Source: an uncultured virus (IMG/VR IMGVR_UViG_3300032136_000003) (lineage: Duplodnaviria; Heunggongvirae; Uroviricota; Caudoviricetes). From it: DNA of 64,000 nt. Under the pieces are notes generated by a model. It did no database searches. It was not told the DNA's origin and was given only the letters and a program-made list of their open reading frames with translations. Below, one piece after another: positions 1 to 64,000 of this stretch (position 1 is its first letter; each line of letters begins with the position of its first letter). Position numbers and translations under genes: made by a program. Location of the stretch: the IMG/VR virus record IMGVR_UViG_3300032136_000003. One strand, written 5' to 3'.

Positions 1-79
1 ACGCAGGTCGGTACAAGGTTAGCTACACCTCGTAACACGTTCCAGCGCAACACGTTAAGTTGGTACAGGAAACAGTGTA

Positions 80-259
80 TTATCGTAACTTGCTATCTTG
101 CAACTGCTTACGACTTCTCTTCCATTCACGTAATCTCTTACGATAAATGGGGGCACAGTACTTACACACTTCTTTAGATCCGTTCAATACTTCTGGGTCG
201 GCTCTAAACTCTTTTATGTCTCTAAGTTTGCTGCAGGCAATGCATCTTCTGGTGCTCAT
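80..259 (-). CDS. small CxxC...CxxC zinc-finger protein (59 aa, not in ORF track)
   Basis: Translated by hand: MSTRRCIACSKLRDIKEF...VCKYCAPIYRKRLREWK...; AGAGG SD upstream; downstream of a sigma70-like promoter. Confidence 0.6.
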   Translation of the reverse strand: MSTRRCIACSKLRDIKEFRADPEVLNGSKEVCKYCAPIYRKRLREWKRSRKQLQDSKLR

Positions 260-358
260 AATAACCTCTACTAGTTATATCTACGTATTGAGGACAAGAA
301 GCAGAGTGAGCGTAGAAGTCTCACCTTTTCAGACCATGAATCCTAGCTTCTATTAAAC

Positions 359-387
359 AATTTACTAAACTAATAACGATTTGTCAA
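359..387 (-). promoter_or_regulatory. sigma70-like promoter (leftward)
   Basis: Minus strand TTGACA-17 nt-TAAATT. Confidence 0.65.
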
Positions 388-399
388 CAATTTATATTC

Positions 400-490
400 G
401 ATTCACCCACCCAGGTTTGTCATGGGACCTGCTCCTGCGATTCCTAATTTATTCGGGATTATGCGGATCGCTGGTGGGTGAATCCTTTTT
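400..490 (+). ncRNA. helix-closed structured RNA element
   Basis: GATTCACCCACC (400-411) pairs perfectly with GGTGGGTGAATC (473-484); two internal hairpins; T-run after. Confidence 0.5.
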
Positions 491-587
491 AAACCTCACC
501 AGCCTAAAGGAAGACTGGCGCTCTTCCCCCCTTTTAAATACTAACAGTTAAACAATAAGTAGATTATATTATGAGGAGGCTTTACAT

Positions 588-800
588 ATGGCTGTAATAC
601 GAATACGAGTACCATCTAAGGACTGCACGTGCCTCGGGTGCGTGTATAACAACAACCCAGTTGCCTGTCACAACGCGCCAAGGTGCGAAGATTCAACGGG
701 CAGCTACAACTATGTGGAGAAAAACAACTATGAGAAGAAAAACAATACCGAAGGTAATTTTAGTGCCTTCAGACGACGGCTGCGGCGGGTGCTTGTATGA
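588..800 (+). CDS. small Cys-rich hypothetical protein
   Basis: GAGGAGG SD; CxGC motif. Confidence 0.6.
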   Translation: MAVIRIRVPSKDCTCLGCVYNNNPVACHNAPRCEDSTGSYNYVEKNNYEKKNNTEGNFSAFRRRLRRVLV

Positions 801-900
801 GCACGACAGGGACGGCTGCATTGAAGCCGACGACTGCTTCAACGAGAAATATTTACAAGAATGTATATTTGTTAAAGCGGAGGACAAAGAAGATGAGTAA
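730..900 (+). CDS. small Cys-rich acidic hypothetical protein
   Basis: ATG 730 after GGAG; CGGCLY resembles CLGCVY of the preceding gene. Confidence 0.5.
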   Translation: MRRKTIPKVILVPSDDGCGGCLYEHDRDGCIEADDCFNEKYLQECIFVKAEDKEDE

Positions 901-1102
901 GGTATTAAGATTTGAAACCATATGCGGGGTTAGTACGCGTACAGTAACGATACATGCGTCCAACGTCTTCTTAGAGCGTAAGGAAATGCCAGACGGCGTA
1001 TATAAATATTACGTCTTTGTAATACCTGAGGCGGAGGACTCTTCGTGGTACGCAATAGACGCAGAGACATATAATCGTCTCGACCGCGAAATGGATCACT
1101 GA
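893..1102 (+). CDS. hypothetical protein
   Basis: GGAGG SD before ATG 893 (internal start of ORF 797..1102). Confidence 0.6.
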   Translation: MSKVLRFETICGVSTRTVTIHASNVFLERKEMPDGVYKYYVFVIPEAEDSSWYAIDAETYNRLDREMDH

Positions 1103-1192
1103 TTACACGGGGTGCGCTAACGTCAACTCCTAGCACATCGCGTTCCTCGGCTCCCCGGCTCTCCGGGCCCCGTTCCCCGTTCCAAGCTTAAA

Positions 1193-1219
1193 GGTGAGGT
1201 AGCTCCTCACCCCCTTTTT
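1193..1219 (+). terminator. intrinsic terminator-like hairpin
   Basis: GGTGAGG-TAGCT-CCTCACC followed by CCC-TTTTT. Confidence 0.55.
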
Positions 1220-1226
1220 ATAAAAC

Positions 1227-1449
1227 AAAGCAACAGTGGCGGAAGATAGACGCTACAGTACCAGATAATCTTAAGTAAGGGTGATGCCTGAAAAAGAGAT
1301 TTGCCGAGTAACTTCGGAATTGTTTGCCGCATCTAGTAGAGGGTTCATCACCCCCACGGATCAATGGCATCGATTAAAACTGTCTGGAATTAGGCTCTGT
1401 CCGCGGAGGGCAGTAGGCCGTGCAGGTATCGAATCCTGTCTGTTGCTTT
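1227..1449 (+). ncRNA. tRNA-like RNA with about 115-nt insertion in the anticodon arm
   Basis: 10-bp terminal helix AAAGCAACAG/CTGTTGCTTT; Leu-type D arm TGGCGGAAGATAGACGC; long variable arm; T arm GCAGG-TATCGAAT-CCTGT. Confidence 0.7.
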
Positions 1450-1471
1450 CGTTTTACCTATTTTGATTTAT

Positions 1472-1543
1472 GGCAATAGGTAGGATGCGATACGCAGTGT
1501 AGTACTATAGATACACGTAAGTCAACGCATCCTGCCTGTTGCT
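1472..1543 (+). ncRNA. minihelix-like RNA sharing the 3' end of the tRNA-like family
   Basis: GGCAATAGGTAGGATGCG pairs with CGCATCCTGCCTGTTGCT (18 bp incl. G-U); 3' tail matches those ending at 1449 and 2128. Confidence 0.6.
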
Positions 1544-1555
1544 TTCATTTTTTGT

Positions 1556-1649
1556 GAGGATTCTGGCTCTGAACGCGCTATCGTGCGCGGTTATCTGACA
1601 ATAGCGAGGCTTAGTATGTCAGTACTGTAGCTGATTCAACCAGATCCTC
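1556..1649 (+). ncRNA. helix-closed multi-branch RNA element
   Basis: GAGGATTCTGG/CCAGATCCTC terminal helix; internal CGCGC/GTGCG and CTGACA/TGTCAG hairpins; T-run flanks. Confidence 0.5.
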
Positions 1650-1681
1650 CTCATTTTTATCAACACTAACGAGGAGAAATA

Positions 1682-1840
1682 ATGGCAACCTTATTAACTA
1701 TTATAGCCGGAGGGGCTATCGGCTTGGGGGCTGCACTGTTGACCGACCGTCCTATGAAAACACTAGGATATGCACTGTATGCCTGGGGCATAATAGGGAT
1801 ACTCCTGATACAGGGTGCGCGCCTGCTTGGTAGAATATAA
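1682..1840 (+). CDS. small two-helix membrane protein (52 aa, not in ORF track)
   Basis: GAGGAG SD; MATLLTIIAGGAIGLGAALLTDRPMKTLGYALYAWGIIGILLIQGARLLGRI. Confidence 0.7.
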   Translation: MATLLTIIAGGAIGLGAALLTDRPMKTLGYALYAWGIIGILLIQGARLLGRI

Positions 1841-1846
1841 CTTACA

Positions 1847-1873
1847 GCCGGGATAGTGACCCGGCCCATTTTT
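1847..1873 (+). terminator. repeated GCCGG hairpin, copy 1
   Basis: GCCGGG-ATAGTGA-CCCGGC then CCATTTTT; near-identical at 4318 and 5122. Confidence 0.6.
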
Positions 1874-1876
1874 ATT

Positions 1877-1992
1877 ATGTACAGAGTGACTCAACGAGTT
1901 GTTGCGGTGAGGAGCCTGTGAGAGTGTGGGCGCGTCCACATAAGTTCTCGAAGTTATGGGGTGGTTGTGGTGGTCATCCTCACTCTGTACAT
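1877..1992 (+). ncRNA. helix-closed structured RNA element
   Basis: 13-bp perfect terminal helix ATGTACAGAGTGA/TCACTCTGTACAT with internal hairpins. Confidence 0.55.
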
Positions 1993-2002
1993 ATTCATTT
2001 TT

Positions 2003-2128
2003 AGCAACGGTGGTGTAACAGAACACCTGGGTAACAGGCAGAGATAATAAGGGGCTCTCAAGCCTACATTAAAACTCTGACGGCCGGTTTATAAACGGAG
2101 CTGTAGGTATCGAATCCTACCCGTTGCT
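2003..2128 (+). ncRNA. tRNA-like RNA with extra arm and enlarged anticodon loop
   Basis: AGCAACGG/CCGTTGCT acceptor; D arm GTGT/ACAC; CAGAG/CTCTG stem; T arm GTAGG-TATCGAAT-CCTAC. Confidence 0.7.
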
Positions 2129-2158
2129 TTCATTTTAACAACTAACGAGGAGAACATC

Positions 2159-2425
2159 ATGGGAGACATGGCTGATATGCTGATTGCAGATGGTATGGAA
2201 TCCCTCTACAGCGGCTATATGGATTATGAAGAGGATAAATACGATCGCGTACGAAGGACGGCATCAGCTGGTGACAAATGTCACGCTTGTGATGATGGTA
2301 CTTACATTAAAAGAATAAACAGTTGCTCGGGAGTGACTTTCTTAGGTTGCAGTAGGTATCCTAAGTGCAGAAGCACAATTTCACACCGTTTTATAATAAC
2401 ACAAGGAGGATTAAATGAGTCTTAA
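2159..2425 (+). CDS. topoisomerase-type C4 zinc-ribbon protein
   Basis: CHACDDG...FLGCSRYPKCR matches the topoisomerase I C4 zinc-finger pattern. Confidence 0.65.
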   Translation: MGDMADMLIADGMESLYSGYMDYEEDKYDRVRRTASAGDKCHACDDGTYIKRINSCSGVTFLGCSRYPKCRSTISHRFIITQGGLNES

Positions 2426-4310
2426 CTACAAAGTCGGTGACCACGTTCACTACATGGCTAGCGGCCGTGACGCTGTTCTCGAGATAACTGACATTGACGA
2501 GTTTAACCAGATATATAGGATCAAACTCATCACAGACAATTTGAACGGAGAATATGACAAGAACCTTATGAATATTAAATCTCTTAAGGCGTTAGAAATG
2601 GCTTATCTTGAGAAGAACTCAGTTCTCTTGAGAAAGCCTGAACCTAAGCCTGAACCTAAGTCTAAGTATACACACAAGTTCAAAGTAGGCGATCTCGTTC
2701 ACTACTATCGAACAACAGACATGAAACGAGATGTCGTTCTGAAGATAACAGGGTTTATAGATGCTGATTATAAGGTGGCTACTGTCACAGACAAACTATA
2801 TAATTGGACTTTGAAATCCATATCAAGCGGGTGTTTAGATAAATTTGGTACTCGCATAGACGAGCCTGAACCTAAGCCTAAAGCTGAATACAAGTTCAAA
2901 ATAGGCGATTGCGTTCATTACTATCGAACAACGAACAAAAACAGAGACGTCGTTCTGAAGATAGAGGGTTTTATGAAGGCCGATTATAAAGTGTCTGTTG
3001 TCGAAGACAAACTAAATAATTGGACTATGAAATCCATTTTACGCTCGTGCTTAAATAAGTTTGGTACTCGAGTAAACGAGCCCAAGCCTGAACCTAAGCC
3101 TAAAGAGACGCATCACAAATTCAAAGTAGGAGATCGTATTCTGTTTAGTGACTCCGAGTTGCATGGTGAACTAGAAGTACTCGATATCTGTTATAACAAT
3201 AACAATTCAGGTACTAAGTTAATGTACGCTCTGAAACTCATAGCTGACTATTCTGATCACGACTTTAGCATAGTCGACTCTTCAACGTATGGAGGGACTG
3301 CAAGGTTTAATCGATACGTGTCTTACATAGACCGTCACTCTAGTCTGATAGCTAATCCTGAACCTAAGCCTAAGCCTAAGCCTAGGTTCAAGTACAAAGC
3401 AGGCGATCGTGTGCGGTTTCAAACCGCCGACAGAGACGCTGTCTTTGCGGTAAATGGTACCTACGGAAGTGAGGGCGATTATAATTATCACCTCCAGTTC
3501 ATTGAAGACTTCTATACAGGAGGCTTCAAGCCTCCCCCTGTGACTGATATAAACTATCTCGAAGCGAATTACTTAGAACGTAATTCTACTTTGTACAACG
3601 AAGCGCCTATGCCTGTGCCTGAAACTTCTTTCAAGAGCATAGACAAGTCTTGGCATTTGAAACAGGTAGAGGCTGTCTTAAAGAAGGGCTCAAACACCCC
3701 TAGACATGTCCAAGGTATGCTGTACATGGGTAAATATGGTGCGGCGTACTTGTTACATAACTACGGGGACTTCGTCAACGGATTCGAACCTATAGACAAA
3801 GACTATAGAGCAGGGGGGTGGAGAGACAAATACGCAGGCTCGTGGCATATAGGCTCAGTAAAAGAGGGTCTAGACCATCAATACTGTGACAGCATCAAAC
3901 TCATCGATAATCAAAACACGGAAGGTGAAGTATCTTCCACAACAACCAAAGAAGGAGAACCTAACATGTCAAAGATTAACATCAAGAAATTAGACAAGGC
4001 CCTAGCCGTAGCGAGGGACACACACAAAGCAGCAATAGAAGATTCACAGAAGGCCGCGAAAGTCGAAGCATTGGCTCTTGTAGAAAAGTTCTTCGAAAAG
4101 CAAGGCGCTGCCGTGCAGACTGAAGAGAAGGTGCTAGTTAGCACATCATCAGTAACATGTTCCGATTTCGACGACCTCAGAGCCCAGCTGGCCCTGTTGG
4201 ACGGCGATAGCGTCGACTCATCAGAGTTGATAAAGAACCCATTCACATTGATCAAGAACGCAGGCGCCTTGAACTCAGAGAAAAGGCACATTTCCATAAG
4301 TTCGTTCTAA
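2415..4310 (+). CDS. multidomain protein with five KOW/SH3-like repeats joined by PEPKPKP linkers
   Basis: Five (Y/F)KxGDxx modules separated by Pro/Lys/Glu linkers; strong SD. Confidence 0.7.
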   Translation: MSLNYKVGDHVHYMASGRDAVLEITDIDEFNQIYRIKLITDNLNGEYDKNLMNIKSLKALEMAYLEKNSVLLRKPEPKPEPKSKYTHKFKVGDLVHYYRTTDMKRDVVLKITGFIDADYKVATVTDKLYNWTLKSISSGCLDKFGTRIDEPEPKPKAEYKFKIGDCVHYYRTTNKNRDVVLKIEGFMKADYKVSVVEDKLNNWTMKSILRSCLNKFGTRVNEPKPEPKPKETHHKFKVGDRILFSDSELHGELEVLDICYNNNNSGTKLMYALKLIADYSDHDFSIVDSSTYGGTARFNRYVSYIDRHSSLIANPEPKPKPKPRFKYKAGDRVRFQTADRDAVFAVNGTYGSEGDYNYHLQFIEDFYTGGFKPPPVTDINYLEANYLERNSTLYNEAPMPVPETSFKSIDKSWHLKQVEAVLKKGSNTPRHVQGMLYMGKYGAAYLLHNYGDFVNGFEPIDKDYRAGGWRDKYAGSWHIGSVKEGLDHQYCDSIKLIDNQNTEGEVSSTTTKEGEPNMSKINIKKLDKALAVARDTHKAAIEDSQKAAKVEALALVEKFFEKQGAAVQTEEKVLVSTSSVTCSDFDDLRAQLALLDGDSVDSSELIKNPFTLIKNAGALNSEKRHISISSF

Positions 4311-4317
4311 ACTTAAT

Positions 4318-4344
4318 GCCGGAGTAGTGCTCCGGCCCATTTTT
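4318..4344 (+). terminator. repeated GCCGG hairpin, copy 2
   Basis: GCCGGAGTAGTGCTCCGGC then CCATTTTT. Confidence 0.6.
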
Positions 4345-4355
4345 CGATTTTAATT

Positions 4356-4439
4356 TCCGGGCGTGGTAAGCATTGACTTGACTTATCCTGAGCCCCGATG
4401 ACGTCGGGGGCCAGCTAGGTGAAAGACCTAGGCGTCGGG
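4356..4439 (+). ncRNA. three-arm tRNA-like RNA
   Basis: Imperfect terminal helix; GGTAAG/CTTATC arm; CCCCGAT/GTCGGGG arm; 5-bp/7-nt-loop T-like arm CTAGG-TGAAAGA-CCTAG next to the 3' strand. Confidence 0.5.
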
Positions 4440-4470
4440 TCTATTTATTAACAACTAACAAGGAATTAAT

Positions 4471-4719
4471 ATGGACATTATCGGCGAAGTACACGAAAAG
4501 TATAAAGACTTTATGTTGGACACTCCCCACGGAATGGGGCGCTCTCCTAATCTGTTATTGATGCCCCACGGCTTCATGCATGGATGGGTTGAAAAAATTA
4601 GGGGGCTACAGGGCTCGCGTTCCATTGAACTTATCAACACGTATATGGGAATGGACGTGGTACCCGTAGATATTAACGAGATAATTGTATGTTACAGAGT
4701 AAAAGGGGGAGACAAGTAG
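4471..4719 (+). CDS. hypothetical protein
   Basis: AAGGA SD in repeated leader. Confidence 0.65.
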   Translation: MDIIGEVHEKYKDFMLDTPHGMGRSPNLLLMPHGFMHGWVEKIRGLQGSRSIELINTYMGMDVVPVDINEIIVCYRVKGGDK

Positions 4720-5115
4720 ATGAAAAGAAAAACTAAACAAGTAAGCGACTGGATGTATTATGACCCTATATTAGAAGAGTTCTGTTTAGGGTTCCACGGT
4801 ATGTGTCTCAGCGGTATCCGAGAAGTCGTAGAACTTCCAGCGGGTACTCAGGCTATCAGGATTCACGTAAGCACAAAGAAGCAACATCCTCAGGATTTGT
4901 GGATTGATGTTGCTACTGAGCGCCACGGCAAGAAATCGAAATATAGCTGGCATCGAGTGCTTGATGCCGAGTCTTGCCGAAGCGGTGACTGGGCAATGCC
5001 GTTAGAAAGTACTCTCACTTATGGACTATTAGATTTACTGATCGGAGACTTGATTCCCTTAGACGACAGCTTATTCGAATTCACAAGACTATACTACCAC
5101 ATCGAATACAAATAA
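4720..5115 (+). CDS. hypothetical protein
   Basis: Abuts upstream stop; GGGGGAG SD. Confidence 0.65.
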   Translation: MKRKTKQVSDWMYYDPILEEFCLGFHGMCLSGIREVVELPAGTQAIRIHVSTKKQHPQDLWIDVATERHGKKSKYSWHRVLDAESCRSGDWAMPLESTLTYGLLDLLIGDLIPLDDSLFEFTRLYYHIEYK

Positions 5116-5121
5116 CTTACA

Positions 5122-5148
5122 GCCGGAGTAGTGCTCCGGCCCACTTTT
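5122..5148 (+). terminator. repeated GCCGG hairpin, copy 3
   Basis: GCCGGAGTAGTGCTCCGGC then CCACTTTT. Confidence 0.6.
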
Positions 5149-5152
5149 ATTT

Positions 5153-5248
5153 AGAGAGTAGGCCATAAAAGCGTCTTCGGACGTAGGCTGATCGTAAGGG
5201 GCCTGCCTTGTGGGATATCGTGCCCTGAAAAACCCACACCTACTCTCT
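5153..5248 (+). ncRNA. helix-closed multi-branch RNA with cUUCGg tetraloop
   Basis: AGAGAGTAGG/CCTACTCTCT terminal helix; GCGTC-TTCG-GACGT; GTGGG/CCCAC arm. Confidence 0.55.
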
Positions 5249-5280
5249 TTCACTTTATTAACAACTAACAAGGAATTAAT

Positions 5281-5481
5281 ATGTCTATAGAACTAAAATC
5301 AGTGATGAGCCTCGAACTAGAAAACAGGGATGGCGGACTGCTTCTTTGCGAAGATGAGGATAATAACTGTTACCTCGTGCTCGAGGCTGACACGTTTCTC
5401 AATAAGGAAGTGTTTAAGGACCTAGGAAGTACGGAGCACATAGCTATATCTAGAGAAGCCTTCGACGCTTTGTCAAGTTAA
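5281..5481 (+). CDS. small acidic hypothetical protein
   Basis: Same leader as 4471. Confidence 0.65.
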   Translation: MSIELKSVMSLELENRDGGLLLCEDEDNNCYLVLEADTFLNKEVFKDLGSTEHIAISREAFDALSS

Positions 5482-5503
5482 CTAAACAAAATAGGAGAAA
5501 AAT

Positions 5504-5791
5504 ATGCCCGGTTTAATGGATGTAGTAGCACCACCGTCTGAGACCTTCGAGGATATGCTAGAAGACTTCGACTGTGCGGGTGAGAGAATATACCCAGATT
5601 GCGACAAAATGCACGTCTGTCAATGGCCTGACGGCACGTGGTGCGGCCTGGACGAGATTGACAACTATTCGTGGATGAGCGACGACTATGAAGTCATAGC
5701 CGTCGATGCGAGTACGCCTGACATAGATACTTTTCTATTTCAGAGGGCTCACGGATTGAGTATAAAACGATTCAAACAGAGGAAATCATAA
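5504..5791 (+). CDS. acidic hypothetical protein (WPDGTWC motif)
   Basis: AGGAG SD. Confidence 0.65.
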   Translation: MPGLMDVVAPPSETFEDMLEDFDCAGERIYPDCDKMHVCQWPDGTWCGLDEIDNYSWMSDDYEVIAVDASTPDIDTFLFQRAHGLSIKRFKQRKS

Positions 5792-5800
5792 ATAAAGAAT

Positions 5801-5841
5801 AGCCCCCGTTCCACGTTCCAACGATCCAGTGGAACGGGGCT
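5801..5841 (+). other. GC-rich hairpin after gene
   Basis: AGCCCC(C)GTTCCAC / GTGGAACGGGGCT. Confidence 0.5.
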
Positions 5842-5937
5842 CCTCATAACGATTTTTCAAGCTAACATTGGTTTTTAACACAAAATGCAAGGTAAATACG
5901 TGAATATTTACATAAAATACAAGGTAAAAGGAGTAAT

Positions 5938-6129
5938 ATGACACCGACAAGCAGGGCAAAAATCAGAATAATGCTTCATTGCGACAGAATAAGTCGCTTA
6001 ATATCTTCTATAGACAACTGGAATGCTATCATTAACAGGTTGTCTGACGAGGATGAAGACATAAAAGCCTTCGCAAGGCTGAGAATATCGGACCTGGAAG
6101 CCGAACTCGCTTTGTTAAAAGAAATTTGA
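5938..6129 (+). CDS. small coiled-coil hypothetical protein
   Basis: AAGGAG SD. Confidence 0.6.
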   Translation: MTPTSRAKIRIMLHCDRISRLISSIDNWNAIINRLSDEDEDIKAFARLRISDLEAELALLKEI

Positions 6130-6136
6130 TTTGTAT

Positions 6137-6211
6137 GGGGTGCGATTAGTTCAGTGGCAGAACTGTCTTTTGCGCTAGATAAGTCGCCGGTTCGATTCCG
6201 GCATCCACCCC
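6137..6211 (+). tRNA. atypical or pseudo-tRNA (anticodon ambiguous, TGC or GCG)
   Basis: D arm GTTC-AGTGGCA-GAAC; canonical T arm GCCGG-TTCGATT-CCGGC; acceptor with bulged C; 8-nt anticodon loop; no encoded CCA. Confidence 0.6.
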
Positions 6212-6319
6212 TCTTTTGATTTATTGGCTCGTCATTTATGACGAATTAAACCTGAATATTAACTTAATTCGCCATATATGTCCATATAAAGTGGACATAC
6301 GTGTGCATAAACTAGGAGT

Positions 6320-6508
6320 ATGATGATAGATATAACATTCAAAGTAGGGGTCACAGCGGCAGTGATAGCCGCGGCCTTTTTGTGCCTCACTAACGTTCTT
6401 ATTGAAATTAGAGCGAGAGATGGGGTGTGGATAACGTTCTCTTGGCTGACCATTCTGTCAACTTGTATAACGATAATCTATTTCCTCAAATGGATATGGG
6501 GGTTATGA
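6320..6508 (+). CDS. small two-TM membrane protein
   Basis: Two hydrophobic stretches; AGGAG SD. Confidence 0.65.
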   Translation: MMIDITFKVGVTAAVIAAAFLCLTNVLIEIRARDGVWITFSWLTILSTCITIIYFLKWIWGL

Positions 6509-6831
6509 TGACACTCGAAGAAGTACAGAAATTAACTGATGATGAGCTACGAATTAAAGTGGCTGAGTTATGCCCACTTAATAAATGGGCAGATTTAGAG
6601 TGGGCATTGTATCGTACTAGAACGCATACTAACCCGAACTATACCCAAGACCTCAACGCTATGCACGAGGCTGAGAAGTTACTCAACGACGTTCAATACG
6701 CAGAGTACTCTCGTTTTGTCGGCGCTGGACATACTGGAGCGCGTCACGGGCTCACTGATAAATGTGCGGCGATGTTCGCAACAGCAAGACAAAGGGCAGA
6801 AGCCTTTGTATTAACAATGGAGGAATTGTAA
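6505..6831 (+). CDS. phage protein, DLNAMHxAE family, paralog 1
   Basis: ATGA overlap; shares MTLEEVQ, DLNAMH and ATARQRAEAFVLT blocks with next gene. Confidence 0.7.
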   Translation: MMTLEEVQKLTDDELRIKVAELCPLNKWADLEWALYRTRTHTNPNYTQDLNAMHEAEKLLNDVQYAEYSRFVGAGHTGARHGLTDKCAAMFATARQRAEAFVLTMEEL

Positions 6832-7151
6832 TGACACTAGAAGAAGTACAAGCCCTCAGTGATGATGAACTAAACGCAATCATGGATGAGTTAACGGATA
6901 TTCACAAAGGATATGATTGGGTTAGAGACCTCAACGCTATGCACAAGGCTGAGCAGTCGCTTACCGGTGAACAGTTCTTGGTCTACTTGGATAACCTGAT
7001 ATCAATAACAACAGGAACCGAGACAGGAATTAAGGTAATACTTGCAACAGCGAGACAAAGGGCAGAAGCCTTTGTCTTAACTAAAGAAAATGAACGCCTC
7101 TCATCTTTGGCTGATGAAATATTGGATGAGAAAGAAACCGAAAACAAATAA
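6831..7151 (+). CDS. phage protein, DLNAMHxAE family, paralog 2
   Basis: GGAGG SD, TAATG overlap; tandem paralog. Confidence 0.7.
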   Translation: MTLEEVQALSDDELNAIMDELTDIHKGYDWVRDLNAMHKAEQSLTGEQFLVYLDNLISITTGTETGIKVILATARQRAEAFVLTKENERLSSLADEILDEKETENK

Positions 7152-7238
7152 CCACACCCCACACTATTCGGGCCCACCTATCTAAGCGGGGTTTACGCTC
7201 GTTTTCCTCGCTCGTTTGGCCCGAGTGGGGGTGGTTAT
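7148..7238 (+). ncRNA. long hairpin RNA element
   Basis: ATAACCAC/GTGGTTAT, CCCCAC/GTGGGG and TTCGGGCC/GGCCCGAG stacked helices. Confidence 0.5.
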
Positions 7239-7247
7239 CCTTTTATT

Positions 7248-7367
7248 GCAACGGAGGGGTGGCGCCCTGACAACTATTTCTCCCGCCTCTATCCCTTCTG
7301 GAAATCTCCTGCGGAGATTAAGGGGTATGCTTGCGGAGATTAGCTGTTGCCCGCCAGGGCCCGTTGC
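7248..7367 (+). ncRNA. structured RNA closed by GCAACGG/CCGTTGC
   Basis: Same terminal helix sequence as the tRNA-like RNA at 2003; GCCCTG/CAGGGC and AATCTCC/GGAGATT helices. Confidence 0.55.
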
Positions 7368-7423
7368 CCCTTTGATTTTTGTAGTGTACGAAACAATGAA
7401 ACAAAAAACTAAACAGGAGTAAT

Positions 7424-7603
7424 ATGACAGATTTAGAAAAGTTAGAAGAGGTTTTCATGGAACTCAACATTGATTACGACGTTGACGAGATGAACGACCA
7501 AAAATTCATTACAATATCAGACGAGGGTGAGGAATGTACCACCATCGTAACACGTTTCAAGTTCAACGATTTAGGGGAGTATCAATACTTCTCAATAATT
7601 TAA
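7424..7603 (+). CDS. small acidic protein (59 aa, not in ORF track)
   Basis: AGGAG SD; MTDLEKLEEVFMELNIDYDVDE... Confidence 0.65.
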   Translation: MTDLEKLEEVFMELNIDYDVDEMNDQKFITISDEGEECTTIVTRFKFNDLGEYQYFSII

Positions 7604-7610
7604 TAATTTT

Positions 7611-7675
7611 CGCGCCCACCCTCCTTCTTTTATGTTGGACACTACTTCTCGATACTGTAGGAAAGGGTGGGCGTG
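7611..7675 (+). ncRNA. helix-closed RNA element
   Basis: CGCGCCCACCCT/AGGGTGGGCGTG 12-bp helix. Confidence 0.45.
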
Positions 7676-7693
7676 ATACGACTTAAGGAGCAT

Positions 7694-8197
7694 ATGAACA
7701 TAATATTCGTATCAGGAATAATGCACGGTGGGAAATCCCACTATATCAAACAAGAATTGTCTCAGTACCCAGTCTATGATTTGTGGGACTATCAGGAGAA
7801 TTGCGAATCGCGGATGGACGTATACAGAAGCTATGTCCAGCTGTCTAACGCCCTTAGGATTAAGTGTGTCCTCGCGAAGCCCGATGATACCATAGTCGTT
7901 GAGCATACGTTGGCTAAGGCCAAGCGTAGGCTCTGGTATTTGAAACGCCTCCCAAAGAATGCTCACAAACAGATTAGGTGGGTTAATCCTTCTAAAGAGG
8001 AGTTTATAAAAATATGGGTAAGGGACGCAACACACCACAACAAGCATTTGAGCCCGAGATGGGTAAGCCAGATGTGGGACGCGTGGCAAGAACAGGCCGA
8101 ACCACCTGATCTTGATGAGGGTTGGGACTCGATTATAGAGGTCAGTCCCATCATAGACTACGACGCTGAACTATTACATAAACAATGGATAAGATAA
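7694..8197 (+). CDS. P-loop kinase (AAA_33 / polynucleotide-kinase-like)
   Basis: N-terminal IIFVSGIMHGGKS Walker A; C-terminal EPPxxxEGWD typical of this family. Confidence 0.6.
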   Translation: MNIIFVSGIMHGGKSHYIKQELSQYPVYDLWDYQENCESRMDVYRSYVQLSNALRIKCVLAKPDDTIVVEHTLAKAKRRLWYLKRLPKNAHKQIRWVNPSKEEFIKIWVRDATHHNKHLSPRWVSQMWDAWQEQAEPPDLDEGWDSIIEVSPIIDYDAELLHKQWIR

Positions 8198-8206
8198 AGG
8201 AGAATT

Positions 8207-8353
8207 ATGGCTGAAGCAAAAGGATTGAAGAAGTTAAGATCTCAGACAGGCAAAACACCGACCCACAAGTGTGATAACTGTGGCTGTATGAGATACTCGC
8301 CGTGCAAATGCCAGATCAAGGCCAGCACTACCAAAGAGCCCGCCGAGAATTAG
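8207..8353 (+). CDS. small basic zinc-binding protein (48 aa, not in ORF track)
   Basis: AAGGAG SD; CDNCGC...CKC. Confidence 0.6.
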   Translation: MAEAKGLKKLRSQTGKTPTHKCDNCGCMRYSPCKCQIKASTTKEPAEN

Positions 8354-8360
8354 GCTCTAT

Positions 8361-8396
8361 CGGGCCTCGGTTACATGCGTAACCGGGGCTCGTTTT
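8361..8396 (+). terminator. intrinsic terminator
   Basis: 14-bp stem CGGGCCTCGGTTAC/GTAACCGGGGCTCG + TTTT. Confidence 0.7.
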
Positions 8397-8399
8397 CAA

Positions 8400-8429
8400 T
8401 TTATGTTGTGAACGAAACTATTTATTAAT
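8400..8429 (+). repeat. 30-bp direct repeat, copy 1 (candidate phage promoter or leader)
   Basis: TTTATGTTGTGAACGAAACTATTTATTAAT identical at 9453-9482. Confidence 0.7.
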
Positions 8430-8448
8430 CAAAATAAGGAATGATATA

Positions 8449-9072
8449 ATGGAGGATTGTTATACAAAAAAGGATCTCCCCTTGGGGAGTTATTGGATCA
8501 ACTTGACCACAAGCAGAGACCCAAATTTCTGGGCGGCGGTGCAAGTAATCTCGCATCACGCCGAGGATGATCGGATTAGGCTCCGCATAATTGCGAGAGA
8601 CTCGAACCCGAGCGGACGTCGTACCAAACAACGAGATATACGTGTAGTGGCTGGTGATGCTTGGTTTAACAAATCACTGCTACTACCCTTCTACGCGCCA
8701 CCGTCTCAGAAATTCTTGGATCGTCACGAGATGGAACTCGTGGGGGTTGGTCCGGTAAGCGGTGAAAAGGTGCGCGCCTTCTATTCAAAGGACGGCCGTG
8801 CGGTAATAGGAGGCATAGGCGGCGACTGGAGACAGTGGACCGCGTTCGCTGAAGGTTGGAGATACCTTCTCAAACCCACTAGTGAGAAAGAATCAGAATT
8901 TACGGATGATTATGACTATGGGGCTACTTTCTCTATGAAACTAGACCGGACACAAATTCAGGAATCAAACCCATTCGTAGCTCATTTTGACAACGAGCCT
9001 ACGATAGCAGAAATGATCAGTAATGGAGCTAGACAAACGATAGTCCACCCCGAGTGTGGCGTGGTTTCTTAA
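8449..9072 (+). CDS. hypothetical protein
   Basis: AAGGA SD after the repeat. Confidence 0.65.
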   Translation: MEDCYTKKDLPLGSYWINLTTSRDPNFWAAVQVISHHAEDDRIRLRIIARDSNPSGRRTKQRDIRVVAGDAWFNKSLLLPFYAPPSQKFLDRHEMELVGVGPVSGEKVRAFYSKDGRAVIGGIGGDWRQWTAFAEGWRYLLKPTSEKESEFTDDYDYGATFSMKLDRTQIQESNPFVAHFDNEPTIAEMISNGARQTIVHPECGVVS

Positions 9073-9103
9073 CAAACAATAACACAAAACGAGGAGTAAC
9101 ATT

Positions 9104-9421
9104 ATGCAGGTAATCACAGTAAACGGCGAACAGTATCTCGGCGAGATCAAAGATACTAAAGACGGTAAGGTAGTGTCTGAAGCACTTCAGATCGAAAAGA
9201 GTAACGGCGATGTGGCTGCGTCAACATTCGCCACATATATTACATCCAGGAATGTAGGAGATTTGAATACTCTCACGGTTGCAGGCCCTGTGGTCTCATC
9301 TGTACGTGATCTCCGTCCAGTTGAGGCAGAGAGACTGGCTAATCTTGAAGCCAAGTTTAATAGAGCTAAAGAGCTGGCCATTCCAAAACTGGTCAACGAC
9401 ACGTTCTTGAGCCTGAGATAA
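9104..9421 (+). CDS. hypothetical protein
   Basis: GAGGAG SD. Confidence 0.7.
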   Translation: MQVITVNGEQYLGEIKDTKDGKVVSEALQIEKSNGDVAASTFATYITSRNVGDLNTLTVAGPVVSSVRDLRPVEAERLANLEAKFNRAKELAIPKLVNDTFLSLR

Positions 9422-9427
9422 CTATAC

Positions 9428-9455
9428 GCGGGGGCGAAATACCCCCGCCCATTTT
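9428..9455 (+). terminator. intrinsic terminator-like hairpin
   Basis: GCGGGGG/CCCCCGC + CCATTTT. Confidence 0.6.
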
Positions 9456-9482
9456 ATGTTGTGAACGAAACTATTTATTAAT
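9453..9482 (+). repeat. 30-bp direct repeat, copy 2
   Basis: Identical to 8400-8429. Confidence 0.7.
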
Positions 9483-9501
9483 TAAAATGAAGGAGATAGA
9501 C

Positions 9502-9609
9502 ATGCATTACTGTCCATTCTGCGGCAGCGAACAAATAGAAAAGCTAGAAGATGGCTTCTACGAATGCCTTGATTGTGATGAGGAGTTCCACGAAGACAAT
9601 GAATACTGA
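9502..9609 (+). CDS. 35-aa acidic zinc ribbon (not in ORF track)
   Basis: AAGGAG SD; MHYCPFCGS...YECLDCDEEF. Confidence 0.65.
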   Translation: MHYCPFCGSEQIEKLEDGFYECLDCDEEFHEDNEY

Positions 9610-9618
9610 GGAGAATAA

Positions 9619-9888
9619 ATGAAAGGATCAATGTTAAATCGGTTTAAAGTGGGACAACGGGTTATGTTCCGCACAAACATAGGGACTGACGTTTTTGTCG
9701 AGAAAAAGATTGACAATGGGAGGAAAAGTGTTAAGGTGTTCTCCCATAAAAACAATATATTCGTTGAAGACTTCGGCCGCATTGTAAAACTTCACAGGTC
9801 GGGAACGCATGGATCAGCTGAAATACGCCCCGAAGACGGAGGTAAGAAATTATGCCGGAAACTACAACACGTAACGGAAGTTAAATAG
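9619..9888 (+). CDS. KOW/SH3-like small protein
   Basis: FKVGQRV motif; GAGGAG SD. Confidence 0.55.
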   Translation: MKGSMLNRFKVGQRVMFRTNIGTDVFVEKKIDNGRKSVKVFSHKNNIFVEDFGRIVKLHRSGTHGSAEIRPEDGGKKLCRKLQHVTEVK

Positions 9889-10081
9889 TATGTATACATC
9901 AATGAAAACAGAGTTCACTATAGCCATGGGCTCCCTCATAGCGATATTACTTTCGCTGCTAATGCTCGGGGGTTAGCCATGGAATATAAGTTATCAAACT
10001 GCCCTTACTCTACAGTTCGCTGTTCAGAGGTGGGCAAGGGTAAGTGCGAATCGTGTAATATAAAACAAGCTAAGGAGACAG

Positions 10082-10456
10082 ATGACAAACGAAGAACTGA
10101 CAGAAAAGTACAAAGATAGAATCACAGATCCCATTGAGATGCAAGGGGTTATGAATGTCAACTACAGACCACACCCTTACACAGTTGGGCCTAAGCACAT
10201 AAAGCACGCTCATGATAATCACGGCGGCCTCCTCGGAGATGAGACCGTTAAAGAAGTCCCATGTGCCGCAGAGGGGTGCGGGCTCCCATACGAGGAACAC
10301 ACCTTTGATAGGGTGATGTTCGTCAAGTTGACTCGGGCATGTACGTCTGACGAAGTTCAATCCGTATTGAAACTCGTTGCGGATGATGCTGAGAGCGATA
10401 AAATAGACGGGTTCGGGTTCGTGGAAACTCCCGAAAAATTCAGAATGCAAGACTAA
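10082..10456 (+). CDS. hypothetical His/Cys protein
   Basis: AAGGAG SD. Confidence 0.65.
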   Translation: MTNEELTEKYKDRITDPIEMQGVMNVNYRPHPYTVGPKHIKHAHDNHGGLLGDETVKEVPCAAEGCGLPYEEHTFDRVMFVKLTRACTSDEVQSVLKLVADDAESDKIDGFGFVETPEKFRMQD

Positions 10457-10462
10457 AAACGT

Positions 10463-10520
10463 GCGGGCTGCGTAAGTTCCTCAAGAGCACGAGAGTGCGC
10501 TAACGCAGGCAGCAGTCCGC
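10463..10520 (+). ncRNA. helix-closed RNA element with GNRA hairpin
   Basis: GCGGGCTGC/GCAGTCCGC; GCAC-GAGA-GTGC; T-run after. Confidence 0.45.
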
Positions 10521-10541
10521 CTCTTTTTAAGGAGACTAGAT

Positions 10542-10976
10542 ATGTCACCTAACACAAGCATACCAGAACTACGGGGAGACCTTAGGGCTGTGTACAGGTC
10601 ACTGCTTCATTGGAGGCAGGACCATAAAAAATTAAAACTCTTTGGTGGGGTGAAGCCTTTCGCCAAAGTATTCAACAATGAACAATGTCCCATGTGCCAG
10701 CGCCATCGGACCGAGCACAGAGTATATGGGCACAAACACCCATGTGGCCGGTGTCCACTAGATTGTACTATGGGTAGCGCATTCGGCAAGGCTTGGTTCG
10801 CCAACGTACTCCCCCTATTTGCCGAGAGGCGAAGAAAGAAATTCAACAGCGCTCGAGAGCAGATTGTAGGGACGTTGCTCGACGAACAACTTAGGCTGGA
10901 GAGTCTACTAAAGGAAGCGTTAGTAAATGAACAAACAGAAGCGGCGGTCTCTCGTTTAGGGGGTGTTGAAAGATGA
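10542..10976 (+). CDS. Cys-rich hypothetical protein
   Basis: CPMC...CGRCPL; AAGGAG SD. Confidence 0.65.
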   Translation: MSPNTSIPELRGDLRAVYRSLLHWRQDHKKLKLFGGVKPFAKVFNNEQCPMCQRHRTEHRVYGHKHPCGRCPLDCTMGSAFGKAWFANVLPLFAERRRKKFNSAREQIVGTLLDEQLRLESLLKEALVNEQTEAAVSRLGGVER

Positions 10977-11143
10977 ACAAACCCATTAAGGTAAAGAAGG
11001 ACATTAAATCAGGAATCATAATTGAAAAATCGTGGAATTCTCTTAGGGGAACCCTACGTGATGGTTTTCACCTCGGTCCAACCGAGAAGATTGTGGCAGT
11101 AGAGCCGACAGAAGACGGCTTGAAGATCCAGATTACAAGATAA
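10973..11143 (+). CDS. small hypothetical protein (56 aa, not in ORF track)
   Basis: ATGA overlap; MNKPIKVKKDIKSG... Confidence 0.55.
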   Translation: MNKPIKVKKDIKSGIIIEKSWNSLRGTLRDGFHLGPTEKIVAVEPTEDGLKIQITR

Positions 11144-11146
11144 CTT

Positions 11147-11184
11147 AGTCGGGTGCGGTATGATAAGTACCGCACCCAACTTTT
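11147..11184 (+). terminator. intrinsic terminator
   Basis: GGGTGCGGTA/TACCGCACCC + TTTT. Confidence 0.65.
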
Positions 11185-11241
11185 CTTAGCGATTTTATAG
11201 GTTCGAAACATTATTAATAACACAAACGAAAGGTAACCAGT

Positions 11242-11634
11242 ATGGCAAAGCTATCAATAACAATTGGAAAGACGGAAACAAACAAGGGCTCCGGCCTCGG
11301 TATTTACACACAGATGGAGGACGCAGACGAGTTGCAGGCTGCTATGAAAGTGTTCATAGAATCTGGTATGGATATAGAAGTGCTAAGGGGTTTCGATGTA
11401 GCTACTTTACTTGGGGTGTCAATAGCTATGGGCATTAATACGGTGGTGCATGACGCTTTACAAGCCTTGGACATAGGGCCTTCAGACGAGGTTCTTGGTG
11501 ACCCGTCGAGAGGCGTCGACGCCCGCGACCGAGCGATAACAATGGGTATCATAAAAGACCCGGCGCTCCAGAAAGACCTGGAAGAGATATCCAAAATGCT
11601 CGGAGACATAACTCCTGACAAGGAGACTGCCTGA
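11242..11634 (+). CDS. hypothetical protein
   Basis: AAAGGT SD. Confidence 0.65.
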   Translation: MAKLSITIGKTETNKGSGLGIYTQMEDADELQAAMKVFIESGMDIEVLRGFDVATLLGVSIAMGINTVVHDALQALDIGPSDEVLGDPSRGVDARDRAITMGIIKDPALQKDLEEISKMLGDITPDKETA

Positions 11635-11825
11635 TGGATAAATGGTATCTGGAAAAAGTAAAGGACGAACGGTGCCCCTCACGGTGCATCGTTCGTGAAG
11701 ACGGAAGCTACGTGGCTATCAACGTTAGGACAGAAGATGCTGAGTTTATAATTGACGCCCGGGACAGGGCTATAGCCGCTGAGGAACGCGTCATCATTAA
11801 ACGAGGCCTCCTGTTACAGAAATGA
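11634..11825 (+). CDS. hypothetical protein
   Basis: TGATG overlap; AAGGAG SD. Confidence 0.6.
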   Translation: MDKWYLEKVKDERCPSRCIVREDGSYVAINVRTEDAEFIIDARDRAIAAEERVIIKRGLLLQK

Positions 11826-11834
11826 GGAGTCATA

Positions 11835-11990
11835 ATGGCTAGAAATTGCAAGGACGGAATGTGCGGCGCCTGGGACTGCGGGAAGTGCTTCCCTTACTCC
11901 GAGGCTGAAATTGAGTATCAGGAGGCGAAGGAAGAGGCGCAGCTTGATCGGATGGATCGGGAACGTGAACAAGAAAGCGAGGAAGGATGA
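11835..11990 (+). CDS. small Cys/acidic protein ending ESEEG (51 aa, not in ORF track)
   Basis: GAGGAG SD; MARNCKDGMCGAWDCGKC...EQESEEG. Confidence 0.65.
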   Translation: MARNCKDGMCGAWDCGKCFPYSEAEIEYQEAKEEAQLDRMDREREQESEEG

Positions 11991-12511
11991 AACATTACAA
12001 AACAATAGATGAGTTAAAGGCTGACTTAAATGATTATAAAGACTTGATTGTCCCTGAACATGATGTCAAGGTTGATTTTGACATTCCGTTGGGAGTGTTA
12101 AGAAATATTGAGTGCAGGAACTTCACCGGCAGGAACTTCACCAGCAGGGATTTCAACGGCTGGGATTTCAATGGCTGGAATTTCACCGGCGGGAATTTCA
12201 CCGGCGGGAATTTCACCGGCTGGAACTTCACCGGCTGGGATTTCAATGGCTGGGATTTCAATGGCTGGGATTTCAATGGCTGGGATTTCAATGGCAGGAA
12301 CTTCACCGGCAGGGATTTCAACGGCGGGAATTTCACCGGCGGGAATTTCACCGGCATGGATTTCAACGGTGACCACATAGATTATTACGCATTATTCGTC
12401 TGTTACGACTCATGTTCTTGTCTGTCACATAAATCGAGGCGCAACAACGCTCTACCTATCCAGTGTTTAGATGGGGAGTTGATTATCAGGGAAGAAAGCG
12501 AGGAAGGATGA
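11987..12511 (+). CDS. pentapeptide-repeat protein
   Basis: 17 tandem x(N/D)F(T/N)G pentapeptides encoded by a 15-nt repeat at 12116-12370. Confidence 0.75.
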   Translation: MKHYKTIDELKADLNDYKDLIVPEHDVKVDFDIPLGVLRNIECRNFTGRNFTSRDFNGWDFNGWNFTGGNFTGGNFTGWNFTGWDFNGWDFNGWDFNGWDFNGRNFTGRDFNGGNFTGGNFTGMDFNGDHIDYYALFVCYDSCSCLSHKSRRNNALPIQCLDGELIIREESEEG

Positions 12512-12515
12512 CAGA

Positions 12516-12695
12516 ATGATTAAAAAATGTCCATGCTGTAAAAAGCGGATTTGGAGATGGTGGAAAATCAGGAAGAGACGGATGAACACTCGATTTGTTG
12601 ACGAATCTCGTAATTTTCTAATGTCATGCGAATCATGCGCCCAAGAAACTTATGACTATTATTCGGACTTATGGTCTGAATGTTACTACGGATAA
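12516..12695 (+). CDS. small zinc-finger protein (59 aa, not in ORF track)
   Basis: MIKKCPCC...CESC...ECYYG. Confidence 0.55.
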   Translation: MIKKCPCCKKRIWRWWKIRKRRMNTRFVDESRNFLMSCESCAQETYDYYSDLWSECYYG

Positions 12696-12733
12696 AGGCA
12701 CTCGTTGCCAACAGAACAAGAAAGCGGGGAAGG

Positions 12734-13036
12734 ATGAATCTAGATACAATTACGTGGTTTGATTTATACCAGAGGGCCGAACATAAAAAGCATTTCGCAG
12801 AGCAAAAAAGGGCAGAAGGTGTTTTTGGCATAGCTATTGAAAAGGATATATTTGCAAAAATATGGCAAAGGGTAGATAGACAATCTCGAAAGTTTGAGGG
12901 ACGATTAAGGGCTTCTCTAGGGCAAAACTATTATAAGAATAGATGTGGTCGATGTGGTTATATGAGATACACAGAGGCATGTTGCAAGGAATTGGATTCG
13001 CAATCACTACAGACAAGAGAAAGCGGGGAAGGATGA
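12734..13036 (+). CDS. hypothetical protein ending ESGEG
   Basis: Starts and ends within junction motifs. Confidence 0.65.
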   Translation: MNLDTITWFDLYQRAEHKKHFAEQKRAEGVFGIAIEKDIFAKIWQRVDRQSRKFEGRLRASLGQNYYKNRCGRCGYMRYTEACCKELDSQSLQTRESGEG

Positions 13037-13218
13037 AAATAACAATAAAGCAGGCACGTAGGACGATTAAACAGGCATTCAAAAAAGACCCTGATTTCAG
13101 GCGTGGTTATGTTGATAATATAGCCTGTGTAATTATGGATAACGCCAAAGGATACACAAGAGACAAGGCTAAGCGTGATGCTTTGGCAGATAAGATACTG
13201 ACTCATATTTTGGGATAA
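13033..13218 (+). CDS. small basic hypothetical protein
   Basis: Starts in junction motif. Confidence 0.65.
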   Translation: MKITIKQARRTIKQAFKKDPDFRRGYVDNIACVIMDNAKGYTRDKAKRDALADKILTHILG

Positions 13219-13256
13219 TTAAAGGCACTCACTACAGAACAAGAAAGCGAGGAAGG

Positions 13257-13418
13257 ATGAAAGCTAAAGAATTGCTATTACTACTTGCAGAAATACTCAA
13301 TGCAGGAGAATTACAGCCTCACCATATTGGAGCTATAAAAGAAGTTTTGAATTATCCTACTGATGAGGAATTGTCAAAGATTATATTAACAGGAGAATTG
13401 AAAGAAAGCGAGAAGTAA
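13257..13418 (+). CDS. small hypothetical protein ending ESEK (53 aa, not in ORF track)
   Basis: Starts in junction motif; MKAKELLLLLAEIL... Confidence 0.6.
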   Translation: MKAKELLLLLAEILNAGELQPHHIGAIKEVLNYPTDEELSKIILTGELKESEK

Positions 13419-13422
13419 CAAA

Positions 13423-13629
13423 ATGAAACGTTGTGGATTTAAGCGGTCAACAATTTGGATAGATGACGATAAGCTTGAGACTTGGCGATGTAGTCGCCTA
13501 GGTAAGCATAAGTTTAATGATATTGATGGAGACGGAGAAATACTGCTTTGTACTCAACATTTTAAAATCGCAACTAAAGATTGCGAACTGCAAAGAGAAA
13601 GCGAGGAACAAAAATGCCAACTAACATAA
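13423..13629 (+). CDS. small Cys/His hypothetical protein
   Basis: Between junction motifs; ESEE near C-terminus. Confidence 0.6.
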   Translation: MKRCGFKRSTIWIDDDKLETWRCSRLGKHKFNDIDGDGEILLCTQHFKIATKDCELQRESEEQKCQLT

Positions 13630-13880
13630 TTACAGTTAATAACGCCGAAGAATTAGAATGGACAGTTTCAGACAGCAAGATGCCTGCAATTCTGTCTGTA
13701 CTTGATGCGATTGGAGAACGCACATGGTTATTGTGCGACTCTGATGTCGCGGATGAATTTAGGATAATGCAGCGATCAGGTGAGTGGTCGGACTGGCTAC
13801 CTATGCCTGACGATCTTAAAGGCAAAACCCTATACAACGGTTTCTCCGACATAGTGCAACACAGGTGTCGTAACAAATGA
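13614..13880 (+). CDS. hypothetical protein
   Basis: ATG after junction motif at 13597. Confidence 0.6.
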   Translation: MPTNIITVNNAEELEWTVSDSKMPAILSVLDAIGERTWLLCDSDVADEFRIMQRSGEWSDWLPMPDDLKGKTLYNGFSDIVQHRCRNK

Positions 13881-14140
13881 GCAGATTAATATGTGATTCT
13901 TGCGGAAAGCAATTTGTGATAGGGAACTTAGAGAGTTACCAAGACTTAGAACAACATGCTAAAAAGCACGGCTGGACATTTATAGAAGATGTGCTTTGTT
14001 CTAAGTGTATTCCCGATTGCGAAATGTCTGTCAAGATAAACGGACTATGGACAGAGTGGACGCCTGAAAGACCTGTTAATTACGGTGTTGAGGTAAAATA
14101 TAGGATGACAAAAGTAAAGGAAGAAAGCGAGGAAGGATGA
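13877..14140 (+). CDS. zinc-binding hypothetical protein ending ESEEG
   Basis: CDSC...CSKC; ATGA overlaps. Confidence 0.65.
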   Translation: MSRLICDSCGKQFVIGNLESYQDLEQHAKKHGWTFIEDVLCSKCIPDCEMSVKINGLWTEWTPERPVNYGVEVKYRMTKVKEESEEG

Positions 14141-14340
14141 GTACTTGCCCAGAATGTTATGAGGATGTAGGTTGCACTTGCATAGAGAATAAGCGCATAG
14201 CACAACTCGAAAAGGCTATCTGCGTTTATCAGCGAGAAGAGCATGGACACATCGAATGGGAGGATGATGAGACTGCTATAGATGAGTTCTTGATGAGATG
14301 GAATGATGAAACGTGTGATAAAGAAAGCGAGGGAAAATGA
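14137..14340 (+). CDS. acidic hypothetical protein ending ESEGK
   Basis: CPEC; bounded by junction motifs. Confidence 0.65.
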   Translation: MSTCPECYEDVGCTCIENKRIAQLEKAICVYQREEHGHIEWEDDETAIDEFLMRWNDETCDKESEGK

Positions 14341-14708
14341 GTGACTTAATCAGTGAGTATACGAAAAGTGGTTTAGTAAGTTCGCCTGCACTAAACTTTG
14401 AAGAATGTCATGGCTGTAGAGGTAGATTTCATAGAGATGAGTTAAACGATTATCTTTGTGCTGATTGTGAATTAGAAGACAAAAAGCATAGAGACCTGCT
14501 AAATAGAAAACTTAGAGGCGAATTAGATATGGCGGAGGCAAAAATCAAAATACTTGAGGGAATAAGAGATTGCTATAACGAATTACTAGCTGAGGTTGTT
14601 AATAAATACGAAGGAATTAGTAGGCACGACAGGGCTAAAGCTATCATAAGATCATCTGAACAGATGTGTAGCAGGGGTTCAGCTAAAATAGAAAGCGAGG
14701 GAGGATGA
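14337..14708 (+). CDS. zinc-finger/coiled-coil protein ending ESEGG
   Basis: CHGC...CADC; bounded by junction motifs. Confidence 0.65.
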   Translation: MSDLISEYTKSGLVSSPALNFEECHGCRGRFHRDELNDYLCADCELEDKKHRDLLNRKLRGELDMAEAKIKILEGIRDCYNELLAEVVNKYEGISRHDRAKAIIRSSEQMCSRGSAKIESEGG

Positions 14709-14750
14709 AGAAGTTAATAACGGCAAGAGTAAAGAAAGAGAGGCTTCATA

Positions 14751-14879
14751 ATGGCAGGAAAAGGAGATAGACCACGTCCGGTAGATCGGACTAAGTGGGA
14801 GTCCGCCCCTTATTGGAAGCAATTAGAGCTGCGGAAGCGAAAAGAGCAGATGGGCAGTTCTCGGGTAAAGAATAAATAA
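14751..14879 (+). CDS. small basic phage protein (42 aa, not in ORF track)
   Basis: MAGKGDRPRPVDR...; GAGG SD. Confidence 0.55.
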   Translation: MAGKGDRPRPVDRTKWESAPYWKQLELRKRKEQMGSSRVKNK

Positions 14880-14888
14880 GGAGCACTC

Positions 14889-16199
14889 ATGGATAAAATT
14901 GTACCTTTTGACTGGCAACAACAAAAGATTGATCTTGTTGCTGAAATTTTTAAATCAAGTTCCGTAGCGTTCGATATGTCGGACACGGGAACTGGTAAGA
15001 CGGTTACGGCTCTTGGGATACTCAAGGCTTTGAACAAACCCGCCGTAGTTGTTGCGCCTAAAAAAGTTCACACCAGTTGGAAGCGTACGGCCGAGGCTAT
15101 GGGGGTATCACACCTTTTAATCGATGTGGTTAACGCAGAGAGACTGCAGTACAAAAACAACTGGTTTAAAATGGAGGGTAAGTGGCGTAAAGAACGGGGC
15201 GAGTGGGTTGGTAAAGGCATGTGGCTCGTACCAGCGGATGCTATGCTCATAATCGACGAAGTTCATCGGGGATGTAGTGGACCGAAGACAAAGACAACGA
15301 GAATCATGTCTTGTTCCAAGGCTCAAAAGATCCCCGTACTTGCGATGTCGGCTACGATGGCGGACAACCCTTTAAAAATGCGATTCATCGGATACTTAGC
15401 GGGACTGCATATGTACAACCAAGCCTCCTTTTACGGGTGGTGCAGGAAGAACGGATGCTTTGAAATGCCTGGAATCCGGGGCCTCCACTTCTCTAAAGGA
15501 CAGCGGGGCTCTGATCATATGGCCGCTATCCACAAGGAGATCAGCGACATATCTGTACGTACGAGGGCGGAGGATGTCCCAGGATTCCCCGAGTCGATAG
15601 TCCAGCCTAAGCTATACGACTTGGACGGAAAGTCGCTAGGGATGATGGTCTCGGCTTACGCAGAGCTCGCTAAACTATTAGAAGCTCACACGCCATTGAC
15701 GGAAATGCTTAGGGCTCGCCAAAAGGTAGAGCTTATTAAGGTACCGCTTCTGGCTGAGTTAGCCATAGAATCTATGGACGAGGGCAGGGCTCCTGTAATT
15801 TTTGTTAACTTTAGAGACACTCTTTTCAAATTGAAATCTGTTCTAGAGGGGATGAACTACGGCGTGGGCAAAGTTATTGGTGGTGAGAGCGCGGATGATG
15901 ACATCGACGCATTCAGTGCAGACAAACTGGACGCTATGATATGTATGACTTCTGGCGGATTCGGCATCAGCTTACACGCGACAGAGGGCATGAGACCTCG
16001 GGAGAGTTTCATCAGTCCATCGTACAACGCGGTTGACATGAAGCAGAACCTGGGTAGAATACGTAGGATTAATGGTAGTAAAGTGGTGCAGACGTTTGTC
16101 TTAATCGCTAACACTATTGAAGAGAAAATACACGACGCAATTATGCGGAAGGCACGAAACATTGCATCACTTAACGGTGATGACTTATTAGGATTATAA
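14889..16199 (+). CDS. superfamily 2 (DExH/SNF2-like) helicase
   Basis: GTGKT, IIDEVH, SAT and QNLGRIRR motifs. Confidence 0.85.
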   Translation: MDKIVPFDWQQQKIDLVAEIFKSSSVAFDMSDTGTGKTVTALGILKALNKPAVVVAPKKVHTSWKRTAEAMGVSHLLIDVVNAERLQYKNNWFKMEGKWRKERGEWVGKGMWLVPADAMLIIDEVHRGCSGPKTKTTRIMSCSKAQKIPVLAMSATMADNPLKMRFIGYLAGLHMYNQASFYGWCRKNGCFEMPGIRGLHFSKGQRGSDHMAAIHKEISDISVRTRAEDVPGFPESIVQPKLYDLDGKSLGMMVSAYAELAKLLEAHTPLTEMLRARQKVELIKVPLLAELAIESMDEGRAPVIFVNFRDTLFKLKSVLEGMNYGVGKVIGGESADDDIDAFSADKLDAMICMTSGGFGISLHATEGMRPRESFISPSYNAVDMKQNLGRIRRINGSKVVQTFVLIANTIEEKIHDAIMRKARNIASLNGDDLLGL

Positions 16200-16214
16200 A
16201 GGAGACACAGTATT

Positions 16215-17258
16215 ATGACATCAGTACTCGTACCAGAATTGGTAAAAGAAACAGAGGGCCTGGAGGAATCTAAGGCGTTGACACTTCGAGGAGAGTTCAC
16301 AGATATGTTTACTCAGGCGCAGGATTGGGCCGAGAAAGCAAGCAAGATACAGGTCACCAGCGTGACACAGGTAGCGGAAATGAAGCAAGCCAAAGAGGCT
16401 CGCCTCGCTCTAAAGAATCTTCGTTGCGAAACGGAGAAGACTCGTAAGCGTTTAAAAGAGAATTGCTTGAGAGAAGGTAAAGCGATAGACGGGATGGCTA
16501 ACCTCGTAAAGTATCTTGTTGTTCCTATAGAGGAGCACCTCAAGGAACAAGAGGACTTCATTCTGCGTAAGTTAGCAGAAGAAGCAGCTCTCAAATTAGA
16601 GGCTCGTCAGGATAAAATACGGAACGCAGATCCTTCGATCGACGTTTCTATTCTTAACCTCGGTGGCATGGAGGACGAACAGTTCGAAACGTACTTGGCT
16701 CAAGTTATTGAAACCAAGGCACTTAGGGAGAAAGAAGCTGCGAGATTGGATCTTGAAAAGAAAGCTGCTGAAGAAGCTGCTGCAAAGAAGCGTGAAGAAG
16801 ATCGGATAGAGCGGGAGCGTCTTGAGAAAGAGAACGCTAAGCTCGAAGCTGAAAAGAAAGCACGCGAAGCAGAAGCTGAGAAGGCTCGCATTGCCGCAGA
16901 GAATAAGTTAGCCGCCGAACGCAAGGCTCAGGAAGAAAAACTTCGAATCGAACGCGAAGCAAAGGAAGCTCTTGAAGCTAAACTTCGCAAAGCTGAAGAG
17001 GAGAAAGCCGAAGCAATTCGCAAAGCTAAAGAAAAAGAGCTGCGTGATTTGAGGCGTAAGGAACGTGAAGCTAAGAAAGCTGCTGCGGCTCCGGAACTGG
17101 TCAAGTTGGAAGCATTTCGAGCGGCAATCGATAGTATCGAGCCTCCTCATCTGTCAGATCCAGACCTCGTAATCATCGTGACCCAAGCAATAGCTATGCT
17201 GGAGTCTATTAACGTTGATATTAAGAACGCAGTAAAGGCGTACAAAGAGAGGACATAA
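16215..17258 (+). CDS. long coiled-coil protein (possibly DUF1351-like)
   Basis: Charged E/K/A/R helical body; sits next to exonuclease. Confidence 0.5.
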   Translation: MTSVLVPELVKETEGLEESKALTLRGEFTDMFTQAQDWAEKASKIQVTSVTQVAEMKQAKEARLALKNLRCETEKTRKRLKENCLREGKAIDGMANLVKYLVVPIEEHLKEQEDFILRKLAEEAALKLEARQDKIRNADPSIDVSILNLGGMEDEQFETYLAQVIETKALREKEAARLDLEKKAAEEAAAKKREEDRIERERLEKENAKLEAEKKAREAEAEKARIAAENKLAAERKAQEEKLRIEREAKEALEAKLRKAEEEKAEAIRKAKEKELRDLRRKEREAKKAAAAPELVKLEAFRAAIDSIEPPHLSDPDLVIIVTQAIAMLESINVDIKNAVKAYKERT

Positions 17259-17260
17259 TT

Positions 17261-18403
17261 ATGGGAAAGCACAAACACGCAAGGTTCAGTCCGTCGAGTC
17301 ACGATTCACTGGAACAGTGTATCAGGTTTGAATACCTACAGCAGGACGACGGAGACGAGAACGCCGCAGCATCTGAGGGTCAGATGTTGCATGATGCTTA
17401 CGAGAGAGAGTGTCTAGCCGGTCTTGACGACGAGCAGAAAAACTGTGTTCAAGGTCTCATCGACTATAGAAACAGTTTACTCGCCACAGAAGGCGGGCCC
17501 GACTGTTGGGAACTGATCAAGGAAGGTAAGTGGACTCTTGAGGATAGAACTTATGGCAGAGCAGATGATGTTCTGATCCACAAGACTAAACCAATTGTAC
17601 ACGTTAATGATGCTAAGTTCACACGTCGAGACGATGATCATTCACACCAGGTTGAGACATATGGGGCGGCTGTCTTTGAAGAGAGGTTCTTAGGAACGAA
17701 GTTCGAAGACGAAGTTATCATTCACACTCACGTTGCTATGCCACGCGTAAAGACTATACATTCAGAAACTTACAAAGGTACTGAGTTGTATAAGAAAACA
17801 TGTGACCGCATAGACGCTTTGTATGAACGGATAGAAGACCCATTCAACCCACCAACACCGCACGAAGATTTGTGTGAGCGTTGCAACCGTGCTGGCAAGT
17901 GCCCCGCTTTGGGCAAGGCCGTAGTACAGGTTGCTCAGGGTATTGGATTGCCTCTGCCTGAAGTGTTCGCCCCTAATGCTATTGTTAGCCTTAGAGACAG
18001 AGCTCTTGCGCAAGTGTTGGCCGGTGCTCTTAAGACGTGGGCTGAAAAGGTGAAGAAAGCGAACAACGAGTTCGCTAAAGAGGGGAATGATATCCCCGGC
18101 TTTACTCTTCGTTCCCGTTCCAACGGTTATCGCGCTGGTAATGACGTCACTAATGACATCTTCGCAACACTCAAAGACAGTGGTGTTGATGAAGCTGAGA
18201 TATTAAACGCGTGTACGTTTAGTCTATCAAAGTTTGCGAAGAACAGGTCTGCTATAAGCATGTCCTCGGAGGCTGAGATAAAAGAGGAAGTGCAAGCACA
18301 AATCGGTGAGTATCTCACAGAGAGTTCTTCTCAGTTTCTCGTCAAAGCTAAACGCATAGATGACGTAACTGCTCTCAAGGCAGCCGCGCAGATTGGAGGA
18401 TAA
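17261..18403 (+). CDS. PD-(D/E)XK exonuclease (Cas4-like / DUF2800-like)
   Basis: FSPSS..C, EG..LH, GRADD, DAK, Q..Y, CERC.....CP. Confidence 0.75.
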   Translation: MGKHKHARFSPSSHDSLEQCIRFEYLQQDDGDENAAASEGQMLHDAYERECLAGLDDEQKNCVQGLIDYRNSLLATEGGPDCWELIKEGKWTLEDRTYGRADDVLIHKTKPIVHVNDAKFTRRDDDHSHQVETYGAAVFEERFLGTKFEDEVIIHTHVAMPRVKTIHSETYKGTELYKKTCDRIDALYERIEDPFNPPTPHEDLCERCNRAGKCPALGKAVVQVAQGIGLPLPEVFAPNAIVSLRDRALAQVLAGALKTWAEKVKKANNEFAKEGNDIPGFTLRSRSNGYRAGNDVTNDIFATLKDSGVDEAEILNACTFSLSKFAKNRSAISMSSEAEIKEEVQAQIGEYLTESSSQFLVKAKRIDDVTALKAAAQIGG

Positions 18404-18481
18404 TGTTTGAAAAATTCAGTGGTGTGTGGTCGTTGGGCTCTTAGGAAATCATAATAAGGAAATCAAAGAGAAGGAAATAGA

Positions 18482-21232
18482 ATGATAACAGATCAAAAGA
18501 CTAATAAAGTAACATCTGGTGGGCGAGTATTGGACGGCGCTGCTTATCACATCAACCCAGAAAACGTCGTCCACATAACGCAGATACTACGAAACTTCTA
18601 TGGTGATCCGCTGAAGGCTGTGATCAGGGAGTACGTATGTAACGCCATAGATGCGCATCAACAAGATGGTATCGAAAGGCCTATAGAACTACACGTTCCC
18701 AGTACCCACGAGCCTTACTTGTCAGTAAGGGATTTTGGAACTGGTCTGAATGTTGCGGACACTAAACAACTTCTTTATGGGTATGGAAGTTCGGGAGATC
18801 ATAAACGAGTTAGCAATAACCAGATAGGGGGATTCGGACTCGGTTGTAAGTCAGCCTTCTCTATAAGCACAGCGTTCACATATACTATATGGCACGAGGG
18901 CATGCGTAGAACCTGGTCTTGCTATCTGGATGAGTATGATGCCGGTCAAGCTAACATGCTTGAGGAAGTATCTGACACGGATTCCCCCTCTGGTATCTTG
19001 GTACAGATTCCAGTATCCGGTGACATGGCTTCGCAACCCGATAAATGTTACCATAAGATAAGTTCTCTGTTCGGATTCATGCAGCCAAATGTGGAACTGA
19101 CTAACTATCCGGAAACCGACATAACAGCTTGGGAAGAGCCAACGGCTTCCGTCCCTATGAAGCTGTCTGTCAACGATCAGGAAGTTACGCTAGTGGTCAA
19201 CGCGTTCATGGAACGCGGGTTCGAAGACGACGTAATTAATCCTATAGTTACTGTTGGTGGTATACCATATTCAGTCAACACAAAAGAACTAAACTTGGAT
19301 AATCGGACCTGTGAATTCTTTACCGTCGATCGTTGGTCTAACCACGGTAGCGCGAGCTCTCATATACAGATTACACTTCCCATAGGACTGGTACAGCCAG
19401 CACCTAACCGGGAGAGTCTTCAGTATAGTGGTTCTGCTAAGAAGATACTGCAACATATATTCACGCAAATCGCTTCTACTTCCTTTAGGGAGAAGATGAC
19501 GGCCCGAGCTAAAGATAAGTTCAAGTGTGATAACATAAGAGATCGGGTGCGAAGAACGTACAAGCTCCCGTGGTTATTCCCACCGGAAAAGAATACTCCT
19601 TATGTTAGAAACGACAGCTTAGCTGCATATATCAAAGATTCATTCGGGGGGTTGATTAGTAAAGTATCGGTAGATACTATTCCTCAAGACGGAGTGCTGA
19701 AGTTCCACAAGGGATACGTGCATCACTATCTCAATTTGGATTATCCAGCGAAGCAAGTTGAATCGTTGTTCCCCACTTCCAAGAGCCGATTGTGCGTGCT
19801 GGTTTCTGGCGTCTCGTATGATAAAGACCCGTGTAAATCGAAAGTTTATATGGACAGGGTCTATACATACTTGAGCCAAACACCTGAGTACAAAGCGGCG
19901 GTAAAGGACTTGGCCACAAATCGCCTGTCAAAACTGCTGGTATCGTTGGCGTTCGTTAGGAAAGCAGACGACAAAGTTCCTTGGTCTACCGATGGAAGCG
20001 TAGTTGTGGTAGAAGAGAAAGATCTTCCAGATGAAAGCGCTATCAATAAGTCTTTGACGTATCGTCGCGATCGACGTCAAAGCAGCTATAGTCGGGGATC
20101 TTCTCCGGGAGTGGCCGCGGCTAGCTCTCACAAACTTCACATCATGGAAGGCAAGACTAGTTCATACGGAACGAATAGTGACAGCTGGTGCCCCTGCAAA
20201 GTAGCAGATAACGTGTGCAACACGTATGTTGTTATGGACAGGTTCGTAGTAGTTCCCGCAGGACACGGGGGACTGCAGTCAGCGACTGGGGATTATTTAT
20301 TCCAGTTGTTTGCGACACGCAATTCGGACGCTGTCAAGGCAACTATACACAACATCCTTCCCGACGTAGCGCCGGGATTACTCGGGGTGCGTGTGAGTGG
20401 GGCCGAGTCGCTAGAGAAGTCACCTAAATTCCAATATCTATGGGACTATGTATATAAGAGATTCTCAGAAGATGTGGCATCTGGTAAATTGGATACTGAA
20501 GTATTGGCTCAAGGCTTGTATTTCTTCGCACTTCGCGAACACTCGTACATGGGAGACCTGGACCTCGGGACCGTTTATCAAGGCACCACTGCTGATTACG
20601 ATCGTTTCGGTTCGAGGTGGTTGAGCTTCGCGCGAAGTATCGCTGATACTAGTGGCCTAAAAGGGACTGAACTGCACAGACGTATGAAATGGTGGTCAGA
20701 CCGGAACGCCGAGGTGCTTGAAACTAATGCTTGCACCAATAGTTGGATATACTTCCTCTCATCGTTAATGAGCCGCACAGACAATAGATCCCTGTATGGG
20801 GAGCTTGCTGAGCTGCGTTGCTTGTTACGGGCGAGGCACGCAAAGACCGATAGACACGTAGTCGATTGGGACTTGCTAAAGGGTGGTGAACTGGGCGACC
20901 TGTTCATCAGAATAAAGGAGTCGTTAGGAGATTCATTATATGACGATACTATTATGACAACCTACGACACCGCATCAACAATTCGTTTGAACAGGGATAT
21001 GTCATTCTTGTTCGACAATCACCCACAGTTGTTCAAGGAGGCTCAACTGTTCCAGGATTCCGACTATGAAAGAGGAAATAGATACAAAAAATCCTCGACA
21101 AAGTCCAAAAATCCTTGGTATAATATGGGCTTGTATTCAGTGAAGGTTCTGAGTACGCTTGATGATAAGAGCTATTTGGACTTTCTAAAAGCTCAAGATA
21201 AACTAATAAAGAAGGAGACAAGGAAATGTTAG
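18482..21232 (+). CDS. rIIA: rIIA-like protein
   Basis: GHKL ATPase N-terminus: AVIREYVCNAIDAH, VRDFGTG, IGGFGLGCKS; followed by rIIB. Confidence 0.85.
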   Translation: MITDQKTNKVTSGGRVLDGAAYHINPENVVHITQILRNFYGDPLKAVIREYVCNAIDAHQQDGIERPIELHVPSTHEPYLSVRDFGTGLNVADTKQLLYGYGSSGDHKRVSNNQIGGFGLGCKSAFSISTAFTYTIWHEGMRRTWSCYLDEYDAGQANMLEEVSDTDSPSGILVQIPVSGDMASQPDKCYHKISSLFGFMQPNVELTNYPETDITAWEEPTASVPMKLSVNDQEVTLVVNAFMERGFEDDVINPIVTVGGIPYSVNTKELNLDNRTCEFFTVDRWSNHGSASSHIQITLPIGLVQPAPNRESLQYSGSAKKILQHIFTQIASTSFREKMTARAKDKFKCDNIRDRVRRTYKLPWLFPPEKNTPYVRNDSLAAYIKDSFGGLISKVSVDTIPQDGVLKFHKGYVHHYLNLDYPAKQVESLFPTSKSRLCVLVSGVSYDKDPCKSKVYMDRVYTYLSQTPEYKAAVKDLATNRLSKLLVSLAFVRKADDKVPWSTDGSVVVVEEKDLPDESAINKSLTYRRDRRQSSYSRGSSPGVAAASSHKLHIMEGKTSSYGTNSDSWCPCKVADNVCNTYVVMDRFVVVPAGHGGLQSATGDYLFQLFATRNSDAVKATIHNILPDVAPGLLGVRVSGAESLEKSPKFQYLWDYVYKRFSEDVASGKLDTEVLAQGLYFFALREHSYMGDLDLGTVYQGTTADYDRFGSRWLSFARSIADTSGLKGTELHRRMKWWSDRNAEVLETNACTNSWIYFLSSLMSRTDNRSLYGELAELRCLLRARHAKTDRHVVDWDLLKGGELGDLFIRIKESLGDSLYDDTIMTTYDTASTIRLNRDMSFLFDNHPQLFKEAQLFQDSDYERGNRYKKSSTKSKNPWYNMGLYSVKVLSTLDDKSYLDFLKAQDKLIKKETRKC

Positions 21233-22092
21233 CGTTCACAGTAACAAAAGACACCATCAACGTAGTCGTTGGTGGTATAACCAAGAGCGTCCCACGGGAT
21301 TCCATGCAGGCACCTCAACTCATGGCCGAACTTCACAAGGGTGAAGAGGCTTCTGATGAAGAGGTACTGCGGCTATTATCCCCAGCGGCTTCTCTTGTAA
21401 TGTATTCGAAGGGCGATGCAAACTTCATGGCCGACGGATCAATCCAGTACAAAGGCGAAACACTGCCCAGAGTATTGGCGGACAGGATTGTTTCCTGTAT
21501 GCATGACGATGTTCCTTATGAGAACTTGCTTAAGTTCTTTGAGAGACTCGCCGCCAACCCATCCCAGCGTGCTATTAAAGAACTGTATTCGTTCTTAGAG
21601 CACAAGAAGATGCCAATCACACCAGAGGGTCACTTCATAGCCTACAAAGGGCTGGATGAAAAGTACTGGTCAATAACCGGTAACGAACGGACCGAGGTTA
21701 TCGATGGTAAGACCTGCAAGGACGGTCGCATCTACAACGGGGTGGGCGAGACCATCAGAGTTCAACGCAACCACGTTGATGATGATGCCCGCGTAGGTTG
21801 TGCATCGGGTTTGCATGCAGGCAGTTTGGAATATGCGAAGGGCTTCGCGCGAGGAAAGGTAGTACTTGTTGCTATCGATCCAGCGGATGTCGTCAGCGTT
21901 CCTTACGACTGCTCTTGCCAGAAGCTAAGAACCTGTGCCTACAAAGTTATCGGTGACTTCGTTAAGGAGTTATCTGATGGCGGCGTCGACAAGAACTACG
22001 CTGAGTTCGGCGGTAAAGCTGTGTACCATTTCGATTCAGATCCTGATCTGGAAGTACGCACGCTTGAAGACGAACTGGACGAATTGTCGTAA
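21226..22092 (+). CDS. rIIB: rIIB-like protein
   Basis: NPSQRAIKELYSFL...ITPEGHFIAYK, CASGLH, PADVVSVPYD, KLRTCAY. Confidence 0.9.
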   Translation: MLAFTVTKDTINVVVGGITKSVPRDSMQAPQLMAELHKGEEASDEEVLRLLSPAASLVMYSKGDANFMADGSIQYKGETLPRVLADRIVSCMHDDVPYENLLKFFERLAANPSQRAIKELYSFLEHKKMPITPEGHFIAYKGLDEKYWSITGNERTEVIDGKTCKDGRIYNGVGETIRVQRNHVDDDARVGCASGLHAGSLEYAKGFARGKVVLVAIDPADVVSVPYDCSCQKLRTCAYKVIGDFVKELSDGGVDKNYAEFGGKAVYHFDSDPDLEVRTLEDELDELS

Positions 22093-22259
22093 TGGCAAGC
22101 GGAGGAAGCGCATTCTCCACATGGAGAGTGCGCTGTAAGTGTGGCCACGAGTTCAATACCAAAGTAGGTACTCCTACATGCAGTCGCTGTTATGCAGAGT
22201 CTGGAATGGAGTACCTATATCAGGTGAGGGATAAGAAAACTCGTAAGCCTCGCTACTGA
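22092..22259 (+). CDS. small zinc-ribbon protein (55 aa, not in ORF track)
   Basis: TAATG overlap; CKCGHEF...CSRC. Confidence 0.55.
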   Translation: MASGGSAFSTWRVRCKCGHEFNTKVGTPTCSRCYAESGMEYLYQVRDKKTRKPRY

Positions 22260-22260
22260 A

Positions 22261-22332
22261 TGATAAATAGGATGATAACTAGAGTGATAACTAGAGTGAT
22301 AACTAGAGTGATAACTAGGATGATAAATAAGG
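22261..22332. repeat. intergenic 12-bp tandem repeat x6 (iteron-like)
   Basis: TGATAAATAGGA, TGATAACTAGAG x3, TGATAACTAGGA, TGATAAATAAGG. Confidence 0.85.
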
Positions 22333-22398
22333 AGATTGGGCGGGGCCGCGGTGGTCTCGCATATAAGATTATGATATGATATAAATAAGGAAATAGAC

Positions 22399-23160
22399 AT
22401 GGCACGCAAGGAAACAAGTACACCCACAGACGTAGACCCAGAAGTAGAGAACGAGATGAACGCTGGAGCATCTGAAGACGGAAGCAATCTTCCAGCGGTT
22501 CAAGGCTCCATGGAGCTAGGTGCTGTTCAGGGTGAAATGGGTCCGGATGATATCATCTTGCCAAGACTTAAGATCACATACGGAGTAGGAGCTCTAGCAG
22601 AGAACTTCACCCCAGGTGATATAGTCTTAGCTGATGACAACTGTCTGGCTCATAAGGAAGAGGACATTGATGTTATCTTCTTGAACGTAACTCAATACTG
22701 GAAAGAGTATCTCTCTAACGATGACTTTAAAGCTGGTATTCGTCCACGGACGTTTATGTCAGCGGCTGAAGTACACAATGCGGGAGGCTCAACTAAGTGG
22801 ATCAACGGCGTAGGCCCGTCCTTTATGAGGGCAATGTGCCTCAAGATGTTGATCAAGAAGCCTGATGATCTTGTATGTGGCTTGTTCGGAATTCCAATAG
22901 ACGGGGCAGAGTATGCCGTGGCTGTCTGGGATATTGACAAGTCTGCTTATAAGAGTGCAGGCCCAGTAATACTGAGCGCGTCTCAATTCAGTCTGCGCGA
23001 ACGTGGACTGCTCGCTGGTAAGTTTACCATGCACACTCACATGGACAAGAAAAAGACTGGGAACATAGTTCCTATTCCAATGATTAAACTGGCTGGGTAT
23101 AACAGTGATGAAGTTATCGCTGAGATCAAAGCCGTTTTCAACGGAGCCCCTAGTGAGTAA
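22399..23160 (+). CDS. probable ssDNA-binding / replication protein
   Basis: DIILPRLKI...PG N-terminal motif seen in phage SSB-like proteins; own terminator; replication context. Confidence 0.5.
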   Translation: MARKETSTPTDVDPEVENEMNAGASEDGSNLPAVQGSMELGAVQGEMGPDDIILPRLKITYGVGALAENFTPGDIVLADDNCLAHKEEDIDVIFLNVTQYWKEYLSNDDFKAGIRPRTFMSAAEVHNAGGSTKWINGVGPSFMRAMCLKMLIKKPDDLVCGLFGIPIDGAEYAVAVWDIDKSAYKSAGPVILSASQFSLRERGLLAGKFTMHTHMDKKKTGNIVPIPMIKLAGYNSDEVIAEIKAVFNGAPSE

Positions 23161-23176
23161 CACATAAGTTAATATT

Positions 23177-23200
23177 GCCCCTCTTCGGAGGGGCTTTTTT
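23177..23200 (+). terminator. intrinsic terminator
   Basis: GCCCCTC-TTCG-GAGGGGC-TTTTTT. Confidence 0.9.
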
Positions 23201-23218
23201 ATTTTAGGAGCTAGTAAG

Positions 23219-23851
23219 ATGGAACTATCAATATCAACAGGGAACACAAAACTGGGAAAGATACACAACATCAGTCTTCCACCAGTGCAGGCATGCCCGA
23301 AGAGAGTACCTTGCGAGACCAAATGTTATGCTCGCAAGTCTTGGGTCATGTATAAAAATGTAAGAGATGCGTGGACCAAGAATTGGGACGCCTTCAAGAA
23401 AGACCCAAACGGCTATTTCGAAACAATAGCGAACCACTGCGCCACGAACCAAGTGACACGGTTCAGGTGGCACGTTGCAGGTGATATACCGAACCTCAAA
23501 TATTTGGCGGGGATGAATGACGTAGCGTCAGCTAATCCTGAAACACAATTCTTAGCATTCACCAAAAACAAAGATACACTACCTGTATCAGAGTCTCTTG
23601 AGGACAACCTAAGAATAACGTTTAGTATGTGGCCGGGATGGCTTAGCGACAAGCAGACATTAGCTTTCGCTGACGGGATGGCGCCGTATCCACTCGCTTG
23701 GTACGGACCAAAAGAGTGTGACAACAAAGTCTACAACACTGCCTTAGATATAGTGGGTGGACTCAACCAAGTATGCAATGGCGCGTGTGACGAGTGTTTC
23801 ATGTGCTGGTACTTTGAACCTGGAATGAGTGTATTATTGAAGGAGCATTAG
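23219..23851 (+). CDS. gp88-like Fe-S protein
   Basis: GNTKLG...SLP..ACP...C..KCYA, FRWHVAGD, CxxCxxC near C-terminus. Confidence 0.7.
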   Translation: MELSISTGNTKLGKIHNISLPPVQACPKRVPCETKCYARKSWVMYKNVRDAWTKNWDAFKKDPNGYFETIANHCATNQVTRFRWHVAGDIPNLKYLAGMNDVASANPETQFLAFTKNKDTLPVSESLEDNLRITFSMWPGWLSDKQTLAFADGMAPYPLAWYGPKECDNKVYNTALDIVGGLNQVCNGACDECFMCWYFEPGMSVLLKEH

Positions 23852-23852
23852 A

Positions 23853-24032
23853 ATGAGCAACAAAATAAGAGTGGATCTGGACGAAGCAGATGTCAAAGAA
23901 ATCGTGAACGGACTGGGGTGCTCAGACAGCGAGGGCCTAGCCATTGACTACGGGTGTAACAGTAGTCTCAGAAAAATGTTGGTCGCTAAGGCCGAACGAA
24001 AGTGGCCTGAATCCGACATAAAGAGTTATTAA
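23853..24032 (+). CDS. small hypothetical protein (59 aa, not in ORF track)
   Basis: AAGGAG SD; MSNKIRVDLDEADV... Confidence 0.55.
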   Translation: MSNKIRVDLDEADVKEIVNGLGCSDSEGLAIDYGCNSSLRKMLVAKAERKWPESDIKSY

Positions 24033-24044
24033 AGGAGCATCAGG

Positions 24045-24746
24045 ATGTATGACGATGTAAATAAATTATTAGGGACATTAGATAAGACAAAAGTACCGGC
24101 GTACGAAGGCTACTTCGATACGCTTAGACCTAAGAATGAAAGAGATAAATTCCGCAGGGGGTTGTTTGCGCTAGCATCAGTCCACACTACGTGGGCCTTG
24201 AACTGTGAACTGTACGCAGCCCTGTGGGATCTTAAGTGGCTCAAGGATCCAAAGTTACTGAGAGAACGCATCATCGAGTCGAGAGCTGGGTTAGTGAACA
24301 ACAGGGTAAAATCCATCACAGCTTACGCAGCGTTGTTCTGGCAGTTCCCAGGAATCTTTGACAGAGAATCCGGTGAGACGTGGTATCAGTACCGGGATCG
24401 TATTCAAGGGATGACACATGGTCTCGGCCCAGCGAAGTCAGCGTTCTTCATTGAACTCATGCACTTTCACGACAGTAGAATTCCTTGTATGGATACTCAT
24501 ATGTATCAAGCATACGGAATTCTTCCTAAGGACGTGGGCAAAGTAAAGGACGCTGACCGCGTACGAATGGAAACTCATTGGGATATGACTTGCGACAAGC
24601 GAGGCCTCAACCCAGTGACTGCTCGGTGGATTGTGTGGGATCAGAAACAAGGTAAGTCTGACTCAAGATATTGGGCTCAAGTATTGGAAGGGAAGCCGAA
24701 GCGCACTGAACGTATGGTTCAGGAGACTTTGGCTATCGCATCATGA
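24045..24746 (+). CDS. HhH DNA glycosylase/lyase-like protein
   Basis: GLGPAKSAF helix-hairpin-helix followed by PCMDTH. Confidence 0.65.
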   Translation: MYDDVNKLLGTLDKTKVPAYEGYFDTLRPKNERDKFRRGLFALASVHTTWALNCELYAALWDLKWLKDPKLLRERIIESRAGLVNNRVKSITAYAALFWQFPGIFDRESGETWYQYRDRIQGMTHGLGPAKSAFFIELMHFHDSRIPCMDTHMYQAYGILPKDVGKVKDADRVRMETHWDMTCDKRGLNPVTARWIVWDQKQGKSDSRYWAQVLEGKPKRTERMVQETLAIAS

Positions 24747-25048
24747 GAGCATATAAGTTATTAAGGGAAAGAAAGAACGGGACGATAGGCCCTCTGTTCA
24801 TCAACGCTCGCCAGGTCATAAAGATCGGCGAGTGGATGAAAGCGGAAGCACATAGAACCAAAGGGTTCGCCTTCCGTCCCGGTTGGCATGCGACCTCGAA
24901 ACCAGAAGCACCGCACCTAAGTATGGAGGGGCGGGCTTGGTACGAGGTTAGCATATTGAAATATAAAAAGCTGCAGCGACCTAAGGCTCAAGGTGGTCTT
25001 TGGTACTTGGCTGACAGAATGAAAGTGATTAGAAGATTGGAGGAGTAA
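24743..25048 (+). CDS. conserved phage hypothetical protein
   Basis: AYKL...LFI...FAFRPGWH. Confidence 0.6.
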   Translation: MRAYKLLRERKNGTIGPLFINARQVIKIGEWMKAEAHRTKGFAFRPGWHATSKPEAPHLSMEGRAWYEVSILKYKKLQRPKAQGGLWYLADRMKVIRRLEE

Positions 25049-25049
25049 C

Positions 25050-25916
25050 ATGGGTTATAGAAAAATACCAAACTTATATAGAGATATACGCATCCTTGAT
25101 TTCAAGAAGTGCTTCGCACTTGAAAAGATACATGGGACGAGTGCACACATATCATTCAGGATAGAGAACGACGCTCCACATTTCTTTTCTGGAGGAGAGA
25201 AACACGAGAACTTCGTGGCTCTATTTGATCAAGATAAACTTATGGCCGCGTTCAAAGGTGGGCCTATAATGCATGAATCCGTAACCATATTCGGAGAAGC
25301 ATATGGAGGCAAGCAGCAGGGCATGCGTGAAACATATGGAGACAAACTTAAGTTCATAGCATTTGAGGTCAATGCAGGCGGGGTTTGGCTCCCAGCTGAC
25401 GTCGCTCGCATGGTAGCGGATATGTATGACATAGAGTTTGTTGATTATGAAATCGGGCCCGCTACTATAGAATGGCTAAACGAACAACGTGACCGACCCA
25501 GCGTTCAAGCTGTTAGGAACGGGATTCTTGAGTCGAAGAAACGTGAGGGGATTGTAATACGTCCCTTGTCGGAGTACCTCGATTACAGAGGAAATCGCAT
25601 TATAACAAAGCACAAAGCAGATGACTTCAGGGAAACTAAGACCAGGCGGGAGATAGGGATGAGTCCCGAGAAGTTAAGGGTTCTTAAGGAGGCTAACGCC
25701 ATCGCAGACGAGTGGGTTACCCATATGCGATTGATGCATGTGCTCGATAAAATGCCAGAGAAAGGTGAACTGAAACACATTCCTCTAGTTATAAAGGCTA
25801 TGCAAGAAGACATCGAGTCGGAAAGCAGCGGCGAAATAGAGTGGTCAAAAGAAGCTAACAAAGCGATAGGAAATGCTACTGTAAAGCTTTATAAAAACCA
25901 CATTTCTAAAATCTAG
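25050..25916 (+). CDS. RNA ligase (Rnl2-like)
   Basis: Motif I EKIHGT, III FGEAYG, IIIa FIAFEV, IV REGIVIRP, V KHK. Confidence 0.8.
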   Translation: MGYRKIPNLYRDIRILDFKKCFALEKIHGTSAHISFRIENDAPHFFSGGEKHENFVALFDQDKLMAAFKGGPIMHESVTIFGEAYGGKQQGMRETYGDKLKFIAFEVNAGGVWLPADVARMVADMYDIEFVDYEIGPATIEWLNEQRDRPSVQAVRNGILESKKREGIVIRPLSEYLDYRGNRIITKHKADDFRETKTRREIGMSPEKLRVLKEANAIADEWVTHMRLMHVLDKMPEKGELKHIPLVIKAMQEDIESESSGEIEWSKEANKAIGNATVKLYKNHISKI

Positions 25917-25927
25917 TTAGTGTTGCG

Positions 25928-25977
25928 AGAGTTCTTATGGGTTCTATCCCTGTAAGGACTCTTGTTACTTCTTTTTT
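25928..25977 (+). terminator. intrinsic terminator
   Basis: GAGAGTTCTTATGGG/CCTGTAAGGACTCTT stem, T-run downstream. Confidence 0.6.
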
Positions 25978-26084
25978 CACGTAGCGGTGAAAATATGGGG
26001 ACTGCTCGTAAATTTTTTTCATGTCGTAAGTTGTTGCCCCGTATAAAAATACAGCCGCGAAAATATTCCGCAGGAAAAAAGTTG

Positions 26085-26113
26085 TTGCAATATTTTCATT
26101 TACCTGTTAGCTT
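26085..26113 (+). promoter_or_regulatory. sigma70-like promoter for the DNA polymerase operon
   Basis: TTGCAA-17 nt-TAGCTT with A-tract upstream. Confidence 0.55.
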
Positions 26114-26192
26114 TACGTCGGCTGAGAGAAAGGAGGACAGAGCCGAGAGACAAACAAATCATCACCCACCACCACTAAAGGAGACAATTAAA

Positions 26193-27995
26193 ATGCTGGC
26201 AATAGACTTTGAGACTTACTATGGCGATAAATATTCGCTTACCAAGATGTCCACGTGGGACTACTTACACCACGAGAAATTCGATGCTTACCTAGTATCG
26301 GCTTATAACCACGATGTTAAATGGGCAGGCCACCCTAAAGATATGGACTGGTCATTAACCGACGGCGTTTGGCTATGTGCTCACAACGCTTCGTTCGACG
26401 AGCTCGTTTACAAGAGACTGCAGGAGCTAGGGGTAATACCAGCCTCCATTAAACCAAAAGGATTCAAGTGTACCGCAGACCTCACGGCTTATCTAAGATG
26501 TATGCGTAACTTGAAAGCAGCATCTAAGTACCTGCTAGGCAGGGAGATGTCAAAAGAGATGCGTGATTATATGCAGGGGCGTACTTGGCAGGACATCGTA
26601 GCCGATGGCAAGGAACAAGAAGCCCTTGACTATGTGTGCAGCGACGCCATAAACTGCTTCGACCTTTGGGAAAAATACGGAAGCACGTGGCCTGAAGTTG
26701 AGCAGGAATACAGCCGTATGAATCGTGAGGCTTGCTATCGCGGAGTGCCTATAAATCCAGATATTGATGCAGATATCAGACATTTGGAGACAGAAGCTTG
26801 GAAAGTCGCTAAGCGTATGCCGTGGATTGCAGAGGGAAAGAAGCCTCTCAGCCCCATAGCTATACGTGAACAGGGTCAAAAAGACGGCATACCTGTCCCA
26901 GCAAGTAGGGCTAAGACCAACGAGGATGCCATCAAATGGTATGAAACGTACGGCGAGAGCCATCCATGGGTCAACGCCATAAAAGACCACACGAGCTTAA
27001 ATAACCATCTTAAGAAGGTAATTACGCTACGCGATGGAACGAGGGAAGATGGTACATTCCCCCTGCAAATTAAGTATTTCGGCACGCATACTGGCAGAAC
27101 AGCTGCTGGTTCAACCGATCGTACAGGGGGGAAATTCAACCCGCTGAACTTCACCAGAGAAGCCCTGTTCGGGGTGGATCTGCGCGGAGAAGTCAGGGCT
27201 CCTAAGGATAAGATGATAGCGATACTAGACTATGACCAGATAGAAGCCATTATCCTCCTATGGAAAGTAGGCGACCAGAAGATGCTTGACATGGCTGTGG
27301 AAGAGGGCAACCTATACCAAGCATACGCCAAGCAGAATGGGTGGTACCCACCTAACGGCAAGTCATTGAAAAAAGATGACCCAGTTACCTATGGGAGATC
27401 CAAGGTGTCTGTATTGCAGTTGGGCTACCAGTCAGGCTGGGAAAAGTTTCAGAGCGTAGCTAAGACTAACTACGGCATTATATTCTCGGACGACGAGGCT
27501 CAGGGTCTCGTGACAACGTATCGGCGCAACAACCCTAAGATCGTCAGACACTGGGCATCACATCATATGATCGCCCAACTGTCGTGCAATCACGGTGACC
27601 CTACACATGAGATAGCGTTGCCGAGCGGCCGTGATCTTGTGTACTTCAACCCTAAGTGGCAGACGGTCACGAGGAAGGGAAAGAAGACCCGCGAGATGGT
27701 TATGAGGCCTCGCATGGGTGATAGGCACGAGAAAGTTTACGGGGGTAAGCTTACTGAGAATGAAATTCAGGCAATCGCTAGGGATGTATTGCGTGATGGG
27801 CGTGTCGCTGTGGAAAAAGCAGGGCACAATGTTATGTGGGATGTGTACGACGAGTTAATATGCTTGGTTCCTAAAAAGGATGCTGAAGAACATGCTAAGG
27901 AAATCCAACGGCTCATGGTTTCATCGTCTCCTTGGATTGAAAACTGCCCCCTTGGAGCGGGCTATGATCTATTTGATCGTTATACAAAGGCGTAA
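26193..27995 (+). CDS. family A DNA polymerase with 3'-5' exonuclease
   Basis: AAGGAG SD before MLAIDFET; HNASFD; THTGR; DYDQIE; K..VL.LGY; EN.IQA.ARD; VYDE. Confidence 0.9.
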   Translation: MLAIDFETYYGDKYSLTKMSTWDYLHHEKFDAYLVSAYNHDVKWAGHPKDMDWSLTDGVWLCAHNASFDELVYKRLQELGVIPASIKPKGFKCTADLTAYLRCMRNLKAASKYLLGREMSKEMRDYMQGRTWQDIVADGKEQEALDYVCSDAINCFDLWEKYGSTWPEVEQEYSRMNREACYRGVPINPDIDADIRHLETEAWKVAKRMPWIAEGKKPLSPIAIREQGQKDGIPVPASRAKTNEDAIKWYETYGESHPWVNAIKDHTSLNNHLKKVITLRDGTREDGTFPLQIKYFGTHTGRTAAGSTDRTGGKFNPLNFTREALFGVDLRGEVRAPKDKMIAILDYDQIEAIILLWKVGDQKMLDMAVEEGNLYQAYAKQNGWYPPNGKSLKKDDPVTYGRSKVSVLQLGYQSGWEKFQSVAKTNYGIIFSDDEAQGLVTTYRRNNPKIVRHWASHHMIAQLSCNHGDPTHEIALPSGRDLVYFNPKWQTVTRKGKKTREMVMRPRMGDRHEKVYGGKLTENEIQAIARDVLRDGRVAVEKAGHNVMWDVYDELICLVPKKDAEEHAKEIQRLMVSSSPWIENCPLGAGYDLFDRYTKA

Positions 27996-27997
27996 TT

Positions 27998-30190
27998 ATG
28001 TTTTTTTCTATAGAAAATTTACGAGCTAACATCGCTGAACCATTGGAGAAGCCGTGGGAATTCAAACCTACCATGCCTCCTCCATACGATGAAGGTAAGG
28101 AAGCAATGTCTCGGTGGGAGATAGATACAGGTACTCAGCATGCCTTCGTATCGGGGTTCGAGGGCTTGTCTCCTGATGTCAGGGTGACGTCAGGGGACAA
28201 CCCTCCCTTTAAGATGCACTGTCTTATTGTGGACTACGATGCAAAACTACCGGACAACCCAGCCAAGTATGTAGTGGAAAAAGCCCCGTGCGATTTCCGC
28301 CCTACGTATCTGGTGGAGACAGGAAGCGGAAACGCCCGATTGATATGGGAGTTTGAGAAGCCGTTCCTTTACACTGGCGAAGCGCACATGAAGGAATTCA
28401 TGAAGTTGCTGAGCAAGAAGCTAAAGCTGAGCAGTTGGCTTCCTGGAATGGATACCAAAGCATATAGAGCGCCACATCAGTATTATGAAATTGGGAAGAG
28501 CTGGGTTAAGTTAGACAAGGGAGCCCCTCTGAAATCTTCTATGCTGGAACTGTGGCTTATCAAATCAGCGTCGAAGATATCGTTCACCGACAAAGAGGGT
28601 CTCTCCTACAAAATTCCTATTGAGGATATAGCGAAGGAAGTTGATTTGAGATACCCCGGGCGTTGGACGGGTATGTTTGCGTTGGGTGCGAGGGGTCTCC
28701 GATTCTGGGATCCATCAGCCGACAACGTTACAGCGTCTGTAGTTACAGAAGAGGGGATGCTTTGCTTCACCGGACCCAAACCATTTATGTCTTGGAAAGA
28801 TATATTTGGTCAGGCGTTCGTTGAAGACTACGAAGCCGATTATATATCCGGTGTCATAAACAAGTCTGCATACGACGGCAATGCCTTTTGGATAGAGGAG
28901 ACTGACGAGGGAACTTGGATAGACTTTAGCAAGGAAGATTTTGCTCAAGACCTGCGATGCAAGGGTTACAGCGGGAAGCGTACGGGATCTCAAACAGCAT
29001 CTGAGATCGATAGGATAGAGAACACTATTAAGAAAACAAGGCGAGTCGATAAGGCTTTGCCGTTCTTATTTTTTCCAAAAGGAAGAATAAGATATGAAGG
29101 GAAACATTACTTGAATACAGCGACTACAGAAGTTACGAAGCCAGCACCTCCGTGTACGGCGAGCAAGATGACATTCTTAGATGGGCGGAAACATTTTCCA
29201 TTCATCTATAAATTATTGAGAACAATGTTCTCGGAACAAGAGAACGATGAGACGGGTACCGAGCAACTAACCGCTCTGTTGGCCTGGCTTAAGTTCTTCT
29301 ACTGCAACTCCTTAGAGAACACACCGAGGCCCGGGCATACTATTGTTTTGGCTGGTGTAGCTGGTAAAGGAAAGACGTTGTTTAGTAAACGCATCATCGG
29401 CGGACTGATGGGTGGGGCGGCAGATGCGTCTTCTCATTTGGTTGATGGCGACCGTTGGACAGAACGTCTGGTCGACAGTCCTGTAATGAGGATCGATGAC
29501 TCGCTTGCCAACTCAGACCACAAGAGTCAGATGCAGTTCTCTGCCAGGCTTAAGAAGTACACAGCTAACTCAGAAATGATATACGATCAGAAGTATAGAA
29601 AAGCAGCAGCTACTCCGTGGTTCGGCCGTATCGTCATAACGTGTAACCTTGACTCGGAAAGTCTCAGGATTCTTCCTGACATGGACATCAGTTCAAAGGA
29701 CAAGATCAGCTTGTTCCGCACGTCCGACAACGTAATGAACTTCCCAGACTGGGGAACTATTACCAAGACGTTGAACAAGGAACTGCCTAACTTCGCACGC
29801 TTCCTGATTGACTGGGATATACCCGAAGAGTGGGTCGCTCACGAGGCACGTTTCGGTGTGAAAGCGTACCACCATCCAGAACTGTTCGAGGAATCGAGAC
29901 AGCAAGGTCAGGGAACTCTGTTGGAGTTGTTGCATGGATTCCTACAAGAATACAAAGAAGCCAACCCAGAAAAGGAACGTTGGTCTGGTAACGCGACTGC
30001 ATTACACGCAGACTTATCCGCATACAACCCAGAAGTTACTAAGGAGTTCCAGAACAAGGCTTTGTCTATGCAGCTCGGTAGGTTGAGCAAGAATGGATAC
30101 CGGCTGAAGAAGCGCAAAGAACGCTTGACAGGCATAAACATCTGGGAAATAGAGTATGACATCACTAACTTGGGAGGCAGCTATGAGTGA
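27998..30190 (+). CDS. primase-helicase (primase-polymerase-like N-terminus, P-loop helicase C-terminus)
   Basis: IVDYDA and ETGSGNAR at N-terminus; GVAGKGKT Walker A, RIDD, ITCN. Confidence 0.75.
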   Translation: MFFSIENLRANIAEPLEKPWEFKPTMPPPYDEGKEAMSRWEIDTGTQHAFVSGFEGLSPDVRVTSGDNPPFKMHCLIVDYDAKLPDNPAKYVVEKAPCDFRPTYLVETGSGNARLIWEFEKPFLYTGEAHMKEFMKLLSKKLKLSSWLPGMDTKAYRAPHQYYEIGKSWVKLDKGAPLKSSMLELWLIKSASKISFTDKEGLSYKIPIEDIAKEVDLRYPGRWTGMFALGARGLRFWDPSADNVTASVVTEEGMLCFTGPKPFMSWKDIFGQAFVEDYEADYISGVINKSAYDGNAFWIEETDEGTWIDFSKEDFAQDLRCKGYSGKRTGSQTASEIDRIENTIKKTRRVDKALPFLFFPKGRIRYEGKHYLNTATTEVTKPAPPCTASKMTFLDGRKHFPFIYKLLRTMFSEQENDETGTEQLTALLAWLKFFYCNSLENTPRPGHTIVLAGVAGKGKTLFSKRIIGGLMGGAADASSHLVDGDRWTERLVDSPVMRIDDSLANSDHKSQMQFSARLKKYTANSEMIYDQKYRKAAATPWFGRIVITCNLDSESLRILPDMDISSKDKISLFRTSDNVMNFPDWGTITKTLNKELPNFARFLIDWDIPEEWVAHEARFGVKAYHHPELFEESRQQGQGTLLELLHGFLQEYKEANPEKERWSGNATALHADLSAYNPEVTKEFQNKALSMQLGRLSKNGYRLKKRKERLTGINIWEIEYDITNLGGSYE

Positions 30191-30524
30191 ACCGGAAAAA
30201 ATGCACAGAGACTTCTGCCCACGATGCGCCATTAAGCATCTAGGCAAAGCGAGTATATTATTGAAGGAAGCCAAACTGGGGTATCCGCACCATGTGTGGT
30301 ACGCCATGGCTAACATGAGTGAGGCCGAGGACGAGATAGTTGATATGATGCCAGCAGAAGCCGAGGCCATTCGTGAGGCCCGACTCAATGTTCAAACCTC
30401 GCTGACAGACGGGACTCGTTTCATACCAGACTTCGATTCTCTTATGACCATGGTTGCGGAAGGTGGTCTGCTGGAAGAGGTTATGGATACTCAGACGGAA
30501 CTGGATTTCTCCGGAGGCAAGTAA
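30183..30524 (+). CDS. hypothetical protein
   Basis: GGAGG SD; CPRC..KHL..A. Confidence 0.6.
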   Translation: MSEPEKMHRDFCPRCAIKHLGKASILLKEAKLGYPHHVWYAMANMSEAEDEIVDMMPAEAEAIREARLNVQTSLTDGTRFIPDFDSLMTMVAEGGLLEEVMDTQTELDFSGGK

Positions 30525-30742
30525 TGAAATTATTCTTAGCGTATGTATTGTTAATCATGTCCCCATTTTTATTGGTGGGGATGAGGGTGGCCGAAGAAGA
30601 CATGATCCACGTTCCAAGTTCCCCGACCCTTGAAGAGACGGTTCGGGAGCTGGGGAAACAAGGGATCATATGTAAGGTGTACGGGCACCATTGGAACAAA
30701 GATGTTTGCAAGGTATGTAACTTTGAGAGGGCAGAAAGATGA
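30524..30742 (+). CDS. small membrane-anchored protein with C/H zinc motif
   Basis: Hydrophobic N-terminus; CKVYGH.W...CKVC. Confidence 0.55.
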   Translation: MKLFLAYVLLIMSPFLLVGMRVAEEDMIHVPSSPTLEETVRELGKQGIICKVYGHHWNKDVCKVCNFERAER

Positions 30743-30972
30743 TTAAAATAACGATGGATTGTGAAACGCAGGTTGAGGCTAGGGCTGTTTTAGAAGCGCT
30801 GCAGCTACGTAGGTTCTTGATGGGCGTAATAGAACAAGACTTGTTAGATGCGGCGACTCGAGGCTCTCAGTTTAGACACCCAGGTGCCGCCCTAGAATCC
30901 ACAATCGGTTGCCGGGATAAATGGGAAGAGCGCCTTGCCGACGCTGGCATAACATGCATAAGGGGGCGGTGA
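30739..30972 (+). CDS. hypothetical protein
   Basis: ATGA overlap. Confidence 0.55.
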   Translation: MIKITMDCETQVEARAVLEALQLRRFLMGVIEQDLLDAATRGSQFRHPGAALESTIGCRDKWEERLADAGITCIRGR

Positions 30973-31265
30973 TGGGTATACGATCTTTATTTACACCCAA
31001 AGGAACTATAGTTGCGGCGCTCAGGCGCATGTGGCTCAGGAGCCGGGAGCGTGCGAAGGCGCTCAAGGACGCAGGATATTGCTGTGCTAAGTGTGGCGTG
31101 AAACAGAGTAAGGCCAAAGGTAAAGAAGTCGCCGTACATGTTCACCATAAAAGCGGCATAGTTAATTGGGATAAGATGGTGTCCGAGATACGCGAGCACC
31201 TACTCAACCCAGACGACCTCGAAGTATTGTGTAAGGAATGTCACAAAAAGGAGCATCAAGTATGA
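30972..31265 (+). CDS. HNH endonuclease
   Basis: CAKCG...VHVHH...LEVLCKECHKKEH. Confidence 0.8.
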   Translation: MGIRSLFTPKGTIVAALRRMWLRSRERAKALKDAGYCCAKCGVKQSKAKGKEVAVHVHHKSGIVNWDKMVSEIREHLLNPDDLEVLCKECHKKEHQV

Positions 31266-31531
31266 AATACTCAGAGTTGAAACTAGGCGACTTAGTAGAA
31301 ATCGAGTGGTTAGATGCCGCTGGTTTTGTAAACGAGCCTCTGTCCAGAGTCAAGATTGCAAAGGCGAGGAACATAGGATATGTCGCTAAGCTGGAGAAAC
31401 AGTTTATAGCCCTAACCACGGGGATATATCTTGACGATGGAAGTGATCCGATGGTTGACGCCACTACAATCCCGCGCGGTTGGTTCGAGTCAATCAAATT
31501 ATTAAAGCGGGCTAGGAAGAAAAAAATATGA
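31262..31531 (+). CDS. conserved phage protein (VEIEWLDA...IPRGW)
   Basis: AAGGAG SD, ATGA overlap. Confidence 0.6.
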   Translation: MKYSELKLGDLVEIEWLDAAGFVNEPLSRVKIAKARNIGYVAKLEKQFIALTTGIYLDDGSDPMVDATTIPRGWFESIKLLKRARKKKI

Positions 31532-32115
31532 TAACCAGAATATTATTAGACATGGATGGAGTGATAGCTAACTTTTTCGCCGCATCTTTAGCCGCCCATT
31601 CAGCTGCGGTAGTGAAGAAGTACGGGATCAAATTCCAGTTTGAGATAGACGCGACTTTTCCGCGAGGCGATTGGGACATACCTAAACTGCTCGGGATAAC
31701 GGCAAAAGACTTCTGGGATCCTATAGACAACTATGACTTCTGGATCAACGTGCCAGCTTTCGACGGGGCTCGCGCCTTTGTCGAGGAGTTACAGACCGTC
31801 GCACCAGTAACCATATGCACCAGCGCTTCGTGGTCCTCTGACTGCGCCAAGGCTAAGATAGAGTGGATAGAAAACCACATCGGACGCAAGATACCTGCAT
31901 TTGTGTGCCATCACGGAGCAAAGAAAAGTCTGTTGGCGAACCCTGAACACTTGTTGATAGACGATTACATTAAGAATATACATGAGTTCAGAAATGCTGG
32001 GGGCGCGGTGCACCATGTCCTCGGCCCGTGGAACGATAGCGCGCCGGAGACTGCCTCTTTTTTTGCGGTGGACTACGCCAGTATATTATCAGCAGTAAAA
32101 GATATGTGTAAGTAA
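31528..32115 (+). CDS. HAD-family 5'(3')-nucleotidase
   Basis: LLDMDGV, ICTS, K..W, LIDD..KN. Confidence 0.85.
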   Translation: MITRILLDMDGVIANFFAASLAAHSAAVVKKYGIKFQFEIDATFPRGDWDIPKLLGITAKDFWDPIDNYDFWINVPAFDGARAFVEELQTVAPVTICTSASWSSDCAKAKIEWIENHIGRKIPAFVCHHGAKKSLLANPEHLLIDDYIKNIHEFRNAGGAVHHVLGPWNDSAPETASFFAVDYASILSAVKDMCK

Positions 32116-32127
32116 GGAGACACTATT

Positions 32128-32958
32128 ATGGAAATGAAAGACAGTGGAAAGAGACAGAGCTTCGGTGACGGAGCTGCAGTTAGAGATTCATCAGAGGGTA
32201 AACCACAGATGCATTTGCTAAGCCCTTGGGTTTGGATGCACCTCCCGTACGGGCGTCATATAGGAGCGTTCCTGCTTGATAGGAACGGGAGTCACCTGCA
32301 CGACGCGTTCACGGAGATGTTGCAGAAGTATGGTTGGGACAGACTTTGCGTCTGGCTGGAGCTGGGCGCAGCTAAGTACTCCGAATTCAACTGGGCGAAG
32401 GGCATGCCCGTTTCAAGATGTATTGATTCCTTGGGTAGGCACTTGGTCAAGCTGGCTGCTGGAGAGGAAGACGAGGACCACGCTGCTGCTGCCATGTGTA
32501 ACATCATGTTCATCATTCATTACCTCAGTGCAGTCAACTTGGAAATGCTCGATGAGAGTTTCGAAGATACGTTTGACTTTGATATATTGAAACGTGAGCC
32601 GGAGGATGTTGAACCTGATCGAGATAGGGAAGCCTGCAGAAGCGCTGATCTGGAACCTATTAATGAGTTTATATCAGAGATGGCTGATATGTCCAGCAGT
32701 TACTTCAGCAAGCTGAGTGATAGGCAACTGGCAGCCCAGCATAAGGCAGACGAAGCGATGCTACGGCCTCCCGTGCTTCATCCAAGGGAGCCTCGAAGTA
32801 CGCAGGATGAGAAACGACAAGCCAAATTTTTCGGGCTACACCCGGAACTCAAGAAGGTCTTGGATAATCGAAAATATAATTCTACGAAAACACCCCCACC
32901 CGTTCACATGCCGGGGGGACGCCATACAACTTTGCCCGCGGGAGTAGTTCCTGAATAA
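32128..32958 (+). CDS. dATP/dGTP diphosphohydrolase domain protein (DUF5664-like) with C-terminal extension
   Basis: GAAKY..NW.KG......SL.RHL....GE.DEDH.AA..CN. Confidence 0.75.
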   Translation: MEMKDSGKRQSFGDGAAVRDSSEGKPQMHLLSPWVWMHLPYGRHIGAFLLDRNGSHLHDAFTEMLQKYGWDRLCVWLELGAAKYSEFNWAKGMPVSRCIDSLGRHLVKLAAGEEDEDHAAAAMCNIMFIIHYLSAVNLEMLDESFEDTFDFDILKREPEDVEPDRDREACRSADLEPINEFISEMADMSSSYFSKLSDRQLAAQHKADEAMLRPPVLHPREPRSTQDEKRQAKFFGLHPELKKVLDNRKYNSTKTPPPVHMPGGRHTTLPAGVVPE

Positions 32959-32984
32959 CGGCCCCACATATTAGTACAAATTTA

Positions 32985-33013
32985 TTGACAAAGACATCAT
33001 ATAATAGTATGGT
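32985..33013 (+). promoter_or_regulatory. sigma70-like promoter, probably giving a leaderless mRNA
   Basis: TTGACA-17 nt-TATGGT; ATG at 33020 is 7 nt downstream; no SD. Confidence 0.6.
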
Positions 33014-33019
33014 TTTATT

Positions 33020-33589
33020 ATGACTGAAGAACTTGTAAAGGGATCTGAATACACCACAGTAGATAGTTACGACCCGAAGGTTAAAGCAAAAGCTTATGAG
33101 TTGTTCCTAACTACAGACCTCAGCATGACCGACATAGCCATCGACCTGGGCATATCAAGCAAGGTGGTGGCTTCTTGGTCGCGTCAAGGTAAGTGGATGA
33201 ACCGTAAGAAGGAAGTCGAGATGGAGCTGTTCAAATCGGCCGAGTCTGACTACCGCGCTTTGGTCGTACAGAACAGAGTCCCAGTCGTCAAGAGACACCT
33301 CCGCATATCAGAGAAGGTGGAGGAGTCTATCGAGCGTGTGTTGGATGAGATCCTCAAGGACGAAGGTATACCCAACGACATGAAAGTCAAGCGTATGGCC
33401 GAGGCACTATCAGTTGTGTCTGCTGTGTCGGCCAGAGCCGCCGGAGTAACTGACCGCCCATTCTCAGATAATCTAGATGAAGACGGAAATAAGAAGGTGC
33501 CTCTCATCATGGTCAACGTGCAAGCGTCCGCTCCTCCCGGAGTAAAGATGGGTGAAGTGAAAGCCAAAGTTATAGACGTTAACCCCTAA
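33020..33589 (+). CDS. HTH protein, probable terminase small subunit
   Basis: SMTDIAIDLGISSKVVASW...W HTH followed by helical oligomerisation-like region. Confidence 0.55.
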   Translation: MTEELVKGSEYTTVDSYDPKVKAKAYELFLTTDLSMTDIAIDLGISSKVVASWSRQGKWMNRKKEVEMELFKSAESDYRALVVQNRVPVVKRHLRISEKVEESIERVLDEILKDEGIPNDMKVKRMAEALSVVSAVSARAAGVTDRPFSDNLDEDGNKKVPLIMVNVQASAPPGVKMGEVKAKVIDVNP

Positions 33590-33698
33590 AATAAAGCCCT
33601 CTGTATTGCAATCCTCAGATTTAATGTGGTAATAGGTACGGAATAGTGGCAACCAGAAGCCTTTATTACCACTATTAAAAGCGCTGTTACCACTATTA

Positions 33699-36600
33699 TT
33701 ATGGGTTCCTGAATGCGTCCTCGATCCACTCTTTCTGTTGATCGGTTAGCTTCCTCGGCTTGCCGTACAAGAAGTTTCTGCTCTTCATACTCCTCTGAGT
33801 ACTGCGGATAGTTCCGTTGACTCTGAGGATGGCGCGACTCCACTTCTCTGTGGACACCTTGTCGTTACCGTCGATCGCTCTGTACAACTTAGCATACAAT
33901 TCTTTCATCACAACACCACGAGCTGACTTGAGAACTTTCTCTCCGTCATACCCATTACGGTTAGCCGCGTCAAGGATAGCTGGCCCAAGAGCTTCAAGGT
34001 TGGCTTTAACCTTTTTATTCTTGTATATGTTATCCGTTCCACCGGCCTTGGCCCACGTTTCAAGCAACCCGGTATATGCCTCAGTGGCTCCACGGAACGA
34101 TATACCTTTGCTCGTTGGACCGAGGAGCTGGAACGGGGCTGCGTCAGGATGCTTAGACCAGGCCAAGATACTGAACGGCATGAACTTCTGGACAGTGTAC
34201 CCAGCACGTGAACCCATGAAACCACCATCTTCACTCATGATCAACCCAGCAAGACCCATGTCCTTGAACTCAAGCTCCCAACCGCCACCACCAGCTGATT
34301 CTCCAGTAGCCTGTTCAATCGCCCAGCGGGCTGGTTGTGACAGCTTACCAGTAAGAGAACCCCAAGGAGTGTCAAGCCAGCGCTTTATTTCGTACGCCTG
34401 CTTACCCCAGCGGATGTATGTCCGACGCTCTCCAGTCGGGTATCCCTTATAGAATGGGAGGTTCCTTACCAGAGGAGTTATGTCAGCACTGAATTTTCTA
34501 CCCTCTTCGTTATTGAACATGAAAAATTCATCGTCATCATCAGGCGGTCCGAAGGCTCTACCTGCTGTGTATGCCAACGCCTGCACCATAGCAGGAACTA
34601 AAGTAATTACCCCCAGCATCATGGTAGGCCACCTGCGGAACATGATATGCTTGAACTCTTGATCAGACAAATATGTCTTGGAGAATGCTCCGGTCAATAA
34701 CTCTCCACCAGCAGCTCTCCAAGCCGATATCGACCAGTTAGGTGAGAACATCAGCAGGGAAAGGTTACGCCTCCAAGTAGGTGTCATATAAGACATCTTA
34801 TTCCAGTTCACTCCACCAAGTTCACCGTTGATGTAGTTCACATACGGAGCCATGTCCTCTTCAAAATCAAACGGCAGACCCGCTGCCTCAGCCTCAGCTT
34901 CCAATTTCTGTGCCATGAAGTGAGCGGCCCAGAGTTTGGCTGAGTTAAAGAAGCTGTCAAAGACTATCTCTGTTTGTTTCAGTGGTAGCTTGGCGATCAT
35001 CTCAAAGTTATCTGCTGCTTTCTTACCGATGTTGGTGAGAACCCAGTCAGTCATCTTCGCTATGTCCTTCTCAAGGATACCCCGCGGCAGACTTAATGGA
35101 TGAGATGAGTCACTATAAGTGATACCTATCTTGCGCCCTTTCTTCATTAGTTCTACCACGTACGGATGTTCGGACTTGATAGCTTCTTCAAACTCGAGAA
35201 GCATCTTAAGACCACCCTGCCTCCAGAATTCTCCATGAGACAAAGCAGTGAGCGATTCCAAACCAGCGATTGGGAAGAACAATGAGAACTGTAGAGCCCC
35301 CATCTTCATCCAAGCATTAGCGCGTTCGATTCCTTTGAGCGCCCCATATGGATCTTGCCAAGGAGTTTCAAATACGTGCTTCAAGATACCAGCCACCTCG
35401 CCACCAGCCATTGCCGCGTCTAGAATGTTTTCTCCTCCTCGGCCCCGGTGTATTGTATAGAACGCGTTGACTGATGGATAAGGCGACTCAACTCTTGTAT
35501 AGCCTTTATTTTTTACGAAATGATCCTGCACCATTTGATCTATGTTCCACTTAGCAGACTGTGTTTTGTCGAGAGGCTTACCCAAATAACGAGAAAGATT
35601 CTGAGCAACAGCTTCCCAAGTAACGTCCGTGACAAGATTCTCACCAGCGTAATTCAGGTTAGGAGACGGAATAACGAGAGGCGTGTTAGCCGCGTCTGTG
35701 GTAAGAAGCATTTGATTTATCATAGCCCTGTTAGCAGTACTCGTCATAATGTCAGACGCGTATTTGTGCAGCATTTCGTTAGCCCCAATGCTATCAGGTC
35801 TGTAACCACCAAGCATATAAGCATCTTCGTATGTGCTGTACTTACGAGTTTTTGTTCTATTGCTATACCCACGATTCTTGAAATCAACCATCATCTCACC
35901 AGTAGCTTTCGCCAGAGCGAGGGGATGCTCGAGCATATCCCCATCAGCAAGTTTGATAGGATCGTCGAGAGTCTTCTGAGCATTCGCTAAACGAGCTAGC
36001 AGTCTGTCATAAACTTCTCCGTGAATGAAGTTAGCCAAGTCAGCATAATCCATGTCAGGAGTTAGCCCGATGTCCTTGTGAGCTCCCGATCTGATCTCAG
36101 AGATAGCTTGACCTTCGTTCTTGAAGTGCAGTCCTTTGAGACCGAAAGCAAACTTGAGCATCTTGTATGAAGCGTCCGTGAGACTTCTCACCCTACCGCT
36201 TGCTTCTTTGGAAGCGGCTAAAGTTAACCTATGGGATTCCATGTTCTTCTCGAGGACGGCTTGGATGTTTTTCTCTAATGCAAGCCTGGCTGCTTTCTCT
36301 TCAGTACCCAAGAAACCAATACCCTTGTAATGGGTAACGTAGTTTTCGCGGTGCCACAGATAAGGTGCGTCAGGGCTCACGAACCAAGGAAGATCAGTTG
36401 TTACTTCCTTGTATAAGTTCTCCAAACGCTCCGACGTTTCACGCGCCAGTTCAGCTATATCCATGCGCTTAGGATCCCTACCAGCATCCAAAAGTTTCTG
36501 TCTATAAGAGGATGATCTAAAGTATTTGTCAATCATGCTAACAGGAACCATCCAGTTCATCTTGGTTGGGCGCCAGTTGCTATCTTCTTCCTGACCGTTA

Positions 36601-39600
36601 GCCAATGTTTCTGTTGCATCTGCCCTATAGTCAGCGTCACCGACGTTGATAGGAACCTTCTGATATATACCAATACCAGCAGCATGCAGGGCACGAGCTA
36701 CAGCTCTGTCTCGAGCCAGTTGCTCGGGACGGCTTTTTCCATCCATCTTAATACCAGCCATAACCTTTTTCTTGGCTTCAAGCAATTGGTCAGCTATTTC
36801 TTTCGGGAATACATCGTAGATACTCTTATCGTTCTCAGTGAATATACCTGTTATAACGTGCGCTACTTCCAGAGCAGCCTTGTGGTCTGTCTTGCCATCT
36901 TTGGTAGCGTGCTCCATGCTGGCCATTGCAGCCGCTTGGACTACTTCAGCAAGTTTTCTCTCGTCCTCAGTCAACTTATTTCTAGTCGCCCCACTTGCAT
37001 GAGTAGTACGAGTTAATTCAGGTCCCTCTCCCCTGTTACCCTTCAAATCTATTTTGGTTTTCTCTGTGATGAACGCACGTACTTGGCCCCCGTCACCAAG
37101 AGCCCATTCGTGAATGATCTTAGTATAGTGGGCACTCTCTTCAGCCAGTATAGCGCTCAGCTTACCCTGCTCTTTCATTAGAATCCTATGCAAAGCGTTA
37201 GATCCACCGATAAGAGAGGGAGCGATGATGCTGTTCAACACTTCAGCCGCATTCAATACAGACGCTGAAACAGTTCCATCAACGTAATCAGAGTCACCTG
37301 CTTCTTGAACCATGGCATATGGTGGTATTTTATGGGGGATGATATTGTGGTCACTCATCCTTGCTGTCTGCATTCTAGGTACGTTGTTCGCGGCATGCTC
37401 AAGCAGTGACAGGATGGTAGCGTTGTCCATACCATAAATCTTTTGGTCTTTAATAGCCATCAAGCTGGCACGAGCAGCTTCGAAAGTAGGTGCTGCTTTG
37501 TATCCAACCAATGCCTTATCCCAAGCAGACTTGATCTTGGCAGCTTCGATAGCAACCTTGTTCTTGCCTTCTTTCTTGGCATGCTCCATCGCAGCTTGTT
37601 CTTTCTCACCTAGCTTGATGGCTTTCTGTTTCATGTGCCATGAGACAAGTTGATCGCGACTTTTGGCCCTGTCAGCCCAGATGTTGGACGTACGTTTACC
37701 TGTGCCGTCGTATGTTCTATCAAAGATATCCATAGTGTTTTCGACGCGGGCACGAAGTCCAGCCATATCACTACGGCGGTACAGTTTGGAGTCTCTCAAC
37801 TCAAGCTGTGCCATAACGAAGTCACCCTCGTTTATGGCTTCTAACATATTCTTGAAACCTGGGAGAACGCTCCAATGATACAAGTCAACGATAGCGACCT
37901 GACGCTCAGTAGAAAGTTTGTCGAATCCAGCAATATCTTTACGGGCTTTTGCGATATACTTTTTGGTGAAGTGGTTGAGAAGCGCATCGTACTCTGCTTC
38001 TGTTATGCTCTTCTTACCGCTCTTCAGATCCTCGAATGACGCCCCGGTGATCTTCTCTATCTCAGCCTTGCGCTTATCAAACAATCTGATTCCCGGGCCG
38101 ATGGCTGGTGTACCTAGATCGTCGTACGCTGACATGTTACGTCCAGTACGCCCCTCGAAACTCGCGATACGTGCTGCAGCAGCTTGTTCCATATTGAGCT
38201 GTTTGACAGATTCAATTGGATTGCCTACCTTGCCACGAGCGTCCATCGTTGGGGTCACTGCCGTAGCAATCAGCCCAGCGGCTACGAGCTCCCGAATGGA
38301 AGCTGTAGTTTCGCCGGTAGCTGCGATCTCAACGCCCGATGGTGTGGGAGAAAACAGGGGTTGCTGTACCGGAGCTACCTGACGTGCAGGGGCTGCGGCC
38401 TCCTTTGTTGAGATCAAGGGTTTAAGTCTATTTGTATAAAGTCTTGTGTCTGCTTGAGATAATCCGCCAATACGATCGCGAGATATCTCACGGGTCAGGT
38501 CTCTCGTTATAAGTTCAGGTTTCCTGTTCTTATCTGTACGAATCCGATCGAATCTTTCAGCGTGGGCCTTGATCTCAGCATTGAAGAAACGCATATCGTT
38601 ACGCGCGCTTTCGGGCATCGGTCTTGGAATTGATTCACCGTAGTTACCGCGAACCCTTGCATATTCATAAGCAGCTCTCGATTTAGCTTGAACCGCTGAC
38701 TTAGCATCTACTATAGAAGCAGATGTTGTTCCCGGTCTCTCTATAATCTGAGGAGCTTCGGACACTACTTCCGAACGAGCTGTCTCCATATCCAACTCTC
38801 GGTACACACCGGGACGATGAAGCAATTTTACCTTGTCAGATGTTCTGGTTATTGCCGTGTAGTACCAACGACCTGCGTTCCAAGACGGGGCTACGTAGTC
38901 CTGATCCACGTAAACAGTTTCCCATTGGCTACCTTGAGACTTGTGGGCTGTAACTGCGTACCCGTAGGTAGCTATTACTAGCTTCTTGCTGACACCGAGT
39001 TTGCCCTCTTTGTCCTTTTTTATATCACCCTTATCCATTAATTTTATCAATGTTTCCCTCGATATTCCCTTCAGAATGTCTGGGTGATACAAGCTCGGTA
39101 TGTCCATGGCAGTTACAAAGTACATGGTCACGCGGCGGGGGCCTCCTTCTCCAAGGGTGTTTATCTGGGCGGTAACCCTCTTTACAGGTACTGTTATATC
39201 CTTCTTATACTTCCCAGACCCCTTGGTCGCCTGAACGGTGAATTCATACTCGTCGCTTTCTGATGCAGGCGCTTCGGTTACAGTGAACAACTCGCTGTTG
39301 GATACCCCCACAGCGTTGGCCACTCCCATAAGCCTATCTCCCTCGTTCAGCATGTTGTTCGCATCCGCCCCAAATAAGGCTTTCCTCGCGTACCTATTGT
39401 ACATATTCCGCTGTCTATTGGTGGCCGTTACCATAATCGTCTGTTCACTATCACGCTTCACGTCGTCCTGATAATCCCGAATGAATTTCTGATCCTGAGC
39501 CGTGTCATAGATCTTAAATTGTTCTGTACCAGCTCCTACGGGTATGGAGGGCACATTGTCTTGCCTCGTCTTAGTAGCCATTACCAAAACATCAGAGTCA

Positions 39601-42600
39601 GATGCTTGTCTCATAACTCCGGACAAAGTAGTTTTGAACGTGGATGGTATTGGACTCTTGTTTACGTGTAGAACAAAAGACGGGGCTCCAACCGGTTCTA
39701 TCTGGTAGTTATCACCTACATAGAGAACGCGGGCCCCTACCTTGGCTGTTTCTGACTTGATAGTCTCGTACAGGTCTTTATCCACCATAGAAGATTCGTC
39801 TATTATAATGAAGGATCCTTCAGTCAGTCCGCGAGGTACCCACTTGTCGGTCTCTGGATCTTTCTCCCCAAACAAGCCTTTGTGAATTGTGCTGATATCG
39901 GCTGATACTCCGTTGGCTTCCATCTTACCACGGACTATGTTCGTCGCCTGGTTAGACAACGCCCATATGGAAACTGACACGCTTGGATCCAAGTACTGCT
40001 GATGCCTCACCACGTTCTCCATCATTGTGGTTTTGCCAGTACCTGCGTACCCAACTAGCTCTGCTTCAGCCGCATCGCTTTTAAGAAATTCAGCTATTGC
40101 CTGCAACGCTTCGGCTTGTTCCACTGTCGGTAGTAACGTGTCGCGTCGTGCTGTGAGTATGTTGCTATCTAAAGCATCGGCTTCTTCACGAGTTGGGTTA
40201 AGCTTCTCTACTGGAGCAGTGGCTTGGTTTACTGCCGCTGCTGGAGCTTCCCCCGACCCTATCGCAGAATCAGCGTCAGCCTTGAGTATATCTTCAGCCT
40301 CTTGGTTGACTTGTTCGGCTCTGGCTAACTCTGGGTCTTTAGGTGCTGCTTCCGCCCGTCTCAGCTTGCCCAATACCACGGCGTTGTCAGCCACATCAAA
40401 GAAGTTTTCCTCATTGACAGGTTGTCCTGCGGCTTCGGATAGCAAGTTCCAGTCTGTTACAGTTAATTCAGGGAGTAGAGCGGCCACGTCTCCTTGGTCC
40501 AAGGCTTCTTCGCCCTCTTGTGGCGCGCTTGCGATGGCTCGTAGTGCGTCAGACATTCCTCCAGCAACTGCTTTAGGTGCGGCTTCTCCCCTACCGAACA
40601 CACTACCAGTTGGAGGCGGTTCAAATTCGCCTTCCAGATCAGGCTCCACACCGACGTCAGCGTCCAAATCCAATCCTTCGGGAGCCTCAAAAAATTCAGG
40701 GGTTGCTTCGAATTCCATTGCGTCCAACGCAGCTGCTGCTTGTCCAGATATTCCGTCTTCGAGGTTAGCCCGGCTCGTCACTGCTACCGCTGCTTTACCC
40801 TTAGGGGTAACACCCAGTAACTGAGCCACCTTCTCGGACGCGTCAAATATAGAAGTGGTATCGTATTTTTCCTGTATGATCGCGTTGAGGTTTTTGTTTG
40901 CTTTCTTGGATGTGAACGGGTCGCCCTCGCTATCCAAGTTCTGGGAGTCCAGATCCGGTTCGGAACCTGATTTAGCTCCCGCCTCACTCTCCAGATAGAT
41001 CACGTTACCTGCGTCTATTCCACTTCCTTTCACGAAGTTCAGACCCAAGTCGCTGAACATAGCAGTAGCAGCAATACGCCGCCTATTATATGCGGTGACG
41101 TTACTAACAGCCATCGTACCAGCCAACGCTGCAGCCCAGTCGCTACCCTCAATATCCATGTTACGGAACCAGTCATTGTGGACAGAAAGTTCTGCTTTGG
41201 TGAGGTCTTTACGGAACTGACTTTCTGGCCCTCCTGTGAACGGCACGAAGGAACCTATGTACGTCCCAGCCACAGATCCATAACTAGCGACTCCATTGAT
41301 GAAAAGCTCGAGCTGTAACTCACGTGGGAGCGCGTCAAAATCTTTTTGGACTCTAAGTAGTTCCGGCTCAGTCAGTTGGATACCGGCGCTTCCTTCGTAC
41401 AAAGGCTGTAGTCGAAGGGCGTTGGTTACTTCCCGGGACTCAGTAACTAGTTGCAAGAAAGTATTTTCTGGATACTCAGCAATAAGATCGTTGAGACGGC
41501 TAGCGTTGAACATAGGATTGAGATCGGATATACCTGAATTATTTACCATATGGCGCAACGCGATTAAACCAGCTACGTTCTTCAAATGAGTCTCTATGCT
41601 GACGTCGCCATGACGAGCAGAATCAGATGCCGATTGTTTCCAAGAGTAGAGCATGCTTCCGTTGTCTGTTGCTGAGTACAAAGCCGATGGCAAAGTGTCT
41701 TTCAACTTGCTGGCTAACACTCTTACAGGAGCTGCCAACGCGCTATCTTCTCCTTTATCAACAAAAGTAATCTCGCCACCGTCACGCAGTATGTCTTCGT
41801 TGACCCATTTGCTAGCTGTCTTCAAGGAGTTCATTATAACACCAAGCGATTCCAGCTTAGGGCTACCAAACATCAAGTCATTGATCTGACCCATCTTGCG
41901 TATATCGACACTGGCCTCATACAGACGAATAATCCCAGCGAACTGAGATTTGTTCTTTAAGAAATCTTTGGTTGCCTGCTTCTCTGCTTTCTTAACGTCC
42001 TCGGGATCATCAAGCACCTCTGCTACGGCGGTGATCTTAGCCTCGTCGAGTCTCTTGCGCTCTTCATCCGTCAGCATATTCTCAGCTATGTCGTACATCA
42101 AAGTAGCGACACTCTTCTGCTTACCGTCAGGAGTCAGCATCTGGGCGCCGTCGTTACTCGCTTTGTCAACAGCCTGGATAAGTTCGGAGCTGGCTAGTGT
42201 TTTCATCAAAGAGATGGCGCGATTTGCCGCAGCTTCGAACTCTACTTTATGGTTATAGTCCCCACCAGCTTCTGGGTTTAACGTGTCTGCGTCCCAAGCG
42301 ATTGCTGGTATCAACATGGACTGCACCAACGCAGTCAGACCCATGTCAGCAACCTGACGTAACTTCGGATCATCCACGTCCAAGTTGACTATACCGGAGG
42401 AAGCAAGGTACATGCCCAACTGCTCTCTGTTCCAAGCGTTACGATCTGTCCTGATTGCTTCTACATCACGAAAGCTTCGGCGAATAACGAGAGTCTCTCC
42501 ATCGTCTGTAGCGACGATGATTGGATTTTCAGTATCCATCAAGTAAGCACCAGCTGCGTTGAGCAATCGTACTGTGGTTCCGCTCTTAGCCGCGATAGCC

Positions 42601-45600
42601 AGAACATCAGATCCAGCACGACCCTTGACCATTGTGTCGACCGTGTATTCATCTGAATTGAGTTTCAGCGGAGCTGTGCGTTTCTTCATCGCCTCTTCTG
42701 TAGCTTCTGCCCCGTATATACCGAACTTCTTGTTAACATCCTCGATGCTCATTGTAGACCAAGTGGCTACATCTACATCGTTGTACGCTTCAATCATCAA
42801 TCTGACGACTCTATTAGATATACCTTCTTTGGTATCTGTATAGAAATCTCCGGCTACGATCATGTGAGTAGCGTCTCCGTCGTAGTCACCACCTGAGTAT
42901 TTGTAACGCTCATCGGCCAGACGAACCAAGTTAGACTTCTTGTTTCCTATGTTGTTTCTAAGACGAGCAACTTGTCCAGAGGCCAAATCCACAGAAGGAA
43001 TTCTAACGTCCAGTACGGTACCGCCAAGCAGAACCCACTCACCGTTGTCCAGCTGTCTTATCGCATCTCTGATTATAGACGCATCCAGTATTGGTCTGCC
43101 CTTGGAATCCAATTGAACTATAGGAGCTCCTGCGGGAATCCAAGGAATGCCATCTTCTTCTGTGAATGCAATTTCATTAGGCGCTGCTGCTCTACCCTCA
43201 GTCTCGCTTACAAATAAATCTGCATATGGAAGCCTCGCAGCTTTTCCTTCTGGAGATTCAAACTTGTAATAATCATTAGGGGTCTTGAGTAAAGCATCTC
43301 CATTGGACCTGTTAAAATTAAATCTGAAAGAGTTCTTCACAAAACCGATGATGTCTTCTCTACCCTCAAAAGCTTTACCTCTTGCACCATATATAGCAGG
43401 ACGTACGCCAGATATGTTACCATCCATAACGGCAGACATTACTACGTTATTCTTGCGGTCGATCAAACCATTGTCAGCTACGGTTATATTCTGGTTATAC
43501 TCAGTAAGTATGTTGGCTTTCTTCGCGGCAAACTCAGCGATATTCTGTCCCATGGCTCTACGTGTCTTGAACTCAACGCTACTGACAACAGCTCTAAGAA
43601 CCTGAGTCTTTGAGATAACATCCGGTGAAACGATGGAACGTGAGCCGTTGCGCAGGGATTCTGCCAACAGAGGGTCGCGGGCTTCCAATGCTTTGATAGC
43701 AACTTGAGTAAGTTCTTCTCTGGTAGGCATGAGTGATTGTCCCGCCACGTCAGAATATCTTGCCATCAAATCAATAATAGGTGTAGCCATTGCGTGAGGA
43801 ACGTCAAGCATGATAGCCTGTATCTGTCTCGCGGCTCTCTTGTACTTGGCGTATGTATCACCGTGCAATACCTGAGGAACCCTGAAGTTTTTCGGATTCA
43901 TTTCTTGTATAAATTTAGACACTCTAGGAGCCATCGCAGCAAGTAACTTGTCTCTGATAGCTTCGTAAGACAGCCCGTTGAGATCTTCTCCCGATTCAGT
44001 GAGGGCGTCGAGGCCCATCAGACCGTCTTTGTTTATAACGTCGCCAATACGATAGTCAGTTATGTTAGGAAGACCAAAAGATTCCTTGCTCGGAACCTTC
44101 ATGTTGGATGTGGGAACGATGAAATCGATACCGAAATGATCCATGAACTCTTTCAACGCTTTGTCTGTAGGACTTACAGTACCCTCAGCCCCTCTATTGC
44201 TGGCTGCGAGTTCTTCTATATTAACGCCGTTCATCTTATCCAGATGGGCCAAGTCTTTGAACGCGCCTGAAATCTGCATCTTCAATGAGTAAGCGGACTC
44301 AGTACTTCCGGCGTGTTCTTCACTAAGCATCTTTGCAAGTGCTCTACCTACATTGCCACTAAAGAAATACTGTCCATCGGAATTACCGTGAACGTCGTTC
44401 ATATCAACAAAGGCTACGCGCAAGTTGTCCCCGGATCTGTCTGGATCCAACTCTTTGAGCATATCTGGAAGTCCTTCAAGAGTGAGGGTAGCGCCAGTCA
44501 ACTGGTTACCATCACGCTTACTCTTTGTGGCGAGCATCTTCTGTACGATAGGAATGGATTCTAGATTCTCAGCTTCTGTAAGTGCTGTACTAAGTTCTCC
44601 CATAGTCATCAACAAGCTTTTGGATATCTTGCCAACTTCTGTGGACACGTAAGCCCGGAGCGATCCAGACATTGCTGTGTCAAACTTCAAACCATAATAA
44701 GCATAATGCATTTGCCTTGCGATATCGAAGGTCTTAATGGAGTCGACACCTTTTGCGTTGTTAAATTCTTTCTGCATATCACGCATATCAGCTGGAGATA
44801 TAAGCGCCGCAGCTTCGATACGCATTCTGTTCGGGTCGTTGTATTCTTTCTCATACAGCGAGACCAGTTCAGCGAGATTTGTTTTGGGCAACTTAAGCCA
44901 GTAACTGGAGTCCTTGTCACCCAAGCTTCCTGTGTGAACATAACCGTGTTTCCACATCATGTCACGTACAGTTGCGTACGCTACGGGATTCTTATACAAT
45001 TCAGAGGCTTTTATATGCGTAAATTTATTTATGGAAAACTCAGGTACGAATAAAATAGCTTCATGGAATGGTATATCTAACTCTTTTGCAAAAGCTTTGA
45101 CACCTTCCAAGAAACCATTGGTTCCCCGCAGAGGAGTAAATCCCTTGCCAGAATTAGCCTTGAACGTCGGTATGACCCAGTTGGGCATGTTGGCCGCATC
45201 AGCTATCAGCACCGCGTTTGGCTGTCCTTTGTTGGACTGCTGAACGCCTATCCAGTTATCGTTCATAGCCTTCGTTATGGCTTGACCGCGTTTGTACTGA
45301 CTCTCTGAAGTGATTAAATTCTTCTGTCGTGCTACGCCAAAATGATACTCAATGGTTTTGCTCAAACCAGATAAGCGTTTCAATCCGGTGGCATTCTTTG
45401 CGGCACTCGAGAACAAAGTCTTTGGAGCACCAGTCCAACGGGCCAAGAAATCAAAGTAGTCAGACGCCCAAGCAGGATCTTTTTTCAATCTACTTATGAC
45501 AGAGTCCTCGGTCAATCGTTCCCTCGGTGCGAGGTTAGCATCGTTCTCCACCTTTTCATACATAGCTACGATCTCACCCATTACCTTAGGTGAACCAATC

Positions 45601-48600
45601 AATCGATCCCTATGAGTCTCGGCACGTTTGATAAGCATAGGAGCAGCTGTCTTTGAGCCGGTGGTCTCTAATTCAATCTCACCATCTGTCATGTTCACCA
45701 CGCCTTGAGCCGCTGGAACGTAGACCCATGATCTGGCTACTCTAAGCTTGGCGTTCAGGTAACCCATGTTGACTCCCTTAGAGTTCTCGTCCTGCTCTAA
45801 GGCTACCTTGTTACTAACTATGACAATATCTTTGAAGGCTCGTTCTTCAGGAAGCATGTCCGGACTATCTTCACTGAGATATGCCTTCATGTTTTCTGTA
45901 CTTAACAAGGCCTTGTGCAGAGCATTCCAAGAAGACTCGGTCTGTGTCAAGCGCTCCAAAGCCCCGTAACCATATCCCGGGCCAAGTGTCTGTTCGAACA
46001 CGGCTGCTAAAGCACCCAGCGCTTCAACGTTTTTCATGTTCTGAGCATCTTGATCCTCGTGAGATCGTTCAATGGTTATACCTTCGTCAGCGGCTTTATC
46101 GTTCTTTTCTTGCACAAAGGAAGCGCCGGGCGCTACCGCAGTCTCGTCTGACTTGGCTTCCTTCTTCTTGTGATCAGCGATTCTGATAAGTTCTTCAACA
46201 GCCGACAAATCTCTGTACAATTCTTTAGCATACTCACCAGGAACTGGAGGTGCTTCGAGATTTCTTTCTATAGCCATGAAATCAGCGAGGAGCGCACCAG
46301 CTGCGGCTTTCTCTTCTGGAGTATTATCTGCAAATAAATTAGCTTCTGCTACGGCCTGCAAGGCTGCGAGTTTATCATCCGGAGGCGCAGCATTGATGAT
46401 TACCTTCGCCTGTTCTACTTTGGCTTCGATAGCACTCAAGACATCTTCAGAAGGTGCGATTGACGCGCTCCCACCGAATATTTTGTCAAGCAAATCAGCT
46501 GCTGCCTTGTTCTCAGCATCTTCTTTACCTACCAACGAGGCCGCGTTGTCAATAACCTTAGGGGCCGGGGCTTCTTTGGGAGCTACTTCAGCGATTTCAG
46601 GTGCTGGAGCTAAACCGACTTCAGGCTCCGGTTCTTGTGGAGCGGGTTTCTTGGCTTCGGCCTTTTTAGGCGCGGCCTTTTTAGGCGCGGCCTTTTTAGG
46701 CGCGGCCTTTTTAGGAGCTGCCTTTTTAGCTTTAGGGGCTTCGGCTTTAGGGGCTTCAGCTTTAGGAGCTTCAGCTTTAGGAGCCTGACCTCTGTCTCCC
46801 TGAGGAAGTAGTCCGGGCAACTGATCATCTAAATCAGGCTCTGATCTCTTGACTTGCTTCTTGGCTTCTGCCTTAGGCTTGCCAGCTTCAGCGTCTTTGG
46901 CTGCTTTTTCTACTGTAGGCTGTTGAGCATTCTTGACAGCAGCGGCCACTCTATCTGCTATAAGGGCTCTCGCCTGCACGTTCAGCAGAGGATTGGCGTT
47001 CCACATCGCTTCCGTAAGATCGACAGATGTGACGCCGTCACGGGATGTAAGCATACCCCAAACGCCAGCCATCTCTGATATGAAAGCATCGATACCTGGA
47101 ACGGTGGACAGGGCTTCTTTTAACTGTCCAATCTCTTTCCTGAAAGGAGCGTTGCCAGGAACTTGGTCATATCCCATAACGGCGTAGCCAAACAACTTTA
47201 TTGCGGCTTCTATGTTATCACTGTCTTTCAACAGTTTGATCAGCGCTTTATAATCCCCAGCATCTGAACGTTCACTTATAGCCCGGTAAGCGTTAGTTAT
47301 AAATCTTGCTACAGCAGGTGGGTTCTTGTACCTAGAAGAGTACCCATTAACAGCCAAGTCGAGGTTCTTAAGAGCGCTTTCTCCTGAGTCTTCCCACATA
47401 GAATAACCACCAGCATCTAAACTAGTAGCGATCTTGTTAGCGCTGTTCAACGCACCAATACTTATAAACCAATTACCATCAGAATCTTGTCTTCCGAGCA
47501 ACGTATCTTTAACATACTTCTCAGCTGCTTTATCTGTTGACCCAGACATAGCACCATAATCAAATAGATTAGCCAAAAGTCTTGGGTTCTTGCTGCTTAC
47601 TTGGTTAGGGAGAGTGAGTCTATAAGATCTATCAGCGTTTAAACGACCTTCGAAACCACGCTGGGATAACTTACTCCTAGCGTCTTCCAGAGACATTACA
47701 TTGGTGGCACTACTTATATCTGAAACAGAAGCCGCCCCGGCTGGGTTCCAACCCTGGATTCTAACCTGACCTTTTCCAGCAGGTTTTATCGTAACCACCT
47801 CGTCATTGCCGTCGGCATCTTGCTTGGTGTAGAACTCTCCAATTTTACCCTTTGCCACGAAATCTTGATATCTCTTCGCCGACTCTACAAGCTGATCGAC
47901 ACCGCTCAGCATACCATCCTTGCTTGCTTCATCTGTCAAACGTATGCCCTGAGATATAGCCAAATCCCAAGCCTGCTCGGAGAATGGATTGTTTATTATG
48001 AAATCAAGTTCTTCGGGGGTGAGATCAAATCCAGGCAGTTCATCCGGAGTCATGCGGACCCTGTCAAGGTCGGCTGGTTCTTTGCTATCTGCTACGGCCT
48101 GTGCTGATGCCAACGCATCAACATCCACTACACCAGCCCTCAGTCCATGCTTGCCCAGTACTGTAGCAATGGCCTCGCGGTTAGCATCAACAGCATCTGC
48201 GATCGGATTCTTCTGGTTGCGAAGAGCCCAGTAATGTCTTTCGGAATCCAAGGGAACGCGAACCAAAGGACTGTCGTTGTCTAATGTAAGAGCGTTTAAC
48301 TTATCTCTGAGATCTTCGTAAGACAAACCATTGAGATCTTCTCCTGATTCCTTGAGGGCATCGTACACACGTCCCTTGACTTGAAATGTTTTTCTAGCCA
48401 TAGCTATGGCTTCCATAACAGATTCTTTAGCCAATACAGCGGCTTGCTTTGTGGCGTCTTCTTCTGATACGCCTTTCTTCAGCATGTTGTCTTTCAGTCT
48501 CTGATTGACTTGCGTGTACATGCTAACAAAAGCAGTCTTACCATCGAACCCAATCTTTTGGTCAGCGGTACTGTACCGAGGGTGGTTGATGAACTGTCCT

Positions 48601-50321
48601 GTGGCAACCATTTCGAAAAGTGTCAACGCTGTGTCAGCTATCTTTCCGGGGATGCTGGTGGGACGAGATGCTTCTATCTCAGCGAGGCGAGCTATATCGG
48701 TGGCTATTTCATCAACACCAGCCATCTCACGACCACGCCTATCCAAGATAACTTGATTGTCACCTTCAACAAGCGTGCCCTCGCCAGCTGGGTTTGTTCC
48801 ACCGTATACTGATTTTACTAATCTTGTGTGTTCTGAGAGACTCTGTCCCGATAAAGCAAGATGCCCTTGCTGTGCCGCTGACTTAATGCCAAGCGGAATA
48901 GCAAAGGATATTGCTTCTACCATGAACTGCTCTTTGTCAGGCCACATGTTTGACCAAGCGTCGGCTAACTGGCCTCGGTCTGTATCACCCTCTAATCCTA
49001 AAAGTCCTCTAGTAAATCCACCTACACGCTCTTCAAGTATTTCTTCTGCCCAGCCGTCGTAACCAGCTTTAGCCCAACGCTTTGCAACTGTGTCTAAGTC
49101 GCCCCCAGCACTCAACCAATCCACGGCCATTTTAACGCCGGCAGAAGTCGCCAGCTTTTCTTTCAAATAAGCCACTTTTCCCAGAGGCCCTTTGACTGCG
49201 GTGCTTGCTGCCTTTCCGGCAACGTCTGCGGCTTCCGTGCCAGCCTTTCCTAATACGCGGTCAAACATCTTAGCAAGACTTAACCCGCCCTCGCGTCCAG
49301 TGAGTTTACCCAATTTACCAGCCACAGGCCCTACCAACGCCCCACTGATCATTTCACCACTGGCTTCTGAATAATACTCAATCCAACGGTCAGCCATGGC
49401 CATCATCTGGGCGCTGCGCACTGTAAGGTCATCGCCCTCTATAGCAGCTTGTATCAATCTTTCCTCAGCACCGCGGGACGCCATAGCGTCTCTACCCATA
49501 GCCGTGTTAGCTAGCGCGTTGACGCCTGTATCGGCGAGCGCTGTGAATGTTCCCACCTCAGCAAGTTTTATAGCACCCTTAGTCAATGCCGCGGTGTACT
49601 CAGCGCCTGCGGCTTTTGTCAAATATTTAAGGGCTGCTTTGGCCGCTTTGTTGGACGCTTTCTTTGTCAAACCTTTTTTGACTCCAGCACGTAGCGCACC
49701 GCCGGTGACTTTGAAAATACCAGCGGCCAAACCACCGCCGGATCCAACAGCCGTTGTTACGGGGTCTGGTGATATAGCTCCGATAGCAGTACCTGCAGCG
49801 GTGTAAGCTGCGATCTCGGCCATAAAACCAGGCATGGCCCTTGTTACATCACCAACCTTGCCGCCCAAAGTAGCCTGGCCTTTGCGCTCGGCATCCGCGA
49901 GATACAACTGGGCATATAAGGCCTCCTGATCGCTGATAGGAGACCCCTCATCAAGTTTCCGGAACGTATTCGCTATATTACGCATCTCCCTAATAGGGAT
50001 CAGGCTGCCCACAATGTCACCTACAAAAGGCGCGTCAGCGCTTGAAATATCAGATAGAGCTTCCACGAAACCTCTCGGACCTCTTTGCTGGCTCTTAAGA
50101 ACATCTAGATATTCCTTGCCGCCGTCGAGAGCTGATATCTGATTAGGGGATAGGTGGACTCCGCTGAGCATACGCACGTTATCTGGTGAGGCCACCCACT
50201 TGTCAGAGATCGCCGAAGGCAATTGGGGCGCTGCGTAAGCATCTTCTGAAGATAGAGGAATCGAATTGTCGACGGGCACGGCACTAGAACTATCGAGATA
50301 AGAACTCAAATCTATGGGCAT
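33699..50321 (-). CDS. 5540-aa virion protein: two-barrel RNA polymerase + RecD/Dda-like helicase + lysozyme-like domain
   Basis: SDG (about 44375), RIP (about 43000), GGDYDGD (DYDGD at 42873-42887); GYAGTGKTT, IIIDESSMV, VGD.YQ..PV, AHKSQGS, YTAITR; FEG...DD.G..AIGPG; AAGGAG SD. Confidence 0.85.
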   Translation of the reverse strand: MPIDLSSYLDSSSAVPVDNSIPLSSEDAYAAPQLPSAISDKWVASPDNVRMLSGVHLSPNQISALDGGKEYLDVLKSQQRGPRGFVEALSDISSADAPFVGDIVGSLIPIREMRNIANTFRKLDEGSPISDQEALYAQLYLADAERKGQATLGGKVGDVTRAMPGFMAEIAAYTAAGTAIGAISPDPVTTAVGSGGGLAAGIFKVTGGALRAGVKKGLTKKASNKAAKAALKYLTKAAGAEYTAALTKGAIKLAEVGTFTALADTGVNALANTAMGRDAMASRGAEERLIQAAIEGDDLTVRSAQMMAMADRWIEYYSEASGEMISGALVGPVAGKLGKLTGREGGLSLAKMFDRVLGKAGTEAADVAGKAASTAVKGPLGKVAYLKEKLATSAGVKMAVDWLSAGGDLDTVAKRWAKAGYDGWAEEILEERVGGFTRGLLGLEGDTDRGQLADAWSNMWPDKEQFMVEAISFAIPLGIKSAAQQGHLALSGQSLSEHTRLVKSVYGGTNPAGEGTLVEGDNQVILDRRGREMAGVDEIATDIARLAEIEASRPTSIPGKIADTALTLFEMVATGQFINHPRYSTADQKIGFDGKTAFVSMYTQVNQRLKDNMLKKGVSEEDATKQAAVLAKESVMEAIAMARKTFQVKGRVYDALKESGEDLNGLSYEDLRDKLNALTLDNDSPLVRVPLDSERHYWALRNQKNPIADAVDANREAIATVLGKHGLRAGVVDVDALASAQAVADSKEPADLDRVRMTPDELPGFDLTPEELDFIINNPFSEQAWDLAISQGIRLTDEASKDGMLSGVDQLVESAKRYQDFVAKGKIGEFYTKQDADGNDEVVTIKPAGKGQVRIQGWNPAGAASVSDISSATNVMSLEDARSKLSQRGFEGRLNADRSYRLTLPNQVSSKNPRLLANLFDYGAMSGSTDKAAEKYVKDTLLGRQDSDGNWFISIGALNSANKIATSLDAGGYSMWEDSGESALKNLDLAVNGYSSRYKNPPAVARFITNAYRAISERSDAGDYKALIKLLKDSDNIEAAIKLFGYAVMGYDQVPGNAPFRKEIGQLKEALSTVPGIDAFISEMAGVWGMLTSRDGVTSVDLTEAMWNANPLLNVQARALIADRVAAAVKNAQQPTVEKAAKDAEAGKPKAEAKKQVKRSEPDLDDQLPGLLPQGDRGQAPKAEAPKAEAPKAEAPKAKKAAPKKAAPKKAAPKKAAPKKAEAKKPAPQEPEPEVGLAPAPEIAEVAPKEAPAPKVIDNAASLVGKEDAENKAAADLLDKIFGGSASIAPSEDVLSAIEAKVEQAKVIINAAPPDDKLAALQAVAEANLFADNTPEEKAAAGALLADFMAIERNLEAPPVPGEYAKELYRDLSAVEELIRIADHKKKEAKSDETAVAPGASFVQEKNDKAADEGITIERSHEDQDAQNMKNVEALGALAAVFEQTLGPGYGYGALERLTQTESSWNALHKALLSTENMKAYLSEDSPDMLPEERAFKDIVIVSNKVALEQDENSKGVNMGYLNAKLRVARSWVYVPAAQGVVNMTDGEIELETTGSKTAAPMLIKRAETHRDRLIGSPKVMGEIVAMYEKVENDANLAPRERLTEDSVISRLKKDPAWASDYFDFLARWTGAPKTLFSSAAKNATGLKRLSGLSKTIEYHFGVARQKNLITSESQYKRGQAITKAMNDNWIGVQQSNKGQPNAVLIADAANMPNWVIPTFKANSGKGFTPLRGTNGFLEGVKAFAKELDIPFHEAILFVPEFSINKFTHIKASELYKNPVAYATVRDMMWKHGYVHTGSLGDKDSSYWLKLPKTNLAELVSLYEKEYNDPNRMRIEAAALISPADMRDMQKEFNNAKGVDSIKTFDIARQMHYAYYGLKFDTAMSGSLRAYVSTEVGKISKSLLMTMGELSTALTEAENLESIPIVQKMLATKSKRDGNQLTGATLTLEGLPDMLKELDPDRSGDNLRVAFVDMNDVHGNSDGQYFFSGNVGRALAKMLSEEHAGSTESAYSLKMQISGAFKDLAHLDKMNGVNIEELAASNRGAEGTVSPTDKALKEFMDHFGIDFIVPTSNMKVPSKESFGLPNITDYRIGDVINKDGLMGLDALTESGEDLNGLSYEAIRDKLLAAMAPRVSKFIQEMNPKNFRVPQVLHGDTYAKYKRAARQIQAIMLDVPHAMATPIIDLMARYSDVAGQSLMPTREELTQVAIKALEARDPLLAESLRNGSRSIVSPDVISKTQVLRAVVSSVEFKTRRAMGQNIAEFAAKKANILTEYNQNITVADNGLIDRKNNVVMSAVMDGNISGVRPAIYGARGKAFEGREDIIGFVKNSFRFNFNRSNGDALLKTPNDYYKFESPEGKAARLPYADLFVSETEGRAAAPNEIAFTEEDGIPWIPAGAPIVQLDSKGRPILDASIIRDAIRQLDNGEWVLLGGTVLDVRIPSVDLASGQVARLRNNIGNKKSNLVRLADERYKYSGGDYDGDATHMIVAGDFYTDTKEGISNRVVRLMIEAYNDVDVATWSTMSIEDVNKKFGIYGAEATEEAMKKRTAPLKLNSDEYTVDTMVKGRAGSDVLAIAAKSGTTVRLLNAAGAYLMDTENPIIVATDDGETLVIRRSFRDVEAIRTDRNAWNREQLGMYLASSGIVNLDVDDPKLRQVADMGLTALVQSMLIPAIAWDADTLNPEAGGDYNHKVEFEAAANRAISLMKTLASSELIQAVDKASNDGAQMLTPDGKQKSVATLMYDIAENMLTDEERKRLDEAKITAVAEVLDDPEDVKKAEKQATKDFLKNKSQFAGIIRLYEASVDIRKMGQINDLMFGSPKLESLGVIMNSLKTASKWVNEDILRDGGEITFVDKGEDSALAAPVRVLASKLKDTLPSALYSATDNGSMLYSWKQSASDSARHGDVSIETHLKNVAGLIALRHMVNNSGISDLNPMFNASRLNDLIAEYPENTFLQLVTESREVTNALRLQPLYEGSAGIQLTEPELLRVQKDFDALPRELQLELFINGVASYGSVAGTYIGSFVPFTGGPESQFRKDLTKAELSVHNDWFRNMDIEGSDWAAALAGTMAVSNVTAYNRRRIAATAMFSDLGLNFVKGSGIDAGNVIYLESEAGAKSGSEPDLDSQNLDSEGDPFTSKKANKNLNAIIQEKYDTTSIFDASEKVAQLLGVTPKGKAAVAVTSRANLEDGISGQAAAALDAMEFEATPEFFEAPEGLDLDADVGVEPDLEGEFEPPPTGSVFGRGEAAPKAVAGGMSDALRAIASAPQEGEEALDQGDVAALLPELTVTDWNLLSEAAGQPVNEENFFDVADNAVVLGKLRRAEAAPKDPELARAEQVNQEAEDILKADADSAIGSGEAPAAAVNQATAPVEKLNPTREEADALDSNILTARRDTLLPTVEQAEALQAIAEFLKSDAAEAELVGYAGTGKTTMMENVVRHQQYLDPSVSVSIWALSNQATNIVRGKMEANGVSADISTIHKGLFGEKDPETDKWVPRGLTEGSFIIIDESSMVDKDLYETIKSETAKVGARVLYVGDNYQIEPVGAPSFVLHVNKSPIPSTFKTTLSGVMRQASDSDVLVMATKTRQDNVPSIPVGAGTEQFKIYDTAQDQKFIRDYQDDVKRDSEQTIMVTATNRQRNMYNRYARKALFGADANNMLNEGDRLMGVANAVGVSNSELFTVTEAPASESDEYEFTVQATKGSGKYKKDITVPVKRVTAQINTLGEGGPRRVTMYFVTAMDIPSLYHPDILKGISRETLIKLMDKGDIKKDKEGKLGVSKKLVIATYGYAVTAHKSQGSQWETVYVDQDYVAPSWNAGRWYYTAITRTSDKVKLLHRPGVYRELDMETARSEVVSEAPQIIERPGTTSASIVDAKSAVQAKSRAAYEYARVRGNYGESIPRPMPESARNDMRFFNAEIKAHAERFDRIRTDKNRKPELITRDLTREISRDRIGGLSQADTRLYTNRLKPLISTKEAAAPARQVAPVQQPLFSPTPSGVEIAATGETTASIRELVAAGLIATAVTPTMDARGKVGNPIESVKQLNMEQAAAARIASFEGRTGRNMSAYDDLGTPAIGPGIRLFDKRKAEIEKITGASFEDLKSGKKSITEAEYDALLNHFTKKYIAKARKDIAGFDKLSTERQVAIVDLYHWSVLPGFKNMLEAINEGDFVMAQLELRDSKLYRRSDMAGLRARVENTMDIFDRTYDGTGKRTSNIWADRAKSRDQLVSWHMKQKAIKLGEKEQAAMEHAKKEGKNKVAIEAAKIKSAWDKALVGYKAAPTFEAARASLMAIKDQKIYGMDNATILSLLEHAANNVPRMQTARMSDHNIIPHKIPPYAMVQEAGDSDYVDGTVSASVLNAAEVLNSIIAPSLIGGSNALHRILMKEQGKLSAILAEESAHYTKIIHEWALGDGGQVRAFITEKTKIDLKGNRGEGPELTRTTHASGATRNKLTEDERKLAEVVQAAAMASMEHATKDGKTDHKAALEVAHVITGIFTENDKSIYDVFPKEIADQLLEAKKKVMAGIKMDGKSRPEQLARDRAVARALHAAGIGIYQKVPINVGDADYRADATETLANGQEEDSNWRPTKMNWMVPVSMIDKYFRSSSYRQKLLDAGRDPKRMDIAELARETSERLENLYKEVTTDLPWFVSPDAPYLWHRENYVTHYKGIGFLGTEEKAARLALEKNIQAVLEKNMESHRLTLAASKEASGRVRSLTDASYKMLKFAFGLKGLHFKNEGQAISEIRSGAHKDIGLTPDMDYADLANFIHGEVYDRLLARLANAQKTLDDPIKLADGDMLEHPLALAKATGEMMVDFKNRGYSNRTKTRKYSTYEDAYMLGGYRPDSIGANEMLHKYASDIMTSTANRAMINQMLLTTDAANTPLVIPSPNLNYAGENLVTDVTWEAVAQNLSRYLGKPLDKTQSAKWNIDQMVQDHFVKNKGYTRVESPYPSVNAFYTIHRGRGGENILDAAMAGGEVAGILKHVFETPWQDPYGALKGIERANAWMKMGALQFSLFFPIAGLESLTALSHGEFWRQGGLKMLLEFEEAIKSEHPYVVELMKKGRKIGITYSDSSHPLSLPRGILEKDIAKMTDWVLTNIGKKAADNFEMIAKLPLKQTEIVFDSFFNSAKLWAAHFMAQKLEAEAEAAGLPFDFEEDMAPYVNYINGELGGVNWNKMSYMTPTWRRNLSLLMFSPNWSISAWRAAGGELLTGAFSKTYLSDQEFKHIMFRRWPTMMLGVITLVPAMVQALAYTAGRAFGPPDDDDEFFMFNNEEGRKFSADITPLVRNLPFYKGYPTGERRTYIRWGKQAYEIKRWLDTPWGSLTGKLSQPARWAIEQATGESAGGGGWELEFKDMGLAGLIMSEDGGFMGSRAGYTVQKFMPFSILAWSKHPDAAPFQLLGPTSKGISFRGATEAYTGLLETWAKAGGTDNIYKNKKVKANLEALGPAILDAANRNGYDGEKVLKSARGVVMKELYAKLYRAIDGNDKVSTEKWSRAILRVNGTIRSTQRSMKSRNFLYGKPRKLTDQQKEWIEDAFRNP
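46647..46784 (-). repeat. 15-nt coding tandem repeats (KAEAP / KKAAP)
   Basis: Encodes (PKAEA)3 then (KKAAP)4 in the giant ORF. Confidence 0.85.
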
Positions 50322-50347
50322 TTGTTCTCCTTAAATTAGGTTGACTA

Positions 50348-50376
50348 AAGGTATAATTTTTTAGGCCTTATGTCAA
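50348..50376 (-). promoter_or_regulatory. sigma70-like promoter of the giant gene
   Basis: Minus strand TTGACA-17 nt-TACCTT, inside an inverted repeat TTGACTAAAGG...CCTTATGTCAA. Confidence 0.6.
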
Positions 50377-50402
50377 TGAAAATAGAAGATAAGCGTGAAT
50401 AT

Positions 50403-52883
50403 TTATTCAGCCAGATCCCGTTTGAGTTCTCTATCTAGTGTTTTCTGTTCTACGTAGGTTTTATTTTTGACATCTTCTTGGGCCAGCTTCCTCTCAGCCA
50501 TCTCCCGGTCCTGCCGCATCTTCAATTCGGACTGCTCAAACTTCTTTATCTTCAAGACGTCGTCGATCGACATACCGCCAACAACGGCTCTGCTGACTAT
50601 TTTAGGATTACCCCCCAAGGCCTGCAGGGCTACAGCTTCCTCTTTGCTCACGCGGCGGTTAGGCTTGATCCCCCCAGCAGACACATTAGAGCTTATGTTT
50701 TTGGCGATGGCCTCGCTATTGTTAACCAGCACGTCGTACCTAGAAGCCCTTATATTTCTGAGTTTCTTCTGAGCACTGTAGAAATTCTGTTGCGCTGGGG
50801 CCATCTCACCCTCAAAAACAATATCAAATAGCTTAGCGAGATCTTGCGGATCATCATAATTATAGTCAACGCCACCTATTTTGGCCCCAGAGCTCTTTCT
50901 AGCTCCGCTAGTCTCAACTATGAAACCTCCGGTAGAGTCGATAGTGAGCGCTCCGGAATCCCATAAAGATCGGGCCGCGTCAGCCCCAATTCGGTTGGGA
51001 TCTGTTATGTCGGTCTCCAGTTCTTTTGGGAGCGTCAGCTGTGTTATGTCTTGGAAGCGCTCTCTAAGCGCAGCTGCTGCAGCAAAACCCGGCCCTATGG
51101 CTTTCTGCAACCATGGATTGCTATCATTGGCTTTGTTTGCCGCAGTCATTACGATGGTGCGTACCTGCGGATCGATATCCGCTATAGCTGAAAGCGGTAT
51201 TGTTCCAGCACCAGGTACAGTCACTTTGATGGACTGCAGCAGAGCTAGTTTCTCGGCTGGTTTCTTATTTATGGATTTTATTAGGAAGTCCGTAATAGAA
51301 CCCGTTATCTCAGAAGCCGCATCCGTCATCCCCTCTTTAGCACGTAACACGGCCGCAGCGCCTGCGGACTGACCCGTAAGAGAATAAGGGTCTAATTTAC
51401 TTACGCGAAGGACCCGAGCCTCCTCAGTTTCTCCCTGCGGAGTTTCTTGGCCCCCATATGATTCCAATGTTTTTAAAGCGGTATCCTGGGCTGGTGTAAG
51501 AGGCTGCACCTTGGATAGGCTCCTCAAAGCACGCACCGCAAAAGACCTCTTGTCAGCCAACGGGGTCTCGGAATCCAGGGCGCTACCTAATGAGTACGTG
51601 AAATCGGCTACCCCCTTTGCGGCGTCCGGAGGCGCCCCACCCATCAACGCGGAGGACGCTGCGTTATATTCCGCTGTCGCCGCCGTCACATTGCTATCCA
51701 CGGCATCTATCCCTGGAATACCTTCTGTGTACTGAGACCCCACGCCAAGGCCGGTTATAGCCGCGGCAAGCACCGCCTTATTCTTGCTCTGAAAAGCAGT
51801 GAGCACGCTATTGTCACCCGTCATAGTATTTAACTTGTTATGCAATACGCTTAGCGCGTTATTGCGTTGAGTCTCATCTCTGTTGGAATAGAGTCCAGAT
51901 TCATATCGGGCTAAAACCCCAACAGCAGCCCCAAAATCACTGTCTACTTCGGACAAGTTGCGGAGAGACCCCGTAAGTTCGGACTGCTTAGTAACCCCCA
52001 ACAATATATCTTGGTTAGATAACCCCTGTCTAGCCCCGCCCTCATATGACGCGAAGTCGGCCAAAGCCTCCGCCGCCCCCTGAGTCTTTATTTGATTCAT
52101 GATAGCTACGGTTCTGCTAGAGATATCCTTGGCATCTTCGACCGATATGGTCTCACCTCGGGCCTTCATACCCTCCCTAAATTTCATTTGAAGACCTTCG
52201 AACCCCTTAGTAAATACCTCGTCAGAAACGCCGATAGATCCCAAATTCATTTGGGTGATAGTCATCTGACTCGCTAACGCAGAAACGGTCTGCTCATCAG
52301 GGGCCGCAGCCTGGTCACCGCCTATAGTAAGAGCACTAGAGGCAAGCGTTTTAAAATCACGGTATCTATTGACCATGGATGTGGCCACAGTACCGTCTCT
52401 CTTAGCAGGGCCGTTGAAGAACTTGCCATAGGCAACCCCGTCCGGATTATTGGTTGGATCCATGAACCCAGCCTCTATCTGCTTTCCAATATCCATAGGC
52501 AATCCGTGGTTAGCGTACAAACCAGAAGCCGTCCTAGAGCTCATTAAGTCTTCTATACGCACGGGCTGCCCGTCTATGACCACGCCTCTAGCCTGAGTCC
52601 TAAATCCAAGCGGGCTAAGCTGAGAAAATCGATCCGCTTTCTCTACCTCACCGAGCTGTTTGTACGACCTCTCAGCGTGGTTTAACCTACGACGCATGCC
52701 AGATGGTTTAACAACTTTTTCTTCAAAAGCAAGCATACGCTTGTAGTTCGAAACTACTCCGGGAAGGTCGCCGCCACTGAGAGACTTCTCATAATCAGTG
52801 TGAACCTGTTTCATATAAGCAAAAGCATCTTTGTCGGAAATCAACCCTCGTCGCGCCTCTGGTATGGTATTGTCATCAGGCAT
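50403..52883 (-). CDS. probable internal virion (ejected) protein
   Basis: 826 aa, Ala-rich helical, directly upstream of the giant protein. Confidence 0.55.
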   Translation of the reverse strand: MPDDNTIPEARRGLISDKDAFAYMKQVHTDYEKSLSGGDLPGVVSNYKRMLAFEEKVVKPSGMRRRLNHAERSYKQLGEVEKADRFSQLSPLGFRTQARGVVIDGQPVRIEDLMSSRTASGLYANHGLPMDIGKQIEAGFMDPTNNPDGVAYGKFFNGPAKRDGTVATSMVNRYRDFKTLASSALTIGGDQAAAPDEQTVSALASQMTITQMNLGSIGVSDEVFTKGFEGLQMKFREGMKARGETISVEDAKDISSRTVAIMNQIKTQGAAEALADFASYEGGARQGLSNQDILLGVTKQSELTGSLRNLSEVDSDFGAAVGVLARYESGLYSNRDETQRNNALSVLHNKLNTMTGDNSVLTAFQSKNKAVLAAAITGLGVGSQYTEGIPGIDAVDSNVTAATAEYNAASSALMGGAPPDAAKGVADFTYSLGSALDSETPLADKRSFAVRALRSLSKVQPLTPAQDTALKTLESYGGQETPQGETEEARVLRVSKLDPYSLTGQSAGAAAVLRAKEGMTDAASEITGSITDFLIKSINKKPAEKLALLQSIKVTVPGAGTIPLSAIADIDPQVRTIVMTAANKANDSNPWLQKAIGPGFAAAAALRERFQDITQLTLPKELETDITDPNRIGADAARSLWDSGALTIDSTGGFIVETSGARKSSGAKIGGVDYNYDDPQDLAKLFDIVFEGEMAPAQQNFYSAQKKLRNIRASRYDVLVNNSEAIAKNISSNVSAGGIKPNRRVSKEEAVALQALGGNPKIVSRAVVGGMSIDDVLKIKKFEQSELKMRQDREMAERKLAQEDVKNKTYVEQKTLDRELKRDLAE

Positions 52884-53404
52884 TATTTACCCCTATTTTG
52901 TAGTTTTTCAATCAGCGTGTCTATCCCCTCAAGATCCTTACCAGATGAGTTAACCGGTTCTTTTGGAGGGGGTAATAAAGAAGTTGTACCAGTGAGGTCT
53001 TTGGGTACTGGATAATACAGACTCCGTCCCATAGTGGCACTGAAATCTGAGAGCACATCGAAGTCCACGTCTACTACGTTTGCCGGGTTACCAATCCCCG
53101 CACTGTCTACGAGGTCTCCGTAACCAGCACCAGATTCAGCGTCGGCGCGCGTTTTTATCAGGGCTCGAGTCTTCATGGCGCTTAGCATAAGGCGATCGGC
53201 AGCCAAATCATTAGCCAAAGTCTGACCTTTTACGCGAGCCTTGGATTCCTCGCCCCGCTGCTTGAGCTGTGCGTAGTTAAAGAATGCGTCAGTCACCCCG
53301 GCTGTCATACGATCAGCGCGAGCCTGATCCGCTTGGTCCAGCTGTCTATTCTTCAAAGCGACATCAATTCCTGGATGTCTTTCAGGCCCTCCAAAATCTG
53401 GCAT
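52883..53404 (-). CDS. probable internal virion protein
   Basis: AGGAG SD; position in ejected-protein block. Confidence 0.5.
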   Translation of the reverse strand: MPDFGGPERHPGIDVALKNRQLDQADQARADRMTAGVTDAFFNYAQLKQRGEESKARVKGQTLANDLAADRLMLSAMKTRALIKTRADAESGAGYGDLVDSAGIGNPANVVDVDFDVLSDFSATMGRSLYYPVPKDLTGTTSLLPPPKEPVNSSGKDLEGIDTLIEKLQNRGK

Positions 53405-53417
53405 ATCTATCTCCTAA

Positions 53418-54635
53418 TTAACTAAACGCACTGCCGAGGGAACCGCCCACTTGAGCGCCCACTCCAGCCCCCGCGCCCCCAGTGGCCCACGCGCCGACTC
53501 CAGCGCCGATAAGCGAACCAGCTATCTGACCCCACGGAGTTTTTCCGCCTTGACCAGCCATAGCCAACGCTTGTTGGTTCTGCTGGTAGTTCATCTGATT
53601 CCAGTATTGCTGTGACGAATACTGGGTTCCGAATTGCAATTGGTTCTGTATCTGGCTACCGGCGTTGCTTACTACTTGTGCCGCAGTACTATATGCAGAT
53701 GTAGCGTTAACGGTACCAGCACCAGCGAGCAAGTTCAACTGACCCCCATACAACGCCCCGGCGTCCACTTGAGGAGCTCGGTACGCAGACAGCAAGTTAG
53801 TCAAAGCTGTTCCCGTTGCTACGGGCATCTGAAGTGTCTGGTTAACTGTCGCATACCCCGATGGAGCCAAATTCAACGCGGACGGAGCGGCCTGCAATCC
53901 AGCCATCTGTAGGTCCAGACTTTTTATACCTAAGTCACGAGTGGTCAGGTACTGGGCCGCTTGGCCTCTAACACCTATTTGGCCCGCTATTTCGGCTGCG
54001 TGGATTTTCAATTGCTGTCCCACATCGTCTGGTACTTGACCGTCAAGCATAGAGCTCACCATCCCAAGGGCTTGTATACTCATCTCATCGATGCTGTCCA
54101 ACAGACCAGGCATAACTTTGTCTCTAAATCTCTTGGTCAAGGCGATAGAGTCACCCTGAGCTTCGGCTCCGGCAAAGGAAATTTGATCTCTCCAATCAGG
54201 ATATAGATCATCCAAGGCCACGTTAAACTCGTCACGCATAAAGGCATTTATTTCGGATGCCGCCCCCATGGAAGACTCTCTAGCGAGGGGATCTATCTTG
54301 TCTTCGAATCTCTCTATGTTATTTTCGATCATGCGGGTGACAGATTCTTCACTCTGCAAGACCTGTTGCCTACCGTATTCGGCGGAGAGACGGAAGAGGT
54401 CTTCCATGTTCTGTGTATTCTCAGCGGCGGCCTCGTCCTTAACTACGTCGGCCTTGTAGTTGTCATACCAAGACTGGTTCATGCGGTCACCGCGACCGTA
54501 CCCTAAACCCTCCATCTTTCCGTAGCTTTTAAGTATGCTGGCAGCCTCGGATTCAGATACTCCGAGCTGGCTAACTGTTGTAGCCAAATCATCGTCCCAT
54601 ACTTCGATGCCGTTTACTGTAACTACTGAAGCCAT
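53418..54635 (-). CDS. probable DNA pilot / ejected protein
   Basis: Q/A-rich body, Gly-zipper C-terminus WGQIAGSLIGAGVGAWATGG... Confidence 0.6.
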   Translation of the reverse strand: MASVVTVNGIEVWDDDLATTVSQLGVSESEAASILKSYGKMEGLGYGRGDRMNQSWYDNYKADVVKDEAAAENTQNMEDLFRLSAEYGRQQVLQSEESVTRMIENNIERFEDKIDPLARESSMGAASEINAFMRDEFNVALDDLYPDWRDQISFAGAEAQGDSIALTKRFRDKVMPGLLDSIDEMSIQALGMVSSMLDGQVPDDVGQQLKIHAAEIAGQIGVRGQAAQYLTTRDLGIKSLDLQMAGLQAAPSALNLAPSGYATVNQTLQMPVATGTALTNLLSAYRAPQVDAGALYGGQLNLLAGAGTVNATSAYSTAAQVVSNAGSQIQNQLQFGTQYSSQQYWNQMNYQQNQQALAMAGQGGKTPWGQIAGSLIGAGVGAWATGGAGAGVGAQVGGSLGSAFS

Positions 54636-54643
54636 AATATCTC

Positions 54644-55711
54644 CTAAATGCTAATCCTGCGGTTCTGATACCGACCGAGGCTAGTCCTATAATCTATGTT
54701 AATCATAGCGGGAGTGCCATCAGTCATTGTTCTGGCAGTCTCGCGGTTACCCATAACAAAACGAGCCTTCTGTTCAAACGCAATAGACCCTTCAATGTTG
54801 CCCGAATCTTCTTCTCTTATCGCCATGATCATGAGTTTAAGAGCCTGCAAACTGTCTAAAGGAACAATGTCGTCGTCACCAATCAAAGGTATGTGTCTCA
54901 ACTTTACGAGAGTCAAGATGTTTGTTTGAACGTTTAACGAATGATTGGTAACGTTGTAACGCCTGAATTGAGGAATTGTTTGCTTGGGATGATACTTAGC
55001 CAGCAGGAAGAAATAATCATTCGCTACGTCAACGGCGTACAGTGTTATGTATCCTTTGGTAACTGGCTTGATTACTCTCGACACATCTTGGAAATAGTTT
55101 TCAGTAGTGGTGAAACCTGAGGCTCCAGGACTTCTACGGATCAACCCCTCAGTACCACCGGTCCAACGTTGCACGACGAGTGTCTCACCGCGAACGGTTT
55201 CCGAAACACCAATCTCTGTAGCATCGTGACGGAAGCCTCTGATATTAAGTTCAACATCTACATCATCCTCTTCAGTGCAAAACGCAGCAAGCACCATACC
55301 TTCTGGATAAATAGTTTCGTCAGGTTCACCCTCTAATACGTATTGCTTTGGAACGTCGAACTGTACTGGCCAGTCATCACCCTTGTCTGCAAGGTCTTGG
55401 AAGCAACTGCTAGAGGCACGATAGTCCAAGTCTCCGGGACCGCTGGAAAGGAACTGATAAGCCTGACCAAAGATACGTGCTGGTGTTCCGTTGGTGTCTG
55501 CCCAGAGCAGCTTTTCGACGTTGTACGGAAGGGAGAAAGCCCGATTACAGACTGATATGCGCATGAACTTACGCATACATTCCCAATCCTGATCGTCAAT
55601 CAATCTTTCAAGGGCATCGTTTATCCTCGCGTCTACGAGATCATTATCACATGTGCCGTTGTCAACAAAGCGCCGTACGTAAGCTCTCGCGTCTGCTAAT
55701 GTGTGTAACAT
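54644..55711 (-). CDS. probable head-tail adaptor / tail tubular protein A
   Basis: TLADAR..V...RINDALERL N-terminal pattern; position. Confidence 0.55.
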   Translation of the reverse strand: MLHTLADARAYVRRFVDNGTCDNDLVDARINDALERLIDDQDWECMRKFMRISVCNRAFSLPYNVEKLLWADTNGTPARIFGQAYQFLSSGPGDLDYRASSSCFQDLADKGDDWPVQFDVPKQYVLEGEPDETIYPEGMVLAAFCTEEDDVDVELNIRGFRHDATEIGVSETVRGETLVVQRWTGGTEGLIRRSPGASGFTTTENYFQDVSRVIKPVTKGYITLYAVDVANDYFFLLAKYHPKQTIPQFRRYNVTNHSLNVQTNILTLVKLRHIPLIGDDDIVPLDSLQALKLMIMAIREEDSGNIEGSIAFEQKARFVMGNRETARTMTDGTPAMINIDYRTSLGRYQNRRISI

Positions 55712-56191
55712 TTATTCATCCTCCAAATAAGCGGCGGCCTTACGCAGAACGTCGGGGCGGTCCCTGAAATACCCCAGCCCAAAATTGCACCACTTGCACA
55801 ACAACCCGCGGACAACTCCGTCCACATGATCGTGGTCTACGCACAACCTCAATTCAAACTCTGCTTGATGTCTGCCGCACACGGCGCATCGACCTCCCTG
55901 AGCTTCAAACATCTTGACGTAATCCTCTGAGGTCACTCCATACTTTCGCAGCAAATTGCCCGCAGATTTGCGCAGGCGGTCGGCATCCCTTTGGCATACG
56001 TCTCCACAGTACTTCTGGTGAGCCGTCGCGGGCGTGAACAGGCTCCCGCACATCTCACACTCTGTATCAATCCTAGCCGCGGCCCGCAAATCTTTTTGTA
56101 TCTCGTGATGGTGCCTTTGCCCGCATTCGCTCGAACAAAACTTTGTTCGGGCACCCGACAGCTCTTTTCCACATACTATACAACTTTTCAT
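55712..56191 (-). CDS. recombination endonuclease VII-family (homing-like) nuclease
   Basis: KYGVT..DY..M...Q.G.CAVC...VDHDH...VRGLLC..CN.GLG.F.D; N-terminal zinc modules. Confidence 0.9.
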   Translation of the reverse strand: MKSCIVCGKELSGARTKFCSSECGQRHHHEIQKDLRAAARIDTECEMCGSLFTPATAHQKYCGDVCQRDADRLRKSAGNLLRKYGVTSEDYVKMFEAQGGRCAVCGRHQAEFELRLCVDHDHVDGVVRGLLCKWCNFGLGYFRDRPDVLRKAAAYLEDE

Positions 56192-56200
56192 GCTGTACCC

Positions 56201-57901
56201 TTAAATTACGTAACTAAATGATGATAAAGTTATACCTGAAACAGCGGAAGAAGTCAACATTATTCCTTCACTATTGTCGCATAAATCTGGGGGAGCCTCC
56301 GTAAGTAGATCCACCACGCACCGGAAGGCATCTATCTGAGCACGCCCAGTCCACTGAATAGAAAACTGAAAACGAGTTCCTGTGTAAAGCAAATCCTTTG
56401 AAACGGGGTCGCAACCAGCCTCGTCCGCGTTCACGCTGAAACGGAGTCTGTTGCGCTGTTGAGGCAAGCTACCTGCAGGTACTTCAATGTTCCTTGTGCC
56501 CATAGAAGTCCACAAAGGATACCCATGAGGCCGGTAAAATATCTCAAACTCAGTATCTGTCGGTATGTTCGATACCCATAAGTCAATGTATTTGAGCTTC
56601 TTCTTGGCAACCAGGTCTCCGAAGTTGAATACCCGAGTCTCAATACGGGCTTCTATTGGAGTATCCGTGCCATCAAACACAGCATCATCATCTACCCGGT
56701 ATAGTACCGGGCCTTCTGCAAATACAAACATAGTGCGTACGTTATCTTTGAACGCGTTTAGAACCTGTGCAAAATTTGCACCGGTCCAAATCCCATCGTA
56801 TGCTCCTACGCCCTGCGCTCCGCTATACATCCCAGCAGCGACATCCCAAGAGATAAGGCCTTGGAAGTAGTAAGTATCCGTACCAGAAGCGGTTATAAGT
56901 ACCCTGTTGTCTGCCGCGGCAGAAGACGTTCTAGCAAGATAATCGTAATCTCCTACGAGATATTTGTCGACTTCGATAGACATCGGGGTATTGGAAAGTG
57001 CGCCACTATTACCTGACGACTGACTGGTTGAATACTTTAAAACCCGGATACCATCTTGACTTCTATACACTAAATCGTTATTAACATTGAGAATACTCCA
57101 CGGACTCAAGGTCCCGGCGCCGAAGAACAATACCTGAGACAAGGCTTGGTCTTTCCAGTACGCACGCTGTATAGAGAAGTCAAAGGCACATACGCCCTCC
57201 CGACCAAAAGCAACTACCTGACCAACACCCGTACCCGACAAAGCGTTTCTTATAGCCCCCAAACCATGGATAAAACCCATCTCAGCTGGTAGAGAATGAG
57301 CCCCGCCCTCGGAGAGATACTCAGTTTCTGTAAAAAGTAAAGCTGTTTCATTGTCCAAGGGCTGCAGAATATCACCACTCACGAGGTATGCCCTGCCGTC
57401 CTGACTCGTACTAGGTACTAATGTAGGTACCATGTGCAGGCGTCCTTGGGCGAAGATCATTGTGTAACCTGTTGGTATAGACTGAGTTCCGGAGAATACT
57501 GTAGGAACTCCAGCAACAAGTTGCAGTATTATAGGAGCGGAGACCCCGTCTTGAATGACCATGAACTCGTCAACTTGTTCGAAGAAACATTGGGCGGTTG
57601 CATTGAGCAATGAGCCGAGGTTTACCAAAGTCAGTGAATCTACGCCCAAGGTATATAATACGCCATCGCACACATATACGAAGCGATCTCCGGACGCGAG
57701 ACTCCAAACGCCGGCGCCTTGGAACAGGCCCTGTGGTAACGATATGTCCTCTAGAACTAAAGCGGGGCGTGTCTGAACGAGTCCGCCACGCGCTGAGACG
57801 TTGATACCATCAGAGTACTGCAACTCAGACAATAAAGCTGGGTTGCGGTATCCATTCATACCGTCTCTCAGTTCAACAAATCCTTCTACTTGTTCTGGCA
57901 T
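56201..57901 (-). CDS. probable tail nozzle / tubular protein B (beta-propeller)
   Basis: Beta-rich 566 aa; N...RGG..TRP N-terminal motif; IETR.F.FG....KK C-terminal motif. Confidence 0.6.
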   Translation of the reverse strand: MPEQVEGFVELRDGMNGYRNPALLSELQYSDGINVSARGGLVQTRPALVLEDISLPQGLFQGAGVWSLASGDRFVYVCDGVLYTLGVDSLTLVNLGSLLNATAQCFFEQVDEFMVIQDGVSAPIILQLVAGVPTVFSGTQSIPTGYTMIFAQGRLHMVPTLVPSTSQDGRAYLVSGDILQPLDNETALLFTETEYLSEGGAHSLPAEMGFIHGLGAIRNALSGTGVGQVVAFGREGVCAFDFSIQRAYWKDQALSQVLFFGAGTLSPWSILNVNNDLVYRSQDGIRVLKYSTSQSSGNSGALSNTPMSIEVDKYLVGDYDYLARTSSAAADNRVLITASGTDTYYFQGLISWDVAAGMYSGAQGVGAYDGIWTGANFAQVLNAFKDNVRTMFVFAEGPVLYRVDDDAVFDGTDTPIEARIETRVFNFGDLVAKKKLKYIDLWVSNIPTDTEFEIFYRPHGYPLWTSMGTRNIEVPAGSLPQQRNRLRFSVNADEAGCDPVSKDLLYTGTRFQFSIQWTGRAQIDAFRCVVDLLTEAPPDLCDNSEGIMLTSSAVSGITLSSFSYVI

Positions 57902-57910
57902 AATAAATCC

Positions 57911-58522
57911 TTACCACGGACCGTTGCTATACACATCCACCCAAGCATACGTTGCCGGGCCCGTTTGCGCTACCATCTGCAGTTTCGCCGACGCGGTCGG
58001 GGTAGTACCGACCACTGTATATCTCAGAGTACCCACGTTCGAGGCACTTGCTGCGGATGCGTCATCAGGCACCTGCTGGCTCTGAATCGCCCACTTCATG
58101 CCTCCGCTTGACGCGGCATCCGCCGTCAGCAAATGCCCATCGGTCGGAACGTTAACTTTCAAATTAGCTTCGTCTATAACGTTGTCCGCTATAGTCAACG
58201 CGGTAGATCCCGTAACTTCTCCGGTGTGAGTTGCATTACTGATCTTTGCGGAGTTAGCCGTGATCGCTGATACGTTGACTCCTGAATCTCGGACCAACCT
58301 CCCGCTAACACCATCGTAAGATGCAAGATTATTGTTTATCGAAGAGGCCGGGCCTTGCATGTACCTAACGTCTAACGCAGCTAACACAGAGGCGCTATCG
58401 AGCCTATCCCAATTCACGTCTGCGGGAACGAGCCAAATCCCGGGGACAGTGTCCGCGCCGCCTTGAATAAACAGAGTGCGCATAGCCCCGATCTGAGCCG
58501 AGCTGAGTTGCTGCATGGGCAT
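57911..58522 (-). CDS. fibre-like structural protein
   Basis: NNLASYDG.SGRL..DSG, HTGEVTG, LTADA....GMKW fibre-type motifs. Confidence 0.55.
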   Translation of the reverse strand: MPMQQLSSAQIGAMRTLFIQGGADTVPGIWLVPADVNWDRLDSASVLAALDVRYMQGPASSINNNLASYDGVSGRLVRDSGVNVSAITANSAKISNATHTGEVTGSTALTIADNVIDEANLKVNVPTDGHLLTADAASSGGMKWAIQSQQVPDDASAASASNVGTLRYTVVGTTPTASAKLQMVAQTGPATYAWVDVYSNGPW

Positions 58523-58542
58523 GAGTTTAATCCCCTATCTAG

Positions 58543-59016
58543 TTAGCCTCGCTTCTTCTTCTTGGTCTTAGGCTCTTTTTTCTTGTTCTTAATCTTATCT
58601 TTCTTCTCTTGATCTGTTATCGGAGGAAGCCCGATTTTATTATCTTCACGAATGACATTTATCTCGTCATATAACGTATCTATAACAGCTTGAAGTTTTG
58701 TATCCCAATTCTCGTAACTTTTAGAATATTCTTCTGCCGCAAGTTTAGCCGCACTTTTAATCGCAGGATCAAGGGCATCCCATCCAGCAGAATGCTGAGC
58801 TTGATTAACGAATACTCTGTAGTATCTTACGGTTCCACCATACCTGTCGTCATTGTATTCTATCATCAATGGGAAGTCATTTGTACTAGCTGTATATCTA
58901 GACCTAAGAGAATCATCAACAAGATACGATTCAAATATATAATATGTATCCTGAGCCTTAGCTATAGTTACAAGACATCCCAACATGAACAACACTATTA
59001 TAAAATATTTCTTCAT
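58543..59016 (-). CDS. signal-peptide protein with Lys-rich tail (fibre-associated?)
   Basis: MKKYFIIVLFMLGCLVTIAKA-QD Sec-type signal. Confidence 0.6.
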   Translation of the reverse strand: MKKYFIIVLFMLGCLVTIAKAQDTYYIFESYLVDDSLRSRYTASTNDFPLMIEYNDDRYGGTVRYYRVFVNQAQHSAGWDALDPAIKSAAKLAAEEYSKSYENWDTKLQAVIDTLYDEINVIREDNKIGLPPITDQEKKDKIKNKKKEPKTKKKKRG

Positions 59017-59020
59017 CACA

Positions 59021-60580
59021 TTACCTTTCTATTGTAAACCCATGTAGTGCGGAATCTGCGCCTTCATCATCAGCTTGTCCTGTATATCTTACTGATCTAC
59101 TAGGTCCTAGTCGTAAAGGAAGCGGTCCAATACGCTGATCGTCGTATCCCTTGCAAATAATTTCACCGCGTTCATAAGCCCATGTACTTAATACAGCAAC
59201 GTGTTCAGTTGTCTTTATCTTTGTCCAACAAGTAGAAGCTCCATCTTCACAATGGGCATCTAACCAAGCATCAACAGCATTAACAGGAGTCCAGTCTTCA
59301 ACCTGAGCGGTATTGGCAACATCCCAAGTGCTTGGTCCAGTAAGATTCTGATTGATAACAGTAGCAACAGTAAGACCAAATGTGAACTTGCCTCTGTCTT
59401 GCAAATATTCAAAAATAACACCTGTACTTGCTTGTTCTAATACTGCCCACAACACACGATCTTCAGGGATAGCCCCGTTGTACCAACCAACTAAGTTAGT
59501 GGAAAATGTTGGCTCGTTAGTAGATGAATAGATTGCCAAGTCATTAGGATATGTAGAACCAGAATCATCTATGTAGTAATAGTGAAACACATTGTAAGCA
59601 GCTCCAGCGGGAGTTATATCTACATTTGTTTCTATCAGTAATTGAAAATAATTACCATTACATAGTCCAGCACCTACATTTATCTTAGTAGTATCTCCGT
59701 CTACATAGTTACCGTAGCAACCGGTTATATAAGAAGGAGATGTTGCAGCCAACGCCCTGATGGTAGTTGTGAAGTTGGTGTTGTCTGCTACCGCATTGAA
59801 TACGGAATTACTGGCCGCCTCATTCCCGAAAACGAGGTTACTATTAAACGTGGTCGTGTCGTTGAAATCGGCGGGGCCGTTGAAATCGGCCGTGCCGTTA
59901 ACGGTCAGATTAGACAGCGTCGTGTCGCCTTCAACATCTAGGTTCCCACCGATCCAAACGTCGTTAGTAAATCTAGAATCAGTACCCACAAAAAGATCGT
60001 TTCCAACATAGAAATCATTCGTTACTATACCGTCGTTTCCGACGTATATATTGTGTGCAACATACAAGTCGTTAAACCTTCCAAGAGTGCACGTCAAAGA
60101 CACGATATTTGCGTTGTCTATGATAACATTCTCAAACGACTGCGTCCCTGTAAAATTGTCACTATAAACACCATCACCTATATCGAAGCGAGTCGTGTCG
60201 CCCCACTCAGGCCAGCGATAAATAAAGTCAGCATCTCCAGAGGCCGTTCCCGCGCCAGAAAAGACTGGGTATCTCCCAGCCCTAAATACGACATTGGTGA
60301 ATTCCATGTTGGCACCCGTATCAACAACCAAGGTACTGCCGTTAACCACTTCGAATACTGCGTTGCTGGGTATAACGACGTCGTTAGTTATTGTCCACGC
60401 GCCACCCGAAAGAATTATAGTAGGTTGGTCAGCCGCTTTGATCCGGTCTATGACGTAGTTAAGTGTCGCAGAATCTCTATTTCCGTAGTCGGCTGGGTAT
60501 ATTTCCTGCCGCTTATTCATGTCAGCAAAAGAGTGTGCTACCAAAACGAAAGACAGTATAGTAAATAGTAGTTTTCTCAT
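59021..60580 (-). CDS. signal-peptide tailspike/fibre-like beta-helix protein
   Basis: MRKLLFTILSFVLVAHSFA-DM; 6-residue-period beta repeats (NDLYVA, HNIYVG, NDGIVT, NDFYVG...). Confidence 0.6.
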   Translation of the reverse strand: MRKLLFTILSFVLVAHSFADMNKRQEIYPADYGNRDSATLNYVIDRIKAADQPTIILSGGAWTITNDVVIPSNAVFEVVNGSTLVVDTGANMEFTNVVFRAGRYPVFSGAGTASGDADFIYRWPEWGDTTRFDIGDGVYSDNFTGTQSFENVIIDNANIVSLTCTLGRFNDLYVAHNIYVGNDGIVTNDFYVGNDLFVGTDSRFTNDVWIGGNLDVEGDTTLSNLTVNGTADFNGPADFNDTTTFNSNLVFGNEAASNSVFNAVADNTNFTTTIRALAATSPSYITGCYGNYVDGDTTKINVGAGLCNGNYFQLLIETNVDITPAGAAYNVFHYYYIDDSGSTYPNDLAIYSSTNEPTFSTNLVGWYNGAIPEDRVLWAVLEQASTGVIFEYLQDRGKFTFGLTVATVINQNLTGPSTWDVANTAQVEDWTPVNAVDAWLDAHCEDGASTCWTKIKTTEHVAVLSTWAYERGEIICKGYDDQRIGPLPLRLGPSRSVRYTGQADDEGADSALHGFTIER

Positions 60581-60581
60581 G

Positions 60582-61025
60582 TTACGCCCCTATGTTAATT
60601 TCACTAGACACAACCAAAACACCGTTAATGCCCTTGAGAACAAGGTACCAAGTGTCGGTCGGCCCCGTGTTAGTAAATACAATGGTTGCAGATCCAGAGG
60701 CGTCAAGTACTATTTCATGATCTATCCACCCAGGAACAGGCGGTGGGGACAGTGTCTTTACGCCGGGCACAGAATCGTTGTCAATTAGGTACGCGTCAAC
60801 AGCTATGAAATCTGCGATGTCGCTAGTAATAACAGCCGTGGCTTGCGTGTCACTGTCTTTGGTAACCGCGATGCTCAAGGCAGCCGAATCAATATTATAT
60901 GTGTTTTCGTTTATGGTGACCGGAACTTCTTCGGGACAAGCACCGTTGAAACAACTTACGCAGTTACCCATTTCGCCCTCCTTAAAAACGCGAGGTGTTT
61001 TAGCACCTCGCGATGTGTTGTCCAA
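60582..61025 (-). CDS. small beta-rich structural protein
   Basis: Tightly packed in virion operon. Confidence 0.5.
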   Translation of the reverse strand: MDNTSRGAKTPRVFKEGEMGNCVSCFNGACPEEVPVTINENTYNIDSAALSIAVTKDSDTQATAVITSDIADFIAVDAYLIDNDSVPGVKTLSPPPVPGWIDHEIVLDASGSATIVFTNTGPTDTWYLVLKGINGVLVVSSEINIGA

Positions 61026-61478
61026 TTATGGGGTTGTTACATCTGCATCGAGGACGTTAGTTACTCCGCCTTCAACCCAGTTGAGTGCATTTCCAGTTCT
61101 CTCAAGAGATCCAGAACCTATCGAGAAAGTGAGTCCCTTGACGTCTGCGTCAAAAACAGCATCTTCGTCAACAGACAGAGTTCCCTGAATGTCAGTGAGA
61201 ATTGTCGTATCCGCTATTTCAACGCTAGTTGCTGTAGCCGCACCCACTGTGAGCGCTGCTGCAGTTGCTGCGTCGATGTTACCACTAACATCGCCGGTTA
61301 CATCGCCGGTTACCCCGCTGCCTACAGTAATAGTATCCACAACAGGAGTACCTAAACTGACTTTACCGCGCTGAATATTCGTGATCTTCTCCAGTGCTTT
61401 GTAATCGGTCTCGGCATAAACAGCCGATGCGATAAGGCACGTACAGGCGATCGCAAATAATATTTTTGATTTATTCAT
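61026..61478 (-). CDS. signal-peptide fibre-like small protein
   Basis: MNKSKILFAIACTCLIASAVYA-ET; GVTGDVTGDVSGN repeat; AGGAG SD. Confidence 0.65.
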   Translation of the reverse strand: MNKSKILFAIACTCLIASAVYAETDYKALEKITNIQRGKVSLGTPVVDTITVGSGVTGDVTGDVSGNIDAATAAALTVGAATATSVEIADTTILTDIQGTLSVDEDAVFDADVKGLTFSIGSGSLERTGNALNWVEGGVTNVLDADVTTP

Positions 61479-61497
61479 AATTACTCCTATTTAAAGT

Positions 61498-61549
61498 GGT
61501 CCTTGGAGCCTTGGCTATAAAGAGACGGAAGTCGCCAAGACTCCAGGAC
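61498..61549 (-). other. intergenic hairpin
   Basis: GGTCCTTGGAGCCTTGGC / GCCAAGACTCCAGGACC. Confidence 0.5.
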
Positions 61550-61560
61550 CGAGGACTAAA

Positions 61561-62094
61561 CTATTGAGCATTACCAAGTATATACGGCAGATAAACCGTG
61601 AACACACCAGAGGTAGCTGCATCTCCAGAAACAGTCAATGCGATCTTGTCATCAGCTGTCGTGATTCCGGAAGTCGTAACACCAGCCTTGATACCAGTAC
61701 TACCAAGGGTTGTTCCTGTTGCCAGAACTGTGACACCACCTACAGCCAGCGCGTTTGTAGACGTGGCCGGAAGTACGGCTGTAGATACTTCTATCACAGC
61801 TTCCTTCAATAGGATTGCTCCTTTAGGGAGGTCGACAGAACCAAGATCGATAGCACCAACAGCCCCGCCATCAGTCGCAAAATCATACGACGCGATAAAG
61901 AGTCCGAGTCTATCTTCCTGAGTTGCATACTTCGATATATCCTTTGAGACAGTAGAACTGCCCAGAGGACCATCGTCCGTCAGTGTGTTAATCGTGATAA
62001 CCTGACCGCGATTAGTGATCGTTAACGCTTGAGCAACTGAAACAATCATGAAGAGTGCTAAAGCGCTAGCAAGTATTTTATATGAACTACGCAT
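61561..62094 (-). CDS. signal-peptide protein resembling a capsid decoration/minor capsid beta-sandwich
   Basis: MRSSYKILASALALFMIVSVAQA-LT; YDFA.DGG..GAI.L....LPKGA...; directly after capsid gene. Confidence 0.6.
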   Translation of the reverse strand: MRSSYKILASALALFMIVSVAQALTITNRGQVITINTLTDDGPLGSSTVSKDISKYATQEDRLGLFIASYDFATDGGAVGAIDLGSVDLPKGAILLKEAVIEVSTAVLPATSTNALAVGGVTVLATGTTLGSTGIKAGVTTSGITTADDKIALTVSGDAATSGVFTVYLPYILGNAQ

Positions 62095-62114
62095 AATATT
62101 ATACTCCTTTAAAT

Positions 62115-62143
62115 GGCTCCAGCTGGGTTATCCAGCCGGAGCC
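62115..62143 (-). terminator. hairpin after capsid gene
   Basis: GGCTCC.GCTGG/CCAGC.GGAGCC; weak U tract, so likely leaky. Confidence 0.55.
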
Positions 62144-62149
62144 GATTGA

Positions 62150-63745
62150 TTAGCTTTTTGTTACAGTACTAACTGCAGCAGTGAAGTCCGTGTAAGCGGA
62201 AGGCTCGTTAGAAGCCCCTTCTACCCATGTGAACGTATACTGCGGCGCCAGTGAGCTATCGGCGATCTTAGCGGCGAACGCATTAGAATCAGCCTTCACT
62301 ATGGACACGTTGTCTCCAACACCAGCCTCAAGCAGGTTAGCCAAGGTCAGCGTAACTCTGTTGAGAGTATCATCGAAGTCGCCAGTGACAGCATCAGATG
62401 CAACCGAGATGGCTCCAGTTGATACGTCGCTGTTATCCTCGATCGCACATGCTGTACGTATGGAGTGAGCGCAGCGCTTGTAAGCGAAGACTGTACACTC
62501 TGTAGCGAACAACAGTGGTTTCGGGAACAGCTGGAATCTTCCGTAGAAGAAGCCGTGCTCGCCGAGCATGTTGGTGACAGGATCCTGAATGTTGATCCAT
62601 TTCCATTCACCAGTCATACCAGGCTTAGGCCCGAAGACCATGCCGGAACCGAGGTTATCGACGCTCGGTACGAACAAGTTCTGAAGAACGTCGTTCATAA
62701 AGATAACACCAATACCGATTTCAGCACGGAAGTACTGTGGGTTAGGAATAGGCACGTTACCGATTGTCACAGCGCGACCAGCCTTGAGAGGCAGTACGCG
62801 TGTAGCAACGACGTCACCGTTCGAATCGTAACCCTTGACTCTGAAACGCATCTGACGTGCATCATGCATAATTGCAAATCCACGGTAGATTTTCATTCCC
62901 ATGTCATAGCCGTCGATCAGAGCCTGCGGTCTTGCATAGCGCCAATCTTCGTATGTGTTTGAATCAGCTTTGATCATGCGCTCGAAATCAAGCACGTCGA
63001 TCATGAGACCAAAGATAGGCATGTTACTTTCCATACCAAGAGCAGCCTCACCAGCCCTATCATTAAGGTTCGTACGCAGATAGTCGAGGAAGTCCCAGTT
63101 AAGGGTAGACAACTCTGTATTAGCGTCAAACGTTATGTAAGGAACTGCATCGCCATCAACATCTGCTACAGTAGCAAACGGATCATAGCTGAAACGATAT
63201 GCGGAGTTCTCTTCGAAATCCAAGCCACCGTTGGCCATCAACATACCGCGGTTAGACAGCATAGCCTGCTGTACATACATTTCACGGTTCCAGTTTTCAA
63301 GCATAGAAATACCATACTCTACACCAGTACGAACGATGAGAGCGAGCTGATCTTTTGCATAATCAACAAACTTCATGTCGTTAAGACATACAGGCTCGGA
63401 CTGCCATTCATCCTGGTATCCAGTGTACTGAACGGTTTCCCATGCATAGCTGTAAGTCTGCGGTGTGCCTGGAGCACAGTTATCGAATCCGGCGTCGCCA
63501 GACGATGGTTTACGAGAAGTGCCAATATCTTTCCAAGTGCTCAAACCAGCCTGAACTGGGAGACCACCGCGATAGATATTTGTCTTCTGTGTAAGACCGT
63601 TGAAAAGCTGGTACGTACCCCTTGGAATCCGGTCGTGCCAGATGTTAGGGTTTTTCATTGTACGAGCTTTTATAAACTCATCCCAATGCTCAGCCATTGT
63701 GAGCATCTTATCATTGTAATATTCTAATCCCGTGATAGGGGGCAT
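62150..63745 (-). CDS. probable major capsid protein (531 aa)
   Basis: GGAGG SD before MPPITG; own promoter and downstream hairpin; heads the virion operon; called from size and context, not a diagnostic motif. Confidence 0.7.
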   Translation of the reverse strand: MPPITGLEYYNDKMLTMAEHWDEFIKARTMKNPNIWHDRIPRGTYQLFNGLTQKTNIYRGGLPVQAGLSTWKDIGTSRKPSSGDAGFDNCAPGTPQTYSYAWETVQYTGYQDEWQSEPVCLNDMKFVDYAKDQLALIVRTGVEYGISMLENWNREMYVQQAMLSNRGMLMANGGLDFEENSAYRFSYDPFATVADVDGDAVPYITFDANTELSTLNWDFLDYLRTNLNDRAGEAALGMESNMPIFGLMIDVLDFERMIKADSNTYEDWRYARPQALIDGYDMGMKIYRGFAIMHDARQMRFRVKGYDSNGDVVATRVLPLKAGRAVTIGNVPIPNPQYFRAEIGIGVIFMNDVLQNLFVPSVDNLGSGMVFGPKPGMTGEWKWINIQDPVTNMLGEHGFFYGRFQLFPKPLLFATECTVFAYKRCAHSIRTACAIEDNSDVSTGAISVASDAVTGDFDDTLNRVTLTLANLLEAGVGDNVSIVKADSNAFAAKIADSSLAPQYTFTWVEGASNEPSAYTDFTAAVSTVTKS

Positions 63746-63919
63746 AATAACCTCCGAATATATAGTTATTGTAAACAAAAACAACGTATGATCAAACACC
63801 AGTTTAATCACCTACTATTCCTGACGAGGCGGATCAGGGCCACGAATGTGGCTAATCCTCTACCCCCATGGGTATGGCCGCACTGGAGCGATGCGAGAGA
63901 TCTTCTCCAACTTTATGAA

Positions 63920-63948
63920 ATGTTACTACAAACCGTTAGGTCTGTCAA
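63920..63948 (-). promoter_or_regulatory. sigma70-like promoter of the capsid operon
   Basis: Minus strand TTGACA-17 nt-TAACAT with AT-rich upstream tract. Confidence 0.75.
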
Positions 63949-64000
63949 CATATTTTTTAAAATAATTAAAACTTTTTTCAAGGCCCGGAAATTAATCCGG

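What the first reader, a model, noticed from the sequence alone, without database searches (positions are those of the whole stretch)
33699..50321. 5540-aa virion protein fusing a single-chain two-barrel RNA polymerase, an SF1 helicase and a lysozyme
Seen: about aa 1950-2500 carry SDG, following lysines (SLKMQ, LDKM), RIP and GGDYDGD; 38820-40130 encodes a full RecD/Dda-like motif set; 37720-38200 encodes a T4-lysozyme-like fold (E..D present, usual TIG reads AIG). Large N- and C-terminal regions are unassigned. Established: DxDGD with an upstream RxP is the two-barrel polymerase active site, and crAss-like phages inject single-chain enzymes of this type. Inference: one ejected machine that breaches peptidoglycan, unwinds or pulls DNA and transcribes early genes. 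I do not know this domain combination from a characterised phage.
Basis: partly seen in the sequence, partly recalled or inferred. Interest (0 to 1): 0.8.

Follow-up and report, generated by a model that had tools for sequence, protein, structure and literature searches.

The report
Giant phage ejection protein with polymerase
An uncultured phage encodes one real 5,540-residue, cysteine-free protein that joins a cell-wall-cutting lysozyme, a DNA helicase and what is most likely a particle-borne RNA polymerase to a module found in phage DNA-ejection proteins, a rare variant of a design known from crAss-like and N4-like phages.

Summary

**Firm:**
- A RecD/Dda-type SF1 helicase, aa 3397-3834 (Pfam and PHROGs).
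- A T4-type lysozyme, aa ~4045-4190. A 3-sequence profile hits the T4 gp5 lysozyme at 2.8e-10, and the fold search returns T4 lysozyme.

**Likely, fold not shown:** the two-barrel RNA polymerase.
- No Pfam, PHROGs or PDB sequence hit, and the AlphaFold model failed (pLDDT 36).
- RxP and DxDGD are invariant in the only two homologues among 1.84 billion representatives.
- The catalytic segment aligns without gaps to RIPNQ...GSDFDID of crAss-like phage phi14:2 gp66. It is the best of 5,486 positions and no shuffle out of 200 reached it.
- Bridge-helix-like and trigger-loop-like motifs follow in order.
- The beta-like barrel signal barely exceeds background.

**New here:**
- The C-terminal core matches ~1,900-aa proteins that lie beside adaptor, head-closure and DNA-ejection genes in podovirus contigs.
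- All four family members have no cysteine.

**Novelty:** helicase fusions to crAss polymerases are recurrent (11 of 120 listed homologues), so that part is not new. The lineage, the canonical glycine in DxDGD and the lysozyme-plus-ejection-module fusion are. I class it as a new variant of a known kind.

The parts
33699..50321 (-). Giant ORF, 5,540 aa, no cysteine
46122..50321 (-). N-terminal region, aa 1-1400, unassigned. It holds an Ala/Gly-rich stretch (aa ~160-400) and an Ala/Pro/Lys-rich linker.
   Evidence: No Pfam or PHROGs hit; composition
46639..46728 (-). 15-nt tandem repeats encoding KKAAP-type repeats (aa ~1198-1228). Probably variable in copy number.
   Evidence: The database copy P0002 has the same ends but is 5 aa shorter; attributing that to this repeat is my inference.
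41160..46103 (-). Module shared with both homologues, aa 1407-3054. Candidate single-chain two-barrel RNA polymerase.
   Evidence: BLAST 22-24% identity to P0003 and P0004; alignment A1
44235..44282 (-). Two invariant lysines, K2014 and K2029, candidate beta-like barrel. Same 15-residue spacing as PLKGVY...YLKYSQ of gp66.
   Evidence: Statistically marginal.
42855..43019 (-). Catalytic segment aa 2435-2489: RIP (2440-2442), then 36 residues, then DYDGD (2479-2483, window 42873-42887)
42567..42659 (-). NSD...G(K/R)xxG...A motif, aa ~2555-2585. Counterpart of the gp66 bridge helix (gp66 1529-1559).
   Evidence: Invariant columns; helix limits from bioRxiv 10.1101/2020.03.07.982082
42327..42395 (-). 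VDDxK motif, aa 2643-2665. Counterpart of VDxAKDP in the gp66 trigger loop (gp66 1598-1636).
40134..41021 (-). Acidic linker, aa 3101-3396 (net charge about -37)
38820..40133 (-). SF1B RecD/Dda-like helicase, aa 3397-3834
   Evidence: AAA_30 3.5e-22, AAA_19 1.3e-14, UvrD_C_2 1e-11; phrog_325 Dda-like 4.3e-55; motifs
37752..38189 (-). T4-type (GH24) lysozyme domain, aa ~4045-4190. Has E4056 and D4067/D4068; A4073 in place of Thr.
33702..37724 (-). Conserved C-terminal module, aa 4200-5540. 37% identical to P0003 and P0005.
34374..35393 (-). Core shared with ~1,900-aa ejection-locus proteins of podovirus contigs, aa 4977-5316. Includes a conserved hydrophobic segment, aa 5233-5251 (window 34569-34625).

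Best explanation
The gene encodes a giant polyvalent ejection protein of an uncultured phage from a very rare lineage.

**Domains, N to C.**
1. An unassigned region of ~1,400 aa.
2. A ~1,650-aa module that is most likely a single-chain two-barrel RNA polymerase. It is a distant relative of the virion polymerase gp66 of crAss-like phages, but with the canonical DxDGD.
3. An acidic linker.
4. An intact SF1B helicase.
5. A T4-type lysozyme.
6. A ~1,340-aa module shared with large proteins in the ejection-protein loci of podoviruses.

**Proposed working (inferred, not shown).**
1. The protein is packed in the capsid and leaves through the tail, unfolded. The complete lack of cysteine fits this.
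2. The C-terminal module, with its hydrophobic segment, helps build or anchor the channel through the envelope.
3. The lysozyme opens the peptidoglycan locally.
4. The helicase and polymerase reach the cytoplasm with the leading DNA end.
5. The helicase supplies single-stranded template; gp66 transcribes only single-stranded or denatured DNA in vitro.
6. The polymerase transcribes the early genes of the plus-strand arm without host polymerase. Either motor may help draw in the genome.
For: **Shown: helicase.**, motifs.

**Shown: lysozyme.**
- Profile A2 hits the T4 gp5 lysozyme domain (7cn7) at 2.8e-10 and T4 lysozyme at ~1e-6, over positions 7-151 of 170.
- The model has pLDDT 70.6. Almost all of the 50 Foldseek rows shown are T4 lysozyme or T4-lysozyme fusion constructs, TM 0.45-0.56.

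**Polymerase.**
- The exhaustive HMMER search finds only 2 homologues. RxP, DxDGD, two lysines, NSD and VDDxK are invariant in 3 of 3 sequences.
- The only hhalign hit to gp66 aligns RIP...GGDYDGD to RIPNQ...GSDFDID, with the same 39-residue R-to-D distance.
- The 55-aa catalytic block of a 76-sequence crAss profile scores best at aa 2435 out of 5,486 positions: 35.6 against a null maximum of 8.0 +/- 6.1, reached by 0 of 200 shuffles.
- hhalign on the beta'/bridge sub-region scores 26.0 against 15.7 +/- 3.0, reached by 0 of 100 shuffles. The other 14 real windows of this family score 17.6 or less.
- Four of the 5 hhalign hits are collinear. The block-chain score is reached by 16 of 1,000 shuffles.
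- With our family HMM, 16 of 60 best hits on crAss polymerases fall on their DFDxD site.
- Language-model lead: a viral RdRP (PF05183) cluster at 0.90.
- Homologue P0003 carries an HExxH region similar to the gp65 partner of gp66, E 3.3e-6.
- Eleven of the 120 listed crAss polymerase homologues carry an SF1 helicase. It lies C-terminal to the polymerase core in all 9 where the core was located.

**Ejection.**
- The C-terminal core matches the 1,897-aa protein of L002 (5e-7) and the 1,881-aa protein of L003 (8.5e-4).
- Those proteins lie after 'DNA ejection' phrog_598 genes in both loci; L002 also has an SU10-type adaptor and a head-closure Hc3 gene upstream. The L003 protein carries ART-PolyVal.
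- Cysteine counts are 0 of 5,540, 4,216, 2,608 and 2,361 residues in the family. They are 0 of 1,897 and 1 of 1,881 in those relatives, and 1-2 in gp65-gp67.
- The gene is the last of a tightly packed minus-strand arm. A related contig, L004, keeps the same convergent junction.
Against: **Polymerase.**
- No double-psi barrel was seen: the AlphaFold model on the 3-sequence alignment has pLDDT 36.5.
- There was no hit in Pfam or PHROGs or in PDB sequences by single sequence or profile.
- A crAss HMM scores our proteins no better than shuffled or reversed ones.
- All hhalign E-values are weak, 0.013 to 0.56.
- Only 1 of 12 crAss blocks beats all shuffles on P0001. The catalytic block does not find the site in P0003 or P0004, whose spacing differs by one residue.
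- The beta-like barrel score of 20.9 is close to the 18.8 of an unrelated real window.
- The top hhalign hits to E. coli beta' and beta are not at the catalytic motifs.

**Virion status.**
- None of the 13 neighbouring minus-arm ORFs matches a capsid, portal or tail family; the only hit is endonuclease VII. The three ORFs tried found no match in 50,697 phage records and another three found none in the PDB.
- There are no virion proteomics.
- P0001 has no HExxH peptidase, so how or whether it is processed is unknown.
Confidence: 0.7

Rival explanations
1. The protein is an ejected polyvalent protein with a helicase and a lysozyme, but the DxDGD region is not a polymerase. It would be another Mg-binding or structural module, and the likeness to gp66 would be a short convergent motif.
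For: HMMER sees nothing. The fold was not obtained. The beta-like barrel signal is marginal. There is no alignment to the E. coli beta' catalytic site. The ESM recognition value is low, 1411.
Against: The match covers 55 residues without a gap and is the best of 5,486 positions. Further collinear motifs fall on the gp66 bridge helix and trigger loop. Two separate sub-regions exceed all shuffles. The partner-protein link to gp65 and the same polymerase-then-helicase order as in crAss fusions also speak against it.
Confidence: 0.17
2. The ORF is a polyprotein. It is cut into separate polymerase, helicase, lysozyme and ejection proteins before or after packaging, so the domains do not work as one tethered machine. 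This is compatible with the domain calls.
For: Iyer et al. 2017 propose that polyvalent proteins are processed by their zincin peptidase domains (PMC5512222, passages). Homologue P0003 has such an HExxH domain. Long low-complexity and acidic linkers separate the modules. phi14:2 encodes its block as three separate proteins.
Against: P0001 itself has no HExxH motif. No prohead protease was recognised in the window. N4 gp50 and the P23-45 tape-measure-polymerase fusion are reported as large fusion proteins (N4 recalled; PMC10770324 abstract and passages).
Confidence: 0.3
3. The protein is a tail tape-measure-like or tail-internal protein, as in Thermus phage P23-45 where a two-barrel polymerase is fused to the tape measure, rather than a capsid-packed ejection protein of a podovirus.
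For: P23-45 gp96 is a 5,002-residue tape measure with an N-terminal virion polymerase (PMC10770324, abstract and passages). Lysozyme-type domains and hydrophobic segments also occur in tape measures (recalled).
Against: Relatives of the C-terminal core lie after 'DNA ejection' genes in both loci, and in L002 also after SU10-type adaptor and head-closure genes. They do not lie in a siphovirus tail module. No tail-tube or chaperone family is seen nearby.
Confidence: 0.1
4. The protein is not packaged. It would be an intracellular replication and transcription factor made after infection.
For: No direct evidence of packaging. The neighbouring genes have no recognised structural families.
Against: A lysozyme domain whose best matches are the tail-associated T4 gp5. 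An ejection-locus C-terminal module. No cysteine. The gene lies on the arm opposite the replication genes.
Confidence: 0.07

Closest known systems
Cellulophaga phage phi14:2 gp66, the virion RNA polymerase of crAss-like phages, with its neighbours gp65 and gp67 (bioRxiv 10.1101/2020.03.07.982082; record NC_021806.1)
   Same: Giant, cysteine-poor proteins encoded in the late region. The RIP-x36-D[FY]DxD catalytic segment has identical spacing. Bridge-helix and trigger-loop motifs follow in the same order. Two lysines lie 15 residues apart upstream. Homologue P0003 shares a zincin region with gp65. Many gp66 homologues carry a C-terminal SF1 helicase.
   Different: Not detectable by HMMER. The fourth motif position is Gly, as in cellular enzymes, where crAss phages have Ile or Val. 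The connector between the putative barrels is ~115 aa longer. One polypeptide stands in place of three genes. It has a lysozyme and an ejection-type C-terminal module, which do not resemble gp65 or gp67. No crAss structural families were found in the window.
N4-like virion RNA polymerase gp50 and phage-type polyvalent proteins (Iyer et al. 2017, PMC5512222)
   Same: A huge late-gene protein delivered with the DNA. It is fused to lysozyme, zincin and other effector domains. The genome has two convergent arms and carries rIIA/rIIB and PolA.
   Different: The N4 polymerase is T7-like and single-subunit. No such family is found here. No N4 hallmark structural families were detected.
Thermus phage P23-45 gp96, a tape-measure-fused two-barrel virion polymerase (PMC10770324)
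   Same: A ~5,000-residue protein that joins a two-barrel polymerase to a DNA-delivery protein. It was proposed to transcribe while the DNA enters.
   Different: There the polymerase is N-terminal to a siphovirus tape measure. Here the polymerase is internal and the delivery module is of a podovirus ejection-locus type. No sequence comparison was run.
T4 gp5 tail-associated lysozyme and T4 lysozyme (GH24)
   Same: Profile match at 2.8e-10 over the whole domain. The catalytic Glu and Asp are kept. The fold search returns T4 lysozyme.
   Different: Thr26 is replaced by Ala. The domain is embedded in a 5,540-aa chain. Pfam PF00959 was not hit by the single sequence.
~1,900-aa proteins of IMG/VR contigs L002 and L003 (uncharacterised ejection-locus proteins)
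   Same: They share the core matching aa 4977-5316, are almost free of cysteine, and carry swappable effector domains such as ART-PolyVal.
   Different: Only 22-23% identity. No polymerase, helicase or lysozyme family was recognised in them.

Membership tests
Two-barrel (double-psi beta-barrel) RNA polymerases | DxDxD metal-binding motif in the beta'-like barrel | tested here: met
   DYDGD at aa 2479-2483. DADGD and DDDGD stand at the same column in the 2 homologues.
Two-barrel (double-psi beta-barrel) RNA polymerases | Conserved RxP strand about 35-40 residues upstream of DxDxD | tested here: met
   RIP/RTP/RIP are invariant. The R-to-D distance is 39, 38 and 40 residues, against 39 in gp66. 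The figure of 35 for E. coli beta' is recalled.
Two-barrel (double-psi beta-barrel) RNA polymerases | Second, beta-like barrel with conserved lysines | tested here: inconclusive
   K2014 and K2029 are invariant, with the gp66-like 15-residue spacing. Block scores are not above shuffles. hhalign gives 20.9 against 18.8 for an unrelated window.
Two-barrel (double-psi beta-barrel) RNA polymerases | Two double-psi beta-barrel folds facing one active site | tested here: inconclusive
   The AlphaFold model of aa 1880-3050 has mean pLDDT 36.5 and is unusable.
Two-barrel (double-psi beta-barrel) RNA polymerases | Mg-dependent, template-dependent RNA synthesis | not testable with these tools
   Needs biochemistry.
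crAss-like virion RNA polymerase (gp66 orthologues) | Sequence-profile membership | tested here: not met
   A crAss core HMM of 76 sequences scores the family no better than shuffled or reversed controls. Only weak hhalign hits were found.
crAss-like virion RNA polymerase (gp66 orthologues) | DFD[IV]D with Ile or Val at the fourth position | tested here: not met
   Gly at the fourth position in 3 of 3 family members. The crAss rule is from bioRxiv 10.1101/2020.03.07.982082.
SF1B RecD/Dda-like helicases | AAA_30/AAA_19 core plus UvrD_C_2, above the Pfam cut-offs | tested here: met
   79.5, 55.0 and 44.9 bits against cut-offs of 27, 25.1 and 27.4. phrog_325 at 4.3e-55.
SF1B RecD/Dda-like helicases | Intact motifs I, II, III, V and VI | tested here: met
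   GYAGTGKTT 3424, DESSM 3508, GDNYQ 3536, HKSQG 3793, TAITR 3822. The motif names are recalled.
GH24 T4-type lysozyme | Homology over the whole domain | tested here: met
   Profile A2 against 7cn7 at 2.8e-10, positions 7-151 of 170. Foldseek returns T4 lysozyme, TM ~0.5, E ~1e-2, with none at E <= 0.001. The single sequence gave no Pfam hit.
GH24 T4-type lysozyme | Catalytic Glu11 / Asp20 / Thr26 triad | tested here: inconclusive
   E4056 and D4067/D4068 are present and Thr is replaced by A4073. P0003 has E, D and T. Activity is untested.
Phage-type polyvalent proteins (Iyer et al. 2017) | Many effector domains in one late-gene protein, with a lysozyme, delivered with the DNA | tested here: met
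   Domain set; ejection-locus relatives. Delivery itself is not testable here.
Phage-type polyvalent proteins (Iyer et al. 2017) | Zincin metallopeptidase for processing | tested here: not met
   No HExxH in P0001. It is present in homologue P0003 at aa 2562.
N4-like virion RNA polymerase | T7-like single-subunit polymerase domain | tested here: not met
   No such Pfam or PHROGs family in any of the four overlapping pieces.

The most novel reading that the evidence does not exclude
This rare family is a separate, deep branch of single-chain two-barrel polymerases outside Crassvirales. It keeps the canonical glycine of cellular and RNAi polymerases and sits between crAss virion polymerases and the QDE-1/YonO clade. 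The whole ejection channel, peptidoglycan cutter, helicase and polymerase stay as one ~610-kDa cysteine-free chain that spans the envelope. DNA entry, unwinding and first transcription would then be physically coupled in a short-tailed phage.
Probability: 0.25. Interest if true: 0.85.

Novelty: new variant of a known kind. Interest (0 to 1): 0.66.

Why it matters
Virion-carried two-barrel polymerases have been studied in crAss-like phages and in Thermus phage P23-45. If this protein is one, three things follow.
- Such enzymes also occur in a lineage that no phage database entry resembles.
- Here the catalytic motif has the canonical glycine.
- The enzyme can be welded to a podovirus ejection-protein chassis together with a lysozyme and a helicase.

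That would give a single-gene system for studying how a phage couples envelope penetration, DNA unwinding and host-independent early transcription. It would also give a new reference point for the proposed phage origin of eukaryotic RNAi polymerases. The complete lack of cysteine across ~15,000 residues of the family, and in related ejection proteins, is a simple and testable signature of proteins that travel through the tail.

Tried and rejected
**Searches with the polymerase region that found nothing.**
- tblastn against 50,697 phage records.
- Megablast of the late arm against the same records.
- PDB sequence search with the single sequence and with the profile.
- Pfam at E up to 10 on small pieces.
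- IMG/VR and JGI metagenome pattern scans with alignment A1: 414 and 597 pattern matches, none confirmed.

**Structure.** AlphaFold on the polymerase module gave pLDDT 36.5, so no fold search was run on it.

**Weak or negative comparisons.**
- A crAss HMM against our family showed no signal over controls.
- hhalign against E. coli beta' and beta gave top hits away from the catalytic motifs.
- The C-terminal module against phi14:2 gp65 and gp67 showed nothing.

**Late-arm ORFs.**
- Three of them against phages by tblastn, no match.
- Three against the PDB, nothing meaningful.
- Neighbours of L002 and L003 against our late ORFs, nothing below E 0.01 except the giant protein.

**Ideas rejected.**
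- I considered feeding AlphaFold a mixed alignment of our family with crAss sequences. I rejected it as circular.
- The 36-nt element present in three copies looked like a tRNA T-arm, but ARAGORN and Rfam call no tRNA there.

**Not available or not used.**
- No whole genome is held for this window.
Full report
**The object**

The window is phage DNA.
- The plus strand of 1-33,600 carries small early-type ORFs and then replication genes. These are a helicase, a DUF2800 exonuclease, rIIA/rIIB, an RNA ligase, PolA and a DUF5906 primase-helicase-like protein.
- A tightly packed minus-strand arm runs from 63,811 down to 33,699.
- GC skew flips at about 33 kb.
- No whole genome is held. The protein collection has the same protein on an 83,508-bp contig.
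- The finding is the last gene of the minus arm: 33699-50321, 5,540 aa, with an AAGGAG ribosome-binding site.

**Helicase**

- Pfam gives AAA_30 (3.5e-22), AAA_19 (1.3e-14) and UvrD_C_2 (1e-11).
- PHROGs gives phrog_325, 'Dda-like helicase' (4.3e-55).
- Together they cover aa 3397-3834.
- Motifs I, II, III, V and VI are intact.

**Lysozyme**

- The single sequence hits nothing in Pfam or the PDB.
- A 3-sequence profile (A2: this protein, P0003, P0005) hits the T4 gp5 tail-lysozyme domain at 2.8e-10. It hits T4 lysozyme at about 1e-6. The matches cover positions 7-151 of 170.
- An AlphaFold model reached pLDDT 70.6 and pTM 0.70.
- Foldseek gave no match at E <= 0.001. Almost all of the 50 rows shown are T4 lysozyme or T4-lysozyme fusion constructs, with E 0.0075-0.03 and TM 0.45-0.56.
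- E4056 and D4067/D4068 are present.
- This part is confirmed as a domain. Activity is untested.

**Polymerase: what failed**

- No Pfam or PHROGs hit.
- No PDB sequence hit, by single sequence or profile.
- No match in 50,697 phage records.
- No relatives in IMG/VR or JGI metagenomes by pattern scan.
- The AlphaFold model on the 3-sequence alignment was unusable, pLDDT 36.5.
- An HMM of 76 crAss polymerase cores scored our family no better than reversed or shuffled versions.
- hhalign against E. coli beta' and beta did not pick the catalytic motifs.

**Polymerase: what supports it**

- *Homologues.* An exhaustive HMMER search of 1.84 billion representatives found only two, P0003 (4,216 aa) and P0004 (2,608 aa, partial).
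- *Invariant columns in their alignment with our protein.* These include DG, two lysines (K2014 and K2029 in our protein) and TSxxKxP. They also include RxP, G-x-D-x-DGDA, SN, NSD, G..G...A, VDDxK and a C-terminal FDxLPxxxQLEL.
- *Comparison with phi14:2 gp66.* The gene was fetched from NC_021806.1. hhalign's single hit aligns VRIPS...SGGDYDGD to YRIPNQ...TGSDFDID without a gap between R and the first D, 39 residues in both. The E-value is only 0.17.
- *Catalytic block.*
  - I built a 76-sequence profile of the gp66 core from 120 listed homologues.
  - Its 55-column catalytic block scores best at aa 2435 out of all 5,486 positions of the protein. The score is 35.6 against a shuffled maximum of 8.0 +/- 6.1, reached by 0 of 200 shuffles.
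  - The same ungapped block misses the site in P0003 and P0004, whose spacing is 38 and 40.
  - Of 12 blocks, only this one beats all shuffles on P0001.
- *hhalign on sub-regions.*
  - Beta'/bridge: 26.0 against 15.7 +/- 3.0, reached by 0 of 100 column shuffles.
  - Beta-like: 20.8 against 13.0 +/- 2.2, reached by 0 of 100.
- *Control with other real windows of this family.*
  - The beta' signal stands out, 25.5-25.9 against 17.6 or less in 14 other windows.
  - The beta-like signal does not, 20.9 against 18.8.
- *Collinearity.* Four of the 5 alternative hhalign hits are collinear. A collinear block-chain score is reached by 16 of 1,000 shuffles, or 19 of 1,000 local shuffles.
- *Our family HMM against crAss polymerases.* It places 16 of 60 best hits on their DFDxD site. 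Scores are near zero and barely above those of reversed sequences.
- *Bridge helix and trigger loop.*
  - The motifs G(K/R)xxG...A and VDDxK fall where gp66 has GKSGVG and VDNAKDP.
  - Those lie inside the gp66 bridge helix (1529-1559) and trigger loop (1598-1636). The limits come from passages of bioRxiv 10.1101/2020.03.07.982082.
  - In P0003 and P0004 the best whole-protein match of the bridge block lies 94 and 92 residues after their DxDGD. Each match alone is not significant.
- *Language-model lead.* A viral cluster carrying RdRP PF05183 scored 0.90 with 164 shared features, at low recognition.

I read this as remote but real homology of the beta'-side catalytic core to crAss-type virion polymerases. 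The second barrel is inferred.

The family is not a member of the crAss orthologous group. Profile membership fails, and the fourth motif position is Gly, not Ile or Val.

**Links to the crAss transcription block**

- phi14:2 encodes gp65, gp66 and gp67 side by side, 1,421, 2,180 and 1,797 aa.
- P0003 has an HExxH region similar to gp65 residues 241-330. The E-value is 3.3e-6 in a four-sequence search.
- Eleven of the 120 listed gp66 homologues match our helicase, E 1e-22 to 8e-5. In the 9 where the polymerase core was located, the helicase is C-terminal to it, the same order as here.
- None of the 120 shows a lysozyme family among its precomputed Pfam domains.

**C-terminal module and virion status**

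- Residues 3989-5540 are 37.6% identical to P0003. Residues 4586-5540 are 36.7% identical to P0005.
- A scan of IMG/VR with alignment A3 found two distant relatives, L002 and L003, at 22-23% identity.
- Their proteins of 1,897 and 1,881 aa match our aa 4977-5314 (5e-7) and aa 5074-5316 (8.5e-4). This region includes a conserved hydrophobic segment, aa 5233-5251.
- Both lie just downstream of a 'DNA ejection' protein (phrog_598). In L002 an SU10-type adaptor and a head-closure Hc3 gene lie further upstream. The L003 protein carries ART-PolyVal.
- This is the layout of podovirus ejection proteins carrying polyvalent effector domains, as described by Iyer et al. 2017 (PMC5512222, passages read).
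- An ESM lead points to a cluster in which 63% of members carry LPD38. [quoted passage not shown]
- All four family members lack cysteine entirely, 0 of 14,725 residues in total. The L002 and L003 proteins have 0 and 1. gp65-gp67 have 1-2 each.
- L004 is the contig of P0003 and is labelled as a Phycisphaerae MAG. It keeps the same convergent junction with homologues of our ORFs 33020-33589 (3.2e-48) and 32128-32958.
- Against virion status: none of the 13 minus-arm neighbours matches a structural family. There are no proteomics.

**Mechanism**

The steps are given under Best explanation. Only the domain identities are shown. Packaging, ejection, channel formation, helicase-assisted template opening and early transcription are inferred. 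The inference is by analogy with gp66, which transcribes single-stranded or denatured DNA and is translocated with the DNA. It also draws on N4 gp50 and P23-45 gp96.

**Novelty**

- My literature searches found no paper describing a two-barrel polymerase joined to a lysozyme and an ejection module. They were, on PMC open access and bioRxiv only.
- The alignments of 23 polymerase families in PMC10770324 could not be read, so prior cataloguing cannot be excluded.
- Earlier notes of this scan on other genomes already report giant crAss-type polymerase-helicase fusions. My own one search agrees.
- The verdict is therefore a new variant of a known kind, in a very rare lineage.

Noticed in passing
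window 33699-50321 (protein); also P0003, P0004, P0005, L002:5888-11581, L003:2463-8105: No cysteine at all in 5,540 aa, nor in the three homologues (4,216, 2,608 and 2,361 aa). The distant ejection-locus relatives have 0 and 1. phi14:2 gp65-gp67 have 1-2 each.
   Followed up: partly
window 43944-44010 and 48297-48363: A 67-nt direct repeat, 85% identical, lies inside the giant gene. It encodes the same peptide (ESGEDLNGLSYE..RDKL) at aa 658 and aa 2109. The second copy lies between the two putative barrels.
   Followed up: partly
window 46639-46728: Five tandem 15-nt units encode KKAAP-type repeats. The database copy of the protein has the same ends and is 5 aa shorter, so the repeat number may vary (my inference).
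   Followed up: partly
window 6139-6211 (+): A tRNA gene that ARAGORN reads with a four-base anticodon (tgcg) and cannot name. Rfam tRNA scores 33.5 bits against a cut-off of 29.
   Followed up: partly
window 1421-1456, 1517-1552, 2102-2137 (+): Three copies of a 36-nt element near the left end: a short hairpin (CAGG..CCTG, T-arm-like) followed by CTGTTGCTTTC(A/G)TTTT. No tRNA is called there. They are candidates for early promoters or terminators.
   Followed up: partly
window 1183-1222, 1837-1876, 4308-4347, 5112-5151 (+): Four copies of a conserved GC-rich hairpin with a T-run and shared flanks (AACTTA...). They look like terminators spaced through the early region.
   Followed up: no
window 11964-14709 (+): Seven copies of GAAAGCGAGGAAGGATGA at gene junctions. 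This is a shared ribosome-binding and stop-start signal of a run of small genes.
   Followed up: no
window 11987-12511 (+): A 174-aa ORF built from about fifteen 15-nt tandem units. It matches pentapeptide-repeat families weakly: Pentapeptide_4 at 4e-8, which is below the Pfam cut-off.
   Followed up: no
window 2415-4310 (+): A 631-aa ORF with 216-nt internal repeats and PEPK-rich linkers. It gave only weak PHROGs hits, one of them to a 'virion structural protein' family.
   Followed up: no
window 50403-63811 (-): Thirteen tightly packed ORFs of 147-826 aa, of which only one (endonuclease VII, 55712-56191) matches any family. Three were tried against phage records and three against the PDB, with nothing found. 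The structural genes of this phage are unrecognisable by sequence.
   Followed up: partly
L003:2463-8105 and L002:5888-11581: Large ejection-locus proteins share the C-terminal core but carry other cargo domains. L003 has ART-PolyVal (4.9e-17). L002 has a weak GGDEF-like hit (4e-4, below the cut-off).
   Followed up: partly
P0003 aa ~2558-2641 (L004): The homologue has an HExxH zincin-like region where our protein has the helicase, so the middle cargo of this family is swappable.
   Followed up: partly

Follow-up and report, generated by a model that had tools for sequence, protein, structure and literature searches.

Tailed phages assemble wholly in the cytoplasm in the textbook account, and the cement proteins known so far act in that compartment. 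The jelly-roll cement proteins that serve as comparators here, from cyanophage Pam1 (7EEL chain H), Ralstonia phage GP4 (8H89 chain J), Helicobacter phages KHP30 and KHP40 (7DN2, 7DOU) and Bordetella phage BPP-1 (3J4U chain H), presumably lack leaders and attach to capsids within the cytoplasm. Virion proteins with Sec-type leaders are familiar from the filamentous phages (Ff), whose coat proteins are assembled at the envelope; these phages belong to a different realm of viruses and extrude their particles through the membrane as they assemble, and we know of no tailed phage that does so. Inside tail modules, lambda lom and bor, T5 llp and T1 and phi80 cor are what we take to be leader-bearing non-virion genes. 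They resemble the cassette described here in that products with Sec or lipoprotein signals are encoded among structural genes, but each stands alone as an accessory gene with an outer-membrane or lipoprotein fold, none is a homologue of cement or fibre proteins, and they do not form a cassette kept throughout a family.

A cultured tailed phage with a comparable cassette is Cellulophaga phage phi18:3 (KC821620.1; Pachyviridae). Its three adjacent genes gp085, gp086 and gp087 all encode Sec-type leaders, as judged from sequence, and are annotated 'structural protein' on the basis of experimental MS/MS proteomics, a label that we took from the record and that is silent on whether the peptides came from particle-bound protein; the other 9 MS/MS-annotated structural proteins (record bases 30000-71443) lack such leaders. 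This phage is unrelated and has a Bacteroidota host, its leaders are followed by Q at +1, and gp085-gp087 belong to no Pfam family and do not adjoin the capsid gene; to our knowledge no cement-type member is found among them. The part of the literature reached by our full-text searches listed no paper on tailed phages that export their cement or fibre proteins. Export signals on a cement homologue and on fibre-type proteins, as reported below, contrast with the wholly cytoplasmic textbook assembly.

Organization of the late cassette

The window, that is the whole stretch of DNA analysed, comprises 64,000 nt of the uncultured virus IMGVR_UViG_3300032136_000003. The cassette region under study covers 58543..62094 on the minus strand. 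Six minus-strand genes (s1, s2, p3, s4, s5 and p6) lie between a capsid-like gene and a gene for a 566-aa protein, at the coordinates where the earlier note had placed them:

62150..63745, minus strand: capsid-like gene, 531 aa from ATG 63745, no leader
62115..62143, minus strand: stem-loop directly 3' of the capsid-like gene, -26.2 kcal/mol, z -6.3, 0/200 shuffles as good
61561..62094, minus strand: s1, 177 aa, leader codons 1-23 (62094-62026), predicted cut VAQA/LT
61498..61550, minus strand: long stem-loop after s1, -35.7 kcal/mol, z -5.3, 0/200 shuffles as good
61026..61478, minus strand: s2, 150 aa, leader codons 1-22 (61478-61413), predicted cut VYA/ET
60989..61012, minus strand: terminator-like hairpin followed by UUUUU between s2 and p3, from a consensus scan, -16.7 kcal/mol, z -3.2
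60582..60971, minus strand: p3, 129 aa, no leader, Cys-rich N-terminus (C..C...CPE), then a beta-rich part
59021..60580, minus strand: s4, 519 aa, leader codons 1-19 (60580-60524), predicted cut SFA/DM
58543..59016, minus strand: s5, 157 aa, leader codons 1-21 (59016-58954), predicted cut AKA/QD
57911..58522, minus strand: p6, 203 aa, no leader
56201..57901, minus strand: 566-aa conserved late protein (the 'nozzle' of the earlier note), no leader

Strong stem-loops thus stand 3' of the capsid gene, s1 and s2, the third being terminator-like, and this layout fits high-copy products. The start of s5 is either ATG 59016 or GTG 59019. For p3, TTG 61025 was rejected in favour of ATG 60971, which is preceded by AAGGAGG at a distance of 6 nt. 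GTG 63811 makes the capsid-like ORF too long, as nearly all of its 132 homologues are of about 530 aa and begin at the Met of ATG 63745.

The nearest neighbours of the capsid-like protein in a protein atlas were phage major-capsid clusters (score 0.92-0.89), which we treat as a lead only; it had no Pfam, PHROG or PDB sequence match, the profile search against PDB giving chance rows. In relatives, genes of about 800 and 420 aa lie upstream of the capsid gene, in portal and scaffold position by gene order only. Eleven homologues of the 566-aa protein were found in related loci, where it invariably ends the cassette. The name 'nozzle' gained nothing from a profile search against PDB sequences (0 rows) or from PHROGs (0/8 members), and the 566-aa protein itself fell into no Pfam or PHROG family; 'adaptor', the other such label of the earlier note, is likewise putative. 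Neither this protein nor the capsid-like one was matched by tblastn in 50,697 phage records. Searches of Pfam and PHROGs left every cassette protein of the window without a match and showed no protease near the capsid gene, and throughout the 64 kb no gene could be recognised as one for lysis.

Four cassette genes encode predicted Sec leaders

As the earlier note had claimed, four of the six genes begin with Sec leaders; the sequences read identically, including the cleavage sites. Each of the four leaders (s1, s2, s4 and s5) has an n-region with 2 K/R, a hydrophobic core 12-15 residues long and small residues at -3/-1, in agreement with the n-, h- and c-region pattern of Sec/signal-peptidase-I substrates, whose h-region spans about 7-15 residues, and a GGAG, AGGAG, GGGG or AAGG motif lies 5-10 nt upstream of every leader-containing start. 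Leaders were scored with a crude, home-made rule-based test. This test flagged 7/69 ORFs of the window, four of them s1, s2, s4 and s5, which amounts to 4/6 in the cassette versus 3/63 elsewhere (Fisher p = 5.6e-4). Among controls, 5/335 reversed proteins and 0/120 capsid homologues were flagged. By the same test the capsid-like, 566-aa and 355-aa proteins carry no leader, which agrees with the earlier note for the capsid and for its 'nozzle'. On these features we regard the four N-termini as confirmed Sec/signal-peptidase-I leaders at the level of prediction, with cleavage by signal peptidase I as the probable outcome. Since these are ordinary bacterial secretion signals, the proteins probably leave the cytoplasm, the site of tailed-phage assembly. 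Together with their conservation in relatives, the leaderless s1 orthologues and the record of phi18:3, the leaders support well the export of virion-type outer proteins.

Lipoprotein signals (signal peptidase II) were considered for two of the proteins and rejected. The MLGC of s5 misfits the lipobox [LVI][ASTVI][GAS]C, having M at -3 and L at -2, while AIAC of s2 has A at -3 and a better AXA site follows further on; the Cys is mostly absent from relatives at both positions. Disulfide formation as a reason for export is likewise unsupported: of 88 distinct mature cassette proteins 48 are free of cysteine, while the count is odd in 31 and even in 9, and mature s1, s2 and s5 have none. The proposal of the earlier note that the proteins are folded or modified in the periplasm therefore finds no backing in cysteine counts. 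No benefit of export is evident.

The leaders are conserved in relatives

Relatives were gathered as 66 related loci, 54 of which have enough DNA after the capsid gene. The signals hold up well in homologues: the s1 leader is retained in 44/48 homologues from the related loci and in 57/60 from a search of 5.8 billion proteins, with a mean predicted length of 20.9 aa, and the s4 leader in 101/150. In all 6 BLAST homologues of s2 a leader stops directly in front of ETDY; the test flagged 5 of them, and in the sixth (L036) it is seen after start correction. Leader features persist despite sequence drift, and the cut site always directly precedes the conserved mature N-terminus. The Sec signature of basic n-region, 8-17-residue core and -3/-1 rule recurs in dozens of diverged homologues, and leader cassettes span capsid divergence down to about 35% identity. 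In nearly all 54 loci the first gene after the capsid gene encodes an s1 homologue or a leader-bearing TVTN-type protein. Of the distinct ORFs that relatives have in the interval from the capsid gene to the 566-aa gene, 67/124 were flagged, as against 15/202 upstream and 0/16 downstream, in rows that are not phylogenetically independent.

Leaderless s1 orthologues occur as well (L045/L047, L048 and L065). They align over the whole mature domain (hmmsearch E 1.8e-5 to 1.4e-9) and begin with M(TQ)TIDTY or MSIDTY, which corresponds to the mature N-terminus of the exported forms; a profile-profile alignment of s1 with the L047 protein gave a probability of 32% and E 4.9e-4, which is weak alone. 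In L045, L047 and L048 no gene start from the capsid gene to the end of the locus was flagged. In the capsid tree these three fall into a single clade (support 100) next to clades that bear leaders and, with midpoint rooting, the family seems to have had leaders ancestrally, one loss being seen.

Genome bins containing five relatives were assigned to Oscillospiraceae, Thermoguttaceae, Eubacteriales, Verrucomicrobia and Kiritimatiellia, and the leader cassette is present in every one of the five, L071 and L056 being one contig. These five different taxa are too mixed to point to a host. A first scan of viral contigs retrieved zero relatives, and a profile scan of viral contigs found 3 loci with little downstream DNA.

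s1 resembles capsid cement and s4 is a fibre-type chimera

The earlier note had read the mature parts as decoration, fibre or spike proteins, which is borne out for s1 and s4, is partly supported for s2 by its build only and gained nothing for s5, whose mature part has no recognised fold. An AlphaFold2 model of mature s1 (154 aa, pLDDT 84.5) predicts a beta-hairpin at the N-terminus that leads through a flexible linker into a jelly roll, and its fold matches the cement proteins of Pam1, GP4 and KHP40. The modelled jelly roll with N-terminal arm, together with a position adjoining the capsid-like gene and starting 55 nt after it, supports s1 as a jelly-roll capsid-cement or decoration homologue. 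At the sequence level s1 could be linked to no known cement protein: profile searches against PDB sequences gave chance-level rows only, tblastn against the 50,697 phage records gave no match, and neither did Pfam or PHROGs. The distant leaderless s1 homologues gave no link to cultured phages: P0333 matches two Cylindrospermopsis phage hypothetical proteins at E 4e-3, and P0335 had zero matches. The cement chains in the PDB (124-155 residues) align from near their own N-termini; s1 instead has a conserved Sec leader that is predicted to be cleavable. Short variants at the s1 position (87-126 aa) retain leader and N-terminal arm with the jelly roll replaced, and an anchor with a variable head therefore fits them better than structural cement.

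Mature s4 is modelled as a short beta-helix (4-125, mature numbering), a low-confidence shaft (126-260), a beta-prism (262-382) and a jelly-roll tip (374-497). This modular build, with fibre-type domains in common with known fibre proteins, supports s4 as a fibre or receptor-binding-type chimera. Its C-terminal domain is also found in leaderless proteins with tail-fibre-type N-termini; 2 of 79 aligned s4 homologues contain a Phage Tail Collar domain and 3 a C1q domain, and a leader-bearing cassette protein of one relative (L009) contains a Phage Tail Collar domain (E 4.5e-13). Foldseek returned nothing for s4 at E 1e-3 or better, and a cluster look-up of ten s4 homologues, all metagenome-derived, gave no informative name. 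In its signal peptide, conserved beta-rich N-terminal domain of about 130 aa and variable trimeric shaft and tip, s4 is like the mosaic adhesive trimer (MAT) fibres of Bdellovibrio bacteriovorus (e.g. Bd2133; PDB 8OND, 8OK3).

Some 40 N-terminal residues of mature s2 are conserved (ETDY..I..IQ.G.DN.NQI..LRV) and the C-terminus is variable, a build that partly supports a fibre-like nature as read from sequence. The N-terminus of p6 is also conserved in relatives (..PSQI..L..) and its remainder variable; build and position make it a candidate tail-docking fibre. The Cys motif of p3 recurs in clades both with and without leaders. Mature s5 ends in poly-lysine. It has no family in Pfam or PHROGs, gave nothing usable in the protein atlas and has no BLAST homologue in related loci, where small leader-bearing ORFs without the leader Cys occupy its position.

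A possible role for the leader-bearing proteins at lysis

Our preferred reading, with a probability of about 0.45, is that the four genes encode Sec-exported precursors of outer virion-type proteins (s1 cement, s2 and s4 fibre-like, s5 accessory) that dock on the particle at lysis. The products of s1, s2, s4 and s5 would cross the inner membrane, signal peptidase I would expose the conserved N-termini TVTN.GQV (s1 family) and ETDY (s2 family), and the processed proteins would wait in the periplasm. Holin lesions would then merge cytoplasm and periplasm, so that the proteins would meet DNA-filled particles and dock only at that point, s2 and s4 each presumably through a conserved N-terminal docking part that bears a variable distal part. 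For the joining step at lysis we put the odds as roughly even. Docking at or after lysis fits the leaderless s1 orthologues, which start at the mature N-terminus, and phi18:3, in which three leader-bearing proteins are marked as MS/MS-detected structural proteins. Tentatively, this could extend to a whole tailed-phage family that builds its particle in two compartments, with head, tail and ejection proteins made in the cytoplasm and Sec-exported cement and fibres, perhaps pre-assembled in the periplasm, added at lysis. If the outer layer does come from the periplasm at lysis, this would amount to a new route of assembly. The question is directly testable, as phi18:3 is cultured and its leader-bearing proteins are already marked structural in the record.

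A somewhat less probable reading is that the four descend from virion proteins, are exported and have ceased to join the particle, acting instead at the infected cell's envelope or from it. They might serve as adhesive fibres on the cell surface or on vesicles, as with Bdellovibrio MAT, in superinfection exclusion or receptor masking, or as lectins or fibres freed at lysis; virion proteins would then have been turned repeatedly into secreted envelope-acting factors. The receptor-blocking alternative of the earlier note falls under this reading. Such roles are in line with an export that separates the proteins from the cytoplasmic assembly site, with the fast variation of the distal parts of cassette proteins, and with the precedents of lambda lom/bor, T5 llp and T1 cor in tail modules. 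However, the leaderless s1 orthologues cannot act in the periplasm before lysis, and therefore point to a common function reachable from both compartments, either after lysis or on the particle. The decoration-gene position and cement fold of s1 also speak against this reading, as does the high-expression stretch common to s1, s2 and the capsid gene. Moreover, a cassette transcribed with the late structural genes comes late for exclusion, and no outer-membrane route was recognised nearby.

A reading in which part of the set, and most readily s5, serves lysis or disrupts the envelope in the manner of spanin-like proteins or cationic outer-membrane disruptors is improbable. Small size, a predicted export leader with its Cys (MLGC), the poly-lysine tail and the lack of a recognised lysis gene in the window would suit this role for s5, but MLGC is no lipobox, relatives lack that Cys at the s5 position, and s5 has neither a C-terminal membrane helix nor an embedded, overlapping or adjacent partner gene of the kind spanins have. 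In addition, s1 and s4 have virion-type folds, and the roughly 20 kb of the 83.6-kb contig that lie outside the window may hold a lysis cassette.

We consider it equally improbable that the hydrophobic N-termini serve as a cytoplasmic-side membrane tether or as a propeptide for a phage protease, with assembly taking place in the cytoplasm as usual. Fast-folding beta proteins can in general escape export, the folds are virion-type, and leaderless orthologues work without the N-terminal segment. Against this stand the full Sec signature of dozens of diverged homologues, cleavage by signal peptidase I on the periplasmic side of the membrane, and the failure to recognise a protease near the capsid gene.

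Chance hydrophobic N-termini or wrong start codons, a concern given the home-made test and a public s4 call (P0121, 499 aa) that begins at internal Met 21, directly behind the leader, are close to refuted, as are the downstream true starts that the earlier note had allowed for: a Shine-Dalgarno site precedes the upstream s4 start and none the internal ATG (codon 21), s4 homologues without that Met conserve the leader, and flagged ORFs are concentrated in the cassette both in the window and in relatives. Whether the proteins dock at lysis or act on the envelope, the annotation of such genes would change; the internal-Met start of this public call already hides the leader.

Leader-bearing genes downstream of the capsid gene

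The stretch between the capsid-like gene and a 566-aa gene, which the earlier note called the tail nozzle, holds a cassette of six minus-strand genes. Four of them begin with a predicted Sec/signal-peptidase-I signal peptide (leader).

Genes of the cassette
62094-61561, minus strand: s1, 177 aa, with leader
61478-61026, minus strand: s2, 150 aa, with leader
60971-60582, minus strand: p3, 129 aa, without leader
60580-59021, minus strand: s4, 519 aa, with leader
59016-58543, minus strand: s5, 157 aa, with leader
58522-57911, minus strand: p6, 203 aa, without leader

The leaders of s1, s2, s4 and s5 proved to be exactly as the earlier note had described them, with two basic residues, a hydrophobic core of 12-15 residues and an AXA-type site, and a Shine-Dalgarno-like motif is located 5-10 nt 5' of all four leader-containing starts. 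The predicted first residues after the cut are L24 in s1, E23 in s2, D20 in s4 and Q22 in s5. The public gene call of s4 (P0121, 499 aa) begins at the internal Met 21, which hides the leader; the leader-containing start is favoured, as no Shine-Dalgarno-like motif precedes Met 21. Several s4 homologues also appear to be gene calls cut within the leader. Since automatic gene calls can hide leaders in this way, such leaders may be undercounted.

Leaders were called with a home-made rule-based test; applied to 335 reversed proteins it flagged 5, and among 120 capsid homologues it flagged none. Seven of the 69 ORFs of the window were flagged, including s1, s2, s4 and s5, which corresponds to 4/6 in the cassette versus 3/63 elsewhere in the window (Fisher p = 5.6e-4).

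Stable stem-loops are situated 3' of the capsid gene (-26.2 kcal/mol, z -6.3), s1 (-35.7 kcal/mol, z -5.3) and s2 (-16.7 kcal/mol, z -3.2), the last being followed by UUUUU. We infer that the capsid gene to s2 constitute a high-copy segment terminating after s2.

Conservation and possible loss of the s1 leader

Metagenomes yielded 132 homologues of the capsid-like protein, and a profile built from 31 of these was used to fetch related loci (L001-L071), 3 of them viral, 63 from metagenomes and 5 from genome bins. The first ORF 3' of the capsid gene was flagged as leader-bearing in 45 of the 54 loci within L001-L066 that extend at least 330 nt beyond this gene. Among the nine unflagged loci, L005, L017, L050 and L060 have the s1 leader once the right ORF or start is chosen, L045, L047, L048 and L065 hold true leaderless homologues, and L051 was not assigned either way. 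When ORFs of the related loci were matched to an s1 profile (E <=0.01), the leader was found in 44 of 48 and was lacking in four, the 48 including 27 sequences that match by construction because they were used to build the profile. Furthermore, 57 of 60 s1 homologues from an independent search of 5.8 billion proteins carry the leader, the three exceptions being the most distant ones. The s1 leader read in the earlier note is conserved in relatives.

The leader sequence drifts freely, and the predicted cut is always placed directly before the conserved mature N-terminus, which reads TVTN.GQV(I)TV for the s1 family and ETDY for that of s2. A drifting leader with a fixed cut position is the pattern that would be expected of working signal peptides. 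The gene order s1, s2, p3, s4, small leader-bearing ORF, p6 and 566-aa gene recurs. Over all loci, 67 of 124 distinct ORFs in the capsid-to-566-aa interval were flagged, compared with 15 of the 202 upstream of it and none of the 16 downstream, an interval enrichment for which p = 2e-22 overstates the evidence because the rows are related. In L035 the interval from the capsid gene to the homologue of the 566-aa gene (11643-19469, plus strand) holds nine leader-bearing ORFs, one of which weakly resembles pectate lyases (E 3e-4, short of the Pfam cut-off). In the clade of L010, L011 and L012 the genes immediately 3' of the leader-bearing s1 have no leader; for one of these, in L012, an SU10-adaptor match was weak (E 1.5e-4) and fell short of the cut-off. 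Because the s2-s5 cassette is absent from these three loci, the s1 leader is independent of the other exported genes.

For the gene after the capsid gene in L045/L047, L048 and L065, homology to s1 extends along the full mature domain (E 1.8e-5, 3.9e-8 and 1.4e-9, respectively). These leaderless orthologues start with M(TQ)TIDTY or MSIDTY, which places their start at the mature N-terminus of the exported forms, and in L045, L047 and L048 the leader test flags the start of no other gene 3' of the capsid gene. In a FastTree phylogeny of 53 capsid proteins, from which L065 was left out as its capsid ORF is shorter than 450 aa, these three loci cluster together with support 100, next to a leader-bearing sister group (99), and one change is enough to explain leader presence or absence. 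Under midpoint rooting, the true root not being fixed, the leaderless clade reads as a loss of the leader.

The leaderless p3 protein (60582-60971, minus strand) has a conserved Cys-rich N-terminus, C..C...CPE.VP, followed by an N.T-rich strand. Counterparts with the Cys-rich motif are present in L005, L013, L016, L027, L033, L038, L047 and L067, and the motif is retained in leader-bearing and leaderless clades alike.

Folds of the mature proteins

The structure of s1 was predicted without the leader from a 28-sequence alignment (pLDDT 84.5) and shows a jelly roll (40-150) preceded by an N-terminal beta-hairpin (1-11) and a disordered linker (16-27). It matched 7eel_H from Pam1 (score 9.7; rmsd 2.7, 109/140 aligned, 20% identity), 8h89_J from GP4 (9.5) and 7dou_4 from KHP40 (8.1). 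In Foldseek the best four matches belong to the same cement class (E 8e-4 to 2e-3), and 35 predicted viral structures are matched at E <=1e-3.

The s4 model (pLDDT 80) includes a shaft (126-260, mature numbering) that is beyond what a monomer model resolves. An exhaustive HMMER search returned 327 homologues that have the N-terminal or the C-terminal part in common, and 101 of the best 150 of these carry a leader. The C-terminal part was also found in leaderless proteins with tail-fibre-type N-termini. Among 79 aligned homologues C1q occurs in three and the Phage Tail Collar domain in two; a leader-bearing cassette protein of L009 likewise holds a Tail Collar domain (E 4.5e-13). In s2 about 40 N-terminal aa are conserved and the remainder is variable. 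The earlier claim that the mature parts are decoration- or fibre-like is supported for s1, with its cement-type jelly roll, and for s4, with fibre-type domains in its homologues; s5 yielded no relatives in the loci, no family and no fold assignment. Folding as a rationale for export is not borne out by the cysteine counts: of 88 mature cassette proteins 48 contain none, and the number is odd in 31 and even in 9.

Proposed route of the exported proteins

The most likely reading, with a probability of about 0.45, is that the four proteins are exported and later join the virion. In this scheme, s1, s2, s4 and s5 would be exported and their leaders cut, the cut proteins would be kept waiting in the periplasm, and they would dock onto finished particles at lysis, once holin lesions merge the compartments and before the outer membrane breaks. 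The merging and docking step is based on the three-step lysis established for double-membrane bacteria. A protein that works in both an exported and a leaderless form can have no essential role in the periplasm before lysis; what the two forms of s1 have in common would be the particle or the post-lysis world.

A precedent for leader-bearing proteins that are annotated as structural is provided by the cultured Cellulophaga phage phi18:3 (KC821620.1), which is unrelated to the window phage. Its gp085, gp086 and gp087 are labelled 'structural protein, annotation based on experimental MS/MS proteomics analysis' and by sequence begin with Sec-type leaders, which the other 9 MS/MS-labelled proteins in 41 kb of the record lack. 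In the part of the literature open to full-text search, no description was found of tailed phages that export cement or fibre proteins.

The main rival, which we regard as somewhat less likely, is that s1, s2, s4 and s5 derive from virion proteins but are exported to act at the envelope or as adhesins, either free or bound to the cell. The MAT fibres of Bdellovibrio share their build with s4.

Genome layout and further features

The contig, from an uncultured phage, is 83.6 kb long, of which the window covers 64 kb; the other ~20 kb probably hold portal, terminase and lysis genes. Plus-strand genes up to ~33.6 kb encode, among others, a helicase, a DUF2800-type exonuclease, rIIA and rIIB homologues, an RNA ligase, a family-A DNA polymerase, a primase-helicase-like protein and a MazZ-like dATP/dGTP pyrophosphohydrolase domain. 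A single minus-strand operon spans 64000 to 33699 in the order capsid-like gene, six small-to-medium genes, 566-aa gene, endonuclease VII, 355-, 405-, 173- and 826-aa genes and a 5540-aa giant gene. Nothing similar to the capsid-like, 566-aa and s1 proteins was found among 50,697 cultured-phage records.

Further features of the window
6139-6211, plus strand: tRNA-like gene (ARAGORN), four-base anticodon tgcg, no identity assigned
18482-22092, plus strand: adjacent rIIA-like (916 aa; PHROG 612, E 1.8e-55) and rIIB-like (288 aa; PHROG 609, E 7.6e-54) genes
30524-30742, plus strand: ORF of 72 aa whose N-terminus is strongly hydrophobic; flagged in the leader test
32128-32958, plus strand: protein with the N-terminal domain of dATP/dGTP diphosphohydrolases (PF18909, E 5e-15; PHROG 801)
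33699-50321, minus strand: giant ORF, 5540 aa, last gene of the late operon
55712-56191, minus strand: gene for endonuclease VII (Pfam PF02945, E 1.2e-23), flanked by the late genes of the 566-aa and 355-aa proteins

In a Pfam search the sole recognised part of the giant ORF was a RecD/Pif1-type helicase at about residues 3400-3830 (AAA_30 E 7e-22, UvrD_C_2 E 1.5e-11), and no RNA polymerase family was recognised in it. The 72-aa ORF, for which no family was found, is possibly a small membrane protein. The diphosphohydrolase-domain gene adjoins a 5'-deoxynucleotidase, a pair that may point to altered nucleotide pools or to a modified base; a PurZ-like family was not recognised. The 566-aa and 355-aa genes directly adjoin in the relatives L004, L013, L056, L059 and L067, and because these flanking genes are contiguous there, the endonuclease VII gene looks like a mobile nuclease insertion particular to the window phage.
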